A stretch of DNA of 64,000 nt from Caecitellus pseudoparvulus (GCA_965644315.1 CBFFRQ010000051.1:1-64000), one strand, 5' to 3'; positions 1 to 64,000 are shown, counted from the stretch's first letter. Notes: generated by a model not told the origin, from the sequence alone. A program made the numbers and translations.

Positions 1-2137
1 GGCAGCGCGCAAGTTTTCAGATGACGCTGCTGCCGGAGGAGCTTCCCACAAGTGATGGCCCGGAGTCTTAGCTGCCCAGAGCGCTTCGTCCTGTTTTCCT
101 GGAGCGCTGCGCCGTTCTGCAGTCCATACCAGCCACGGTAGGCTGCCTTTGGTCTGCCTGCTTCTACAGCTCTCCCGGCAGTGCTGGGGATGAAGAGCGG
201 CATCACATTCCAGCTCTGCGGAACCCGCCACAAGGCGTCACACTCGCACAGGGCATGCCGCCTGCTGCGGCAGCAAGCCGCACGCAAGCCATATATGACA
301 GATAGCATGCACTTCGTGAAAAGAACTGCCAAAGTTGCCCCGGCCTGTGCCGTGCTGTGCACCGCGCTGAGGCTGGCAAGCCGAGCTGGTGCTCGAACGC
401 CCCGGACTGATTCTCCAGCCGAATGAAGCCCAACACGAGGTGTGAACCTCAGACACGACATACTCAACCTTCCTTGTCACTGTGGTTCCGAAAAGGTCTG
501 CACAGCAGCTCTGCAGAGCCCGACCCAGGCTCAAGAGGTCTGGCAGGCGGCATTCGTCCAGTGCCGCACTTCGTCCACCCGGGCTCACTCGCAACCCATC
601 CGCACTGGCAGCTTGTGGTACACCACAGGGCTCCAACAACACGCTGTCCAGGCCAAATTATTTCCAGCCAAGCTTCCTCGTGACCAGCTCGCTTGAGGCC
701 TTCAAAGCTTGCGTGCCGGGGAACACTTCTCCGATGACAGCTTCCGCTGCCAGCCTCCGCAGCATCTTGAGCCGCTCCCACACTCAACACAATCACAAAA
801 CGTGCACCCACTGACTGTCAAACATCTGCTTCCTTCCCTGACAGCCTCCGACGCCCATTGGCACAGAGGAGCTCGAAGCTTGCAGGCTTCGGAAGGTTGC
901 CGAAGCTTGGAAGCATTTACCCGAGCCCTTGCGCGACACTCCCAACCTGCCCTCACTGCCTTGCCTTGGAGGAACGAGCACTTCGGCCTCGCAGTCTGCT
1001 TAGTCCATCTGTCCTTCGAACCAGCATCGGCGGGGCAGTGCGCTGTGAAGGCAAGGAACGCAGGGTTCCCAGCACAATGCCGCCCACAGGCGCCCCGGAA
1101 GACACGAGGGCTGCCATGCGCACAAAGGCTGAGTGTGCTCTTTCTGCCAAGCTGCAGGGAGGCGATGTTTCCGTTTGGATGCGAAACAGCAACAGGACGC
1201 TTGCAGTGGCGGTGGCAAGCACACGCGCGCACGCTGTGAAGACAGGCTCTGTCAAACCACGGCTGGCAAAAGCTCCTGCTTGCATCCTGTGCGCCGGATG
1301 AAGGTGGCTCGGTGTGCCACCATCTCGTGGGTGGGCTTGCGTCGCTCACTGCTTCCCTCGCCCGAGTTCGAAGGTTCCAGCGCCAGCCGTTCGTCCTCCT
1401 CACTGATAACTGCAAGACCTACACATCCAGGTGCTCCGACCACGGCGTATAAGGTGCATCATGCCGCTATGCTTCTGGGATGTCCCTGACTTGTGGCTTC
1501 ATGCCGTCATGTGCTGTGCCACGAGTGCCGCGTTTCGCTGACGTTTCATGAACGCGAAAGCTGCACAAATGGCCCTACTTGTCCACATGTGCGGATAAAT
1601 GCAAGAAGGGGTCCAACAGATTGTGTGTGTACTCCATAGCAATTTTGGGACGCGATTCGTTTGCTAATTCTGTTGGCCTTTCGGATCCGGGGCAACAGAT
1701 TCACGTGCAGCGTCTTGCGTGTGGCTTGTCGTACAGCGTATTTTCGTTTCTCTGCAAATGAACTTCCGTTTGACAAGTCCCTCAGTCACGAGCGAGATTC
1801 AATAGTGATTCCCCCCACACTAAACTCCCCCGCCCACGTTGCTCGCGTTCGCATTGCAGTCCTACTGTGAACTTCCCATGCAGGCAAAGCAAATCGCCGC
1901 CAATTTTCGCTCCCTTTGACGAGCAACGTACGGCTGGGCATTGGAAGCTGCCACCGCTCCGCAGAGACCTTCACGGTGCCGCACGCCCTCGCATCAAACT
2001 ACTTCCTAACTGGAATTCTTGCCCCTATTGCCGTCTGCCTTCATTTTGGGCCGCAGCAGCGGCCGCAGCGCTGGAGGAGCGGTGGAATCTGATTCTGCCT
2101 CGCAGCCTCATCAGGCACAGTATCTAGGCTGGACAGG

Positions 2138-3705
2138 ATGACGAGTGTTTCTAACCCCGGCACTCCGCCTGTCTTCACTCCAGCCCAACGGCTTGGCAGT
2201 GCTGGGCTGTACGGGGGCGTGAGTTTGACGCTTTTTTTGGCTCTCAAGGTGAGGGGCAAGCAATTTCCGCACCTGCGTCCGCTCTGCCTTGCACTGCCCA
2301 CTCCACGCACCCGCGATCGAGCAGACTGTTATCAGTTCGTTTTCATTCACGGCGCGATTCTCCCTCCTGGGTGGGCAGCTCCTTTTCGGAGTCGCCTTGT
2401 GCCTGGTGCTCAAGGTGAGCCTGACAGCCTGCGGTGTCCACCCTTCAGCGCGCGGCCATGTCTGCGCTCTGCTGCTCCGTGCTGCTCAGAAGTACCATTG
2501 GCTGCTCCCAAAGGGAATGAGCATTCCCGAAGTGAATTGGGCCACTTTCAAGAGGTGAGGCGTGGCGTCCACAGCCGGCTGCCGGCCTGTTCACGCGCCG
2601 ACATCGCACGCCGCTTCACAGGGCTCTCCCAGTGGGCGCCCTGTTCATGGCCAACAACGCGTCAGCCTTCGTGGGCATCCGCATGGTGCCGGCGCCCATG
2701 TTCCTAGCCGTGCGCCGCACTGCCATCGGCCTCATCATGCTGACGGAGTGGGCGGTGCTCGGCAAGGCGCCGTCGCTTGCTGTGATGGGCAGCATCGCCG
2801 TTGTGGTGGCTGGCACAGTCATGGCCGGGTACGAGAACTTGGAGGGGGACGCGTCTGGCTATGCTTTCATCCTCTTCTCCAACGCCCTGGCCTCGCTGTC
2901 CCTCGTGTACGCGCGGAAGTTCTCTGACGACACCGGCGTGCGCGGCATGGGCATGGTGCTGTACACGGGCCTGACAGGCGCACCGCTGGGGCTGCTGGCT
3001 GCTGCCCTGGTGGGGGAGCCGGCGTACATTGCACAGTACCCCAGCCTCGGCAGCCCAGGCTTCCTGCTCGCCATGCTCGTCTTTGCTGTGCTGGGCACGG
3101 CCATGAACTACTCCCAGAATCTGTGTGCAGCGTATAACTCGCCGCTCGTCGCGTCCATCGTCGGCGTGCTGAAGGACATCCTGTCCACGCTGGTGTCTGC
3201 GGTGGTCTTCACAGGCTTCAACGCCTCGCCCCTGGCAGTGCTGGGGCTGGTGGTGTCCTTCGTCGGCGCCTTGGCCTTCGCGTTCGTCAAGTTACAGGAA
3301 GCACAGTTCAGCGGCGCCGTCGGCGCCAAACGGGAGGCCCACACGCCCCCCACTTCACGGGGGGACACATGGGGCGCGACATCCCCCTGTGTCTCCCCTG
3401 ACCACTCCCTGTCTGCGCTGAGGGAGCGGCCTGGGTCAGGCCCGAGTGTCGACGCGGCACACCCCCCCTCCAGCGCACCCGCACCACCCCTACACACGGC
3501 ACCCGGCAGTCTGGACGACCTCGGCCCAGTGTCCCCCTTCCTGGCTTCCGCGGCGGTGCACGTGCCAGTGGACTTGCCCCTGCCGCCCACGTCCAGGGAA
3601 CCTGGCACTGAGAGTGGGGCGGTGCCGGACAACCAAGCAGCAGCGCAGGCGGCAAGAGTGCACGTGCACCTGGACACGCCACCTGCCGCCGCGGGACAAA
3701 TGTAA
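2138..3705 (+). CDS. Nucleotide-sugar transporter (SLC35/TPT, DMT superfamily), about 4 exons
   Basis: ATG at 2138 (MTSVSNPG...LALK), GT-AG introns at about 2249, 2415 and 2555. The last exon encodes many TM helices with the motif AMNYSQNLCAAYNSPLVASIVGVLKDILSTLVS, typical of SLC35D-like transporters, followed by a Pro-rich tail. Confidence 0.8.
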
Positions 3706-3810
3706 ACACAAATTCACTGCGTCAGCACCCTGAACGACTGCAACTGTGCACGCGCCCGTTCGCCGTCGGGCTGCACCGACAGCACCCGCCCCAGTCACAG
3801 CTGCGCCAGC

Positions 3811-5609
3811 ATGGCTGAGGCTGAAAGCAAGGTTGGCACGGTGGAGCAGGTGAGAGGCTGCACGGTACACACTGAAGCTGCGGCATCTGCACTGCCTGAT
3901 GCCTGGCCATCACAGGAGTTGTGGAACATCTTCACCTTCTACAGCCTGAACGGCAACCCCCTCGACCCGGGGCACATTCGGGTGGGTGCAGCTGCGGCAG
4001 TGCCGCGTGCGGCGGCACGGCGCGGCGCATTGCCCGCGCTCACAGACGCGCACCGTGCCGTCTCGTCGGCGTTTTCACACGCCCACCCTCCATGTCTACC
4101 CTGCAGCAAACTCAATTTGTCCTTTTTGCGCGGGACGTCGGCATGGTGGGGGAGGACGCCACGAGCGAGGCCTTGACGCCGCTGGTGGATGCCAACATCG
4201 AAGTGGCCTACACGGCGCAAGTGAACCGTAAGAGCCGCAAGGGGCCCAAGCGGATGAACTACCACGACTTCCTGACCACCATCATGAAGCTTGCGTCGCG
4301 GGTGCGTGGCTGGCGCAGGGCGCCTGCAGTGCAAGCCCACGTTTCACTGCAGGCAGGAGTGAAACGCCCCGCGCGACGCTGCACCCGGCTCACACCCCCT
4401 CCCTGGGCCGCCCGCTCGCACAGGTGTACCCCCATGCGACCTCTGTGGATGAGGCTTTCCAGACCCTGCTCATGCGGAACATTCTCCCACACGCGTGGCG
4501 AAGGTGCGCGGCACTTGGCTGGCGCGTGCAACTCGCAGCGCCCTCGATACGCTGTCCGCCCCACCCCCGCCCGACACAGGCAGGTGCAGGACATGGACGA
4601 CATCCTCCTGGATCCAGATGTCATGAAGCTGTACGCGTACTTCGGCGACGCGCTGGAGCAGATCTTCCAGTTCTACGGCACGTCCCAGGTGGGCGCGGCG
4701 GCGGGGCGCACGCCCACCAAGGCCGGCACGCCCGGCACCGCCTCCACTCGGGGCCCTGGCACCACCACGCTGTCCTCCGTCTCCCGCTCCGCCATGGGCG
4801 TGAACACCATGAAGAGCGCCCTGGGCTACCCCGAGTTCCTCAAGTTCGCCGCTGACTTCGACCTGTCCAACACCGTCATCCTGTCCACGCGGGAACTGGG
4901 CGACATCTACCTCTCCGCCCTCAAGCTCACGGAGCACGAGCCCACCGTGCGCAAGCTGTCCTTTGACGAGTTCTGGGAGGCCCTCGTCCGCTGCTCCCTG
5001 CGTGCCTACAGCAAGATCTCCCACTCCACCCCCCTGGACCGCATCCGCGGACTGTTCCTGTACATGTGGCGGGCCATCACGCGCTCCGTGCCACGCGCCT
5101 TCTCCGACCGCCGCAACGTCACGACGTACGCGGGGGACCTGCTCTCTGGCGCCATGCTCTTCAACAAGCGCTTCACGGCGATGTGGGCGGAGGATGGCTA
5201 CCGTGACTACCTCACCCCCGCGCCTGTCAAGGAGGAGAGCGGCTTTGACGTCCTGGCCCGCCTGACATCCGCCGACGCAGCGGGGTCACAGGCGCTGCTG
5301 GAGGCCACCTCCACGGCACGGGCCGCGCCGGCAGAGGGCGTGGAGGCCGCGCCACACGGGGCCCACCCCGCGTCCCCCCCCTCCGCTGTGCCGCCCGGCG
5401 TGCGAGTGAACGCTGACGGGTACCCAGTGCCCGCCACGCCTGGCCCCGAGTCCCCTGTCGTCCCACGCTTCGGCGGCAGCCCCGCTGGGGCAGGGGGCGT
5501 GGTGGGTGCTCCAGCTCCTCCCCGCGGCCCCCGCCCCGCCGACGCCGCCGCCGCGCCCAAGTCCCTCTCCGCCAGCGATTTCTACAAGGCAGGCACGCCT
5601 GGCCTGTGA
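3811..5609 (+). CDS. Conserved-type hypothetical protein with EF-hand/p25alpha-like helical repeats, multi-exon
   Basis: Exons can be joined across GT-AG introns (MAEAESKVGTVEQ|ELWNIFTFYS...|QTQFVLFARD...MNYHDFLTTIMKLASR|VYPH...|...LEQIFQFYG...YPEFLKFAADF...LSFDEFWEALVRC). The IFxFY...FxxFaxD...LxFxxF pattern occurs twice, and codon usage is strongly GC3-biased. Confidence 0.7.
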
Positions 5610-5674
5610 CGTGGCGGCAGCCGACGCCACACCCTCTCTGCCCCGTGTCAGCCTTCCAATGCACTGCATTCAGC

Positions 5675-7555
5675 CTAGCCCTTCTGGTGGGCTGCTAGCC
5701 ACCCCTCGGCGGCGGCACGCACGGCGGCGGCATCGCCCTTGGGCGGCAGGGGCGGTGTCGGCAGTGGCGCGTGCAAGTACTTGCCGTCCACATCCTCCAC
5801 GATGTCGTGCACGCCCCGCCGCGCGTCAGGGGGCAGCTGGGGCGTCTCTGCCAGCAGCAACGCCACGGCGTCCTCCTTGGCTGGCGCGGCGCCGTGGGAG
5901 TCATCCGAGTCACTGTCCAGTGACTCCGACCCCATGACCTCCTCTGCCGTGGAGCCGAGGGCCTCCTTCCACGCCCGCCGTGCCGCCTGGCGCGCTCGCT
6001 TGCGCCGGGTGTAGTACAGGTACTGGATCATGATGGTGAAGTCGAAGACGAGAGTGCCGGCGTTGCCGGGCAGGAACGGCGCCTCCGCCACCCAGTCCGC
6101 CTTGCTGGAGATGCGCATGAAGATGGCCGTGACGGTGGTCACGTTGCCCATGAAGGCGCAGAAGAACATGAGCCAGGACAGCCCCGCGACGGACCGGCGC
6201 TGGCAGTTCTTCACGATCTGTGGCAGGCGCGAGTTCAGGTACAGGATGCTGGACAGGTACCCCATCACGATGCCCGTGGTCTTGGCGGCCTTGGGCAGCG
6301 TCACGTTGCTCTTGCAGGGGTCCAGGTCCAGGCGCCGCTGGGACGGGCTCAGCAGCGGCTCCCAGGCGCTGGCGTTGGCGGCGGCCAGCCCACGCAGGCT
6401 GCTGGGTGGCTGGGGCAGGGTGGACAGGTGTGCACCGTCGCCCGCGCCGTCCACAGCCACCAGGCCATGGTCCTGGCCAGGGGAGGTGAGGCGGCGCCAC
6501 GTGCCGTGCCCGCCCGCCATGTCCACTGCCGAGTGTATGGGCCCACCGTTCCGCACGAGGGCGGGCACTGGCGCCAGCAGCATGACAGCTGCGACCAGCG
6601 ACAAGCCTGCGATGCCTAGGGTGGCGGCTGGCGACAGGCTCCTGCCGCTGCCACCTGCCCGCACAGCGGAGGAGGTGTGGCCCTGCATGTGCCGCGAGAA
6701 GGAGCCCTCCACCTCCAGACTGCCCGACGGCACGGGGGTGGGCGTGGACTGCGAGGGGGGCGGGGGAGCCATGTGGCATGCGCAGCGACCCCAGCACTGC
6801 GCCGTGACACACCTTGGTCTCTGCGGCCCGGCGCTTGGGGCTGTGGCCCACTGCGCTGCTGCTGCGTTGGCGGTGGCTGTCTGTCGCACCCCTGCCGCCG
6901 GCATCTGCGTCCTCCAAAGCTGCAAAGTCGCCCCGGGAGGGCTTGGCGTCACCGCTGGAGCCTGTGGAGGAGGAGGCTGGGGGGTGGCGTGGTCATGCGG
7001 TCCGCGAGGCGAGGGGGGGCGTGTGGGGGAGCAGCACGCACCTTCCAGCAGGGCCGTGTCCTCAGTGCTCTCGCGGTGCTTCTTGGCACCCTTGCCGGTC
7101 TTGGGCTTGGGGTTGATGTACGTGAGGTAGACGTACTGGCTCATCATGATGGCGTCCATGGCCACGAACAGGATGGCGGTGTAGGTCTGCGTGGGCAGCT
7201 GGTTGGTGAGGATGCAGCCTGCCAAGTTCAAGCTGTCCCCCCCCAGCCACTCCAACAGGAACAGCACAGACAGTGCCTCGGCCGTGCCTGCCCTCCAATT
7301 CTTGTAGAACTGGGGCGCCTGGCACAGGATCCAGAAGAACAGGGACGTCATGCTGCGGGCAGGCGCGGGGGGATGGCGGTTGGGTTGCGCGGAGCAGAGA
7401 ACGCTCTGCAGGCTTCGCTCCAGGGCGACGACGCACCCAATGTAGAACGCAGCCGTGTCTTGCGCCTCGTACACGCAGTCGGAAAAGTATGTGTAGATCC
7501 ACCCTACATAGTGGTGGTGGTTGCGGTACTCCGCATCGCACACACACTCCGGCAT
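5675..7555 (-). CDS. PQ-loop repeat lysosomal/vacuolar amino-acid transporter (PQLC2/Ypq-like)
   Basis: Two PQ-loop motifs (ILCQAPQFYKNWRAGTAEALS; LNSRLPQIVKNCQRRSVAGLS) with flanking TM helices. Some in-frame introns are probably embedded in the ORF. Confidence 0.88.
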   Translation of the reverse strand: MPECVCDAEYRNHHHYVGWIYTYFSDCVYEAQDTAAFYIGCVVALERSLQSVLCSAQPNRHPPAPARSMTSLFFWILCQAPQFYKNWRAGTAEALSVLFLLEWLGGDSLNLAGCILTNQLPTQTYTAILFVAMDAIMMSQYVYLTYINPKPKTGKGAKKHRESTEDTALLEGACCSPTRPPSPRGPHDHATPQPPPPQAPAVTPSPPGATLQLWRTQMPAAGVRQTATANAAAAQWATAPSAGPQRPRCVTAQCWGRCACHMAPPPPSQSTPTPVPSGSLEVEGSFSRHMQGHTSSAVRAGGSGRSLSPAATLGIAGLSLVAAVMLLAPVPALVRNGGPIHSAVDMAGGHGTWRRLTSPGQDHGLVAVDGAGDGAHLSTLPQPPSSLRGLAAANASAWEPLLSPSQRRLDLDPCKSNVTLPKAAKTTGIVMGYLSSILYLNSRLPQIVKNCQRRSVAGLSWLMFFCAFMGNVTTVTAIFMRISSKADWVAEAPFLPGNAGTLVFDFTIMIQYLYYTRRKRARQAARRAWKEALGSTAEEVMGSESLDSDSDDSHGAAPAKEDAVALLLAETPQLPPDARRGVHDIVEDVDGKYLHAPLPTPPLPPKGDAAAVRAAAEGWLAAHQKG

Positions 7556-7977
7556 GGCCCTGTGCACGGCAGCGGGGCAGAGCGGAACTTGCGAGGCTGC
7601 TCAACGTGTGGCCATCGCAACGCTGGGCTGTTCACTCACGCAGCAGCAGGGCTTGCAGTGGTGAGCAGTGGGCACACGTGCTCAGGGGTGCGTCAAGTGC
7701 ACGCTGGCTGTGCGCGGAGTGGACTCCTTGCCTGCGACAGTCCGTGCCTTGCTGCGGCACGCGTGCCGTTGCGGAACTTGACAGCGGCACGCCCGACCAA
7801 TGCGACGGCAGGGCAGGGGGACTACAGGCGGCACCGATGTGCACCACGCGTATCAAGGCGTTCGTGGTTTGCAAAATGAACGACCTCGCTGCATTGGTCT
7901 TGCCCTTCCAGCCTGGTGCCGCCCCATCCCCAGGCTGTGGCCCAGCAGGTCACACCGGCAAAGGGGAAGCGTTGAGG

Positions 7978-10900
7978 TCAAGCCTTCTTGCGCTTCGCCT
8001 TGCCCTTGCGCTGCGCCTTGCCCTTCTTGCTACTCCGTTTTCCCCCCTGCTTCTTGCCCTTTGCCCCCTTCGTCGCAGGCGCAGTGCTGTGCTCGGGCGA
8101 TGCGTCTTCCTCCTTCAACGCTGTGGAGCCGTCGGCACCCACTTCAGCGGCTGCCACACGCTCCCACGGCGACAGCACGTCATGTGTGCTGTACCACTGG
8201 GTGGCCTCCTTCACTGCCGACTCCTGCGCAGCCGCCTTGGCTGGCTCACCGTGGGGCAGGCCTTGCTCGGCCTGCTGCAGAACGGCAGCCACCTCGGCAT
8301 CCAGCTGCACCCAGGACTCCTGGAACAGCGGGCCTGAAATGACGCGGCGCGCCATGTCCAGCTTGGGTTCCTTGTGGAGAGGGTTGTTGCACAGGTCAAT
8401 GGTCTTGGCCGCAGCCTTGGAGTCGTCGGAGCACCAGGACTCGCACCACAGCCACTCGATCGGCAGGCTCTTGATGGGCACTTGGTTCTGCGCAAAGTTG
8501 GGCAAGTCCTGGTCCAGGTTGCTCAGGGAGTTCGGGTCCCGGGACAGCTGGTCATACACGGAGCGCAGCGTGTCCCCCACCGCCGTCTGCCTGAAACGCA
8601 CCAGGTCCACGACGTACAGGGCAGAGATGTGGTACGGCCGTGGGCCCAGGTGGTTCTTCCAGTACCCTGATCGCCAGAACTGGAAGCCCAGAGTCTCGGC
8701 ACGCGAATCACAGAACGGCGTGTAGCCGTATGGGGCCCCGCCCAAGTCCATGTCCCACAACTCCGCGAGGTCTGCACGGACCACTTGGTCGGCGTCCACG
8801 GTGATGATCTTCGTCACGTTCAACGGGAACAGAACGTCCAAGAACAGGATTTTGTACCCCCAAATGATGCGCTGCTTCTCAGTCTGCCCATTCAGCCAGT
8901 TGGGCCACTTGTACGTCACGAAGGACACGTCGAAGCCGTAGCGCTCCGCAAAGTACTCGATGGTGTTCTTGAAGGCGGGCGAGAGGAAGTTCTCCACCAG
9001 CCAGAAGTGCACCGGGCGGGATGCGCGCTTGGTCACGCTCAGCATCATGATGCGCAGGAACCTCTCGTACAAGTGCCCCGACGCCAGGCTGAATACGTGG
9101 ATGGTTTCGTTGCTGCCGCCGTGCTTCTTGCTGCCAAACAGCGACGATACCGACGTCCACAGGTCCCCTCCAGCGCTGGCAGAGTCACCAGTGTCACCTC
9201 CCAGCGTCGCCAGCAGCTGCTCCTGCTCCTTGCCTGCCTGCTTGCGCACGCGGAGTTGCGTGATCTGCCCCAGGAAATCCCGCACAACCACTTGCTGTGC
9301 GGGGACGGCCGGCGCCTCCTCGCCGTCCTCTGGCTCCACGAAGAAACGCGAGCGCTGCACGCGCCTCAGGGCGCCATGGGCAGCAGCATCTGCCGCCGGC
9401 GGCTGTGTGATTTCGTACAGTTCCGCGGCGCGGCCGGCGGCCAGGGCGATGTCCCACACGCCTGGGTTGGCCTTCAGCTGGAAGTAGCCGAGGTTCTGCA
9501 TGACGAGCGTGTCTGAGACGCGCCCAGAGTCCCCTCGCAGCTCCAGCTGCAGGCCATTGGGGGGCTTGCTGTGCGTGAGGTCTTCGCACTGCCCTGCCAG
9601 CAGCAAATTCTTCAGCTCATACGTCACATGCACTGTGCGCGGCATACCCGGCAGGCCCAACTTCAAGTTGTCCATGTCGTACTGCGCCGACAGTGCCTGC
9701 ACATTCCACGCTTCAGGCGGGTACACCTTGGCGGTGAGGAGCGTGGGGGCGGGAGGTAGGTGGCTGAGGAAGGCGCGGTCGGCCAGGGCTTGCTGGGGGC
9801 CCGCGACCAGCTTCCCCACCCCCGGGGCGACGAAGCGGTAGTAGGACTGCAGTGGCATGTCACTGGCGTCTGACGTGGGCGTCAGGTACACGCGGACATC
9901 GGCGCCCAGTCGGTCACGCGCCAGCAGCAGCAGGGGTGCGGCTCGCTGTGCAGCCTCCGACGTCGGGTTCAGCACGGCAACGATGTCCACGCCCGTCCGC
10001 TGCAGCGCACGCGCCGGGCGGGACTGAATCAGCGTGTGGTTGCCCAGCATGTGACGCTCCGGCAGGGACCGGCGCTCCCCTCCAGCTGTGTACGCTGCGA
10101 GAGCAGCGCAAGCGGCGGCTGTGGCAGTGGCCTGCGTCACCTGCAGGCCGTCGTCGAATTCAAATGACTCGTGCTTGGCCACTAGCGCAGCCACTGCGCC
10201 CCCCTTCTGCGCACGGTCCAGGGCCAGGGCAGCCTCTGGGCGGGGCAAGGTGTGCGCGCCAGCACCATCGGCCCAGTACAGGCGCGCGTTGACAGAGAGG
10301 CCCAGGCCGTCGCTGCCGGGAGCTGCCCCCGTTGCCGCCTGCAGCACCTCCCTCGCCCAGGAAGCCTTCACTGCCCCGCCTGCAGCCCCAATGGTGCGCT
10401 TGTGGGCATCAGTGTGGCACGTGGAAATGGTGGGGTGGGCAGCTGCCCCTGCAGCCGCCTCGGCAGCTTCGTGCACACGCTCCACTGACACTTCCTCTGC
10501 AGCCAGCAGGGAGTCCACAGTGGCTGCAATGACCCGTGCAGCCTCATGTGCCGGGGCGGGGGTGCCCCGCGCAGGGAGGTAGCAGTGCAGCAGCGCCCCC
10601 AGAGCTGCCCCCGGGGAGTGTGCCTTCCAGCTTCCGGTGTGCACCAGCGTCACGCGCGCGTCAGGCACGAAGGAAGCGTCCTCCTCTGCCTTGCCGTCCG
10701 GCGAGGCATCCGCCGCCTCTGGAGCTGTGGCTAGCGCCAGCACACTCGCGGCAAGCTGCATGCCCTCTCTGCTGTCCAGGTCGGCGAACGCGACCACTGA
10801 CACATTGCTGGCTTGTGGCTGGTCGCCACCAGACAGCCAAGGCAAGGCGTCTAGCCATAGGGCATTGTCAGGCACTGCCAGGTGGAGTGATGTCTGCTCC

Positions 10901-13337
10901 TCTGCGAACAAAGCAGGCGCGTAGGCTGGCAGGGTGATGGAGCGCTCCAGGAGGAAAGACAGGGGGGAGGTCTTCTTCAGCATTCTGTCCGTCAGCTTGC
11001 GCTGCGCGACCAGCTCTGCGAACAGCTGCATGTCTGCCGCCAGGGCCACCTGCACGCCCTCTGCCACGTCACTGCCCTTGTGCACTCGCCCATTCAGCGT
11101 GATGCTGGGCACGGGCAGCCCACGTGCAGCAACATACGCTGCAATGCGGCGCAGGCGTTTCCGCAGGGCGCCATCGGCATCTTCCAGGGCCTGCAACGCT
11201 TCGCCCCGGAAGGAGTCGGACAGCCACGAGTCAGTGAAGGTCTTCATGCTGGAGGCGTAGGCTGTGATGACGTCTTCCAGCGACAACTGCACGGCTGCCT
11301 GCGGGGTGTCGCTTTGCGCCAGCATGGCTGCGCGGTTGGCCGCCTGGCTCGCTTCCATCCACACCTGAGCCAGCTGCTGCAGGAACGCCACCCCTGCAGA
11401 GGTGCCATGGTGCTCCACTGCCGCGGCAAAGACGAGGGCAGTCTGCAGTGCCGTGGCGGGGCGCTGTCTGGAGCTGGGTTTCGGCAGCGCCTCCACTGAC
11501 CGCTTGCTGTTGGGGTCCACGTGCGCGTACCCGAGGGAGCCTGGCGTGATGACTGGGACGACGCCCATGCGAATGGGCTGCCCAGCTTGCACAAAGTAGG
11601 AAGCAGTGGCCAGTGCCTGCAAGCTGGCTGGCTTGGACAGGTCCAGCACCAGCAGCGCTGTGTACAGGTTGCGCCGCACCGGCGGCATGCCCCGCATGGA
11701 CCGTTGCCGCAGCAGGGACACACTGCGCTTCCAGCTCTTGAACTGGGCGTCACGCTCGATGTTGTTCAGCCAGAACACGGCACTGCGCGCTCCCCGGCGC
11801 ACGTCCACTCGCAGCACATCGGCGCCGGGCTCAGGGGCATCGCCCGCCTCGGGCCCCCCCCCCTCCTCCGCCCCACCCAGAGCACGCAAGGCAGTCACCG
11901 CCGTGCCTGGGAGGGGCAGCTGCGCCATGCCGGACAGGACAGCCGCCTCCTCCTGCCACGTGGACAGGAGCTGGAAGAAGTTGAAGGCGGGGGAGGTCGC
12001 ATCCACCAGCCGCCCGTTGACGAGCACGAGGTCTTGTCCGCCCGTGAAGCGGCGGTTCCACCGCGACTCGTACCCGACACGGGGGTGTGGCGTCACGGCA
12101 CGCAGGGTGTGGGCCACGGCGGGGAAGTTCCCTGTCAGGCGCTGCAGGGCCAGCAGGGGGTCGGTGTCCACCTGCCCCAGCTGCCCGGGCTCCCCCGCCG
12201 CACCCGCCTGCCCCACAGCGTGCAGGTACGTGGTGGCTGCGGCACCCACCTGCCCCCAGGCCTGGAGCAGCAGTGCATCCTTGTCTGGGTGGTCTGGCTC
12301 AGGGAGGGGCGGCGGCGGGGACAGTGACCCGCCCAGTGCCTGTTCCACGTGGAAGCCGTCACCCTCCCACTCCTGCAGCACACCTTGCCCATTCTGCAGC
12401 TCCTCGGCCACATGGTCGGCGTCTCGGTCGTCCACTGCCTTGTACTCCATGCGCTTGACATCCAGACCCACGCCGTACCCTGACAGGCGGGTGGTGGGCC
12501 ACACCTGCCCAGCGCTGGGCTGCACGTGTCGGAAAGCCACCACCAACCGCACCACGGCAGACTGCAGCAGGGTGCCCACCACACCATGCCACTGCGCGAA
12601 GGAGGGCGTCCCCAGCACACCGTACAGCGTCACATTCACACCCACCTCTGCGCCTGAGCTGCCGCCGTCACGAGGGTGGTCCAGCGGCAGTAACTGCCCT
12701 GCAGAGGCAGGCACGGGCGCTGCCGCCGTCCATACGCCAGAGTCAGTGGGCAGGAACACAGCCCCTTCCACCAGTTCCTTCAGCTGCTCCGGCGAGCAGG
12801 CCACCGCGGCGCGGGCAGGTTCGGAGCCTGGCGCGGCGCGGACGACAGCCCAAGTCCGGGCCGCGTCGCGGCGCGCCTCGCACAAGCGCTGCACGGGCAG
12901 GGACAGCTGCCGCGTGGCTTCCACGGCAGCAGTGTAGCTGCGCGTCTCCACGGCCAGCTGCATGACCTTCCGGGAGAGGGGCTTGAGCAAGTCAGCCGTT
13001 GTCGTCTTGACGGCCTGCAGCGCAGCCTGCCACGTCACGTTCGAGGGCGGCAGGGCCACGCTGGCTGCCACTTCGTCCAAGAAGGCAAAGTACAGGGACG
13101 GGTTCTCATCGAACAAGTACTCACTGCGGGGCAGGCGCGCCGCGCCGTGCTGCAGCGCGGCATCCTTCTGCGGACGGGGCAGGCCACTCACCTCGCCTCC
13201 TGCAGGGGGAAGTACGGGCTGCTGGGCCAGGGCGCGAGAAGCGTGCCTTCCACAGCGAGGTCCACGTCTGTGGGATGCGCTGTTGCGCCCCAGAGGGCAG
13301 CGAGCAGCCCCCACAGCACTAGGGCGGCGCGAAACAT
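7978..13337 (-). CDS. UGGT: UDP-glucose:glycoprotein glucosyltransferase
   Basis: Signal peptide MFRAALVLWGLLAALWGATA at 13337 and one short 5' intron. Motifs [45 protein letters not shown], and the GT24 domain (IHVFSLASGHLYERF, QRIIWGYKILFLDVLFP, VDADQ, LSNLDQDLPN, WLWCESWC, IDLCNNP). Confidence 0.97.
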
Positions 13338-13582
13338 TGCACGCAGTTGTCGTGGTGCGGGGCGGTTCAATTTCCGCTGCCACTTGGCCCCGCCAAAGCC
13401 CGAGTGTGAGCTTGGAGAGCAACGGGCAGTCCGAGACAAGGACACAATGGGCATTTTAACTCAATTGCTGCATTGTTACACGCCGTTTCCTGTGTGCCTT
13501 GGCTTGGAGGGAGGCCCGCGATCGTTGCCCCCCACCACCCCCCACAAAAACCACAAACCACCCATCTGAGAGCTCCTCAGAG

Positions 13583-16500
13583 TCACACATCGGTCATGGC
13601 CAGGAGCGGCCGCGTGGACTGCTTGCCGGACAGGGCGCCACCTGCTGCCAGCAGCGCCAGCTGCACCATGCCGCCCGTGCTGGCGGCTGCCGCATGCAGC
13701 TTGCTCGCCGCGCGACGTGCCTTGTTCACCTTGTGCATGTACCCGAACACGGGCTTGGGCCGGACGAAGTGGAAGGCGTTCGCAGCCAGGCACTGCCGCA
13801 GTTCCCGGGCGATGCTGTCGTACACGGCTTGCGTCTCGGGGTCCAGCTGTGGACGGGGGTGCGTGTCCAGGGCGGCGGCATCCCCCTCCTCCACCGCCGC
13901 GGCGTTCTTGGTCATCGCACGCCGCACGTCAAACAGCGACAGAAGGTACTCCAACTGGGTGTGCAGGGTGGCGGCGGGGTACTCGAAGTGCAGTTGCCCC
14001 TTGCACCGGGCTCGGGGACACGCCGCCCCAGACCGCCCAGCCCCCACCGCTCGTGTGCGCAGGCCACACATGGAGTCATCGCACTGCAGCCAGTGCTTGC
14101 CCTCTGCCATGATGGCCCGGCGAGCGGCCAGCACTGCTGCGTTCGTCAGCCCTGCACGCATGAGATCCTTCTCCACAACGGTGGGCGGCGTACCGGGCGG
14201 CGCCGCAGCCACTGCGCGTAGGGATGGCAGCAGGCTGGGCACGTGCACGTACAGGCGCAGGGCCGCGACGTCTTCCGCCGTGCCGCCCACACGCTTCACC
14301 TCTGCGGCACGGGCAGTCCACACCGCCACGGCCTGCTCTGGCGCGGCCGTCATTACGCCGCCGCAGGCTGCCTCCACACAGTGCACGCCAGCGACGCCCT
14401 CCAGCCCCGTGCCTGCCTGGCTGATGCTGGCGGGGTGCACGACACCCACGAACGGCCCCAGCACGCCACACCGCGTGCACATGGCCAGGAGGGGCTGGGC
14501 GTCTTTGAACCGCTCGGCGTCGTCCATGACGTACTTGGGGGTGAACCCTTCGTCGTCCCTGCTGGAGCCGTAACGCACAGAGGAGGCGAAACGGCTGGCG
14601 TCAATGCCCATGGCCTCGGCCAGGCGGGCCGCCGCCAGGCCATCGATGGGGTCACACAGGCGGGCGATGGGCGGCAGGATCTGGTTCGCCAGGTACCACT
14701 CGACGTCCACGGTGAGTGCGCCAGCAGACCGCGCCACCTCTGTCGGGTGCCGGGCGCGGTCAGACACGCTCTGCTTGCTAGAGCGCGAAGCGGTAGCGGG
14801 AGCAGCCTCCCCCTCGGCCGTCGCGCCGGCAGCGGTGGGCTTGGTGATGACGTACGGCACGTGGTCGCCGACGTTCACCGTCTTGCCTGCTGCCATCATG
14901 CGCAGGGCAACCTGCAGGTGGGGCTGCGACTTGGCGTCGGGGTAGTCGTGGGGGCTCTTGTTCAGGCCCTTGGTGATGACCCACCTGCCCGTGGCGATCT
15001 CGCCACCGCGTGCCCGCGTGGCCAGGTCCCCCAGCAGCTCCAGGATGTCGTCTGCCACCTTCTCCTTGTCGGCGGCGCGGTCCAGGATTTTGTCCAGCAC
15101 TTGCTTCCCCACCTCCTTGGACAGCACACACCAGTCACGGCGCACGAGGTCCAGCCCCTTCATCTCCTTGTCGTACTTGAGCGTGCCGTCGGGCCCCTCC
15201 TCCACCGTCAGCGCGGCGTACTTCTTCTTCTTCAGCAGCAGCATCATGGCGTACACGCCGTCGATCTCGATTTCCAGCTTCTTGTACAGCTTGTTCACCT
15301 CGCGCTTGACGCGGCCGCCCATGGCCCGCACCTCAGCCAGGTCGGTGCTGTTGGTGTAGATCATGATGGAGTCCGTGTCGCCGTAGATGACGTCCAGGCC
15401 CAGCTCCCGCTCGGCCAGGTCCACCGTGTTCTGCAGAATCTCACGGCCCTGGTGCGTGATGAGCGCCGCCAGGGGCTGGGCGTAGAACCGCGAGTGCTTG
15501 AAGCCCAGGCAGCCGTACATGGAGTTGGCCAGGATCTTCAGGGCCAGCTGGCGAATGTCCAGCTGTGCCTTGATGCCGGCGTTGCGCTCCGACTTCATCT
15601 GGTTCTTCACGGCGCGGCGGCGCTGCACCAGTGTGCGGATAACACGGGGCAGGATGCCGTCTGGGGCAGTGGGCTCGGGGAGCGGCGCCAGGGCAGCCCC
15701 GCCACCCTCCTCCTCGTCGCCGTCCTCCACGTCAGCGTCCCCCAGGCGACGGTCCACCGTGGTGAAGCAGATGTTGTACTCTTGGATGATGGACGGGTAC
15801 AGCGAGTTGAAGTCCAACATGAGGACGAACTTGTCGTACAGGCCCTTCTTGGGCTCCAGCACGAGGCCTCCGGAGTACTTGGGCTTGCCGCGCTTCTTCG
15901 CATTCCGGGCGGCGACGCCAGTGGCGCCCCCAGTCTCCCCCACCGAGCCCTTGGCCCACGGGTTCTCCTTGTCCGGCTTGATGAACTTCAGCCGGTGGAA
16001 TTCGTGCAGCAGCAGGTACTCGATGCGCTCAGCACGGGCCCCCTTCAGGCTGCGACTCCACAGGTTGCCGGACAGGTTCGTCAGCTGCTTGGTGAGGGGC
16101 AGGATCTGCAGCTTAAACATGAGCTGCAGGGCAAGCCAGGCGTCGTTCTGGGTGTGCCGTGCCAGCCAGATGACGTCCTTGGACTCGGCCGCAAAGTACT
16201 TGGGCACATCCAGGGGGTCCACATCCACCCGCTGCTGGCCCAGACGGGTCTTGGCCAGCGCCGTCAGCGCGTACGTCGTCTCCCGCACCAGCTCTCGCGC
16301 TGTCAAGTACGTGTCCACCAGCAGCCTGCCCGCTGTCAAGTTGCCCACGAACTTCTCCTTGCCCCCCGACCCAGTGGAGGGCTTGGGCATGATGCCCAGG
16401 CGCAGGCGCCCCAGCATGGACCAGTTGGGCACCTTGTTGGCGCCCATGCGGTGCAAGAGGACGTCCAGGTCGAAGCCGTTGATGTTGTGCCCCACCAGGG

Positions 16501-18666
16501 CGTCTGGGTCCAGCTTCGCGATGCGTGCCATGAGGAAGGACAGCAGTGCGCGCTCGTTGGGCACGACACGCAGGCTGTCCTTGACGTGCTGGGGCTCCGC
16601 CGCCAGGGCGTCCTTGAAGCCCAGTGGCAGCGCCTGCTTGGCGCTGGGCGCGCGCAGGACGGTGAAGTGGGCGACAGAGGAGGGCTTGCTGTCCGTGGCC
16701 CCGTCAATGGACACATCCTGGTGCAGGACCACGGACGCCATGACCACTTCGTGCATGTGGGAGGTGGGGGACACCACAGTCTTTAAGGACAGGGACGCGA
16801 CGGTGAGGGGCGGGCTGGGCGGCTCTGGTGCCGTGGCGGCGGCCGGCAGACCCTCCACTGACGCAGCGGCAGTGAGGGCTTTGTCCAGGCGCACAATGTC
16901 CTTGGGGTTGCCCACCTCCACCTCGAACTTGCACCAAGACACGCTGGAGGAGCGGATGGTGACGTTGCGCAGCTCCAGCCAGCAGGGCCCCATCAGGTCG
17001 CGCTTGAGCAGGAAGTTCTCCAGGCTGCTCGTGTTGGTGCCAAACACGCGGCTGAAGGTGTTCCCGGACAGGTCTGAGGGCAGTGCAGGGTACTGGGCAG
17101 GGTACTTGATCTTCATGTACTCTTGCACGTCCCGTGGCACGTCGGGCAGCTCAAAGGCGTAGTTGCGGGACACCTTCTTCACGCGGAACATGCCCGCGTC
17201 GCCAGGCGGCAGCAGGCGCTGCACGTGCTGCTTCACCTCCCCGTACACTTCTGTGAAGGACACAGGCCCGCCATCGTCCCGTGCGTTGGTGCGGGGCAGC
17301 ACGAACATGCACCGCTCCAGCCCCGTCACCTTCACGCAGATGCTGGCGTACGCCGCACTGCGCTCGGGGCGGCCTGCCTCCATGAGCACCTTGCCGAATA
17401 GGTACAGCACGCCGGGGTCCCGGCGACTGTTCTCGTAGGCGTCCAGCCAGAACACGCGCAGGCAGACCACCTTCTGGGAAGCCTCCTTGCCTGGCACGTG
17501 GTACAGTGGCAGGTCGCTGTCTGCTTCGGGCGTGGCAGGCCCAGTGGCCCCCGCCGCGGCCGAGCTGGCCTGCATGGCGAACCACTCCCCTTCCTCAGAC
17601 CGGGACATGTCCACGCCCTCAGCAGCGGCGCCACGCGCGGCAGCTGCAGCCGCCTGCAGTGCCTCCGCCTTGCGCCGTGCCCGGGCCTTGGAGGGGGCCT
17701 CCTTGCTCTGTGCCTGGGCCGCCAGCGCGGCAGACAGGCGGTCGCGGGAGGAAGGGGCCGCCTGGCCGCCTTGCGTCGTTGTGCCTGGGCCGCTGCCGGC
17801 AGCGTCCGCCCCGGCAGTGGAGGAGGTCGCCCCCTCCCCCGCTGGGCTTGCGAAGTGCACGCCCCGGCTAGCTGCACCACTTGTCTCGGCGTGCTTGCGG
17901 GACGCGGGGCGAGATGTGCGGCGGGCGCGCTTGAAGGCGGCCGTGATGGTGCCGTCCAGCCCCAAGGCGTCGTCTGCGCCGCCCCCTGTCAGCAGGTCAT
18001 CGATGTCTGCGTCGGCTGTCAGCGCCTGCATGGCGCTGGTGGCACGCGCCTTCTTCACGGCGTCCAGGGAAGAGCTCCCTGACTTCTTGAACATGCTGCT
18101 CAGCACCCCCTTCTTGCCAGCGAGGCTTGCCAGCTGTCGGCGTCGCTTCTGCCCGCCTGTGTGCAGCGAGAATGGGGGCACGGTGCCGCGGTGGCGTTTC
18201 AAATGCCCCTGCGCACGCGAAACGACACGCCCATCACTCACCCAGTGGGCCGTCTTCCTCCGCCTCCTCGGCACCCTCTGCCTCGTCTTCATCGTAAGAG
18301 TCAGCGTCATACTCTTCTCCGTCGTCCACGTACCCGAGCCCATCTGCAGGCGCGGCGGAGCGGAGCATGTGGGAGGGGCTAGCAGCGTGCACTGCACCAA
18401 CGGCGTGACACGCACTGTCGTCCACAACGAAATCTTGCATGGCACGCCGGTCCTGCACCTTCTGCTGATACTCCTCCTCGTCCACGTAGTCGAACAGCTC
18501 TTCCTCGTCGAACTGGAGAGGGAGGCGTGCGCCGTGTGAGGCAGCGAGGTTTGTCTGCCGCTGCAGGCAGCCTCACCTTCAGCTGGGAGCTGCGCTTCAC
18601 GCCGCCCTTCTTGGCCTCGGCCAGCTCCCGAATGGCCTGCATGGCCTTTTTCTTGCTAGAACTCAT
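13583..18666 (-). CDS. POLA1: DNA polymerase alpha catalytic subunit
   Basis: N-terminal MSSSKKKAMQAIRELAEAKKG, then DFVVDD..GLGYVDDG across short introns. Family B motifs LDFNSLYPSIIQEYNICFTT, QLALKILANSMYGCLG, VIYGDTDS, KKKYAA, KGLDLVRRDWC, and C-terminal Cys clusters (CTRC...C; CDDSMC...CPRARC). Confidence 0.97.
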
Positions 18667-18781
18667 GGCTGTGCTTGACTCGATTCCGCTTGGCAGCCCA
18701 CACTTGCCGCTGCAGGTAGCGAAAGCGGCCGGCCAGGCGCTGGTGCCGCCTCCGTTTGAAAGCTCCTGCCGCGCTGGGACA

Positions 18782-18790
18782 CCCGCCAAA
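18782..18790 (-). promoter_or_regulatory. Candidate E2F-type site (TTTGGCGGG) upstream of POLA1
   Basis: cccgccaaa on + reads TTTGGCGGG on -, about 115 nt upstream of the POLA1 ATG, and matches the TTTSSCGS consensus. A motif this short could occur by chance. Confidence 0.35.
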
Positions 18791-19124
18791 CTTGGGCAGC
18801 CGCGAGGAACGGTGGGACGCGGTTTGAGTATTGCACGACTCACACGTGCCGTGCGAGTGCCTTGATTTTGACGCAAGACCCAGGAAGTGCTGCAGTGCCT
18901 CGGAGGGCTCGTTGGGGCAGCAGCTGGCAAATCCCGCAGGCAGCTCCGCCCCTGTCGCAACATCCAATCCCACCAGCACATTTCCTCTTCTCTTCAAAGA
19001 TGACATGATTGGTTTACCCCGCCCTACAGCTGAGATTCTCTGCAGCTCCTGACGTAGACGCGTGTGACGTGGGCCGCCCTGCGCGGAATTCGACTCAGCT
19101 CCGCCCAGAACCTCATCGCCAGCA

Positions 19125-20304
19125 ATGGCAGCAGCCGAGGACTGTGAGGAACCACGGTGCTTGTCCATCCAGTCACACGTTGTGGCGGGGTATGTGGGCA
19201 ACAAGAGCGCTACCTTCCCCCTGCAACTGCTGGGCGTCGACGTGTGCCCCGTGAACTCCGTGCAGTTCAGCAACCACACTGGGTACAGGCAGGGCATCAA
19301 GGGGCAAGTCCTCAATGGCGAGCAGCTGCTGGACCTCCTAGAGGGCCTGCGCGCCAACTCCCTCCTGCACTTCTCCCACGTCCTGACCGGCTACATCGGC
19401 TCCGATTCCTTCCTGTCTGCCGTGCTGCAAGTGCTCAGCACGGTGCGGGAGGTTGCCCCCGACGCACAATACGTGTGCGACCCAGTGCTGGGCGACCACG
19501 GCAAGCTGTACGTCCCGGAAAGCCTGGTGAAGGTGTACCGGGAGCAGGTGTTGCCAGTGGCCACCACCCTCACCCCCAACCAATTCGAGGCAGAGCTCCT
19601 GTCTGGCGTGGAGGTGGTGGACGTGCCTTCCCTGCTGGAAGCCTGTGGCGCCCTGCACAGTGCAGGCGTGCACCGTGTCATCGTCACCAGCACGGACCTG
19701 GACGCGGCCAGCTTCCCCCCTGACACCATCCCGACCTCCCTGGGCCCTTGCATGGTGGCAGTGGTGAGCTGTCCTTGGGCTGACGTGGCGGACAGTGCCC
19801 TGACGTGGAGTGACGCCACCACTCCACACGCAGCGTGCGTAGCGACACACTGCACACTGCCCCCCACGTGCGCTCGGCGGCCCCACGGAGCCTGCATGCC
19901 ACCCCACTCTGCCTCCCACAGGTTTGGCATCTGCATCCCCCGCATGGAAGGCAGCTTCACAGGCACAGGCGACCTGACAGCAGCACTGCTCCTGGCCCAC
20001 ATGCACAGCCACAAGACGGACATGGTGCATGTGGCCCTGCAAGCCATCCAGACCGTGCACGTGCGTGGGGTTTACGTCAACGCAGCGTCGCAAGGCACCC
20101 TGGACACTTGCACCCCCGCTCGCCCCTGCACAGGCCGTGTGTCGGCGCACAAAGGAGCTGGGTAGCAGCCAAGGAGCCAAAGCGGACACGCCCCTGCCCG
20201 AGCTGCAGCTCATAAAGTGCCGACACATGATCTTGGAGCCACCTCCCAACCCTGGCATCTTCGCCTTCCCCATACAGACCGCAGCCGGCCGTGCTGACGC
20301 GTAG
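19125..20304 (+). CDS. PDXK: Pyridoxal kinase
   Basis: LSIQSHVVAGYVGNKSATFPLQLLG, VQFSNHTGY, VLTGYIG, YVCDPVLGD, TPNQFEAELL, FTGTGDL, and the last exon ELQLIKCR. Two short 3' introns. Confidence 0.95.
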
Positions 20305-20576
20305 GACAGAGCAGGGCAAGGGAAGTACCTGTATGAGCAAGGCAGAGAAGCCAGCTGCCTCTGCAGCTGTGTGTTCCGTGTGCGACAAGGCGTGAAGAGG
20401 GTTGCTATTTGTGACTTTGGCCAAGCTGCAGCGCAGCGGCCTGGGGCAGAGGAGCAAAGCAGCCAACCTCGGATGATCCACCGAAGCTGTGCGGATGAAT
20501 GGCGGCTCTGGTGTATTTTCTCGGCATTCTTTCGCCTGCAGCCTCCACAGCTTGCATGGAGCTTGAGGCGTGTCGT

Positions 20577-21302
20577 GCGGTAATTGACACGCCGCAGGAT
20601 GTGTGGCAGGCTAGATTTCCGAGCGCTGGCAGCAAGGTGGAGAGCTGCCTACACAGCTGAAAATGCTGCGAGAGGGTGGCATTGAGCGTGTAGTAGGGTG
20701 GGGTTTGTGCCAGGCTTCTGGATGGACTGAGCAAGGGCGAGCGCACAGCAGGCTTCACGCCAGCGTGTGTTGCTGAGTACGTCGAACTTCAATGACTGCC
20801 CTTGGCTAGGTGTGGCGAGAGGGGCTTGGATGTGCATGTCAGTGATAGGTTGGGCCCACGTGCAGCGTTTCGTCTGGCGGGCCGCAAAGTCCACGCGGAA
20901 CAGGTGCGGGAACTTGTGTCCTGGCCGAAGCACACCATTTCAGGAGATGTGCAGGCTGAACGTGCCAAGGACCCCGACACCCTTTCGCAAGGGATATGTG
21001 CCAGTGGCCATGGTGATGTGGTGCGCGAGCTGTTGGCGCTGGCCGGGCATCAAGCGGTGGACGTGCACGCCGAAGATCGGGGTGCGCCTGAATGCGGGTT
21101 TAGTCTTGCCTGCCGCGACAGTCGTTGGACTGTTGTTCGTGAGTTGTTCGACCTCACTGGGCATCGAGCCGTTCTGCTTCAGGTCCGGCTTGAGGCTGGA
21201 GAGGTGGCTGTGCAGCCAGCCAAGGATGCGGTGTGGTCCGGCACCAGCACTCGACGAGGACGAAAGGCTATGATGCTACTGCGGGCATGCCAGGGAGGGT
21301 GA
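20577..21302 (+). pseudogene. Decayed ankyrin-like repeat gene (family copy F1)
   Basis: Retains the upstream GCGGTAATTG motif, degenerate repeats (VVRELLALAGHQAVDVHAEDRGAPECGF) and an intact C-cap (EVAVQPAKDAVWSGTSTRRGRKAMMLLR). The 5' part has no ATG-led frame and contains stops. Confidence 0.75.
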
Positions 21303-21733
21303 CCAACCCAGGCCTCCCCAGCCTCCTCGCATCTCTTCCACATCCCAGCTACTGCGCTTGCCCAACTTCCCCCTGCCTGCGCAGAGTGGGGGCAGACCAC
21401 TCACGCACACTGCCTGCTGCACAGTAATGGTGCCGTGCAAGAACCAGGCGTGAAATGCATCGGGATGGCGTGTGCTGGAAGACTGTGTGGGAGGACTTGA
21501 AGCGTGGGACTGGGCGAGCCAAAGCAGAGCACTCCTGATTGAGGCAGGGTCGCCACAGGCAATAGACACACTGACAACAACCCAATTCAAATCATACTAC
21601 TCTTAGATTTGTACTTCATGCACAACAATCACGCTTGGTCATCACCTGGACCCTCCATTTTGGGTTGTCGTGTTGTGGAGCGTATGCGGTAATTGACGCA
21701 GGCAGGCAAGGCAGAAAGGCATAGCTGCCCGGC

Positions 21734-22810
21734 ATGGAAGCAGGGAGCGAGGCAGAGCGGTGTGTGGCTCTGTGGCGGGGCGCATGTCGGAATGGTGACG
21801 CCAGTGCGCTGACCCGGATGCTGGGCGTGGGTGGGGCGCCAGGGGGTGATTTGAGTGGGCTGTCGCAGGATGAGACAACTGACGCTCTTCTGGTGGCGTG
21901 CAAGGCGGGTCATGTGGGTCTGTTGCGTGGGTTGCTGGAGTTGACGGGCGATCGTGCAGTGGACGTGCACGTCAGGGATGACATGGGGCCTGAGGCTGGC
22001 TTCCGCCTTGCCTGTGAGAATGGGCACATTGGCGTGGTTCGTGAGTTGCTGGCGTTGACAGGTGATCGAGCCGTGGATGTGCATGCAGGGCGCGAGTACA
22101 TCTTCATTCGTGCTTGTGAATGTGGCCATGTAAATGTCGTGCGCGAGCTGCTGTCAATGACTGGGGATCGTGAGGTCGACGTACATGTTGATGATCGAGA
22201 TGGGCCTGGGGGGGCTTTTTGGTATGCCTGTAAGTTTGGCCATCTGGATGTAGTGCGTGAGTTGCTGGCTTTGAGCGGGCATCGTGAAGTGGATGTCCAT
22301 GCAGGATTCGAGGGCAGCCCTGAAGCAGCCTTCTGGGGTGCCTGTCAAAATGGGCACCTTGGTGTAGTGCGCGAATTGCTGGCTTTGAGCGAGGAACGAA
22401 CTGTGGATGTTCATGCAGGGTTTGATGGCACTCCCGAGGCGGGATTCCGGGGTGCTTGTGCAAATGGGCACCTTGATGTGGTGCGCGAGCTGTTGTCACT
22501 CACAGGGCATCGTGAGGTGGATGTGCACGCGGGCCCTGAGGGCTAGGCCTGAGGCTGGCTTCCAAGACTTGCTTGTGAGTTTGGGCACTGTGAGATGTGG
22601 TGCGTGAGCTGCTGGCGCTGACGGGTGAGCGTGCAGTGGATGTCCACGCCGGTGATGGAGATGGGCCTGAAGCTGGCTTTCGAGGCGCCTGTGAGCATGG
22701 GCACATTGATGTGGTGCGGGAGCTGCTGGCTTTGAGCGGGCATCGTGAAGTCGATGTACATGTTGGACTTGATGGCATTCCTGAGCATGGATTCTGGCTT
22801 GCATGTGCAG
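21734..22810 (+). pseudogene. Ankyrin-like repeat gene copy F2, frameshifted and lacking the C-cap
   Basis: N-cap plus 6 intact repeats to the TAG at 22544-22546, indels at about 22540-22600, two more repeats in another frame, then an abrupt jump at about 22810 into the family's spacer sequence. Confidence 0.75.
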
Positions 22811-23136
22811 CCTGCTGTACAGTGACGGTGCCATGTAAGAACCAGGCGTGAAATGCATCGGGGTGGCGTGTGCTGGAAGACTGTGTGGGAGGACTTGAAG
22901 CGAGAGAGGTTGGGCAAGCCACAGCAAAGCACCCCAGGTTGAGGCGGTGTGGCCACAAACACCAGACACTCGAACCTCTGGCCAAATCCAGACATACTAG
23001 TATTCAAACCATGCTTCATGGACTGCAGGCACGCTTGGACACCACGTGGACCCTTCATTCTGCGCTGTTGCGAAGGGGGCTGAGTGCGGTAATTGCTACA
23101 GTCCAGACCAGGCACACCGTGGCATAGCTGCCCGGC

Positions 23137-24159
23137 ATGCAGTCCAGGAGCGAGGCAGAGCGGTGTGTGGCTCTGTGGCGGGGCGCATGTCGCAATAATG
23201 ACGCCAGTGCGCTGGCACGGATGCTGGGCGTGGAGGGGGCGCCAGAGCTGAGGAGTGGTTTGAGTGGGCTGACGCAGGATGAGACGACTAGCGCCTTTCT
23301 GGTGGCGTGCAAGGCAGGTCATGTGGGTCTGTTGCGTGGGCTGTTGGAGCTGACGGGCGATTGTGCAGTGGACGTGCACGTGGGGGATGAAGCGGGGCCT
23401 GAGGCTGGCTTCCGCCTTGCCTGTGAGAATGGGCACATTGGCATGGTGCGTGAGTTGCTGAAGTTGACCGGGGATAGAACTGTGGATGTACACACAGGGC
23501 CCGAGGGCGAGCCTGAGGCTGGATTTCGGGTTGCATGTGAGAACGGGCACATATGGGTGCTGCATGAGCTGCTTGCACTGACTGGTGACCGTGAGGTAGA
23601 CGTGCATGCCATTTGCGAGGCTGGCTTTCGAGATGCCTGTCAGAATGGGCACTTAAGTGTCGTGCGTGAATTGCTGATGCTGACAGGGCATCGTGAGGTG
23701 GATATTCACTCGGGTCGGGAAGCTGGCTTTCGGTTTGCTTGTGCGGCTGGGCATGTGGATGTGGTGCGAGAGCTGCTTGCCCTGGCTGGAAGTCGGGCCG
23801 TCAACGTGCACGCACCCTTCATGGGTGAGCCTGAGGGTGGCCTTCGACTCGCCTGCCGCAATGGGCACACTGAAGTGGTTCGTGAGCTGCTTGCATTGGT
23901 AGGTAGCCGTGAGGTGGACGTGCACGCCCGATTCAGGGGCAATGCTGGCGCTTCCTTTCGGCTTGCGTGTGCAAGGGAACACGTGGGTGTGGTGCGCGAG
24001 CTGCTCGGCCTCACCGGACTCCGAGCCATCCCCCTTCAAGCACGTCTTCAGGCTGGAGAGGTGGCTGTGCAGCCTGCCAAGGATGCTGTATGGGCCGGCA
24101 CCAGCACTCGACGGGGACGGCGTGGCATGTTGCTGCTGCGCGTATCTGAGCGAAGGTGA
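23137..24159 (+). CDS. Ankyrin-like repeat protein copy F3 (7 repeats)
   Basis: Uninterrupted ORF: N-cap MQSRSEAERCVALWRGAC, repeats FxxACxxGHxxVVRELLxLxGxRxVDVH, and C-cap. Confidence 0.88.
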   Translation: MQSRSEAERCVALWRGACRNNDASALARMLGVEGAPELRSGLSGLTQDETTSAFLVACKAGHVGLLRGLLELTGDCAVDVHVGDEAGPEAGFRLACENGHIGMVRELLKLTGDRTVDVHTGPEGEPEAGFRVACENGHIWVLHELLALTGDREVDVHAICEAGFRDACQNGHLSVVRELLMLTGHREVDIHSGREAGFRFACAAGHVDVVRELLALAGSRAVNVHAPFMGEPEGGLRLACRNGHTEVVRELLALVGSREVDVHARFRGNAGASFRLACAREHVGVVRELLGLTGLRAIPLQARLQAGEVAVQPAKDAVWAGTSTRRGRRGMLLLRVSERR

Positions 24160-24602
24160 CAGACCCAGTCCTTTCCAGCCCCCTCGCATCCAACCCTCTT
24201 CAACCAACCTTCAGCTACTGGTGTGCTTGCCCAACTGCCCCCCGTCTGCGCGGAGTGGGGGTTGGCCACTCACACAGACGGCTCGCTTTACAGTTGCGGT
24301 ACTGTACGTGTATCAGGAGCGGAATGCATTGGCGTGGTGTGTGCTGGCAGGCTGTGAATGGACTTGAAGCTTGAGGTGGAGCCAGGCACAGCAAAGCACC
24401 CTTGCCTGAGGCAGGGTCGCCACAGGCAATGGACACACTGACGACCACCCAAATCAAAACGCGTTTCTATTTGTACTATTGCACATGCACTGCAGGCCCG
24501 CTTGAACACCGCCTGGACCCCCCATTCTGCGCTGTTGCGGAGGGGAGTGTGTGCGGTAATTGGTGCACGCAAACCAGGCACACCGTGGCATAGCTGCCCG
24601 GC

Positions 24603-25997
24603 ATGCAGTCAGATGGCGAGGCAGAGCGGTGTGTGGCCCTGTGGCAGGGTGCATGTCGTAATGACGACGCCAGTGGGCTGGCACGGATGCTGGGCGTGGG
24701 TGGGGCGCCTGGGAGTGATTTGAGTGGGCTGTCGCAGGATGAGACGACGGACGCCTTTCTGGTGGCGTGCAAGGCGGGTCATGTGGGTCTGTTGCGCGGG
24801 CTGTTGGGGTTGACGGGTGAGCGTGCAGTGGATGTGCACGTGGGGGATGGAGCAGGGCCTGAGGCTGGCTTCCTCCTTGCCTGTCAGAGGGGGCACATTG
24901 GTGTGGTTCGTGAGTTGCTGGCGTTGACAGGTGATCGAGAGGTGGATGTCCACGCTGGACCCCCAGGCAGGCCTGAATTCGGGTTTGTTGCTGCCTGCTC
25001 GAGAGGGCACCTGGATGTGGTGCGTGAGCTGCTGGCTCTGACGGGTGATCGAGCCGTGAACGTCCATGCCTGGTTTTGGGGCAAGCCTGAGGCGGGTTTC
25101 ATTCCTGCATGCCGCAACGGACACACTGCGGTGGTGCGCGAGCTGCTTGCTTTGGAGGGCGACCGAGCTGTGGATGTGCATGCTGGGCTTGAGGGTCAGC
25201 CTGAGTACGGCTTCGTTCGCGCATGTGAGAGCGGGCACGTGCATGTGGTTCGCGAGTTGCTGGCTTTGAGCGGGGAACGTACAGTGGATGTACATGCTAC
25301 TGACCGAGGTGGGCCAGAAGCTGGCTTTCGACTTGCCTGCCAGTTTGGTCACATTGATGTTGTGCGTGAGCTGCTTGCTTTGTGCGGCGATCGAGAGGTG
25401 AACGTGCACGCAGCTTGTGAGGGCGAACCTGAGGCCGCGTTCCGGCACGCATGCCAGAATGGGCACGTGGAGGTGGTGCGTGAACTCTTGGCTCTAACTG
25501 GGCACCGCGAAGTGGATGCGCATGCAGGGTTCGGGAGTTGGCCTGGGCCAGGCTTCCAGCTTGCTTGTAAGGATGGACACGTAAATGTGGTGCGCGAGCT
25601 GCTAGCGCTGAGCGGTGCCCGTGAGGTTGACGTACATGTGGGTGATATGCTTGGCCCCGAGGCTGGTTTCCGGGATGCCTGCCAGAATGGCCACGTGGAC
25701 GTTGTCCGCGTGCTTCTGGCGCTTACTGGGCACCGCGAGGTGGACGTGCATGCTGGGCCTGAGGGTGCGCCTGGGTACGGCTTCTTACTTGTCTGTCGAA
25801 ATGGGCATTTAGAAGTGGCGCGAGAGCTGCTCGGCCTCACTGGGCATCGAGCCGTCCCGCTCCAGACTCGGCTTGAAGCTGGACAGGTGGCCGTTCAGCC
25901 AGCCAAGGATGCGGTTTGGACCGGCACCAGCACTCGGCAAGGGCGAGGTGCCATGGTGCAGTTTCACGTAGCTTGCCGATCAACAGTGCCGAAGTAA
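24603..25997 (+). CDS. Ankyrin-like repeat protein copy F4 (10 repeats)
   Basis: Uninterrupted 464-aa ORF with 38-aa (114-nt) repeats between the conserved caps. Confidence 0.9.
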   Translation: MQSDGEAERCVALWQGACRNDDASGLARMLGVGGAPGSDLSGLSQDETTDAFLVACKAGHVGLLRGLLGLTGERAVDVHVGDGAGPEAGFLLACQRGHIGVVRELLALTGDREVDVHAGPPGRPEFGFVAACSRGHLDVVRELLALTGDRAVNVHAWFWGKPEAGFIPACRNGHTAVVRELLALEGDRAVDVHAGLEGQPEYGFVRACESGHVHVVRELLALSGERTVDVHATDRGGPEAGFRLACQFGHIDVVRELLALCGDREVNVHAACEGEPEAAFRHACQNGHVEVVRELLALTGHREVDAHAGFGSWPGPGFQLACKDGHVNVVRELLALSGAREVDVHVGDMLGPEAGFRDACQNGHVDVVRVLLALTGHREVDVHAGPEGAPGYGFLLVCRNGHLEVARELLGLTGHRAVPLQTRLEAGQVAVQPAKDAVWTGTSTRQGRGAMVQFHVACRSTVPK

Positions 25998-26286
25998 AGT
26001 TGGTAGGTCCCACCGCAGCCTTTCCCTGCGAGTAAGAAGAGTGGAGGTTGTGGCTCAAGTTTGGTCCTGTGTGCACCATGCCGCCAAGCGGACGTCCTCA
26101 AACCGATATGGAGGTCAAATACCATGCTCAGAATGCAATTTAGTCGCATTTATGCTGAGGGAGTTCCATAGTGCGCGTTCCTGCCCCCTGTGAAGCCCCA
26201 TACCACCGTGCTACTCGCTGCGCGGGGCGTCGGTTTGAGTTTCCGCAAGGAGCTGCAGCCGCACTCTTTGCAGCCCTGCGGCCAGC

Positions 26287-27656
26287 ATGGCCGACTTTAC
26301 TACCCCTCCACCTGTGCGAAGGTCAACGAAACGTGGTCGAGGTATCGCGTGAGTTGTGTGCGCTTCCCGCTCGCTCGGAAAGGCAGCAGGCTGCCATGCG
26401 GCTGCCTGGCGTGCTGCAATGAAACGCTGACACTGCGCTGACACACCTTGGCCTGCCTGCACCGCAGAGGGTCCACGCCCGCGTCTTCCTCTCGTGCCCG
26501 AGCTTTGGATGAGTTTTCCTTCGTAGGGGGCGACACGCCTCCGCGGCCTGGCAAAGCGGCACGCAAGCTGAGCAGCCGAGCAGATGGTGCTGGTTCAGAC
26601 GCCCAGACACGCGTCCGCTCCATGAAAACCCGCACCTCCCTGACACAGCGGGCACCTGGTGCGGCAGGCCGTGTCTCCAAGACTCTGGCCGCTGCCAACC
26701 GCGCCACTTCTCGCAGCAGGGCGTTGTCCGCCTCGGCATCTCGCGTCGCACGCAAGTCAGGCGCCGCCTTGGCCGCAGCCCGGCGCCGGCGAGCAGCCCC
26801 AGGCCAGCGAGAAGCCAGCCTCCCCCTCCCAGTCGTGCACTCTGCCGCTGTGCTGCCCCGCGTGGCAGATGCAGAGGAGGACTACCAGCGCGCGTACATT
26901 CGGGCTGGGCAACTGGCTCGGCTGAACCTGGCGCGGGAGCTGAGCAGCGCCGTGGCACAGGCCACTGCGGGGCAGCGGGGTGAGGAGCTCATGGCACTGG
27001 CAGACAAGTTCCGTGCCACTGGCAAGGCTCACGAAGTGGTGTCTGTGCGTCTGCCCATGCCACGGGCGGCGTTTCTGCGCCTTTTCGGCAGCCGTGTGCG
27101 AGAGACCTGCTGCCCCTTCGGGCGGTACAGCCGTGCAGGCGCACAGGAGGCGCTGCTGCTGCTGCACCAGGCTCAAGATGACGCTGGGGAGATCGCCGGT
27201 ATTCTGGAGCCGTCCAAGGACCGTGTAGCGGACTGGGACACCATGTCCCCTCGTGTGGCCGAGTGCATGCAGGGCCAGGTGACACAGGCCGCCTTCAGCG
27301 AGCCCCTGACGGCGCCCTTGACTCTGGGGAGGGCCAGCGACATGGCGCTGCTGTGTGACGCCCAGCTGCCCCGCCCTGCCTCGCTCTCGTGGACTGTGGG
27401 GGCGTTCCTGTCGCCTGCCGGGGTGACGCCGGTGCTGGCCGTGCCACACCCTGGCAAGGCCCGCGTGACCTGGACGCCTGATGCTGACGCGGCAAAGGCC
27501 GGGGCCCGGGAGTTTGCAGGTGCTGTCGCACAGGGGGCAGGCCTGGGCGGTGGCAAGGTGGCCACTGCCTTCTTTGACGGTCCAGGAGAGCTGGAGCTGC
27601 GGCTGCCGCTACGGTTCACGCCAGGGGCCTCTCCCGTGGCGGCGTCCCAGGAATGA
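26287..27656 (+). CDS. Hypothetical protein
   Basis: Plausible exon 1 (ATG 26287, MADFTTPPPVRRSTKRGRGI) joins in frame through a GTGAGT...CAG intron (about 26349-26468) to the 402-aa ORF. Codon usage is coding-like, but no motif is recognisable. Confidence 0.6.
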
Positions 27657-27870
27657 ACACCGTTTGCGCATGATGTGCCTGGGACTCGTGTCTGCATATC
27701 CTGAGACAGACCAGGTTCGCGATTCCCTTGCTGTACGTGCTTGAGCCAAGATGCTGAGCTTCAGTGATTCGCTGCAAAAGCTTGCAGCCGACCAATTCAC
27801 ACCGCATGAACGGCATTTGCGAGGGCCGGGCCACCCTTGTTGTTAAGTGCCAAGGGCTTGTGTGTCAGGC

Positions 27871-29604
27871 ATGCTGCGCCACGTGCACTGCGCCGCTGCG
27901 CTGCTCCTGCCCCTGGCGTGTGCAGCTGCAGCTGCACAGGGCAGTGCGGAAAATGCTCGTCAGAGCAGCCCAGGCTCGCACATCGCGTTGATGTCCATTC
28001 CTGCGCGAGGGCACGTGAATTTGCTGATCCCTCTCGCACTGGACCTTGTCCAGCGGCACCGTGTGACTGCCATCCTGTGTGACCATTCCTACGAGGCTTT
28101 TGAGCAGCACCTGGCACCAGCCGGCGTGGAGTGGCTGTCGGCCGGCGCCTGCGACACGTACAACGGCAAGGACGAGATCATGACGCGGCTGATCCGGGAG
28201 GACGACTCGGAGGCCATGCAGGACATGATGCTGAAGGTGGCCCAGCTGGGCAAGGACATGGCGCATGCCGTGGCGTCGGCCTGGGCCTGCGACGCAGACT
28301 CGCGCCCCGACGTCCTGGTGTACGACGCAGACACCTTCGCAGGCCCTGCCCTGACGGAGCGCTTCGGCATCCCAGGCGTCGCCATGGTGGGCACTGGCTT
28401 TCGGGACCCGTACACTTCCCCGGTGTGGCTGCCCATCAGCCCCATCGCCATCGGGCAGGGGCGCCTGGACAGCTCCCTCCTGTGGCGCCTGGCAAACGCG
28501 GCGGGGCAGGTGTTCATGCAGCTGGTCGCGACGCCAGGCTACACGCGGCAGGTGCAGGAGGTGCCTCGGCGGGATCTCATGACGCAGGCGGCCTTCCAGT
28601 GCCCCGGCACCGGGCGGGCAGTGGAGGTGCCGGGATGGGTGCCGGCGGACCAGTTGCCGGCGTGGGATCCACAAGTGCCGTTCCAGGGCACACTGGCGCT
28701 GTACAACACCAACTATGGTCTGGAGTACCCCCGCCCCACCCTGCCGACGGAGCACGTTGTGGGCATGCTGTGCAACACAGCCCCGGACGGCAACCCGCCC
28801 CTTGGGGAGCTGTGGTCGGCGTGGTTGAGCGCCAGCGACGTGCCTGTCGTGTACATCGCCTTCGGCAGCATGTCAGCGCGGGGGGCCATGGACGCCGAGC
28901 TGGCTGCCCTCGTGCAGGGCTTCACAAGTCAGGGCGATGTGCGGGTCATCCTCGCCTCGGCGGCGGCGACAGGGACACAGGTGACGGTGTCGCCGACGAA
29001 CGCGACGTTTGTGCCTGTCAGTGGCAGCACCTGCGCAGAGGCAGGGTGTGTTGTGCTCACGCGGTGGGCGCCACAGGTCGCCCTGCTGCATGCGCCGCAG
29101 GTGCGCCTGTTCATGTCACATGGCGGCATGAACAGTGTCGCAGAGGGCATTGCCGCACAGCTGCCCATGTTCTGCATGCCACTGTTCGGCGACCAGCCCG
29201 ACAACTGCCAGCGCATCGAGGACAGGGGCATGGGGCAGCGTGTGTTCCGCAAGGAGCTCATTGACAACCCCGCCGCAGTGGTGCAGCGCATGGTGCGAGT
29301 GGCTCGCAATGGCTCAGAGTACGCCGCCGGCCTGGCGCGAGCAGCGGCTGCCCAGCGCCTGGCAGGCGGCGTGCCCCGTGCCGTGCAGTTGATTGAAGGC
29401 GTTGCGGCTGAGCCGGGCGTTTTCCTGAGCAAGGCACTGCTGCCACACGGCTACAGCCTGCCGCTGTGGCGTCGGTATGGCGTGGATGTGTTGGCTGTGG
29501 GGCTGCTGCTGGTGTGCGTCCTGGCGTGGGTGGCGGGGCGGCTGTCAGCACTGCTGCATTCTGCACTGTGCGGCAAAGCACCCACGAAGGCCAAGTCCGA
29601 CTGA
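27871..29604 (+). CDS. UDP-glucuronosyl/glycosyltransferase (GT1), ER-membrane type
   Basis: Signal peptide, N-terminal PARGHVN (catalytic His), VVYIAFGS, UGT signature WAPQVALLHAPQVRLFMSHGGMNSVAEGIAAQLPMFCMPLFGDQPDN, C-terminal TM helix and KAKSD (KxKxx) retrieval motif. Confidence 0.93.
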   Translation: MLRHVHCAAALLLPLACAAAAAQGSAENARQSSPGSHIALMSIPARGHVNLLIPLALDLVQRHRVTAILCDHSYEAFEQHLAPAGVEWLSAGACDTYNGKDEIMTRLIREDDSEAMQDMMLKVAQLGKDMAHAVASAWACDADSRPDVLVYDADTFAGPALTERFGIPGVAMVGTGFRDPYTSPVWLPISPIAIGQGRLDSSLLWRLANAAGQVFMQLVATPGYTRQVQEVPRRDLMTQAAFQCPGTGRAVEVPGWVPADQLPAWDPQVPFQGTLALYNTNYGLEYPRPTLPTEHVVGMLCNTAPDGNPPLGELWSAWLSASDVPVVYIAFGSMSARGAMDAELAALVQGFTSQGDVRVILASAAATGTQVTVSPTNATFVPVSGSTCAEAGCVVLTRWAPQVALLHAPQVRLFMSHGGMNSVAEGIAAQLPMFCMPLFGDQPDNCQRIEDRGMGQRVFRKELIDNPAAVVQRMVRVARNGSEYAAGLARAAAAQRLAGGVPRAVQLIEGVAAEPGVFLSKALLPHGYSLPLWRRYGVDVLAVGLLLVCVLAWVAGRLSALLHSALCGKAPTKAKSD

Positions 29605-29606
29605 CG

Positions 29607-30752
29607 TCAATCGGAGTCACCGGCGCCGCCCTGGGGCGTAGCCTCAGCCTGCCCCGCCTTCCACACACTCCACATGGCAGGCACCATGCGGAAGGGGTTG
29701 GCAGAGGCGGTGTGCACGCGCCCCTTGCGAGAGTGTGCCTCGGCGGCGCCTGCCTTGCTGTCGGGCGGCGAGGCAGCATCAGCGGCGCCCTCGGCAGCAT
29801 CCGGCTGGCCCATGTGTGCCCGTGCTGCCCACACCACCAGCATCATGAGGGCCATGGGTCCTCCGATGTACCACCCCGTCACCTGCAGCAGCGCCTCCCC
29901 CGCCGTCAGAGCCAGGAGACTGCAAGCCCACGCGCCCACCCTGCTCCAGCCACGGTAAATCCGCAGCTCGATGGCCAGCCGCCCAACCAGTGCGCGCACG
30001 ACAAATGGCAGGGCGTTGTCGCTGGGCCGCAGCAGCAAGCTCATGGACATGGCCAGGTACGGCACGAGCAGTGTGAGCGTGTACCAGACGTGGTACATGG
30101 TGCCGCCGCCCTTGCCCTTGCGCACCAGAGTCATGAGGAAGGGGGCGCCCTGGATGGCGTACAGGGGCACGAACGCCATGGTGGCGTCCCCGCTCACCGC
30201 CTGCACCGTGGCGTGGAACTGTGCGTTGGCGTAGAAGGACTTGAACTGCCCCACGAGGTCTGCACTGGTGGCCGCGGGGTACGGCATGGCGTTTGTCGTG
30301 CGGTGCTGGGCGTTGCCGAAGTGCGTCGTGATGTGGCGGGCCAGCACGGTGGTGCCCAGTACCAGCACCAGGCGAGCCAGCAGGCGCAGGGCGTGCCCTG
30401 CGGCCGTCCCGTCGTCGGATGCGAGCACCCCCCAGCACCAGCCACCCAGGAGCGTCACAACCGTGCCCAGCACGTGGCGAGAGGCAAAGAGGATGGAGTG
30501 CAGGCGGAACTCGGGCCAGATCATGGGCTTTGTGAAGATGCGGCGCATAGTCAGGGGCAGCAGGAGAGAGGACCAGGACAGTGCCCCGTGCACCAGCACA
30601 CAGCCCACGCTCGTGGCCAGACCTTCGCTCTCAAAAAACGCCACGCCCGTCGTCGCGATCATCCACAGCCGGAAGAGGAAGTGCAGCAGCGCGGCCACGC
30701 CCAGGATTTTGTGAATGTGAAAGGGGTCGTGGTGTGTGATCAAGTTCGCCAT
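29607..30752 (-). CDS. Uncharacterised multi-pass membrane protein with His-containing motifs
   Basis: Uninterrupted 381-aa ORF with about 7-9 hydrophobic segments. Motifs DPFHIHKILG..LLH, IWPEFRLHSILFASR and IQGAPFLMTLVRKG; strong codon bias. Confidence 0.75.
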   Translation of the reverse strand: MANLITHHDPFHIHKILGVAALLHFLFRLWMIATTGVAFFESEGLATSVGCVLVHGALSWSSLLLPLTMRRIFTKPMIWPEFRLHSILFASRHVLGTVVTLLGGWCWGVLASDDGTAAGHALRLLARLVLVLGTTVLARHITTHFGNAQHRTTNAMPYPAATSADLVGQFKSFYANAQFHATVQAVSGDATMAFVPLYAIQGAPFLMTLVRKGKGGGTMYHVWYTLTLLVPYLAMSMSLLLRPSDNALPFVVRALVGRLAIELRIYRGWSRVGAWACSLLALTAGEALLQVTGWYIGGPMALMMLVVWAARAHMGQPDAAEGAADAASPPDSKAGAAEAHSRKGRVHTASANPFRMVPAMWSVWKAGQAEATPQGGAGDSD

Positions 30753-31310
30753 GTTGCTCTGCGGAGTGGCGGGGCAGACGCTTGGTGAAGTGCACCTGTC
30801 TGACCTCTATCTGGTCGCCACGCCGACGGCGCCAGCACAGCCAGGCGGCGTCGTTACACCACGAGGCTTTGGAATGCTTTTCTTTTGGCTGGTTTTGGAT
30901 TTTCCCGCCACTGCTTGCTCCGCAGAACGCCGGGTGCAGCACGCAAGGGAGCCACCAATAGAGCGGGAGCAAGCAGGCCACGTACCTGGAGTGGGAGGGA
31001 CTTGTCCGCGTGCTGGGGTAGCTTTGGAACGTGAAAACGCAACGAATGAAGGCATGGATCATGCTTCGCTGGATTTCTGCAGGTTGTGTTTTAGAGGCCG
31101 GCCGCCATCGAGAGCAGCTCATGGCGAGAAGCTTGCTCGAAGACGTCGCGGGCCTGGCTGCATGCCGCAGGCAGCGCCCCAGCACTTTGCTCAGCGCCTC
31201 AAAAAATATACTTCTCCGCATAGTATGCATGTGCAGGCTGTGAAGTCGACACCTTGCGCACCTGAGCTTCCTTCCCGCAACGGCACACGCCACCCCCCCC
31301 CTGCTGCCCC

Positions 31311-32571
31311 ATGGAGGGCGTCCTATCGTGGCAGGCGATTGTGGCGTTCTTCGTTGTTGGACTCGGGTACTCGCTGACCAGTGCAGCGCTGCAGGTGTGT
31401 CAGGGCTGCGAGGCGGGCTGGCTGTGTGTTTGTGCTGAACCGATTTCCGCAACCGCCCAATGCTCCGCAGCTCGCTTTCTACGACTGGGGACAGGCAGCA
31501 GCCGGCCGATGGAAAGTTCAGCCCGAGGAAGATGCGGGTAGGTTCTGTGGCTTGTGCTGGTGATTCTGCCTCCCTTGCCAACGCCCCGAGGCCTTGCTTG
31601 TACAGGCTTGCACCACGCTGGCAGGAGCTGGCTTCCGGCGCTGTGGGGGAAAAAGCCCGGGCGCCACCCGCTGCACCAGGCGTGGGGCACGCTGAATGTG
31701 ATTGTAGCCAGTGTGTGCGGTGCGCTCACAGTGGAGGCTGCCTACCGTGACTTGCTACCACTGCAGCACTGGAGTGTGGGCGGCAGCGTGCAAAGCGCCC
31801 CGCTGCTCCTGCCGCTGCGTGTCCCCCTGACTGGTGCAGAGACAGGCACGCCTCTGGTCGTGGATGTGCCGAGTCATGTTGTGCATGTCGCTTTCTGGGT
31901 GGTGGTCATGTTCTTGTACGGTGCGTGGAGCCTGGCCGCAGCGCGTCAGGCACCTTGCCCCGCACGCGGCACTGACACCGCCTCACTGGACGCAGAGAGC
32001 GTGACTGAGTACTACTGGCACCGCATGATGCACTTGCCGTGGTGCTACAAGACCTGTCATCGCTACCATCACTTTTACAAGGCGCCTGAGCCGTTTGACG
32101 ACATGGTGTGTGCGCGTGCGCATGCCGCTTTCGGCGCTTCTCCGACGAAAGCCTATCGCCGCTCCCGCACTGCAGTTCATCCACCCCCTTGAGGCGCTGG
32201 GGTTCTACACTCTCTGCTTGTACACGCCTGCGTTTCTCTTCCCTGCCCACGTGCACGCGTTCGCGCTGTACATGGCGTGGAATGGCGTGACGGGCATCTT
32301 GGACCACTCCGGCATTGCGGTGCACATCCCGCTCCTGTACAACTCGGCAGACCACGACGCGCACCACCAGTACGTGGACGTGAACTATGGCTTCCCACAC
32401 ATCTTTTTGGACATTTTGCACGGCACTTTTGTGGGCGAGTGGGCTGGCAAGCGGTATTTGCCGGCGTACAAGGCGCCTCTGCGCAAGGAAGATGTTGCTG
32501 GCCAGCCTCTCTTTTTCGCACGCAGAGCACACTTGGCCGCAGCAGGGGATGGCCATAGCAAGACAACATGA
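31311..32571 (+). CDS. Sterol desaturase / fatty-acid hydroxylase family protein (ERG3/ERG25-like), about 5 exons
   Basis: His boxes YYWHRMMH, HRYHH, HPLEA, LDHSG and HDAHHQYVDVNYG, joined across GT-AG introns. Confidence 0.9.
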
Positions 32572-32676
32572 AGAGGCAAAGCTCGCTGCTGCTGTTCCTC
32601 CAAGTATGGTGTGCACCAGGGAGGTAGCGGCACGCCAGCGGGCGTCAAGGTGCATTGCAGCGCTTCCGCGCCAAGC

Positions 32677-35600
32677 TCACTGGGCGACAGTGCGGGGGCG
32701 GCTGAAGCCTGCAGTCTTGTCGGGGCCCTTGGCCGTGACGACTTCCTGCGCCTGCACGCCGCCGATGCCGACCGTGGCCTGGGCCAGAGCGGCCCGTGCA
32801 GCCACACGGCGGGCCGGGGCTGGCTGCCCCTCCCCCTCCCCGCCCTCACCACCCGCCTTGGACGTCTGGGCGCTCTGCATGTCTTCCAGCGTCTCCCCCC
32901 GCCGCTTGTGGCACACCTTGGCCAGCCTCCCGTTCGCCAGCGTGATCACGCCCACGTTGCGCAGGACTGTGCCCAGACTCGCCGCCTGCTCCTCAGGCAG
33001 AGGCACTGCGCCAGAGGCCAGCACGTGCCGCAGCAGGGTGTCCATGGCCGCCGGGGCGGGCGGCACCTGCCCCGTCGCGCCCTGGTGCAGAATGCACGCT
33101 GGCACTCGCCCACCATTGCCTGCCACCACCACGCCACGCAGCGCCACCGTCGTGCGTCCGTGACGGCTCTGGCTGTACTCCACCACATCACCCTCACGCA
33201 GGGGCTGACCAGTGGCAATGGAGGCGGTGACAGCGCTGGGCTCGCCCAACGACACAGCGCACAGAGCTGGTGGTGCGCTGGCGTCAGCGCCGTCCTCCTC
33301 ACCGGCCGCCGCATCCGCTCCTGCCTTCCCTGTGATCTGGGACGCATCAGCCAGGGTGCGGTAAGTTTGGGACGCCATCAGCTTCACTGCCGCGTCCTTG
33401 CTCACAGTCCACAGGCTGCCAGGGGCTGCCGCGAGCTCTGCAGCGGTGGCCACCACCTGGGCAGCCGTGTCTTCCGGCAGCTCCAGAGCCTGCGTCAGGC
33501 TGGCCGTGGCCTGGGGAGCTGCCAGGCGCGCGCGGACCTCCCGGATGACGTCTTCGGGCAGGCGCACGATCTCCTGGACGTTTGCGGTGCCCTTGGAGAT
33601 GTTCATGACGATGCCGGTGTGCCGTTGGCCGGGTGCGGGCGTGTGCACCATGCAGCACCGCACGCCAAACCCGCGGGACGCGGTCTCTGCACCTGCTCGT
33701 GCCCAGCCAGAGGCGGCGGTGGGGGCGCTGCCGCTGGACCCGTCGTCCTCCGCCACGACAAAGGCAACGACGTCGTGAGACACAAAGGGGGGCATGCCGC
33801 CCGGGGCCATCGGCTGGCTGGGCAGCACTGGCACGGCGTGGGCCACAGCGAAGTTCAGGAGAGTCTTGGGGGGGATGCTGCCCAGCTCGCCGCCCTTGAC
33901 AACGGTCAAGTTGGGCATGCTCTCCACTGCAGCCTTCACGGCTGCCTCGGCAGGGCCAGTGGCAACCCCCGTCACCTCCACCACACCGCCTGTGAAGGCG
34001 GGGTACTTCACAGGCACACGGGGCCTGACACCGCCCCGCTGGCGCCCGAAGGTGCCGCTGCTGCCCTGCATCGGTGCAGAAGGCTCCCGCGTGATGCGCC
34101 CCAGGTACACGCGCTCGGACACCTTGCAGGGCTTGGAGCAGGGGACGCCCCCCTTGGGGGTGACTGCGGCCTTGCGTGCCGCACGCACGGCCTTGCCCTG
34201 CTCGGGTGTCAGGTGGGCAATGTTCTTGGCCACGGCCGTGCCCAGCTGGGCGTCGTGCTGCACGACAAAGTCCACGAACTTGCCCACGTGCAGGGGCCCG
34301 CACCCCGCCACGCTGTCGGCTGCTGAGAACGGCACGCTGCTCCTCGCGCCGTCACTGAAGTCTGCGTTCAGCGGCGTGATGCTGCCGGAGGGCACGAACG
34401 GCTCTGGTGCCTCGGCTGCCGGGCCTCGCTTGGGCTTGCGTGACACGAATTCCACCACGCCCCAGGTGTGCCCCGGCGCGGGGCCTGGTGTGGCCGCCGC
34501 AGGGGGGGCAGCACCTGCCTCCCCTGCAGGGCCCCAGTCGCCCGTGTTGCCCCAGGCCCCGTCTTCCCCGCGGCCTGAGCTAGCAGCGGGGGTCACTGGC
34601 GCCAGCTGCACGCCACTTGCCTCCACTGACCCATCCAGGGCGCTGCGCTTGAGGAAGCAGGAGCAGGGCACTCGGCCGCCTTCCGCCTGCAGCAGACTGG
34701 TCACAGTGTCCTTGGAGACAGTTGAGGAGCGCTCGCCGCGCAGGGACACTTCCCACAGCGGCACTTGCAACGTGTGTGACGCGGGCAAGCGCCCTGGCGC
34801 GCGCGGCCCGAACGGCTGTGTCAGCCACGCTGCAGCGATGGTGGCGGCGCCGGCGTCCTGCACGTCGCCCGTCACGGCGCCCAGGCCCGGGACACAGGGA
34901 TGCACGGCGGTGCCGGTGGGGGGGGGTGGAGACGCACGCCAGCCCTTGGGTACTGACACGGTGGTCTTGCCAGGGTGCGTCTCCACCACCAGGCCGTACG
35001 CCGCCGACACCGCTGCAACCAGGCACTGGCTGGCGTGAGCCACAGTCGTGGCGGCGCCAGGCGCCACGACGGGTGCACCTGCCACTGGCGTGGCCCAGTC
35101 AGGCAGGAGCACATGCGAGGTGCCTGGGTCCGTGAGCAGACACACCAGAGCGTGGACCACGGCACCGTCTGGCCGCGCACTGGCCGAGGCAGACTCCCAC
35201 GGCGCCAGCACATTGCACGCCACCCCGGCAGCCTTGCCCTCCTCACCCAGGGAGCGGCGCGCAAAGTCTGCGTGCTGGTGCAGGGCCTTGGCCTCTGCCC
35301 CCGGCAGCGCCTTGCCTGCCTCCAGGCGGGCCGTCCCAGCCGGCAACGCCGCGCCAGTGGGTGCGTCGCCCAACAGCAGCGACAGTAGGTCGGCAGGGGG
35401 CGGTCCGGCGGCGGCACCAGGCAGGACCCACTCAGGTGCGCCCTGCACCGCTGCCACTGCTTCGGGCGACAGCACCAGTGTCGCGGCAGAGTCTCCGACC
35501 GCCGTGACGTGGGCCTGCACGCGGCCGCAGCCGAAGCTCAGGTCGGTCTTCTGTTTGGACAGGTACGCCGTGAAGGAAGGCGTCAACCACTTGCGCACGC

Positions 35601-38463
35601 CAGCGGGGGCACGTGCCAACACCGCGACCCGCCTAGCCTGGCGCCGGAAGGCTTCCCCCGCCCTGCCGCCGTTGTCGAATGCCTCATCGAAGGACACCAA
35701 GTCGCCCACCGCCACGTCCCATCCGTTGGCGGCGTCCACTGCTTCCGCAGTCTCCAGCACGGGCAGGGTGGGGGGGGCGTCACCCTTGGCAGAGGTCACG
35801 TGGGGTGCACGCAGCACGTCAGGCACGGCGGGAACCACAGTCGGCGCGCCGTCTTCGTCCACGTCCAGCGGTGTGCGCGCCGCTGTCGCGCGCAGACTGG
35901 CCATGTGGGGAGTCCCCGTCACCGCCTTCATGGAGGCGTAAATGGAGCTGGAGCCGTCCCGGTACTGGTCCGAGGGGGGCACGGGCACCTCCACCAGAGG
36001 CGAGATGAAGCAGTAGGCAGGCTTCACACCCACGACAATGCCTGTGGGGCGGTGGGGCCGAGGACAGGCCAGCGCCACCGCGTCCACTTCCAGCTGCGCC
36101 CGTCCCTGGGCCTGCGTGTCCAGACGCACCTCTTGAATGGACAGCACGTCACCCTTCGCCAGGGGCGTCTCGCCGCACGCCAGCATGCCGCCGTGCAGGG
36201 GCAGGTCCAGCGCCAGCGCCCCGCCTGCAGTGCGGGTCACGAACACAGACAGAGCACGCACCAGTGCCGCATCCGTGCACTGCACGCCCGCATGCCCATC
36301 CATGCCCGGTAGGGCAGCATACCACTCTGGCAACGCGTCCAGGGAAGGCACCAGCCCAGCAGACAGCGCATGTGTGGCAGCGGCTGCTGCTGCGCGGCCC
36401 GTCAGCTGGGACACCGGAACACGCAGCACGCCTCCGTCCAGAACACGCACCGTGTCATGGCCTTGGCGCCGGTACACCCGCCCCGTCAGCAGTGCTTGGC
36501 GCAGCGGCAGGGTCACGGGGAAGGGGGGCGACTCCAGCACGCCCAGAGCGCTGCGTGCCAGGACAGCCACAGGGCTAGCCGCCTCCGCCGCCGCCCCCGT
36601 CACCACCACGCCCACTGGCTGCCACACAAGGGAAGGCTGCCAGTCACACGTGGACGGCTCCGGCAGTCCTGCCGCCAAGGCCTGCTCTGCCAGGGCGGAC
36701 TGGTCGGCCACGGCCCCCCGCACTGCCGCCAACCAGGCTGGCGCGGTATCCCCCGCGCACACACCAGTGGCGTCGGCACAGGGTGTGGCCAGGGCGGCAT
36801 CGAAGCTGCCAGCCACCACCGCCACGGTCTGCCCCACCTCCATGGGCTCCTGGGCCAGGGTCAGCACTGCCGTGTGGCCGTCCCCGCCGACGCTGGGCAC
36901 CGCCACCAGCCCCTGCTGCCCGCCCCCATGCACTGACAGCACCGTGCCCTGCTGGGGCGCCTTGCCCGGCACAGCTGCCAAGAGCGCAGGTGTCATGTCC
37001 TGCGTCACCTGCACGTGGGTGCCCCACACCTCTGCCGTGCGTGCGTCCAGGGCCAGGCGCGTGCTGACGAGGCTGCCCGGCACCAGGCCCCCCTCCGCCT
37101 GCACGCCCTCCACCCCCCACGGCACCAGGCGCCCCACAGCGCCAGCAGCCCACGCATCACTGCCGCCGCCCTCGCTGTCCTGCACAGACAAGATCAACAT
37201 CTGCCCTGGCGTGCCAGGTGCTGGGGTGGGCGTGGCTGCTGCAACGGCGGGTCCGAGCAGGGCCGACTTGGGCAGGTTGCCGGCCCACGCGCCTGATGAT
37301 CGCTGTGTGATGGTGCTGCCACACCAGTCCGCCGTCAGCTCCGGCACGCCAGAGCCCTCGGGGATGCTCTGCAGGGCATGGCTGGCCGTCCACGCCTTGC
37401 CCGCCACACCGGCCACAGCGGGGTCATTCGCGACTTGGGGAGTCAGCACGCCACTGGGCAGTCGCACGATGACGGCAGACAGCGTCGCGTCAGACACGCT
37501 CACGAAGGGCACGCACTCCCCTGCCGCCAGGGGCGAGACGTTCTTGGCCGTCACACGGTCCACGGAGCCCCCGCTCACCTTCATGTCCAAGTCCAGCGAC
37601 ACCTCCAGCCCAGGGTGCAGGTCGCCCCAGGCCACGCCGTCGGCCAGGGACACTGGGGCGACGTCTGCGTCAGGCAAGCCGCCCTGCTCGCCCACCAGGC
37701 GCACGCCAGCCGAGTCAGGCCGCAGGCGGATCACCACGCCCTGTGCCTCTGACACCTCCTGCACAGACGCCTTGAACTCAAGCGCAGGTGCGGGTCCTGC
37801 CTGCGCGGCACGGGGTGATGCAGCAGGCTCCCTCGGCGGCAGCGCGCGCTCGGGGACTGCTCGTGGGGACCCGTGCCCGGACCCTCGCCCGAAACCCCCC
37901 TCGCTGCCACGGGACTGGAAGGAAGACCCTCCACCCCCTGCAGAGCTGCCACTGGCACGCCAGTTCGCAGGGCTGAAGTCCGGCTCGCGCTTGTCGCTCT
38001 CCAAACGAGATTTGATCTTGTCCAGCGCCGAATCTGCCTTGGCGTGAATCGCTGCCCAGTGCGAGTTGGCAGCGGCTGTCACAGGAGGCGCGGCAATGTC
38101 CCGATGCACGGGTGCTGTGGGCTTGCCTAAATCCGCACGGACGGCGTCGCGCTGCCGCCGCCCGCCACCACGCCCACCGCCACCACGCCCGCCACCACCA
38201 CGTCCACCGCCACCTCGTCCGCCGCCACCTCGTCCGTCGCCGCGCCTGCCTTTTCCACCCCTCCCACGGCCCTTCCGCCCACCCCGGCCTCGCGGCTCGT
38301 CTTTGGGCGGAGGCGGGGGAGCATCCCGCCACCCTGTGCCGACTTTCTTCGCCTCCTCAATGGCCTTCAAGGCTGCCTCACGTTCAGCCATGGCTTCTTC
38401 CACGTCCGCCTCCGTGGGGGCCAAGTCTTGCCCCCCCATGTCGCCCCAATCCATGTCCTCCAT
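32677..38463 (-). CDS. Large putative RNA-binding protein, CSDE1/UNR-like (RGG box, degenerate cold-shock/OB folds, SUZ-C-like tail)
   Basis: 1928-aa ORF with N-terminal RGGG repeats. CSD-like segments include TGIVVGVKPAYCFISP, VAVGDLVSF, LHVGKFVDFVV...AVAKNI and LREGDVVEY. The C-terminal AKGPDKTAGF resembles the SUZ-C PxGPDxxxGF motif. Confidence 0.6.
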   Translation of the reverse strand: MEDMDWGDMGGQDLAPTEADVEEAMAEREAALKAIEEAKKVGTGWRDAPPPPPKDEPRGRGGRKGRGRGGKGRRGDGRGGGGRGGGGRGGGGRGGGGRGGGRRQRDAVRADLGKPTAPVHRDIAAPPVTAAANSHWAAIHAKADSALDKIKSRLESDKREPDFSPANWRASGSSAGGGGSSFQSRGSEGGFGRGSGHGSPRAVPERALPPREPAASPRAAQAGPAPALEFKASVQEVSEAQGVVIRLRPDSAGVRLVGEQGGLPDADVAPVSLADGVAWGDLHPGLEVSLDLDMKVSGGSVDRVTAKNVSPLAAGECVPFVSVSDATLSAVIVRLPSGVLTPQVANDPAVAGVAGKAWTASHALQSIPEGSGVPELTADWCGSTITQRSSGAWAGNLPKSALLGPAVAAATPTPAPGTPGQMLILSVQDSEGGGSDAWAAGAVGRLVPWGVEGVQAEGGLVPGSLVSTRLALDARTAEVWGTHVQVTQDMTPALLAAVPGKAPQQGTVLSVHGGGQQGLVAVPSVGGDGHTAVLTLAQEPMEVGQTVAVVAGSFDAALATPCADATGVCAGDTAPAWLAAVRGAVADQSALAEQALAAGLPEPSTCDWQPSLVWQPVGVVVTGAAAEAASPVAVLARSALGVLESPPFPVTLPLRQALLTGRVYRRQGHDTVRVLDGGVLRVPVSQLTGRAAAAAATHALSAGLVPSLDALPEWYAALPGMDGHAGVQCTDAALVRALSVFVTRTAGGALALDLPLHGGMLACGETPLAKGDVLSIQEVRLDTQAQGRAQLEVDAVALACPRPHRPTGIVVGVKPAYCFISPLVEVPVPPSDQYRDGSSSIYASMKAVTGTPHMASLRATAARTPLDVDEDGAPTVVPAVPDVLRAPHVTSAKGDAPPTLPVLETAEAVDAANGWDVAVGDLVSFDEAFDNGGRAGEAFRRQARRVAVLARAPAGVRKWLTPSFTAYLSKQKTDLSFGCGRVQAHVTAVGDSAATLVLSPEAVAAVQGAPEWVLPGAAAGPPPADLLSLLLGDAPTGAALPAGTARLEAGKALPGAEAKALHQHADFARRSLGEEGKAAGVACNVLAPWESASASARPDGAVVHALVCLLTDPGTSHVLLPDWATPVAGAPVVAPGAATTVAHASQCLVAAVSAAYGLVVETHPGKTTVSVPKGWRASPPPPTGTAVHPCVPGLGAVTGDVQDAGAATIAAAWLTQPFGPRAPGRLPASHTLQVPLWEVSLRGERSSTVSKDTVTSLLQAEGGRVPCSCFLKRSALDGSVEASGVQLAPVTPAASSGRGEDGAWGNTGDWGPAGEAGAAPPAAATPGPAPGHTWGVVEFVSRKPKRGPAAEAPEPFVPSGSITPLNADFSDGARSSVPFSAADSVAGCGPLHVGKFVDFVVQHDAQLGTAVAKNIAHLTPEQGKAVRAARKAAVTPKGGVPCSKPCKVSERVYLGRITREPSAPMQGSSGTFGRQRGGVRPRVPVKYPAFTGGVVEVTGVATGPAEAAVKAAVESMPNLTVVKGGELGSIPPKTLLNFAVAHAVPVLPSQPMAPGGMPPFVSHDVVAFVVAEDDGSSGSAPTAASGWARAGAETASRGFGVRCCMVHTPAPGQRHTGIVMNISKGTANVQEIVRLPEDVIREVRARLAAPQATASLTQALELPEDTAAQVVATAAELAAAPGSLWTVSKDAAVKLMASQTYRTLADASQITGKAGADAAAGEEDGADASAPPALCAVSLGEPSAVTASIATGQPLREGDVVEYSQSRHGRTTVALRGVVVAGNGGRVPACILHQGATGQVPPAPAAMDTLLRHVLASGAVPLPEEQAASLGTVLRNVGVITLANGRLAKVCHKRRGETLEDMQSAQTSKAGGEGGEGEGQPAPARRVAARAALAQATVGIGGVQAQEVVTAKGPDKTAGFSRPRTVAQ
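38155..38245 (-). repeat. Gly/Arg-rich coding repeat (RGGGG x about 5)
   Basis: Imperfect 15-nt units (ccgccaccacgc/ccacctcgt) encoding GRGGG. Confidence 0.8.
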
Positions 38464-38748
38464 GTCAACCGCGTTTCACCAGCGTTCCGCGCTGTCAACA
38501 AGCTCTCCAACCCACTAAGCCACGCATGCAATCCAAAGAAACGAGAAATGTCTCACAATACTACCTGATCGTGTCCAGATTTGATTTTAGATTTCTAGGT
38601 CTCCAGGTCAAGGTGGAAGACCACCCCTGCTAGTTCTCAATCTCTGTCGAAAAACTAGAGCGCTCTGTTTGCATCCTCCAAACCAGACAAAGTGACCAGC
38701 GTAGATAAGCACACGGGGAATCAAGCAGCATCATTTGCATTGAGCTAA

Positions 38749-39789
38749 TCACCTTCGCTGGGATGCCCGCAGCAGCAGCATGGCTCGCCGCCCCTGCAGA
38801 GTGCTGGTGCCGGCCCACACTGCATCTTTGGCTGGCTGCACAGCCACCTGTCCAGCGGCAAGCCGTGTCTGAAGCGGGACGGCTCGATGCCCAGTGAGGC
38901 CAAGCAGCTCACAAAGAACATGCGCATGCCTGTTGTGGCATGCAAGGCGAAAGCCGTAGCAAGGCATGCCCCTGACCCCAGCATGCACATCCACCTCACG
39001 ATGCCCCGTCAACGTCAGCAGCTCGCGCACCACGTCAATGTGCCCATGCAGACAAGCACGTCGAAAGCCGTACTCAGGCCCGTTTCGATCTCCAGCGCGG
39101 ACGTCCACTTCGCGATCCCCCGCCAGAGCCAGCAGCTCACGCACCACATCCACATGCCCATTCTGACAGGCACGTCGGAAGCCGGCCTCTGGCCCATCAA
39201 AATCACCAGCATGCACGTCCACCTCCCGATCCCCCGCCAGAGCCAACAGCTCGCGTACCACAGCCAAGTGTCCGTTCGCACAGGCAAGCCGGAAGCAAGC
39301 CTCAGGACCACCTCGATCACCTGCATGCACATCCACAGTGCGATGATCGCTCAGAGCGAGTAGCTCTCGCACCACCTCCACACGCCCGTAAGCACAGGCA
39401 AGTCGAAATCCAAAATCAGGCTTCATATCGGGACCAGCGTGCACGTCCACCTCGCGTTCTCCGCCCAGTGCCAGAAGGTCACGAACCACATTAATGTGCC
39501 CAAACTCACAAGCATGCCGGAAGCCAGCCTCAGGCCCACCCCAATCTCTTGCATGTACATTCACTTCATGATACCCACTCAGTCCCAACAGCCCACGCAA
39601 CAGTCCCACATGACCCGCCTTGCACGCCACCAGAAAGGCGAGAGTTGTTTCATACTGCGACAGCCCACCCAAATCACCCCCAGGCGCCCCACCCACACCC
39701 AGCATCCGCGCCAGCGCACTGGCGTCACCTTCGTGACACGCACCCCGCCACACGGCCACACACCGCTCTGCCTCGCCTCCTGCCTCCAT
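38749..39789 (-). CDS. Ankyrin-like repeat protein copy R1 (7 repeats)
   Basis: Family ATG context ccgcccggcATG at 39789, N-cap MEAGGEAERC, repeats, and C-cap ending MLLLRASQRR. Confidence 0.9.
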   Translation of the reverse strand: MEAGGEAERCVAVWRGACHEGDASALARMLGVGGAPGGDLGGLSQYETTLAFLVACKAGHVGLLRGLLGLSGYHEVNVHARDWGGPEAGFRHACEFGHINVVRDLLALGGEREVDVHAGPDMKPDFGFRLACAYGRVEVVRELLALSDHRTVDVHAGDRGGPEACFRLACANGHLAVVRELLALAGDREVDVHAGDFDGPEAGFRRACQNGHVDVVRELLALAGDREVDVRAGDRNGPEYGFRRACLHGHIDVVRELLTLTGHREVDVHAGVRGMPCYGFRLACHNRHAHVLCELLGLTGHRAVPLQTRLAAGQVAVQPAKDAVWAGTSTLQGRRAMLLLRASQRR

Positions 39790-40244
39790 GCCGGGCGGCT
39801 GTGCCACGGTGTCCCTTGCGTGGACTGAAGCAATAACCGCACACGCACTCTTCCGCAACAGCGCAGAATGGAGGTTCCAGGCGGTGTCCAAGCATGCCTA
39901 AGATGCATGAAATTCAATTGCAACAGTGTGAACAGAGGTTCAATATTTTTTGGCGGGGGTCAGAGTACCCATTGCCTCTGGTCACCCCGCCCCAATCAAG
40001 GGTGCTCTGCTGTGGCTCGCAAAACCTCAAGCTCCAAGCCACCACACAGCCTGCCAGCAAACGCCACTCCGGTGCACCCTGCATACCACGCTCATACGAC
40101 ATCGCCACTGTACAGCGAGCTGCCTGCGTGGGGTGTGCACCTCCACTCCGCGCAGGCAGGGGGCAACGGGCAAGCGCAGGAGCTGCAGGCTGGTTATAGT
40201 GGGCGGTCAACGAGATGCGAAGAGGCTGGGGAGGTCAAAGCTCA

Positions 40245-41627
40245 TCACCTTCGCTGGGATGCACGCAGCAGTAGCATGGCACCTCGCCCCTGACGAGTGC
40301 TGGTGCCGGCCCAGACGGCATCCTTGGCGGGCTGCACAGCCACTTGCCCAGCGGCACGTCGAGCCTGGATGGGAATGGCTCGATGCCCCGTCAGCGCCAA
40401 GAGCTCACGCACCACAGCCAGGCGCCCTTTATAATGGGCAGCCTTGAAGGCATACTCAGGCACACCCCTGACTCCAGCATGCACATCCACCGTCGCGTGT
40501 CTTGCCAGCTCGAGAAGCAAACGCGCCACATCCAACTGCCCCTGCACACAGGCAAGCTTGAAAGCAGCCTCACGTTCGCCCTCTGGCCCAGCATGCACAT
40601 CCACCTCACGATCGCCACTCAATGAAAGCAGCTCGCGGACCACGTCAACATGTCCGAACTGGCAGGCAAGCTTGAAAGCAGCCTCACGTTCGCCCTCTGG
40701 CCCAGCATGCACATCCACCTCACGATCGCCACTCAATGAAAGCAGCTCGCGGACCACTTCAACATGTCCGTACTCGCAAGCAAGCTGGAAGCCTAACTCA
40801 GGCCAGCCCTCAGGCCCAGCGTGCACATCCACCTCACGGTGTCCGCTCAATGCCAGCAGTTCCCGAACCACATCAATATGCCCGGCCTGACAAGCAAGCT
40901 GGAAGGCTATCTCAGGATCGCCCTCTGGCCCAGCGTGCACGTCCACAGCTCGATGTCCGCTCAGAGCCAGGAGCTCACGTACGACATCAAGGTGCCCATT
41001 CATACAGGCACCCCGGAAAGCAGCCTCAGGACCATCTTCATCATCCGTATGCACATCAACTTCTCGGGCACCGCTCAGTGCCAGCAGCTCGCGCACCACA
41101 CCAACGTGACCATTTGCACAAGCACGCCGGAAGGCACCCTCGGACCAGCATTGATAGTCAGCATGCACGTCCACTTCACGCTGCCCCGTCAATGCTAGCA
41201 GCTCCCGCACCACGTCAATATGCCCATTCTCACAGGCAAGCTGGAAGCCCTGCTCACACCAGGTCTTTGGCCCGGCATGTACGTCCACCTCGCGTTCTCC
41301 GCTCAGTGCAAGAAGCTCACGAACCACATCAATGTGCCCGTTCTCACAGGCAGCCCGGAAGCCAGCCTCAGGCCCGGCCCAATCCCCCACATGCACGTCC
41401 ACCTCACAATCGCCCGTCAGCTCCAACAGCCCACGCAACAGACCCACATGACCTGCCTTGCACGCCACCAGAAAGGCGTCCGTAGTCTCATCCTGTGTCA
41501 GCCCACTCAAATCACCCCCTGGCGCCCCACCCGCGCCCAGCATCCGCGCCAGCGCACCAGCATCACTATTACGACATGCGCCTCGCCACATGACCACACA
41601 CCGCTCTGCCTCGCCATCTGGCTCCAT
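40245..41627 (-). CDS. Ankyrin-like repeat protein copy R2 (10 repeats)
   Basis: ATG 41627 (MEPDGEAERC) and the same cap-repeat-cap architecture. Confidence 0.9.
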   Translation of the reverse strand: MEPDGEAERCVVMWRGACRNSDAGALARMLGAGGAPGGDLSGLTQDETTDAFLVACKAGHVGLLRGLLELTGDCEVDVHVGDWAGPEAGFRAACENGHIDVVRELLALSGEREVDVHAGPKTWCEQGFQLACENGHIDVVRELLALTGQREVDVHADYQCWSEGAFRRACANGHVGVVRELLALSGAREVDVHTDDEDGPEAAFRGACMNGHLDVVRELLALSGHRAVDVHAGPEGDPEIAFQLACQAGHIDVVRELLALSGHREVDVHAGPEGWPELGFQLACEYGHVEVVRELLSLSGDREVDVHAGPEGEREAAFKLACQFGHVDVVRELLSLSGDREVDVHAGPEGEREAAFKLACVQGQLDVARLLLELARHATVDVHAGVRGVPEYAFKAAHYKGRLAVVRELLALTGHRAIPIQARRAAGQVAVQPAKDAVWAGTSTRQGRGAMLLLRASQRR

Positions 41628-42061
41628 GCCGGGCGGCTGTGCCACGGTGTGCCTGGCCTGGCCTGTAGCAATTACCGCACACACTCCCCTCCGTGACAAC
41701 CCAGAATGAAGGTTCCAGGCGGTCTTCAAGCGGGTCTGCAGTGCGTGAGATGCAAAAAAAGTTTTGGTATTCTTAAATTTAACCGATAACCAAAGTGTCT
41801 GTCGCCTGTGGCCACTCCGACTCAATCAGGAGTGCTCTGCTTTTTCTCGCCAGGAATCAAGCTCCAAGCCACCACACAGTCTGCCAGCACACGCCCCCTC
41901 GATGCACCCTGCACATGGCATTGGCACATTACTGTCCCTATACAGCAGAATACGTGAGTGAGCGGCCCACGCCCACTCCGCGCAGGCAGGGGGTAGTTGA
42001 GCAAGCGCACAAGCTGGGGTGTGTGCAAGAGATGCGAAGAGGCTGGAAAGGACTGAGCGCA

Positions 42062-43222
42062 TCACCTTCGTTGGGATACCCGCAGCAGTAGCATGAGCCG
42101 ACGCCCTTGATGTATGGGTGTCCCTTGCCACTCTGCCTCTTTCAGCTGTGTGTATGTGAGCGCGCCAGGTCGAGTCTGCGCTGACTGGGGCACTGCTCGG
42201 GCACCACGCAGTCTGAACAGCTCGCGCAGCACATCCACATGGCCACGCTGGCATGCCGCCCGATACCCTGCATCACCATCGTGCCTATTGTCGGCGTGCA
42301 CGTCCACCTCCCGCTCGCCAGTCAGCGCCAGCAACTCGCGCACGACCCTTGCACGGCCAAATGCGCACGCCCCACGGAAGGCCGCTTCACGTCCACCCTG
42401 ATCCGATGCATGCACGTCCACTCGCCTGGCACCCTGGAGTGCGAGCAGTTCACGCACGACAGCAACGTGGCCACCGCGGCATGCAAGCCGCAGCGCAGCT
42501 TCTGCTCCGTCTACATCGGCGGCATGAACATCCACCTCTCTTTCACCCGACAGATGCAACAGCTCGCGCACCACACTGACGTGTCCCCTTGCGCAAGCCC
42601 ACTGAAACGCTGCCTCACGTATGCCCCATCCGCCGGCGTGCACGTCCACCTTTTGCTCGCCAGTCAGAGCCAGCAACTCGCGCACCACGTGCACTTGCCC
42701 GGCACAGCATGCAGAGCGGAAGGCAGCCTGCGGACCCAGACGATCTCCTGCCGGCACGTACACTGAGCGACGTCCTTTGAGGGCGAGCAGCTCACGCACC
42801 ACCTCCAGGTGCCCATTCGCACACGCATCGCGAAAGCCAGCGTAGCTTCCTTGCGCATCGTAGGCATACGTGTTCACCTCACGATCCCCTGTCAACGCCA
42901 GCAGCTCCCGCACAACGTCCACGTGCCCGCCAGCACAGGCTGCCCTGAAGCCATACTCGGGGAAGCGCCCTTTCATCGCATGGACATCCACTACTTGCTC
43001 GCCGTTGAGGGCCAGCAAAGCTCGCAGCAGGCTGACGTGCCCGTCCTCGCACGCCACGAAGAAGCCCTGCGTTGTGTCCTCCGCAAACAGACCCTCCAGT
43101 GCATGCCGCCCTCGGCGAGTGTGGCCCTTCTCCACCATCGCCAACAGTGCGTCAGCATCACGATTGCGGCATGCAGTTGCCCACAGCGCGCATGCTTCCA
43201 CCGTGGCTGACACTGCGGCCAT
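42062..43222 (-). CDS. Ankyrin-like repeat protein copy R3, divergent subfamily (8 repeats)
   Basis: ATG 43222 (MAAVSATVEACALWATACRNRDA). Caps are diverged, but the 38-aa repeat and the W..GRR.MLLLRVSQRR tail are the same. Confidence 0.88.
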   Translation of the reverse strand: MAAVSATVEACALWATACRNRDADALLAMVEKGHTRRGRHALEGLFAEDTTQGFFVACEDGHVSLLRALLALNGEQVVDVHAMKGRFPEYGFRAACAGGHVDVVRELLALTGDREVNTYAYDAQGSYAGFRDACANGHLEVVRELLALKGRRSVYVPAGDRLGPQAAFRSACCAGQVHVVRELLALTGEQKVDVHAGGWGIREAAFQWACARGHVSVVRELLHLSGEREVDVHAADVDGAEAALRLACRGGHVAVVRELLALQGARRVDVHASDQGGREAAFRGACAFGRARVVRELLALTGEREVDVHADNRHDGDAGYRAACQRGHVDVLRELFRLRGARAVPQSAQTRPGALTYTQLKEAEWQGTPIHQGRRLMLLLRVSQRR

Positions 43223-43649
43223 GCTGTGCCAGCTCTCGATTTCCGCAGTGACCCGCAAGGGTGGCGAGTTACGGTAAGGGGCCAAGAAGTCCTGCACCAC
43301 CGGAAGCGTGGGTACAAAGCAGTTAACGAAAGGTATTCACGAGTATGGAGTGCCTGGAAGGTCAGGCAACTTGAATGTGTGCCCGATGGTGGCTGTGCGG
43401 GAGCAACCGCACCCTCGTTGTCAAGCCCCTTCGAGCCACGCCACTGGCATCGACTGAAGCTCGGACAAGTGATATTTGTCCCAGTTTTCTCTCGCATGGC
43501 TTGCGTAGAGTCAAGCTTGCCTCAGTGCCTTCTACCACTGAGTGATGTGCAAGGAATCAAGCCGCCCTTTGTGGCGAGTGCACGTCACAAGCCCCAAGAT
43601 TGAGTGACACCCGCTAACCAAAGTCAACGTGATGCAAACATATATGCAT

Positions 43650-44465
43650 TCAGCTTCCTCTGGTTGATGTCCGCAGCAGCAGCATGGCGACCCGCCCCTG
43701 CCGTGTGCTGGTGCCGGCCCACACCGCATCCTTGCCTGGCTGCACAGCCACCTTTCCCCCCTCCTGTCGTGTCTGGAGGGGAATTGCTCGGTGCCCAGTC
43801 AGAGCAAGCAGCTCTCGCACCACATCAATGTGCTCCTTCTCACAGGCAGCTCGGAAGGCCGCCTCTGGCCCATCATGATCATCAGCATGCACATCCACCT
43901 CCCGATCCCCCGTCAGAGCGAGGAGCTCACGCACCACATCAACGTGCCCATTCGCACACGCAAGCCGGATGCCAACCTCAGGACCACCTCGATCACCAGC
44001 ATGCACATCCACCGCGCGATGGCCGCTCAGAGTGAGAAGCTCCCGCACCACCTCCACACGCCCGTAGGCACAGGCAAGGCGGAACCCAAACTCAGACTCC
44101 TCATCGGGACCAGCGTGCACGTCCACCTCGCGTTCTCCGCTCAGTGCCAGAAGCTCACGAACCACACCAATGTGCCCAAACTCACAAGCATGCCGGAAGC
44201 CAGCCTCAGGCCCGGCCCAATCTCTTGCATGTACATCCACTTCATGATGCCCACTCAGCCCCAACAGCCCACGCAACAAACCCACATGACCCGCCTTGCA
44301 CGCCACTAGAAAGGCGCTAGTCGTCTCATACTGCGTCAGCCCACCCAAATCACCCCCTGGCGCCCCCTCCACGCCCAGCATCCGTGCAAGTGCACTAACG
44401 TCACCATCGCTACATGCGTCTCCCCACAGGGCCACACACCGCTCTGCCTCGCCTCCTGACTGCAT
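43650..44465 (-). CDS. Ankyrin-like repeat protein copy R4 (5 repeats)
   Basis: ATG 44465 (MQSGGEAERC). Repeats 1-4 correspond in order to those of R1. Confidence 0.88.
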   Translation of the reverse strand: MQSGGEAERCVALWGDACSDGDVSALARMLGVEGAPGGDLGGLTQYETTSAFLVACKAGHVGLLRGLLGLSGHHEVDVHARDWAGPEAGFRHACEFGHIGVVRELLALSGEREVDVHAGPDEESEFGFRLACAYGRVEVVRELLTLSGHRAVDVHAGDRGGPEVGIRLACANGHVDVVRELLALTGDREVDVHADDHDGPEAAFRAACEKEHIDVVRELLALTGHRAIPLQTRQEGGKVAVQPGKDAVWAGTSTRQGRVAMLLLRTSTRGS

Positions 44466-44914
44466 GCCGGGCGGCTGTGCCTGTCTGTGCCACGGTCTGT
44501 CTGCCTTTCGCAATTACCGCACACACACCCCTCCGCAACAGCGCAGAATGAAGGGTCCAGGCGGTATCCAAGCGTGTCGGCAGTGCGTGAAATGCAAATT
44601 GAATGCTGGTATGCTTGGAATTTGGCGGGGCTCGTTGTGTTTGTCGCCTGTGGCCACCCCGCCTCAACCATCGGCGATTCGCTGTGGCTCGCCCACCTTC
44701 ACGCTCTCAAGTCCCCGCAGCCTGCCTGAACACACCGCCCCGATGCACGCCGTTCATGGCACTGGTACAGTACCACTACTGTACGGTGAGGTTTTCGAGC
44801 GGGGTGTCCGCCTCCATTTCAAGCAGGCAGGGGGCGACGGGCAAGCGCAGGAGCTGCAGGCTGGTTGTAGTGGGCGGAGACGAGACGTGAGGAAGCTGGG
44901 AAGGTCCAACCCGT

Positions 44915-46642
44915 TCATCTTCGCTGGGATGCCCGCAGCAGTAGCATGGCATCTCGCCCCTGACGAGTGCTGGTGCCGGCCCACACTGCATCCTTGGCGG
45001 GCTGCACAGCCACCTCTCCAGCGGCAAGCCGGACCTGAAGCGGGACAGCCCGGTGCCCAGTGAGGCCAAGAAGCTCGCGCACCACATCCTCATGACCGTT
45101 CCCACATGCCCACCGGAAGGCAGCCTCGGACAGGTATCCAAAGGCAACAACATGCACATCTACCTGACGCTGCCCAGTCAATGACAGCAACTCCCGCACC
45201 ACATCAACATGCCCATTCGTACAAGCCTCCCGAAAACCAGCATGTGGCCCACAGTCATCCCTTGCATGCACTTTCACGGCACGATCCCCAGTCAGTGCCA
45301 GCAACTCCCGCACCACGTCGATATGCCCGTTCTTACAGGCAAGCTGGAAGCCTGCCTCAGGCCCGTTCTGATCTCCAGCATGCACATCCACCTCACGATC
45401 ACCACTCAATGAAAGCAGCTCACGCACCACGTCAACATGTCCGTTCTGACAGGCAAGCTGGAAGCCTTGCTCGCGCTCGCCCTCTGGCCCAGCGTGCACA
45501 TCCACCTCACGATCGCCACTCAAAGCCAGCAGCTCGCGGACCACGTCAACATGTCCGTTCTGACAGGCAAGCTGGAAGCCTTGCTCGCGCTCGCCCTCTG
45601 GCCCAGCGTGCACATCCACCTTACGATGCCCACTCAAAGCCAGCAGCTCCCGAACTACATCCAGGTGCCCGACCTGACAAGCAAGCTGGAAGCCCCACTC
45701 AGGATCGCCCTCACAACCAGCATGCACGTCCACCTCACGATCGCCACTCAATGAAAGCAGCTCACGCACCACGTTAACACGTCCGAAGTGACAGGCAGCC
45801 ACAAAACCTGCCTCACGCTCGCCCTCTGGCCCAGCGTGCACATCCACCTCACGATGCCCGCTCAGAGCCAGGAGTTCACGCACGATAGCAAGGTGCCCAA
45901 TCACACAGGCACCCCGGAAACCAGCCTCAGGGCCATCGTCATCATCCGCATGCACATCAACTTCTCGGGCACCGCTCAGAGCCAGAAGCTCGCGCACCAC
46001 ATCTAGGTGTCCGTTTTGACAAGCACCCTGGAAGGCACCCTCGGGCCAGCATTGATAGTAAGCATGCACGTCCACCTCACGATCACCACTCAATGACAGC
46101 AACTCTCGCACCACGTCAATATGCCCATTCTCACAGGCAAGCTGGAAGCCTTGCTCAGACCAGTTCCATGGCCCAGCATGCACATCCACCTCGCGAGCGC
46201 CGCTCAGAGCCAGCAGCTCACGCATCACAGAGAGGTGTCCATTCGCACAGGCAGCTCGGAAGCCAGCCTCAGGCTGGCCCTCGGGACCAGCGTGTACGTC
46301 CACCTCGCGTTCTCCGCCCAGTGCCAGCAGCTCACGAACCACATCAATGTGCCCAAACTCACAGGCAGCCCGGAAGCCAGCCTCAGGCCCGGCCCGATCC
46401 CCCACATGCACGTCCACCTCACAATCGCCCGTCAGCTCCAACAGCCCACGCAACAGACCCACATGACCCGCCTTGCACGCCACCAGAAAGGCGTCTGTCG
46501 TCTCATCCTGCGTCAGCCCGCTCAAATCACCTCCTGGCGCCCCACCCACACCCAGCATCCGTACAAGCACACTGGCATCGCCATTGCGACATGCACCCCG
46601 CCACAGAGCCACACACCGCTCCGCTTCGCCTCCTGCCTCCAT
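44915..46642 (-). CDS. Ankyrin-like repeat protein copy R5 (13 repeats)
   Basis: 575-aa uninterrupted ORF that shares diagnostic repeats with R2. Confidence 0.9.
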   Translation of the reverse strand: MEAGGEAERCVALWRGACRNGDASVLVRMLGVGGAPGGDLSGLTQDETTDAFLVACKAGHVGLLRGLLELTGDCEVDVHVGDRAGPEAGFRAACEFGHIDVVRELLALGGEREVDVHAGPEGQPEAGFRAACANGHLSVMRELLALSGAREVDVHAGPWNWSEQGFQLACENGHIDVVRELLSLSGDREVDVHAYYQCWPEGAFQGACQNGHLDVVRELLALSGAREVDVHADDDDGPEAGFRGACVIGHLAIVRELLALSGHREVDVHAGPEGEREAGFVAACHFGRVNVVRELLSLSGDREVDVHAGCEGDPEWGFQLACQVGHLDVVRELLALSGHRKVDVHAGPEGEREQGFQLACQNGHVDVVRELLALSGDREVDVHAGPEGEREQGFQLACQNGHVDVVRELLSLSGDREVDVHAGDQNGPEAGFQLACKNGHIDVVRELLALTGDRAVKVHARDDCGPHAGFREACTNGHVDVVRELLSLTGQRQVDVHVVAFGYLSEAAFRWACGNGHEDVVRELLGLTGHRAVPLQVRLAAGEVAVQPAKDAVWAGTSTRQGRDAMLLLRASQRR

Positions 46643-47146
46643 GCCGGGCGGCTTTGCCTCTCTGTGCCTGGCCTGCCTGCAGCAAATACCGCACGCACTC
46701 CCCTCCGAGACAACCCAGGATGGAGGGTCCAGGCGGTGTTCAAGCGTACCTGTAGTCCAAGAAGGGCAATTTCAAGTAGAGGTGCGTTATGAATTGGGCT
46801 TCAGCTTGACTGTTTCCAGTTGCCACCCCCCTGAACGTGGAGCTCAACGCTCAGCTTGCACATGCGCAATCCTCAAATGCATGCACACTGCACCCTGGGC
46901 TTTACGAGGCAGCGCGTTCACGAATGCGATTCAGGTATCCATTTATGCAGTGCCAAGGCCTTACCGTGACTTGAACTGGCACTGACGATTGTTGGCCATG
47001 TGCTTTTCAAATGCGTACACAATCCAAGCACACCACCCGGACACACAGCAAGCACGTTGCTGCATTCGCACTCAAAAGAGCTGCATTCTGCAGTTGTGCT
47101 TCATGCATGTGCATGTTGGGTGCAACAGGTCGCTGACCAGCTCACC

Positions 47147-50100
47147 TTACTTGGCAAGCTCGGCATCTTCTGCGGCTTCGATGACTCGCACGAAGATTTC
47201 TTCCAGGCTTTGCGCGGCAAGGCCAAACTCCACGATGCACTTTGCCTGGGCATCGTCCTCAGATTTGGCTTGCTGCAGCTTCTCGAACATGGTTGGGACG
47301 TCCACTTCTTCGCTGACCCCGGACAGGGGCAGCATGAAGGCGACCGAGCTGCCGACTGCGTTCAGCAGCCTAGCACGGGGATTCAGGCAGCTGCGCACAA
47401 AGGCCTCGGCCTTGCGTCGCGTGCTTTCGCTTTCGTCCGTCAGCGTCAGGGTCAGCTTGATGCCTTCGCCCCACCGCTGCTTGAGCTGGGCCTGCGTCCC
47501 AACAGTTTGCACGCGCCCAGAGAACATGATGGCGATCTTGCCGTCCACCAGTGTCTCGATTTCCTCCATGCTGTGGGACGTGATGATCTGCGTGCGCCCC
47601 GCTGCCCGCTGGGCCTGCAGGATGTTCCAGATGCTGCGTTTCGTGCCGCTGTCCAGGCCCGTCGTGGGCTCGTCGCACACGAGCACTGCTGGGTCCCCGA
47701 TGAGCGCAATTGCGATGCTGAGGCGCCGGCGCATGCCCCCGCTGAGGGTTTTGGCCGCCATGTTCAGGGGATCACCGTCCAGCTCCACTGCCTCTGCTAC
47801 ACGCTGCACTGCGCCCCTCAGGTGGTTCGCCTGGATGCCCTTCAAGCGAGCATAGAAATCCAGGTGCTCCCGCACCGACAGCGAGTCAAAGACGACATCG
47901 AACTGGGGCACGACGCCCAGCTGGCGGTACACGTACTCCACGTCGTCTTCCACAGAGTATCCGCCAATGAATGCGGCGCCAAATGTCGGCAGCATGTGCC
48001 CCGTGGCGATGGTGAGGGTGGTGGACTTGCCAGCACCGTTAGGACCCAGCAGGCCGAACACCGCCCCCTTCTCGACGGCAAACGTCACGCCATCCACCGC
48101 ACTCTTGACACCGGTAGATCCCAGTCGCAACTTGGCCAAGGTCTCAGCCCATGCTCCCTTCACAGGGCGTGTGCCGCTGTCAGCAACTGCGTTGGACGGA
48201 AACTCCTTCACCAGGCCCTGAATGACGACGGGGTGGCTCGCAGGGGTCGCGCGGCCACTGGTGACGACTTCTTCCTCTGCGATGACGTCAGCCCCTGCGG
48301 CCCGACGAGCGGCCGAGCGCAGGAGCGTGCTCTCTGATGGCGCGGCGGCGCCCTGCTGGGCAGGCGCTGCGCTGCCTGGCAGTTGCCTGCGCTTGCCGCG
48401 GCCCAGTGCTCGTACAGCCATACTGATGCAGAAGCAAGGGTCAGACACCACACCAGTCGCCTCTGCCGATGAGGGCAGGATGGTGTGCAGGTACATGCCC
48501 AGCGCCAGCGCCAGCAGTCCTTCCGCGAGGTTGATGAAGATGATGCCCAGCTGCTCAGAGCCGATGTAGGCGCTGCCGCCGTAGCGCAGCATGAGGATGC
48601 TCAGGCGCGTGTACGAGAGGACTGGGATCCAATTCAGGCCCTGTGGCCACTCGCCAGGATATGTCGCAGCCACAACAGTGGCCACGATGACAAGCAAGTA
48701 CCCCAGGGCCGTCGCGAGCAGGGGTGAGCGGCTGGCGCTTGCAAGCAAGTATGCGTAACCAGGTTGCGCCAGCGCCCACGACAGCAAGACGCCCACCGTG
48801 TAGCCGGGGTCAACTTGGGTAAAGAACGTTGCCTTGGCGGCATACGCAATGATGACGAACACTGAAGAAAAGTACAGCTGCACGAGCACCGCGAAGATGT
48901 AGCTGCCAAGCCAGTAGCCGCCGGGCAGCAGGCCTGCCAGGCGCATCATGAGGTACTGCTTCTCCAGCTTCTCGCTGGCGATGGTCTGGGCAAAGTACGG
49001 CAAGAAGACCATGGTGATCAGCGGCCACAAGTACAATTGGGGCCCTTGCTGCGTGTTGCCGCTTGCAGAGGCGAAGGAAAAGCGGCCCATAGCCCCGACG
49101 CCAGTCAAGATGTACGGTCCTTGCGGGCGGGGTCGGGTGCTCGGCACTGGGACTGGCTGTGATGAAGAAGTGGACGTGTCAGAGAGAGACCTGAAGGCGT
49201 CTTCTTCCTGCACTTGTCGAACAGCACTGGCGTTCAGTGACGTGCGCAGCAGAGCGTTGGACAGGCCGTTGATGGAGGTGAAGGGTGCAAAGTACGGCGA
49301 CTCATACTGCGACTCCCGTGCTAGCGCCACACTTGACACAGAGGAGCCATAGAAGATGTTGGAGGTGCAGTAAAAGCTTGTCGGCGAGTCGCGGAAGACG
49401 ATGTCTCCAAGCGGCTCATACGGGTTCAACCGGTTGCCGCGGGAGCCAGACGTGAGCCACAAGTCGACACGGGCGTGCAGCGCAGGTGTGTCGTGCCACG
49501 GCTGGGACTTGGTCAGGCCGAATGAGTAGTCCGGCACGTTGGCCAGCGTGAACGCTGTCGCATTGGCCCGGCTCAGGTGCAGCACAGGCCCATAGTGGAA
49601 GCAGTAGGAGTCATCCACGATGCGGTGGGCTCGGATGTACTCCTGAGCAGCCAGCACTCGGCTGGACGCGCTGAGCGGGTTGCTGGGAGTGCTCAAGAAT
49701 GGGGGCAGGTCTGCCAGGTTCCACCACTTGGCGAAGTACGTGAGCTGCTCGTCCAGCTCAGGCGACAAGACCTTTGAGTACTGCGCGAAGGGGACGCCGC
49801 CGTCACTCGCGTCGGCATACCAGACATTGCGCCCGCCATACACACGTTGCTGACTGTTGTTCGACTGCATGGCCACTGCCTGGGGCAAGGACCAGTCTGG
49901 CACAAGCAGGGCACCTTCGGCATCGCAGTCTTGCGGCTGCCATGACGTGTACTGCGTCGAGAAGTTCGACACACAAAGTGACCGGTACAGGGGGTGGTAG
50001 GTTGCCGAGCCTCCACCGACGAAGGCGGAGGATGACGATGAGCCAGAGGCGCCCAACGCCACATCGGAGTGAGATGGTGGCAGGTTGCCTTCCACTGCCT

Positions 50101-53100
50101 CGCCGAGTGCGGCCAGGAACTCATCAGGAGTGCACGAGCCGCTGGTGAAGGCAATGTCGTTGTACAGGCAGTTGGGGGGGGCTGTCACGTTCAGCACGCT
50201 CACGAGGACACTGACCAGCACTGCCAGCAAAAGGCAGCAGTGAAAGGCGACGTTCATGCGGATGAGCTTGGACTGCAGCCTGAGCCTCAACAGGCACACA
50301 GCGAACGTCTGCCCTACCAGAGAAACTCGCCCTCCAGCGCGCTTTGGCTGGCTGGGCAGCTCGTCAGCACCCTCCACCGCCTGCAGGCTGGCAGCCTGGT
50401 GAGTTTCCGGGGCTGGGAGAGGCGGTGTTTCTGGCGCTGCCGCGATGGCAGGCGCTGCTGCAGCCGCCCCGGCTTTGCTCTCAGACCCACTTTCCTCCAC
50501 CTCCGCGTCCGTGGCTTGTACTGCACCCTCCTGGGCGTCGCCCGTGGCCGCCTCTCCTTGCACCATGTCCTCAAGTGCGTCCAGCACGACATCCACCGCC
50601 TCGGCGTCGTCTGGCGCCTGCACGCCCTTGCTGTGCATGAGCACACCGAAGCGAGAGATGATCTTGCCGCCCTCCAGCACCATGGATGCTCCTGCCGCTT
50701 CCCCCGCGTGCTCCGGCACAGAGTCTGTCACTGCCGACTCCAGCGCGCTCTCAGCCGCCACCGTGTCCCCGTCGCGCTGGTTCACGCCTTGGTGCTGTGC
50801 GCCCAGCTTGAGGAACACTTCCTCCAGCGTAGATCGGCTGATGCCCCAGTCCTTCACACACTGCTTGCCTCGCACGTCTCCCACCGTGCCTGCTGAGCCC
50901 TTGGGCAGCGTCCACTCGTTCAGTAGACGCAGGAACCCCGGGATACGCTTCACCAAGGCCTTGGGGATGGAAATGGTCAGACTGCCAGACACAAACTGCG
51001 GCAGCTCGTCTTCACCCTTGAACGTGCTGGCTGGCGCGTCGGCGTCGGCGGTGCCGCTCCCTGCATCTGCCTTGGCCAAGCCTTGGATGGCGGCGGTGTC
51101 GGCCTCAAACTCGTCCTTTGTCGTGCCTGCCAGCAACACGCGGGCGCCCGGCAGCATGTCGGCGACCGCTTGCTTGATTTGTGCCACTGATGCGTGGTCT
51201 GGCACGACGTTCAGGTTCACCTGGAAGCCAGCTCCGAAGCGGCTCTTCAGGAACAGGGAGCTGCCCAGCGCGCGCAGGCGGCCGTTGGACATGATGGCGA
51301 CTTGGTCCCCCAGCGCGTCGGCTTCTGTGAGGTCGTGCGTTGTCAACACGACCACACGCTGCGACTTGAGCTGCCCGATGAACTGCCACACTCGTCGACG
51401 GGAGAGCGGGTCCAGCCCCGTCGTCACTTCGTCCAGCAGCAGGACACGCGCGAAGCCGGTGGTCGCGAGGGCGACGCTCAGCCTGCGCTTCATGCCCCCT
51501 GAAAAGGTCTGAGTGAAGGAGTGTGCGACGGCATCCAGGCCCACCAGCCGCAAGCGCTGCATGATGTGCGTGTGCGTCGCCGCTCGAGGGACGCCTTTGA
51601 ACCGGCAGAACAACAGCATGTGCTCGTACGCTGTCAGCTCGCTGTACAGGTAGTCGTGCTGGGGACACACGCCGATGAGGTCGCGGATGGCGGCTGGGTC
51701 CTCCCGCACACTCTCACCACACACGAAGACCTCGCCGTGGGTGGGAGCCGTGAGGCCGGCAATGCAGGACACAGTGGTGGTCTTGCCACTGCCGTTGTGG
51801 CCCAGTAACGCCGTGATTTGCCCCGTCGGAAACGTGATGGACAACTCCTTCACGGCTGTGGCTTCCTTGTACGACTTGGTGAGCTTGTGCAGGACCACGG
51901 ACATGCCCTGCGATGACCGTTGCTTTGCGTGCATGATGGTGTCGCCATCCTCGGGCTGCTCAGGCGCCCCCCTCCAGCCCCAGTAGGAAGGCAGAAAGAA
52001 GAAATAAAACGGCTGCTTCGCGCCCAGGTCATCCCCTGACGCCACTTGCGCCAGGTACCACGCAAAAACAAACCCAATCAGCGCGATGAGCAGCATGACA
52101 CCTGCAGCGTACGATGTGCTGGGGAGCTCAGCGTTGTACACTCCAGTGGGCGTGTACACCTTCACCAAGTCCCCCGGTCCCGTGAAGTTGCCCCACGTGT
52201 ATCGCTCCTGCACAAGGTGGGACTCCTCGGCCCCGTCGCTGGAGCCAGTCCCAGCGCCCAAGACGTCGGCATACGTGTGCTCATCCAAGCCGGGCTCCAT
52301 GCCCAGCATCTCTTGCAGCTGGCGAGAGGCAGCAAAAGACATGGCTGGATGGTCCATGATGCCCGTCGCCATCAGTTCCCGGCGGTCTCGTGAGGATGAA
52401 CTGGGGTTCTGGGTGGTCCCCGCAGGGCCAAAGTTCGTGGAGGTGTAGTGTGGCGTCACCCACAGAATGATGTCATGCATGATGTAGCCGTAGTGCACGG
52501 AGGCGAACGGGTACAGCAGTACAGCCAACACAGTGGGCATTTGGGGGCTGAAGAAGTACTGGTACGCGTTGAACAGCGTGGCAATGGTCTGCAGGGACAG
52601 GGTGAGGGCGACGAGGAGGAAGGAGCCCAGGTTGACCCACAGCGTCTGGCGCACGAAGGACGCCAGCCACAGCGCCATGCCCACCATGCTCATGCACAAG
52701 CACCAGAAGGAGATGAAGTGCACTGCAAAGTCCACGTGTGTGAAGAAGTACAGGCCAGTCCAGTACCCGATGCCCAGCGTGATGAGGGACGTGAACATGG
52801 TCATCACGCACAGCACCAGCACCCAGGACACCCAGAACGCGCTCTCGTACAGGCCGATGGAGCGCAGGGCGCCCAGCAACTTGCGGTGCTTCTCAGATGC
52901 GACGAGGTTCGTGGCCAGGATCATGACCATGCAGGCGCCCAGCTCCAGTAGCATGCTGCCCCCCACGAACACGAAGCCATTGCCTTCTGGAGACAGCGCC
53001 GAGCCGCCAGCCGTGCCCTGCGACGGCAAGCCTGCTGCTTGGAACTGCAGGTCGGCCGGCTCAAAGCTGTCAGGCAAACTTTCATTCGAGAAGGGCACGC

Positions 53101-53957
53101 CCCCCGCCTTGACGAATCCGACCAGAGAAGCATCCAGCGCCTCCTGCAGCCCCATCAGACGCAGGTCGTAGCCAAGCCCCTGCAAGGCGCTGCTCTCGTG
53201 CCCCAGGTTGTTCTTAGACCATGCCTGCGTCGCACTGCCGTTGAACCACAGCTGGTACGCCGCGCTGCCAGGCTCTGGCGCCACTGTGGCGCTCTCCAGT
53301 CCGATGGTGGCGTTGAAGGTCACCATGAAGTCGAGGGGGCTGAACAGGTTGTCGAACAGCCACTGGCTGGCCTCCTCGGCGCTGCCCACGCCGACGATGT
53401 CCTTGCCCAGCTGCAGTCCGGTGTGGGCAGCCACGCCGCCCATGACAGCGTCGGCCCACGGCGTGCGCGGCTCGTACAGCACGGTGACACAGGCGCCGAC
53501 GGATTCGGGCCGCACACGCGCGTGCACGTCGAAATCCCTGCACCGCGAGAGGTGCGCTGGCAGCTCTCCAGGCACAGTCACAGTGGTGTTCAGCGAGATG
53601 AAGATGAGCTGTGTGTTGGGAGCGGGGCGCAGCGTGATGGTGGGTGATGTGCACAGCACTGTCGCCAGCCTCAGGGCAAAGGCGGAGGTGCTTCGCTGCG
53701 CCATTCCGCGAAACTGCGGCAGGCGCTCGCTCACACACGTAGAGGATGATGACGAAGACAGAGGGCGCAAAGAGCAGGCCCAAGGACATGCCCCAGTTGT
53801 GCCACAGCATCATGCAGCACTTGCGAATCAAGGACTCCAGTTGGGCCAGCCAATTGGCTGCCACATTCTCGCGAATGGCTCGCTGGCCCGACTCTTCCTC
53901 CGGGTCTAAAATCGGCGTGTAGTGCGCCATCGCCGCCGGGGTAGGGCGCGATGCCAT
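47147..53957 (-). CDS. Full-length ABCA-subfamily ABC transporter
   Basis: Two TMD-NBD halves: GHNGSGKTT / FSGGMKRRLS / LLDEVTTGLDP and GPNGAGKST / LSGGMRRRLS / CDEPTTGLD. Large extracellular loops, STLEEVFL and SLEEIFV motifs. The first exon starts at ATG 53957. Confidence 0.95.
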
Positions 53958-54403
53958 GATGCAAGTTTTTGGAATGGGTAAATCAGGCCCCTGAAGACCG
54001 GGGACGTTGAGGACAGCTGTGCCTGGCGCCGCACGGCTGGCTGGCGTCGCAGGCGATTGGCAATCTTCGGCTCTCACAAGTGAGAGTGTTCAAGCGGAAC
54101 CGGGGACGCCACAGTGACGCCTAGGTGCCCTGAGAATGGTGGGGATGCAAGCTCTGTACTGCCGCGCAAAGCAAGAGCAGTGAGGAAAGTTGTGTGTGGG
54201 GTGCTGGACTGCAGCTTGCCTGCGGAAATTGATGCCCCATCGCCTCCGACTGCCCCGCACTCCAGTGCGGCGTCCACAACGAACAACCCCAATTAAACGC
54301 TATTGTAATGGTGTTTTGAGGAACTATTCTTTCGATTTTTGTACCTATTTCCTCACTCTACCCTCTTGAACGCCTGAGTGCCGACCCTCGGCGTGTTCCC
54401 GGC

Positions 54404-55314
54404 ATGGCTGCAGCTTCAGGCTCTCGCAAGCGGCCCCGGGACGACGGTGCCGCCCCAGAGGACTTCACAGACGTGTACATTGAAGGTCTGCCGTATGCTG
54501 CCACTGAAGATGAAATCCGGGAGCTCCTCAGCACAGCAGGCACTGTGTCATCCCTGCGCCTGCCCAGGTGAGACGTGCCTGCCTGTGGCGCTGGAAAGCG
54601 GCCTTGACACACACTCGCCCCTCCAATCCTCTTGTGCCCAGGTACCAGGACAGTGGCCGCCTGCGTGGCTACGCACACGCGACATTCTCCAGCCACGCCG
54701 AAGCCACCGCTGCCCTGGACTTGAACAACTCCGTCATGCATGGCCGGTACCTGACAGTGCAGCCAGCCCGCAGCAAGCAACGGCAATCCCAAGGCACCAG
54801 CCGCCCGCGCCCGCCCGGCTGCACGACGCTGCACGTGAAGAACCTGCCATACTCCCTGGGCGAGCAGGCGCTGAAGCAGGCCTTTGCATCTTTCGGCTCC
54901 ATCGCCAACGTGCGCCTTGCCCGGTGGGGCCACACGGGCCGCTTGAAGGGGTTTGGGTACGTGCAGTTCACTGACGGTGCGGGGGCTGAGGCAGCCATGG
55001 CGGCGGCGGCCAATATCACCATCGCCGGGCGGGCAGTTGTGTTGGATTACGACGGCGGCGCCCCCAAGGCCTCCTTCAAGACGCCCGAGGGGCGGCAGTG
55101 GGCCAAGGAGCACGGCGACCTGGCGCCCAGCCACCTCAAGGAGGCCCTGCACAGCAAGGCACAGGGGGCGGGGGACGCCAAGGCGGAGAAGGCGCCTGCG
55201 CCGGCACCAGTGGCGGCGGACTCGCAGAGTGCGAAGCCCAAGAAACGGCGGGGTCGTGGGCGTGTCGCAGCTGCCGAGCGCCGAGCCGCAGCAGAGGGCG
55301 ACGCGTCAGACTGA
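54404..55314 (+). CDS. RNA-binding protein with two RRM domains (nucleolin/Nop-like)
   Basis: RNP2 VYIEGLP and LHVKNLP, RNP1 RGYAHATF and KGFGYVQF, one intron at about 54568-54641, and a basic C-terminal tail. Confidence 0.9.
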
Positions 55315-55453
55315 CGTGCTCCGCCAGAGGAGGACGGGGGTGGACTGTAATGCATGCCAAATCGCTGCGGCGAGTCACAGGCCCAATGAGGAGTCAGTGT
55401 GCGCTACATGGAGGGTGGCCCTCGCGACCAGCACACCACGCTCAGCAACACAT

Positions 55454-56927
55454 CTACCCAGAAGGCTTGTCGTAGCGCCCACCTGTCGCCTCGCGGTCGG
55501 AGCCGTGGGGCCCCCGCCGACTGTGCTGGTCGCTGCGCTTGCTACTGCCTGCCCCGCCAGACTTGGCGGCATGCTCTGCCTTGCGGCGTTGGCGAGCAGC
55601 CAGCTCGTGGTAGTCCAACGTAGGGTCCAGGCCCGCCATGAGGGACACAGGGGGGAGGGAGGCAGTGGGGTGGCGTGGGTTGAAGGGCACTGTGTGGGGC
55701 GCCTGCACGGCCTGTCCCGCTGCGAACCAGGGCATGGCCAGCAGGCGCCGTGCGTCGTACCGCGTTGCCGGGTCAAGGTCCAGCATGTGAGTCAGGACGT
55801 CGATGGCTTCCTTGGGCAGCTCCACCTGCTTGCGCCGGCACCAGCTCTGTAGCTCGCTGTGCAGGCGGGAATGGCTGTCCTGGATGTCGCCCTGCACCGC
55901 CCGCCACCCGCTCAGGCGACGCAGGCTGCTGTGGGGGGGCGGCGTCCCCATGAGCTTGAAGATCTTCAGCAGCTGGGCGGCTTCGTTGGCGCCTTTGAAC
56001 AGCGTGCGCCCCGTGATGAGCTCCATCAGCACACACCCCGCGCTCCAAATGTCCACCTTGCCGTCGTACGTGGCGGCGCCCAGCAGCAATTCAGGCGGGC
56101 GGTACCACAACGTGATGACGTTGCCGGACATGGGGCGGCCGGGCGCCTTGTCCATACGGCGTGCCAGGCCGAAATCTGCGATCTTCACTTCGTTCCCTTC
56201 CCCCAGGAGGATGTTGCTGCACTTGATGTCGCGGTGCACGATGCGGTTGCGGTCGCTGTGCAGGTGGGCCAGCCCTGCCAGCAACTGGTATGTGAAGGCC
56301 CGTACAGAGTCAGCAGACAGGCGGTTGCCGTCCAACAGGCCTGTGAAGTCGTACTCGGCATACTCGTACACCAGGTACACTGACCCAGCCGCCGCCACAG
56401 CTTCTGCTGCGGTGCCCTTGGCGGCAGCCTCATCATCAGCTGCGCGAGGGGGGGGTGAAAGGGTGGGGTGGCGCGTGCAGTGCCCAGGCTCGCACCACGC
56501 ACGTGTAGCGATGACGACGTCGATGAGGTTCACGATGTTGGCGTGCTTCAGCTGCTTCAGCATGCGTATTTCGCGCAGGGCCGTGCGCGGGAAGCCCTCC
56601 GACGTCTGCACCTTCAGGATCAGTTTGAGAGCCACAAAGCGCCCGGTCAGGAGGCACCGCCCCTTCCACACTTGCCTGCGCAGGGGCGCACATGGTGAGC
56701 TGTGTTCCCCATGCAGTCGCGCAGCCACCAGCCACACGCGGTACCCACCCGTAGCTGCCCTTGCCGATTTGCTTCAGCAACTCGAAGTTGGCCAGTGTGT
56801 TGCTCCACGCACGCCCGCTGGCCCCATTCATGTACCAGTCTGCGTCCCTGTACGGCATGTCACGGGGACGAATGCAGTCTGGGGCCGCTGGCAAGCGCAC
56901 CGCTGCGTCAGGGCCCTCTGCAGCCAT
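55454..56927 (-). CDS. Cyclin-dependent kinase, CDK9/CDK12 (CDKC/Ctk1)-like
   Basis: IGKGSYG, VALK, EGFPRTALRE (PITALRE-like), HRDIKCSN, DFGLAR, VITLWYRPPELLLG, DIWSAGC; short introns. Confidence 0.92.
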
Positions 56928-57441
56928 GCCTACAATGCGCAGCGTGCGCGGAAATTGCTTCCAGCACTTCCCGTCTGCTCGCGCAGATCAGGCGCAAAAG
57001 CGCGTCAGAGACTGCGATAGGTGGCCTGCTACAAGCAAGTGCAGATTTCAAGTGCGTGGGCGTCTGGGTGGATGTGTTTGGTTTTGGTTGCTGGAGTTCA
57101 GCGGCCACTGATGAACGGTGCGGTCAGCGACCCGACGAAAAACCAAGCCACCTGGCGCTGATGCCCCTTCCCTTACATCACTGATGCACGAAGGCACACC
57201 AAGTAGGTGGGAGCAGGGGGCTCGGTTGGGCCTTGAGCGGTTCCCGTCGCCTGAGCTGCGGCGTGGGCTCAATTCCAGCACCACACGCCAATCGGGGATT
57301 CAGCCACTCGGCACGGCCACTTGCTCCAGAAGGTCTTCCTCGTTGAAGGAAACCTGAGATAAGCTTCTCCGCTGGCGCTGTCCCCTGCGTCGTCTTGTGG
57401 TGCTGCGTTGTGGTGCTGCCTGTGCACCAGCGGTGCGGAAA

Positions 57442-58776
57442 ATGGCACAACACACCACGCCAGACCACACCCCGGCCAACGACACAGCCTCCCACACACA
57501 CCCACAGCAGCCATCAGGTAAAGATACTTGTAGTTCTACCCTGGTGGTCAGCCTGCAGCAAGCTGCTGAGCGTGGCGATGTGCAGGGGACTCAGGCAGCC
57601 CTGGCGCGTGCCAACGGCAAGCTCCAGAGAGCAGACGTGCAAACAGCGCTGCTTACAGCCTGCAAGGCCGGGCACGCTGAGGTGGTGACAGTGCTGCTAC
57701 ATGGTGCAGCTGCGGCGGGTCTGGATCTCGCCATTTGCTATCCTGTGGCGTTCAGCGCTGCCTGCCAGTTCGGGCGTGCGGGCGCCGCTGCTGCGTTGCT
57801 CGCGCACGGCGACCCGCGTGACATGCGCCTGGACACGACTGACCTGCGCAGCACCCTCCTCGTATCCTGTGCTCGGGGATTTTCCGATGTCGTTCCGCTG
57901 CTCCTGGCGCTGCCGTTCCCCGTGCTGCACAGCCGGGAACTGATGCAACGTGCCTTTCAGCTGGCTTGTGAGAACGGCAAGGTAGGCGTCATGCGCCACC
58001 TGCTGGGCGTGCGCGGGGCCAATGCTGTGGATGTGCACGACCCTGATAGACACTTTCTCCAGCGTGCCGTGTCCAGAGGTGTCGTGGAGGCAGTTGCCGA
58101 GCTGCTGGCCTTGCAAGGCGATCGGCGCCTGGACATCTGCGTGAACGGCGCGATTTTCGTTCGGGAGGCGTGCTTACAGGGAAACAGTGAGCTTCTGCAA
58201 CTGTTACTGGGACTGACAGGGGACCGGTACATTTATGACCCTGTGTATTTTTCCTTGACCCTCACAGACGCTTGTGAACGCGGGCGGGAGGAGTGTGTAC
58301 GGCAGTTGCTGCAGCTGACAGGCAAGCGGCGTGTGATGCCCAGGACTGGCCGTGACGGGGCTCTGTACGAGGCGGCTGCACACGGACACATTGGAGTGGT
58401 GCGTGCTCTGCTTGAACTGTGCAGCGATGACCGGCTGCCGCCTCACAGCATCGGGGAAGACGGGCTGGTGGCGGCGTGTGAACTGGGCCAACTGCCCGTT
58501 GTACAAGAGCTGTTGCGCTTGGCCGGGGCGCGTGGAGCTGCTGTGCATGCCAGTGTTGACGCTGCGTTTCAACGTGCGTGTATTCGGGAGCGCCTCCCAG
58601 TCGTGGCGCACCTGCTGGCGTTGGAGGGGCACAGAGGCCCGAGTGCAGCGGTGGTGCGCGCTGCGGCGTGTGGTGGGACCCCTGCTCTGCGTGTGCGGCG
58701 GGATGTCATGTGGGCCGGCGCCGCTGACAGACACCCGCGAAAGAGCATGGTGCTGCTGCGGGTCGCAGGCCTTTGA
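57442..58776 (+). CDS. Ankyrin-like repeat protein, divergent solo family member
   Basis: Repeats such as LLTACKAGH, FQLACENGK and ELLALQGDRRLDI. C-cap RDVMWAGAADRHPRKSMVLLRV is homologous to the array genes. Confidence 0.85.
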   Translation: MAQHTTPDHTPANDTASHTHPQQPSGKDTCSSTLVVSLQQAAERGDVQGTQAALARANGKLQRADVQTALLTACKAGHAEVVTVLLHGAAAAGLDLAICYPVAFSAACQFGRAGAAAALLAHGDPRDMRLDTTDLRSTLLVSCARGFSDVVPLLLALPFPVLHSRELMQRAFQLACENGKVGVMRHLLGVRGANAVDVHDPDRHFLQRAVSRGVVEAVAELLALQGDRRLDICVNGAIFVREACLQGNSELLQLLLGLTGDRYIYDPVYFSLTLTDACERGREECVRQLLQLTGKRRVMPRTGRDGALYEAAAHGHIGVVRALLELCSDDRLPPHSIGEDGLVAACELGQLPVVQELLRLAGARGAAVHASVDAAFQRACIRERLPVVAHLLALEGHRGPSAAVVRAAACGGTPALRVRRDVMWAGAADRHPRKSMVLLRVAGL

Positions 58777-59098
58777 CTCGGGCTCGCATCGGCCCAGCTT
58801 GTGTACTGCTCTGTGTGTTGTTGCCAAAGGCGCCGAACAGCGCCAGCTTGCTCAGCCAATGCAACCGCAACAAGGCCACGAGCTGCACAACTGCGCCCCT
58901 TGCGCAGCTTGGGCTGCCCCTTTCTGCACCCTGGGCTGCCCGCACAGTTCGAGATGGCGGGGATTCTGAGCTGGGCAGGCAGATGAACCAGCCCAGCACT
59001 TTCCGACAAACACCTCGCACGCGCAAGACACTGTCAGCCAGCAACGCCGGCTCTCAAGGCAACGACAAGTTGGGTGTGTACTGCACACTTTGCGCACC

Positions 59099-60278
59099 AT
59101 GGCAGCTTCCAAGCCCTCCGAGCCGGCGGCGCCTGCCCCAGCTGCCCCCCCTGCACCAGGTGCGTCGCTGCAAGTGCAGTGCAGCAGAGCCGATGCGTCC
59201 GACAGAGCAAGGCAGCAGGCGTGGGCAGACATCGGCATGGCTTCACCGCTCCCATGCTCCCTGATGCAGAAGGGTCCCTTCTGAAGTCGTTCTTGTCCGG
59301 TGGCTTTGGAGGTGTGTGGCAGGGCTCTGGGTTTGCAAGTGATTTCCGCTCCACGCCTGCTCTGCCGTTTGGCCCGCAGGCATGTGCCTGGTGGCAGCAG
59401 GGCACCCATTCGACCTCATCAAGACCCGTCTGCAGACCATGGTGGTGGCGCCTGGTCAAGCCCCTCCATACACCGGAGCTATCGATGCATTCCGCAAGAC
59501 CTTTGCGAAGGAAGGCGTGAGTGGCGCTCGACGCACAGAAGCAGTCCTCAACCCGCTTCACACGCCCAACACATGAACCTCCCAGATTGCTGGCCTGTAC
59601 AAGGGCGTGAGTGCGCCTCTGGCTGGAGTGACTCCCATCTTCGCCATCTGCTTCTGGGCGTTTGAGGTGGGGCAGGACCTCGTGCGCAGCACCTGTGGCG
59701 TGGCGCCCGAGGACAAGCTGTCCCTGCTGCAGGTGGGGCTCGCAGGCGCCTTCTCCGCCGTGCCCACCACCGCCATCATGGCACCTGGCGAGCGCGTGAA
59801 GGTGTTGCTGCAGACACAGGGGCAGGGCGGCACGGCGGCGCGTTTCAGCGGCCCCGGCGACGTCATCAAGACGCTGGTGAAGGAGGAGGGTGTGGCGTCC
59901 CTGTTCAAGGGGTCCGCCGCCACCCTGGTCCGGGACGCCGCGGGGTCCCTCGCGTACTTCTCCGTGTACGAGGGCATCAAGCGGGGCCTGACGCCGGAGA
60001 ACGGGCAGCTGTCCCCCTTCGCTGTGGTGACGGGGGGCGGCTTCGCGGGCATGTGCAACTGGGCTCTGGCCATTCCCTTCGACACAGTGAAGAGCCGCAT
60101 CCAGTCCGGCGCCGCCACCGGCGGGCTGGTGTCTGTGGGACGGCAGATGATCAAGGAGGAGGGCGTGGGGGCGCTGTTCAAGGGCGTGGGCCCCGCCATG
60201 CTGCGTGCCTTTCCCGCCAACGCCGCCTGTTTCCTGGGCATGGAAGTGTCCAAGCAGTTCTTGAACAAGATCTTCTGA
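59099..60278 (+). CDS. Mitochondrial carrier, carnitine/acylcarnitine-carrier-like (SLC25A20-like)
   Basis: Three carrier signatures (HPFDLIKTRLQ, APGERVKVLLQ, IPFDTVKSRIQ) plus RDAAGS and RAFPANAACFLG. Three short introns; exon 1 MAASKPSEPAAP joins in frame. Confidence 0.93.
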
Positions 60279-60415
60279 GAATGCAGTGCATTGGGGCATG
60301 GAACATGGGAAGGCGCCGACGCAGCGGCGAGCAGCATTAGAGTAAGGACACCATTACAGCAAAGGACAGAGGACAGGGCCGCACCGGGGCTGGCCGGGGT
60401 GTTGGCCTGCACCAG

Positions 60416-61297
60416 TCACGTCGCTGAGCAAGGCGGCGGAGCGAGCTGGAAGACTGGGGGGGGGCTGGTAGGGTCACGTTTGGCACCGGAAGGCACTGGT
60501 GGGGGTACGTCTGTCGTGCTGTCGTCGTCCCCGCCGGGAGTCACCTCGGCAGGGTCCTCGTCGTCGAAGGCTGGACACCAGTCGTGGCCAGAGCGGTCGG
60601 GCCTGACCACCGGCGTGACGCAGTGTGAAGGCACGGCACCACCCCACACGGCTGGAGGCGTGGCACACTGGGCTGTGAGAGAAATGGAAGGCAGCCGGGG
60701 AAGCTTCTTGCCACTGGTGGCACAGTAGTCGTGCTCAGCGAAAGGGGCAGAAAGTTGCCGGAGCAGGGGAACTGCCGCTGCCGGGGATGGTTCGTTACAT
60801 GCCACAGCGGGCGAGGCAAGCACCGCATCGGGAGTGCAGGGGGTGCATGGCTCATGAAGTGTCCGTTTGGGTGCAGTGGAGTGCCTGTGGATGGCAGGGG
60901 CAACAGTGCCGGCGCTGCAGGGAGTGGTGGCCAACAGGTCTAGAACCGCGCTGGAGCATTCCGCAGCCAGTGCTTCGCCAACGCAATTGCTGCCCACGCA
61001 CTTGAGAGAGCCACACAGCTGCCCCGCCCGCCACACTGGCAAGGATGTCTTCAGCTGGATGATACCATCGCAATCTGATCCACACCGTCCCCGCACAGCG
61101 CGTGGGGGCGCGCTACGGCGAGGCCTCGGGCAGCGCCGTGTGCTGCGCTGGGGCCGCTGCCGCACCTTGGTGGGCCACGTGGAAGGTGGCCCTCGCTTCT
61201 TGCGTTTGCGCGCACCCCGAGGGTGGGCACGTGGAGCACTGAACATGCTGCTCATATTTGTATTCGTGATTGCGTTTTTCGTTTCGGCGCGTGACAT
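60416..61297 (-). CDS. Possible hypothetical protein
   Basis: 293-aa ORF starting in an AT-rich patch, with a basic NLS-like N-terminus and no recognisable domain. The structure is uncertain. Confidence 0.35.
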   Translation of the reverse strand: MSRAETKNAITNTNMSSMFSAPRAHPRGARKRKKRGPPSTWPTKVRQRPQRSTRRCPRPRRSAPPRAVRGRCGSDCDGIIQLKTSLPVWRAGQLCGSLKCVGSNCVGEALAAECSSAVLDLLATTPCSAGTVAPAIHRHSTAPKRTLHEPCTPCTPDAVLASPAVACNEPSPAAAVPLLRQLSAPFAEHDYCATSGKKLPRLPSISLTAQCATPPAVWGGAVPSHCVTPVVRPDRSGHDWCPAFDDEDPAEVTPGGDDDSTTDVPPPVPSGAKRDPTSPPPVFQLAPPPCSAT

Positions 61298-61373
61298 GAT
61301 GTTTCAAGTTTGAGCCGACGTCTGCAGTGTGCGGCAATTGCAGCAGCACTTGCCCGTGGCAGGCACCCCGTCA

Positions 61374-62493
61374 TCACCCCTTGCGCTGGAAGACGTACTC
61401 GACAGGGTACGCGTCGCTCGCGCTTCCCTGCAGTTCTCGCACAATGTCCTGCAGCCCTGCCTCGTCGCCAACCCGCACATCTCGCCCGCCAGCCTTCAGC
61501 ATGACGTCTCCCAGCTGCACGCCGGCCTTGTCAGCGGCGCCGCCTGGCATGATGGCCCGAATGTACGCGTACTCGCCCAGGTCGTTCTTGCGGATCTTCA
61601 CGCCCAGGCCACCCGCCCCAAACTTCGCCTTGAACACCCCAGATGCGTCCGCCTCCGCCCCACCTGAGCCTGCTGCAGGTGTGCTTGACGCAGGTGTGCT
61701 TGACGCTGCCTGCGCTGCAGGTGGTGGCGCTTCACCTGGTGGCGTGGGGGCTATGGTACTCTTGACTCCTATGGTTGGCTGTGGAGCCCGCCCACTGGGT
61801 GGACTGGCTGTCATGGGGGCAGCTTGGGGCCCGGGCGTGGACTGTGGAGCCCGCCCACTGGGTGGACTGGCTGTCATGGGGGCAGCTTGGGGCCCGGGCG
61901 TGGACTGTGGAGCTGGCGCTGTGGGTGGACTGGCAGGGGCAACGTCTGCAGCGTGGCTGGTATCCAAGCTGGCTGCAGATAGCGCAGAGGTTGCTTTCGC
62001 TGCAGAGGACGGCTTGACCGTAGATTCGCGTTGTGCTGCAGCTGGCTGAGGTGACTCCGGCGCTTCGTCCAAAGGAGCGAGGCCAGGGGCCTCGAACGGA
62101 GACGCCAACGCAGCAGCACCCATACGCGTCTTTCGTCTGCGACCACGTGCTCCTGTGGGTCTGGACATGCCAGGCTGCGACGCGGGCAGCAGCGACAGGG
62201 GAGTGGCGGGTAAGCACGCGCCATGCTCGCGAAGCTGCTTCGCTCACGTGTGCCACCTCTCCGTTTGCAGAGCTTGGGGACGACACCTGGATACCAGGGG
62301 CTGAAGATGGGGGGAGTACTTGTGCAGGCTTTGCTGGCTGTCGAATGGACGCTCTTCCGAGCCTGCGGGTGCAAGGTGGCCTGTGCTGAGCTGCGGAAAT
62401 TGGCACAGAACTCAGGCAGACCTACGGGATGTTTTGCGCCTTGAGCCGAGCTGCCATGGCAGCTACAGAGGGCCCTCGACTTCTAGACTCCAT
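61374..62493 (-). CDS. Pro/Ser-rich protein with C-terminal PDZ domain
   Basis: FGAGGLGVKI...AYIRAIMPGGAADKAGVQLGDVMLKAGG is a PDZ signature. The 5' exons are uncertain (candidate ATG 62493 or 62457). Confidence 0.65.
61779..61932. repeat. 63-nt coding tandem repeat (about 2.4 copies)
   Basis: Units start at 61779, 61842 and 61905 and encode APQSTPGPQAAPMTASPPSGR on the - strand. Confidence 0.9.
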
Positions 62494-62747
62494 GTTTTCA
62501 ACCCTTAACCCCACTGCACTGCCCACCTTTCCCCGATGACCGTCTGCGCAGGCCCTGGAAGGTGAACGCCAGACCAACGCTGGCGCGTGCGTTGCGTGGG
62601 TCGAAGGCGGAGCCCGACCTATCCCACCAGAAATAGGCATGCTGCCAACCTCGCTGCAACACAAAGGCTCTCGTGAATTGGGTGTGCGTCACGACTTCCA
62701 CAGCTGGCAGTGCCGTCCCCACCCCCCACGGGCTGGGGAGCAACCCC

Positions 62748-64000
62748 TTACCCGTGCTGCCGAGACCCTCGTCGTGGCTGCGCCTGCCGCCCATCGCCCT
62801 CCATTTCCGCAGCAAGGGCAGACGCCAGAGTCTCCCGCCCATGCCCTTGGCTCTGCCCGCTGCCCCCCGCCACGCGCCACACGTCATCAGCCACCGAATG
62901 CACAGCAGTCAATAGCGCCTCATCGTCCAAACCCTCCTCAGTAAATGAACTGGAGCCGTGCAGCTGCTCATCGCTGTGGCTTGCTGTGTGGCGGCTGCGC
63001 AGCGCTGCGCCGTGGCCGCGCGGCTGCTGCTGCTGCTGTTGCTGCAACGCAGCGGGGTGGCTGCCTCGAACGGCTGCTCGTCCGCGTGCTGCGGCGGCTT
63101 TCTGCCGCTCGGCGTCCAGCTCAGCCTGCAGTGCGTTGACTTCTGCCTCCAGGGCTGCAATTCTCTTGCGAGACAGCTGCACTTCGGAGCGTTCGCGCTG
63201 GCGTGCGGATTTCGCCTTGGCAGCCTCCTTCCGCGCTGCGTCACGGTCGGCGACGAGCTTGCCCACCTCCCCCTTCAACTTGGTCATGGTGCTTTCCATG
63301 ACATCTCGGTACAACTCGTAGTCCTTCACTTCGCTGCGCGCCTCCTTCAGCGCTGCCTTGAGTTTGCGCACGTTCCCACTGCTGCCGCCACCCGCACTGC
63401 CAGCCTCCGCCAGCGCCCTTTGCAAGCGAGAAATCTCCCCCTCAGCAGCCGCCTGCGCCGTTTCCGCGTCATCTGCACGGGCTGCAGCCGCTTCTGCAAC
63501 ACTACGCAGACGCCCTGCCTCTGCACGGGACGCTTCCAGCGCACTCAGCATGGCGCCAAACCAGCGTGCGTCGTCGTCACCCTGTGCGGCACGCTGCTCC
63601 ATTCGCAGCGCCACGGCACCAGCTTCGTCCATGCTGGGCACAGAGCTGGGGCGCATGCCAGACCAGGCACCACTGGAGGGCGACCCCGCCCCGCGGGACG
63701 TCTGCACGGGTGATGTGGGGGGTGCTGGTGCGTCGGCGGGCGTTTCGGCACTGGTTGGCGGCAGGGGCGGTACACGAGGCACTGCACGCTGCGAGGCTGC
63801 CTCCTGCCCCCCCCTGCCCACTGCCGGCAGACTGTCTGCAGCAGATGGCTGGCTGCTGGGGGAGCTGTGCACAGAGTGGCCGGCAGAGGGGGAGGGGCCC
63901 TGAGGGGGGGTGGCACCCCCCCCCACCAGGCGCTGCAGCCTCTGAGCGAACTTCAGGCTGGCCACGCTGGCCGCTGCGTCGCCTGCGCTGTCCCGCACTG
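62748..64000 (-). CDS. 3' part of a coiled-coil protein, possibly kinesin-like (5' end outside the window)
   Basis: AAASVASLKFAQRL resembles the last helix of kinesin motor domains (ETLSTLxFAxR). It is followed by a Pro-rich linker, a long coiled coil and a poly-Q run. Confidence 0.6.
   Translation of the reverse strand, partial: VRDSAGDAAASVASLKFAQRLQRLVGGGATPPQGPSPSAGHSVHSSPSSQPSAADSLPAVGRGGQEAASQRAVPRVPPLPPTSAETPADAPAPPTSPVQTSRGAGSPSSGAWSGMRPSSVPSMDEAGAVALRMEQRAAQGDDDARWFGAMLSALEASRAEAGRLRSVAEAAAARADDAETAQAAAEGEISRLQRALAEAGSAGGGSSGNVRKLKAALKEARSEVKDYELYRDVMESTMTKLKGEVGKLVADRDAARKEAAKAKSARQRERSEVQLSRKRIAALEAEVNALQAELDAERQKAAAARGRAAVRGSHPAALQQQQQQQPRGHGAALRSRHTASHSDEQLHGSSSFTEEGLDDEALLTAVHSVADDVWRVAGGSGQSQGHGRETLASALAAEMEGDGRQAQPRRGSRQHG

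What the first reader, a model, noticed from the sequence alone, without database searches (positions are those of the whole stretch)
20577..46642. Two tandem arrays of modular 38-aa ankyrin-like genes resembling a natural DARPin-like diversified binder repertoire
Seen: nine genes (two broken) share an architecture of fixed N-cap (MxxxxEAERCVALWxGAC...ETTxA), a near-invariant first repeat (FLVACKAGHVGLLRGLL), a variable repeat count (intact genes: 7, 10, 7, 10, 8, 5, 13) and a fixed C-cap. The repeat scaffold F-x-x-A-C-x-x-G-H-x-x-V-V-R-E-L-L-A-L-x-G-x-R-x-V-D-V-H-A-x-x-x-x-x-P-E-x-G is nearly constant. Positions 2-3, 6-7 and the 5-residue loop after DVHA differ in almost every unit (loops GPPGR, WFWGK, GLEGQ, TDRGG, GFGSW, DYQCW, GPKTW). 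Established: canonical ankyrin repeats are 33 aa and bind through helix 1 and the beta-hairpin loop, the positions randomised in engineered DARPins. Inference: this is a germline-encoded, combinatorially diversified intracellular recognition family (no signal peptide or TM), analogous to VLR/NLR repeat repertoires and plausibly directed at viruses, parasites or prey.
Basis: partly seen in the sequence, partly recalled or inferred. Interest (0 to 1): 0.88.

Follow-up and report, generated by a model that had tools for sequence, protein, structure and literature searches.

The report
Large 38-residue ankyrin gene family
A marine single-celled eukaryote carries at least 150 tandemly duplicated genes for ankyrin-repeat proteins built from an unusual 38-residue unit with fixed ends and a variable presumed binding face, but those variable sites evolve no faster than neutral, so an immune-like recognition role remains an untested idea.

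Summary
The window holds nine paralogous ankyrin (ANK) genes, two of them broken, in two arrays. Each has an N-cap, a conserved first unit, 5-13 units of 38 residues (114 bp) and a conserved C-terminal tail of about 45 residues. They belong to a family with at least 150 tail matches across the 30.6-Mb genome of a marine stramenopile that is probably heterotrophic. The scan has flagged this family and other ANK families many times on other DNA of this genome.

An MSA-based AlphaFold model (pLDDT 88.6) is an ANK solenoid. By HMMER alignment, 38 = 33 + 4 (after helix 2) + 1 (hairpin). The variable positions (2, 3, 6, 7, 30-34, 37) include the equivalents of all six DARPin-randomised sites.

The diversifying-selection claim is not supported. 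Three methods give omega of about 0.1 for the scaffold and 0.5-0.8 for the variable classes. The six most variable sites, chosen post hoc, reach about 1.1. No site is significantly above 1. Units show no concerted evolution (66% identity within genes), there is no signalling domain, and there are no RNA data.

Best reading: a lineage-specific birth-and-death family of cytosolic binding adaptors with a variable groove and a constant tail. An immune or prey-recognition role is possible but untested.

The parts
20802..21302 (+). A1b: pseudogene remnant. It keeps the last units and the C-tail; the upstream part back to about 20577 is degenerate and carries stops.
   Evidence: tail match at 21156-21293
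21734..22790 (+). A2b: broken gene. N-cap plus 6 units end at a stop (22546). Two further units follow in another frame, and the C-tail is lost.
   Evidence: one search reports 1 TGA and 1 TAG inside the match
23137..24159 (+). A3: intact gene of 340 aa with 7 units, two of them the short 34-aa form.
24603..25997 (+). A4: intact gene of 464 aa with 10 units.
38749..39789 (-). R1: intact gene of 346 aa with 7 units. This is the protein that was modelled.
40245..41627 (-). R2: intact gene of 460 aa with 10 units.
42062..43222 (-). R3: intact, divergent member of 386 aa with 8 units. Its N-cap, tail and upstream region all differ from the others.
43650..44465 (-). R4: intact gene of 271 aa with 5 units. 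It is the paralogue of R1.
44915..46642 (-). R5: intact gene of 575 aa with 13 units. It is the paralogue of R2.
38752..38895 (-). Example of the conserved C-terminal tail (…HRAiPLQxRLaAGxVAVQPAKDAVWaGTSTRqGRRamxLLRa…). There is no Pfam match.
39637..39789 (-). Example of the N-cap, about 51 aa before the first unit. It is helical in the model and has no Pfam match.
40563..40790 (-). Recent duplication of a single 114-bp unit: R2 units 7 and 8 are 96% identical at the nucleotide level.
24483..24602 (+). Example of the conserved 120-nt upstream region (…GCGGTAATTG…GCCCGGCATG). All window copies share it except R3.

Best explanation
These genes belong to a lineage-specific multigene family of soluble, cytosolic ankyrin-only proteins in a marine stramenopile protist.

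Shown:
- Each protein is an ANK solenoid of 4 to 19 or more units.
- The unit has grown to 38 residues: 33 + 4 after helix 2 + 1 in the hairpin.
- The scaffold, the N-cap with the first unit, and a basic helical C-terminal tail of about 45 residues (DAVWxG…GRRxxxLLR) are held by strong purifying selection.
- The helix-1 face and the hairpin tips of the internal units drift at roughly the neutral rate.
- The family grows by tandem and block gene duplication and by gain or loss of whole 114-bp units. It decays by stops and frameshifts.

Inferred:
- The variable groove gives each paralogue its own protein-binding specificity.
- The constant tail, and possibly the constant first unit, connect all members to one shared partner, location or process. 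On this reading the proteins are a repertoire of adaptors.

What they bind is unknown, and so is whether that serves defence, feeding or ordinary cell biology.
For: - Family size and spread: the tail matches at 150 scored places (269 candidates) on dozens of contigs, and R1 gives more than 220 matches. I parsed 45 complete genes with 4-15 units and saw ORFs with 19 or more units.
- Fold: AF2 with a 40-sequence MSA gives pLDDT 88.6 and pTM 0.84. The Foldseek top hits are FEM1B, DARPins, NOMPC and ankyrin.
- Unit anatomy: the HMMER alignment to a designed ANK protein places a 4-residue and a 1-residue insertion.
- Selection: scaffold omega is 0.09-0.12, variable class 0.51-0.55, caps 0.41.
- Tail conservation: about 19 tail positions are at least 90% conserved in A1. 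The core is shared with 34-aa relatives.
- First unit: its helix-1 face is conserved (entropy 0.7-0.9 bits against 2.0-2.9 in internal units).
- Mode of growth: R1/R4 and R2/R5 are collinear with unit indels, and R2 units 7 and 8 are 96% identical. Two pseudogenes sit in the window.
- Cellular context: the neighbours are UGGT, DNA polymerase alpha and an ABCA transporter.
- No signal peptide or TM segment.
Against: - There is no expression evidence. The only hint is a 242-nt contig identical to R4 in a run labelled metatranscriptomic but flagged 'probably DNA'.
- Binding, partners and the role of the tail are all inferred. The tail has no Pfam match and is modelled at only pLDDT 50-70.
- Near-neutral surface evolution would fit equally well if the surface does nothing specific.
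- Codon usage (GC3 0.59 against 0.80 in the neighbours) may mean low expression.
Confidence: 0.6

Rival explanations
1. One reading: an innate-immunity-like recognition repertoire, aimed at viruses, parasites or prey, whose binding face is driven by diversifying selection.
For: - The family is very large and tandemly arrayed, with birth-and-death turnover and varying unit number.
- Variable sites coincide with the canonical ANK binding face.
- Aromatic residues recur at hypervariable positions. For example, W, Y and F are frequent at positions 3, 31, 32, 34 and 37, which does not look like a purely mutational composition.
- At the same structural positions the first unit is conserved, so the variation in internal units is at least tolerated selectively.
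- Giant viruses of marine flagellates carry mirror-image ANK arrays: BsV has 148 copies with 4-17 repeats (PMC5871332).
- 13 of the 17 nonsynonymous differences to environmental contigs fall on variable positions.
Against: - Omega is at or below about 1 by three methods, and no site is significantly above 1.
- There is no NACHT, TIR, death or other signalling domain.
- There is no unit shuffling or concerted evolution.
- Nothing is known about induction, and no RNA data exist.
Confidence: 0.17
2. Substrate adaptors of a ubiquitin ligase. The variable ANK array would recruit substrates, and the constant C-terminal tail would act as a degenerate 'box' docking onto a cullin-type E3. The models are ASB proteins (ANK + SOCS box), poxvirus ANK/PRANC proteins and FEM1.
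For: - The architecture is the same: a variable ANK array plus a short, strongly conserved helical module at the very C-terminus. The stop lies 19 residues after the WxG motif in 29 of 45 genes.
- The best structural matches are FEM1B substrate receptors, although this mainly reflects the ANK fold.
Against: - Pfam finds no SOCS box, F-box or PRANC match in the tail even at E <= 10.
- The only BC-box-like stretch (PLQxRL) is not conserved in the 34-aa relatives, which keep only WxG…GRRxxVLxR.
- No complex prediction was run.
Confidence: 0.1
3. A functionally redundant family that grew by neutral tandem duplication. Only foldability would be selected, and the variable sites would simply be unconstrained surface with no paralogue-specific targets.
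For: - Omega at the variable sites is 0.5-1.1, which neutrality alone explains.
- The scaffold-versus-variable pattern is generic to ANK repeats.
- Codon usage is relaxed, with C-ending and T-ending codons used almost interchangeably and GC3 about equal to the local spacer GC.
- Roughly 10-15% of tail matches lie in short or stop-containing frames.
Against: - Strong purifying selection on the scaffold, tail and first unit in at least 45 intact genes (omega about 0.1) argues that each copy is kept functional.
- The residue composition at variable sites is non-random.
- The family and its tail are kept in related environmental lineages.
Confidence: 0.2
4. Genes captured from, or belonging to, an integrated giant virus.
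For: - The nearest ESM-Atlas feature clusters are almost all ANK proteins of Nucleocytoviricota.
- Two 'viral metagenome' proteins match at about 40% identity.
- GC and codon usage differ from the flanking genes.
Against: - The arrays sit between ordinary cellular genes: UGGT, DNA polymerase alpha with stramenopile best hits, and ABCA.
- They occur on dozens of contigs.
- A scan of IMG/VR found no relative.
- The family's own spacers share the lower GC, so this is a local compositional feature.
Confidence: 0.04

Closest known systems
Canonical ankyrin repeats and designed ankyrin repeat proteins (DARPins, consensus ANK such as PDB 4qfv, 4o60, 1n0r)
   Same: - Same fold: helix-helix-hairpin solenoid.
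- Pfam ANK families match above their cut-offs.
- The A-x-x-G-H and V-V-x-x-L-L core is kept.
- The non-conserved positions are the ones randomised in DARPins.
   Different: - The period is 38 residues, not 33, with some 34-residue units.
- TPLH is replaced by PEaGF.
- There is a 4-residue insertion after helix 2 and one extra hairpin residue.
- The proteins have their own N-cap and a non-ANK C-terminal tail.
Highly internally conserved ANK, WD and TPR repeats of fungal NOD-like receptors (Dyrka et al. 2014, PMC4986451)
   Same: - Repeat arrays with a fixed scaffold and variability on the concave face.
- Repeat-number variation.
- Large paralogous repertoires thought to serve non-self recognition.
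   Different: - Fungal repeats are more than 85% identical within a gene and evolve in concert. Here units are 66% identical and their nearest relatives sit in other genes.
- Fungal sites show positive selection; here none was detected.
- Fungal proteins carry NACHT or NB-ARC plus effector domains; these carry none.
Tandem ankyrin paralogue arrays of giant viruses (for example 148 copies in Bodo saltans virus, PMC5871332)
   Same: - More than a hundred tandem, same-direction ANK-only genes with 4-17 repeats and recent duplications.
- The virus arrays are interpreted as the product of an arms race.
   Different: - These genes are cellular and flanked by housekeeping genes.
- They are GC-rich, use 38-residue units and have a specific tail.
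- No relatives were found in IMG/VR.
ANK proteins with a C-terminal ligase-docking box (ASB/SOCS box, poxvirus ANK/PRANC, FEM1)
   Same: A variable ANK array followed by a short conserved C-terminal helical module. FEM1B is the top structural match.
   Different: No SOCS, F-box, PRANC or VHL-box signal in the tail. The partner is unknown.
Variable lymphocyte receptors of jawless fish and plant or animal NLR repeat repertoires
   Same: Solenoid repeat proteins with variable unit number and a variable concave face, used as a recognition repertoire.
   Different: Those use LRR, not ANK. VLRs are assembled somatically from cassettes, and NLRs have a NOD switch. There is no sign of either here.

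Membership tests
Ankyrin repeat superfamily | Significant match to the Pfam ANK models | tested here: met
   Ank_2 E 1.7e-43, 1.7e-51 and 9.4e-33, all above the 27.3-bit cut-off
Ankyrin repeat superfamily | Helix-turn-helix plus beta-hairpin units stacked into a solenoid | tested here: met
   The AF2 model (pLDDT 88.6) shows two helices and an E--E bridge per unit. Foldseek hits ANK proteins at prob 1.00.
Ankyrin repeat superfamily | Period of 33 residues with a TPLH motif | tested here: not met
   The period is 38 residues, some units 34. PEaGF replaces TPLH, and insertions of 4 and 1 residues are located by the HMMER alignment. This is a length variant, not a different fold.
Diversified recognition repertoire (DARPin-like, VLR/NLR analogue) | Variability concentrated on the ligand-binding face | tested here: met
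   High-entropy positions 6, 7, 30, 32, 33, 35 (plus 2, 3, 31, 34, 37) align with DARPin positions 13, 14, 33, 2, 3, 5.
Diversified recognition repertoire (DARPin-like, VLR/NLR analogue) | Positive (diversifying) selection, dN/dS above 1, at those sites | tested here: not met
   SLAC-like counts give omega 0.4-1.2 with no significant site. NG86 on 19 pairs gives 0.55 and 0.53. The per-site maximum is 1.06. The GY94 ML model gives 0.51, 0.77 and 1.09.
Diversified recognition repertoire (DARPin-like, VLR/NLR analogue) | Attached signalling or effector domain (NACHT, NB-ARC, TIR, death fold) or a membrane anchor | tested here: not met
   Only ANK families match. The caps have no Pfam match at E <= 10. 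There is no TM segment. NACHT is scarce in the genome and not linked to this family.
Diversified recognition repertoire (DARPin-like, VLR/NLR analogue) | Repeat-number or allelic polymorphism between strains | tested here: inconclusive
   Only short Logan contigs could be laid. Environmental runs differ from R3 by about 2% and give no depth at 44346-44936, but paralogue cross-mapping cannot be excluded.
Fungal-NLR-type internally conserved repeats | More than 85% identity between units of one gene, with concerted evolution | tested here: not met
   Mean identity within a gene is 66% aa and 68% nt. Only 1.8% of within-gene unit pairs reach 85%. The nearest unit is in the same gene for only 29 of 217 units.
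ANK + C-terminal box E3 adaptors (ASB, PRANC, FEM1) | A recognisable SOCS box, F-box, PRANC or VHL box | tested here: not met
   No such Pfam match in the tail at E <= 10
ANK + C-terminal box E3 adaptors (ASB, PRANC, FEM1) | Binding of the tail to Skp1, Elongin C or a cullin | not tested
   No complex prediction was run, because the prior was too low to justify the single job.
Giant-virus ANK arrays | Location in a viral genome or a viral insertion | tested here: not met
   The neighbours are cellular, and IMG/VR holds no relative.

The most novel reading that the evidence does not exclude
The family is a previously undescribed type of protist recognition system. Hundreds of ANK-only 'binders' would each have a different groove and would all signal or dock through one constant C-terminal motif (DAVWxG…GRRxxVLLR) rather than a NOD or TIR domain. 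They would be used by a bacterivorous marine flagellate against giant viruses, intracellular bacteria or prey, as the host-side counterpart of the ANK arrays of giant viruses. Near-neutral average omega would then hide episodic selection on individual paralogues.
Probability: 0.15. Interest if true: 0.85.

Novelty: new variant of a known kind. Interest (0 to 1): 0.45.

Why it matters
If the adaptor-repertoire reading holds, about 0.7-1% of a compact protist genome is devoted to one family of modular binders. That would give a tractable entry into how uncultured-type marine grazers recognise other proteins, whether of viruses, prey or their own.

The family would also provide:
- a natural, very stable-looking 38-residue ANK scaffold;
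- a new short C-terminal motif whose partner could define a pathway.

As it stands, the finding is a well-documented lineage-specific gene-family expansion. Its most exciting claim, selection-driven diversification, failed the test that could be run.

Tried and rejected
- AF2 without an alignment gave a poor model (pLDDT 60.8, loops below 50). It was replaced by the MSA-based model.
- Naming the organism failed. Cluster look-ups carry no names, and the contig records are uninformative. Only DNA polymerase alpha places it among stramenopiles, with 53-60% identity to named species. The LHC search found nothing, but the controls could not ring, so absence is weak evidence.
The census therefore rests on the genome search counts, which are lower bounds, and on 45 parsed genes.
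- The IMG/VR scan found no relative. The JGI metagenome scan found only 13 distant 34-residue relatives.
- Pfam on the tails and N-caps at E <= 10 found nothing. A profile search of the tail against 1.84 billion representatives found only 35 proteins. The match lies at the C-terminal end in all but two of them, and none was scanned for domains, so no new domain context emerged.
- I considered a strand-specific deaminase or transcription-associated mutation as the cause of the C-to-T shift at third codon positions. I rejected it because the spacers and UTRs show no strand skew and the shift is not confined to CpG.
- The IQ-TREE partition run did not print omega. I re-ran each site class separately on the common tree.
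- No complex prediction was run, because no candidate partner had enough prior support.
- Read laying could use only short contigs, so it cannot show expression level, transcript ends or reliable structural variants.


Full report
**Observation**

The ORF lists and translations show nine paralogous genes in two arrays.
- On the + strand lie A1b (remnant, 20802-21302), A2b (21734-22546, broken), A3 (23137-24159) and A4 (24603-25997).
- On the - strand lie R1 (38749-39789), R2 (40245-41627), R3 (42062-43222), R4 (43650-44465) and R5 (44915-46642).

A motif-anchored parse gives 7, 10, 7, 10, 8, 5 and 13 units in the intact genes, spaced 38 residues apart with a few 34-residue units. Tandem Repeats Finder reports 114-bp periods throughout both arrays. 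Pfam calls them ankyrin repeats (Ank_2 E 1e-33 to 1e-51).

A2b stops after unit 6, continues for two units in another frame and has lost its tail. A1b keeps only its last units and the tail. The stretch from 26.3 to 38.5 kb between the arrays holds unrelated genes.

**Scaffold and variable sites**

In 46 internal window units, A4, C5, G8, R14, L16, L17 and V25 are invariant. Positions 2, 3, 6, 7, 20, 22, 30-34 and 37 carry 1.9-3.0 bits of entropy. The same profile appears in 180 units taken from other contigs (r = 0.98).

**Genome context and family size**

The window is contig 51 of a 30.6-Mb, 215-contig assembly. Its neighbours are ordinary nuclear genes: UDP-glucose:glycoprotein glucosyltransferase, DNA polymerase alpha, a kinase, a UDP-glycosyltransferase and an ABCA transporter. 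All are read as single long ORFs.

DNA polymerase alpha has its best named matches, at 53-60% identity, in diatoms, Triparma, Cafeteria, Ectocarpus and Nannochloropsis. Unnamed metagenomic proteins reach 76-77%. The organism is therefore a stramenopile without a close named relative.

No light-harvesting-complex gene was found, though this is weak evidence because the controls could not ring. Marine metagenomes hold parts of the locus. A heterotrophic marine flagellate is the likely source.

R1 finds more than 220 matches in the genome. The 48-residue tail alone finds 150 scored places out of 269 candidates, on dozens of contigs and mostly in tandem clusters. At about 1.3 kb per gene this is at least 0.2 Mb, or 0.7% of the genome or more.

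From the stretches I could fetch I parsed 45 complete genes with 4-15 units. I also saw open frames with 19 or more units and one of 1867 residues. The scan's notebook shows that this family, and other ANK families of the same genome, have been flagged many times on other DNA. Some of those other families are fused to a pseudokinase or to novel domains.

**Structure**

A single-sequence AlphaFold run was poor (pLDDT 60.8). With a 40-sequence alignment of paralogues (A1), R1 folds with pLDDT 88.6 and pTM 0.84. Each unit has two helices, a short 3-10 turn and a hairpin. The tail is helical but modelled at only pLDDT 50-70. Foldseek against the PDB returns FEM1B, DARPins, NOMPC, ankyrins and EHMT1, all ANK solenoids.

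HMMER aligns the units to designed ANK proteins such as 4qfv:
- 'VDVHA' aligns with 'ADINA'.
- 'AC..GH' aligns with 'AA..GH'.
- A four-residue insertion (a18-g21) follows helix 2, and one extra residue (a37) sits in the hairpin. So 38 = 33 + 4 + 1.
- The DARPin-randomised positions 33, 2, 3, 5, 13 and 14 correspond to positions 30, 32, 33, 35, 6 and 7 here, and all six are variable.

Positions 3, 6 and 7 lie at i, i+3 and i+4 of helix 1, that is, on one helical face. The variable sites therefore map to the canonical binding surface. That surface is also the generic variable surface of ANK repeats, and it is the reason those DARPin positions were chosen (established knowledge).

**Selection**

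Three independent calculations agree.

| Method | Scaffold | Variable classes | Caps |
|---|---|---|---|
| SLAC-like parsimony count on a tree of 209 distinct units | 0-0.2 | 0.4-1.2 per site, none significantly above 1 | - |
| Nei-Gojobori on 19 non-overlapping closest gene pairs | 0.12 | 0.55 (14 variable sites); 0.53 (a-priori DARPin-equivalent set) | 0.41 |
| GY94+F3X4 likelihood per site class on a common tree | 0.086 | 0.51 (14 variable sites); 0.77 (DARPin-equivalent sites); 1.09 (six most variable, chosen post hoc) | - |

In the 12 youngest pairs the highest per-site pN/pS is 1.06, at position 6, and it is not significant.

Differences to environmental contigs give 17 nonsynonymous and 15 synonymous changes. 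Of the 17, 13 fall on variable positions, which again gives omega near 1 there.

The genes are thus clearly maintained, because the scaffold and tail are under strong constraint. The binding-face positions evolve at about the neutral rate, and positive selection is not shown.

Two observations stop me from calling those sites simply unconstrained:
- Their residue composition is non-random, with W, Y and F recurrent.
- The same helix-1 positions are conserved in the first unit of every gene (entropy 0.7-0.9 bits against 2.0-2.9).

**Mode of evolution**

Units within a gene are only 66% (aa) or 68% (nt) identical, barely more than units of different genes (63% and 65%). For 188 of 217 units the nearest relative lies in another gene. 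There is therefore no concerted evolution and no cassette shuffling. This differs from fungal NLR repeats, where identity exceeds 85% and positive selection is detected (PMC4986451).

R1/R4 and R2/R5 are collinear block duplicates, with units 82-98% identical over the collinear stretches (R1 units 1-4, R2 units 1-8) and whole units inserted or deleted. R2 units 7 and 8 are 96% identical, and R5 units 8-10 are 83-88% identical. Paralogues also share 120 nt of upstream sequence, except R3. Growth is by tandem or block gene duplication plus gain and loss of 114-bp units. Decay is by stops and frameshifts.

**The caps**

The tail consensus is LGLTGHRAiPLQxRLaAGxVAVQPAKDAVWaGTSTRqGRRamxLLRa. In 29 of 45 genes the stop lies 19 residues after the WxG motif. 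The tail has no Pfam match even at E <= 10.

A region-restricted search found it in only 12 other proteins, all small marine-metagenome ANK proteins. Broader relatives with 34-residue units keep the core DAVWxG…GRRxxVLxRA with an insert of about 29 residues, or a shorter W-x-GRR-x-x-L-x-L-R-R ending. They also occur in tandem clusters.

A profile of the tail finds only 35 cluster representatives among 1.84 billion. The match lies at the C-terminal end in all but two of them. The tail is thus a rare, lineage-restricted but strongly conserved module. I infer that it is the constant functional end of the proteins.

**Other checks**
- No transmembrane-grade hydrophobic segment or signal-like N-terminus.
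- NACHT domains are few in the genome and unlinked to this family.
- IMG/VR holds no relative, although ESM-Atlas feature neighbours are mostly giant-virus ANK proteins.
- No RNA run holds the locus. One 242-nt contig identical to R4 occurs in a seawater run labelled metatranscriptomic but flagged as probably DNA. That is a hint only.

**Codon usage**

The family's GC3 is 0.57-0.64 against 0.79-0.86 in the neighbours. Third-position C falls from 0.40 to 0.21 and T rises from 0.10 to 0.285, while G and A hardly change. The same holds in 39 family genes on other contigs.

I tested a strand-specific mutational cause. The shift occurs in all dinucleotide contexts. The spacers between the genes have GC 0.57 and no strand skew. 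It is therefore a codon-level effect, best read as a relaxed choice between C-ending and T-ending codons in a locally lower-GC region. This is compatible with low or conditional expression, which is an inference.

**Verdict**

The most likely account (0.6) is a lineage-specific birth-and-death family of cytosolic ANK adaptors with a paralogue-specific groove and a constant docking tail. The alternatives are:
- a defence or prey-recognition repertoire under diversifying selection (0.17);
- a neutral expansion with no paralogue-specific targets (0.2);
- an E3-ligase adaptor mechanism (0.1);
- viral origin (0.04).

I found no description of this family in the searched literature on marine stramenopile genomes. 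The MAST and Cafeteria genome papers returned by the search do not discuss ankyrin expansions.

I rate it a new variant of a known kind: an ANK multigene expansion with a 38-residue unit and a new C-terminal motif.

Noticed in passing
window 21734-25997 and 38749-46642; also 39 family genes on loci L033-L052: The ANK family uses atypical codons. GC3 is 0.57-0.64 against 0.79-0.86 in neighbouring housekeeping genes. Third-position C is halved and T nearly tripled, while G and A are unchanged. Spacers show no strand skew, so this is a codon-level effect, perhaps from low or conditional expression.
   Followed up: yes
window 23017-23136, 24483-24602, 39790-39909, 41628-41747, 44466-44585, 46643-46762: About 120 nt upstream of each start codon is conserved among the paralogues (…GCGGTAATTG…GCCCGGCATG). 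R3 is the exception and has an unrelated upstream region. This may be a shared promoter or 5'UTR element.
   Followed up: partly
window 46276 (R5 unit 2): Contigs of runs X3 (same organism label as the best holder) and X5 read A instead of G here. That would turn CAG into TAG, a premature stop in R5. It may be an allele, an assembly difference or a cross-mapped paralogue.
   Followed up: no
window 44346-44936: The environmental or other-strain runs X5 and X7 each give no contig depth at 95% likeness over most of this stretch (X7: 44346-44739; X5: 44543-44936), which spans the R4 5' end, the spacer and the R5 3' end. Run X3 covers it. X5 and X7 also share a joint 43958>45717. This could be a structural difference between strains or only paralogue noise.
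   Followed up: no
window 32677-38463 (-): A 1928-aa open frame in the most GC-rich part of the window (0.71) has no Pfam match. Another reader called it UNR/CSDE1-like. I did not examine it.
   Followed up: no
P0036, P0048 (UniRef 'viral metagenome'); L063: Giant-virus-metagenome ANK proteins match the family at about 40% identity and end in a basic-hydrophobic RLVWxRR-like C-terminus that recalls the family's GRRxxVLLR tail. L063 comes from a 57-kb contig; the 5.7 kb fetched has 65% GC.
   Followed up: no
L055 (JGI contig Ga0138347_10446730) and L053, L054, L060: Distant relatives with 34-residue ANK units and W…RRxxLxLxR endings also form tandem multigene clusters in other marine metagenome contigs, up to six genes in 9 kb.
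   Followed up: partly
G000:C54:235316-242287 and other long frames listed: Some family members are very long. One open frame of 1867 aa starts with a family N-cap and contains at least 19 consecutive 38-residue units; others reach 1069-1329 aa.
   Followed up: partly
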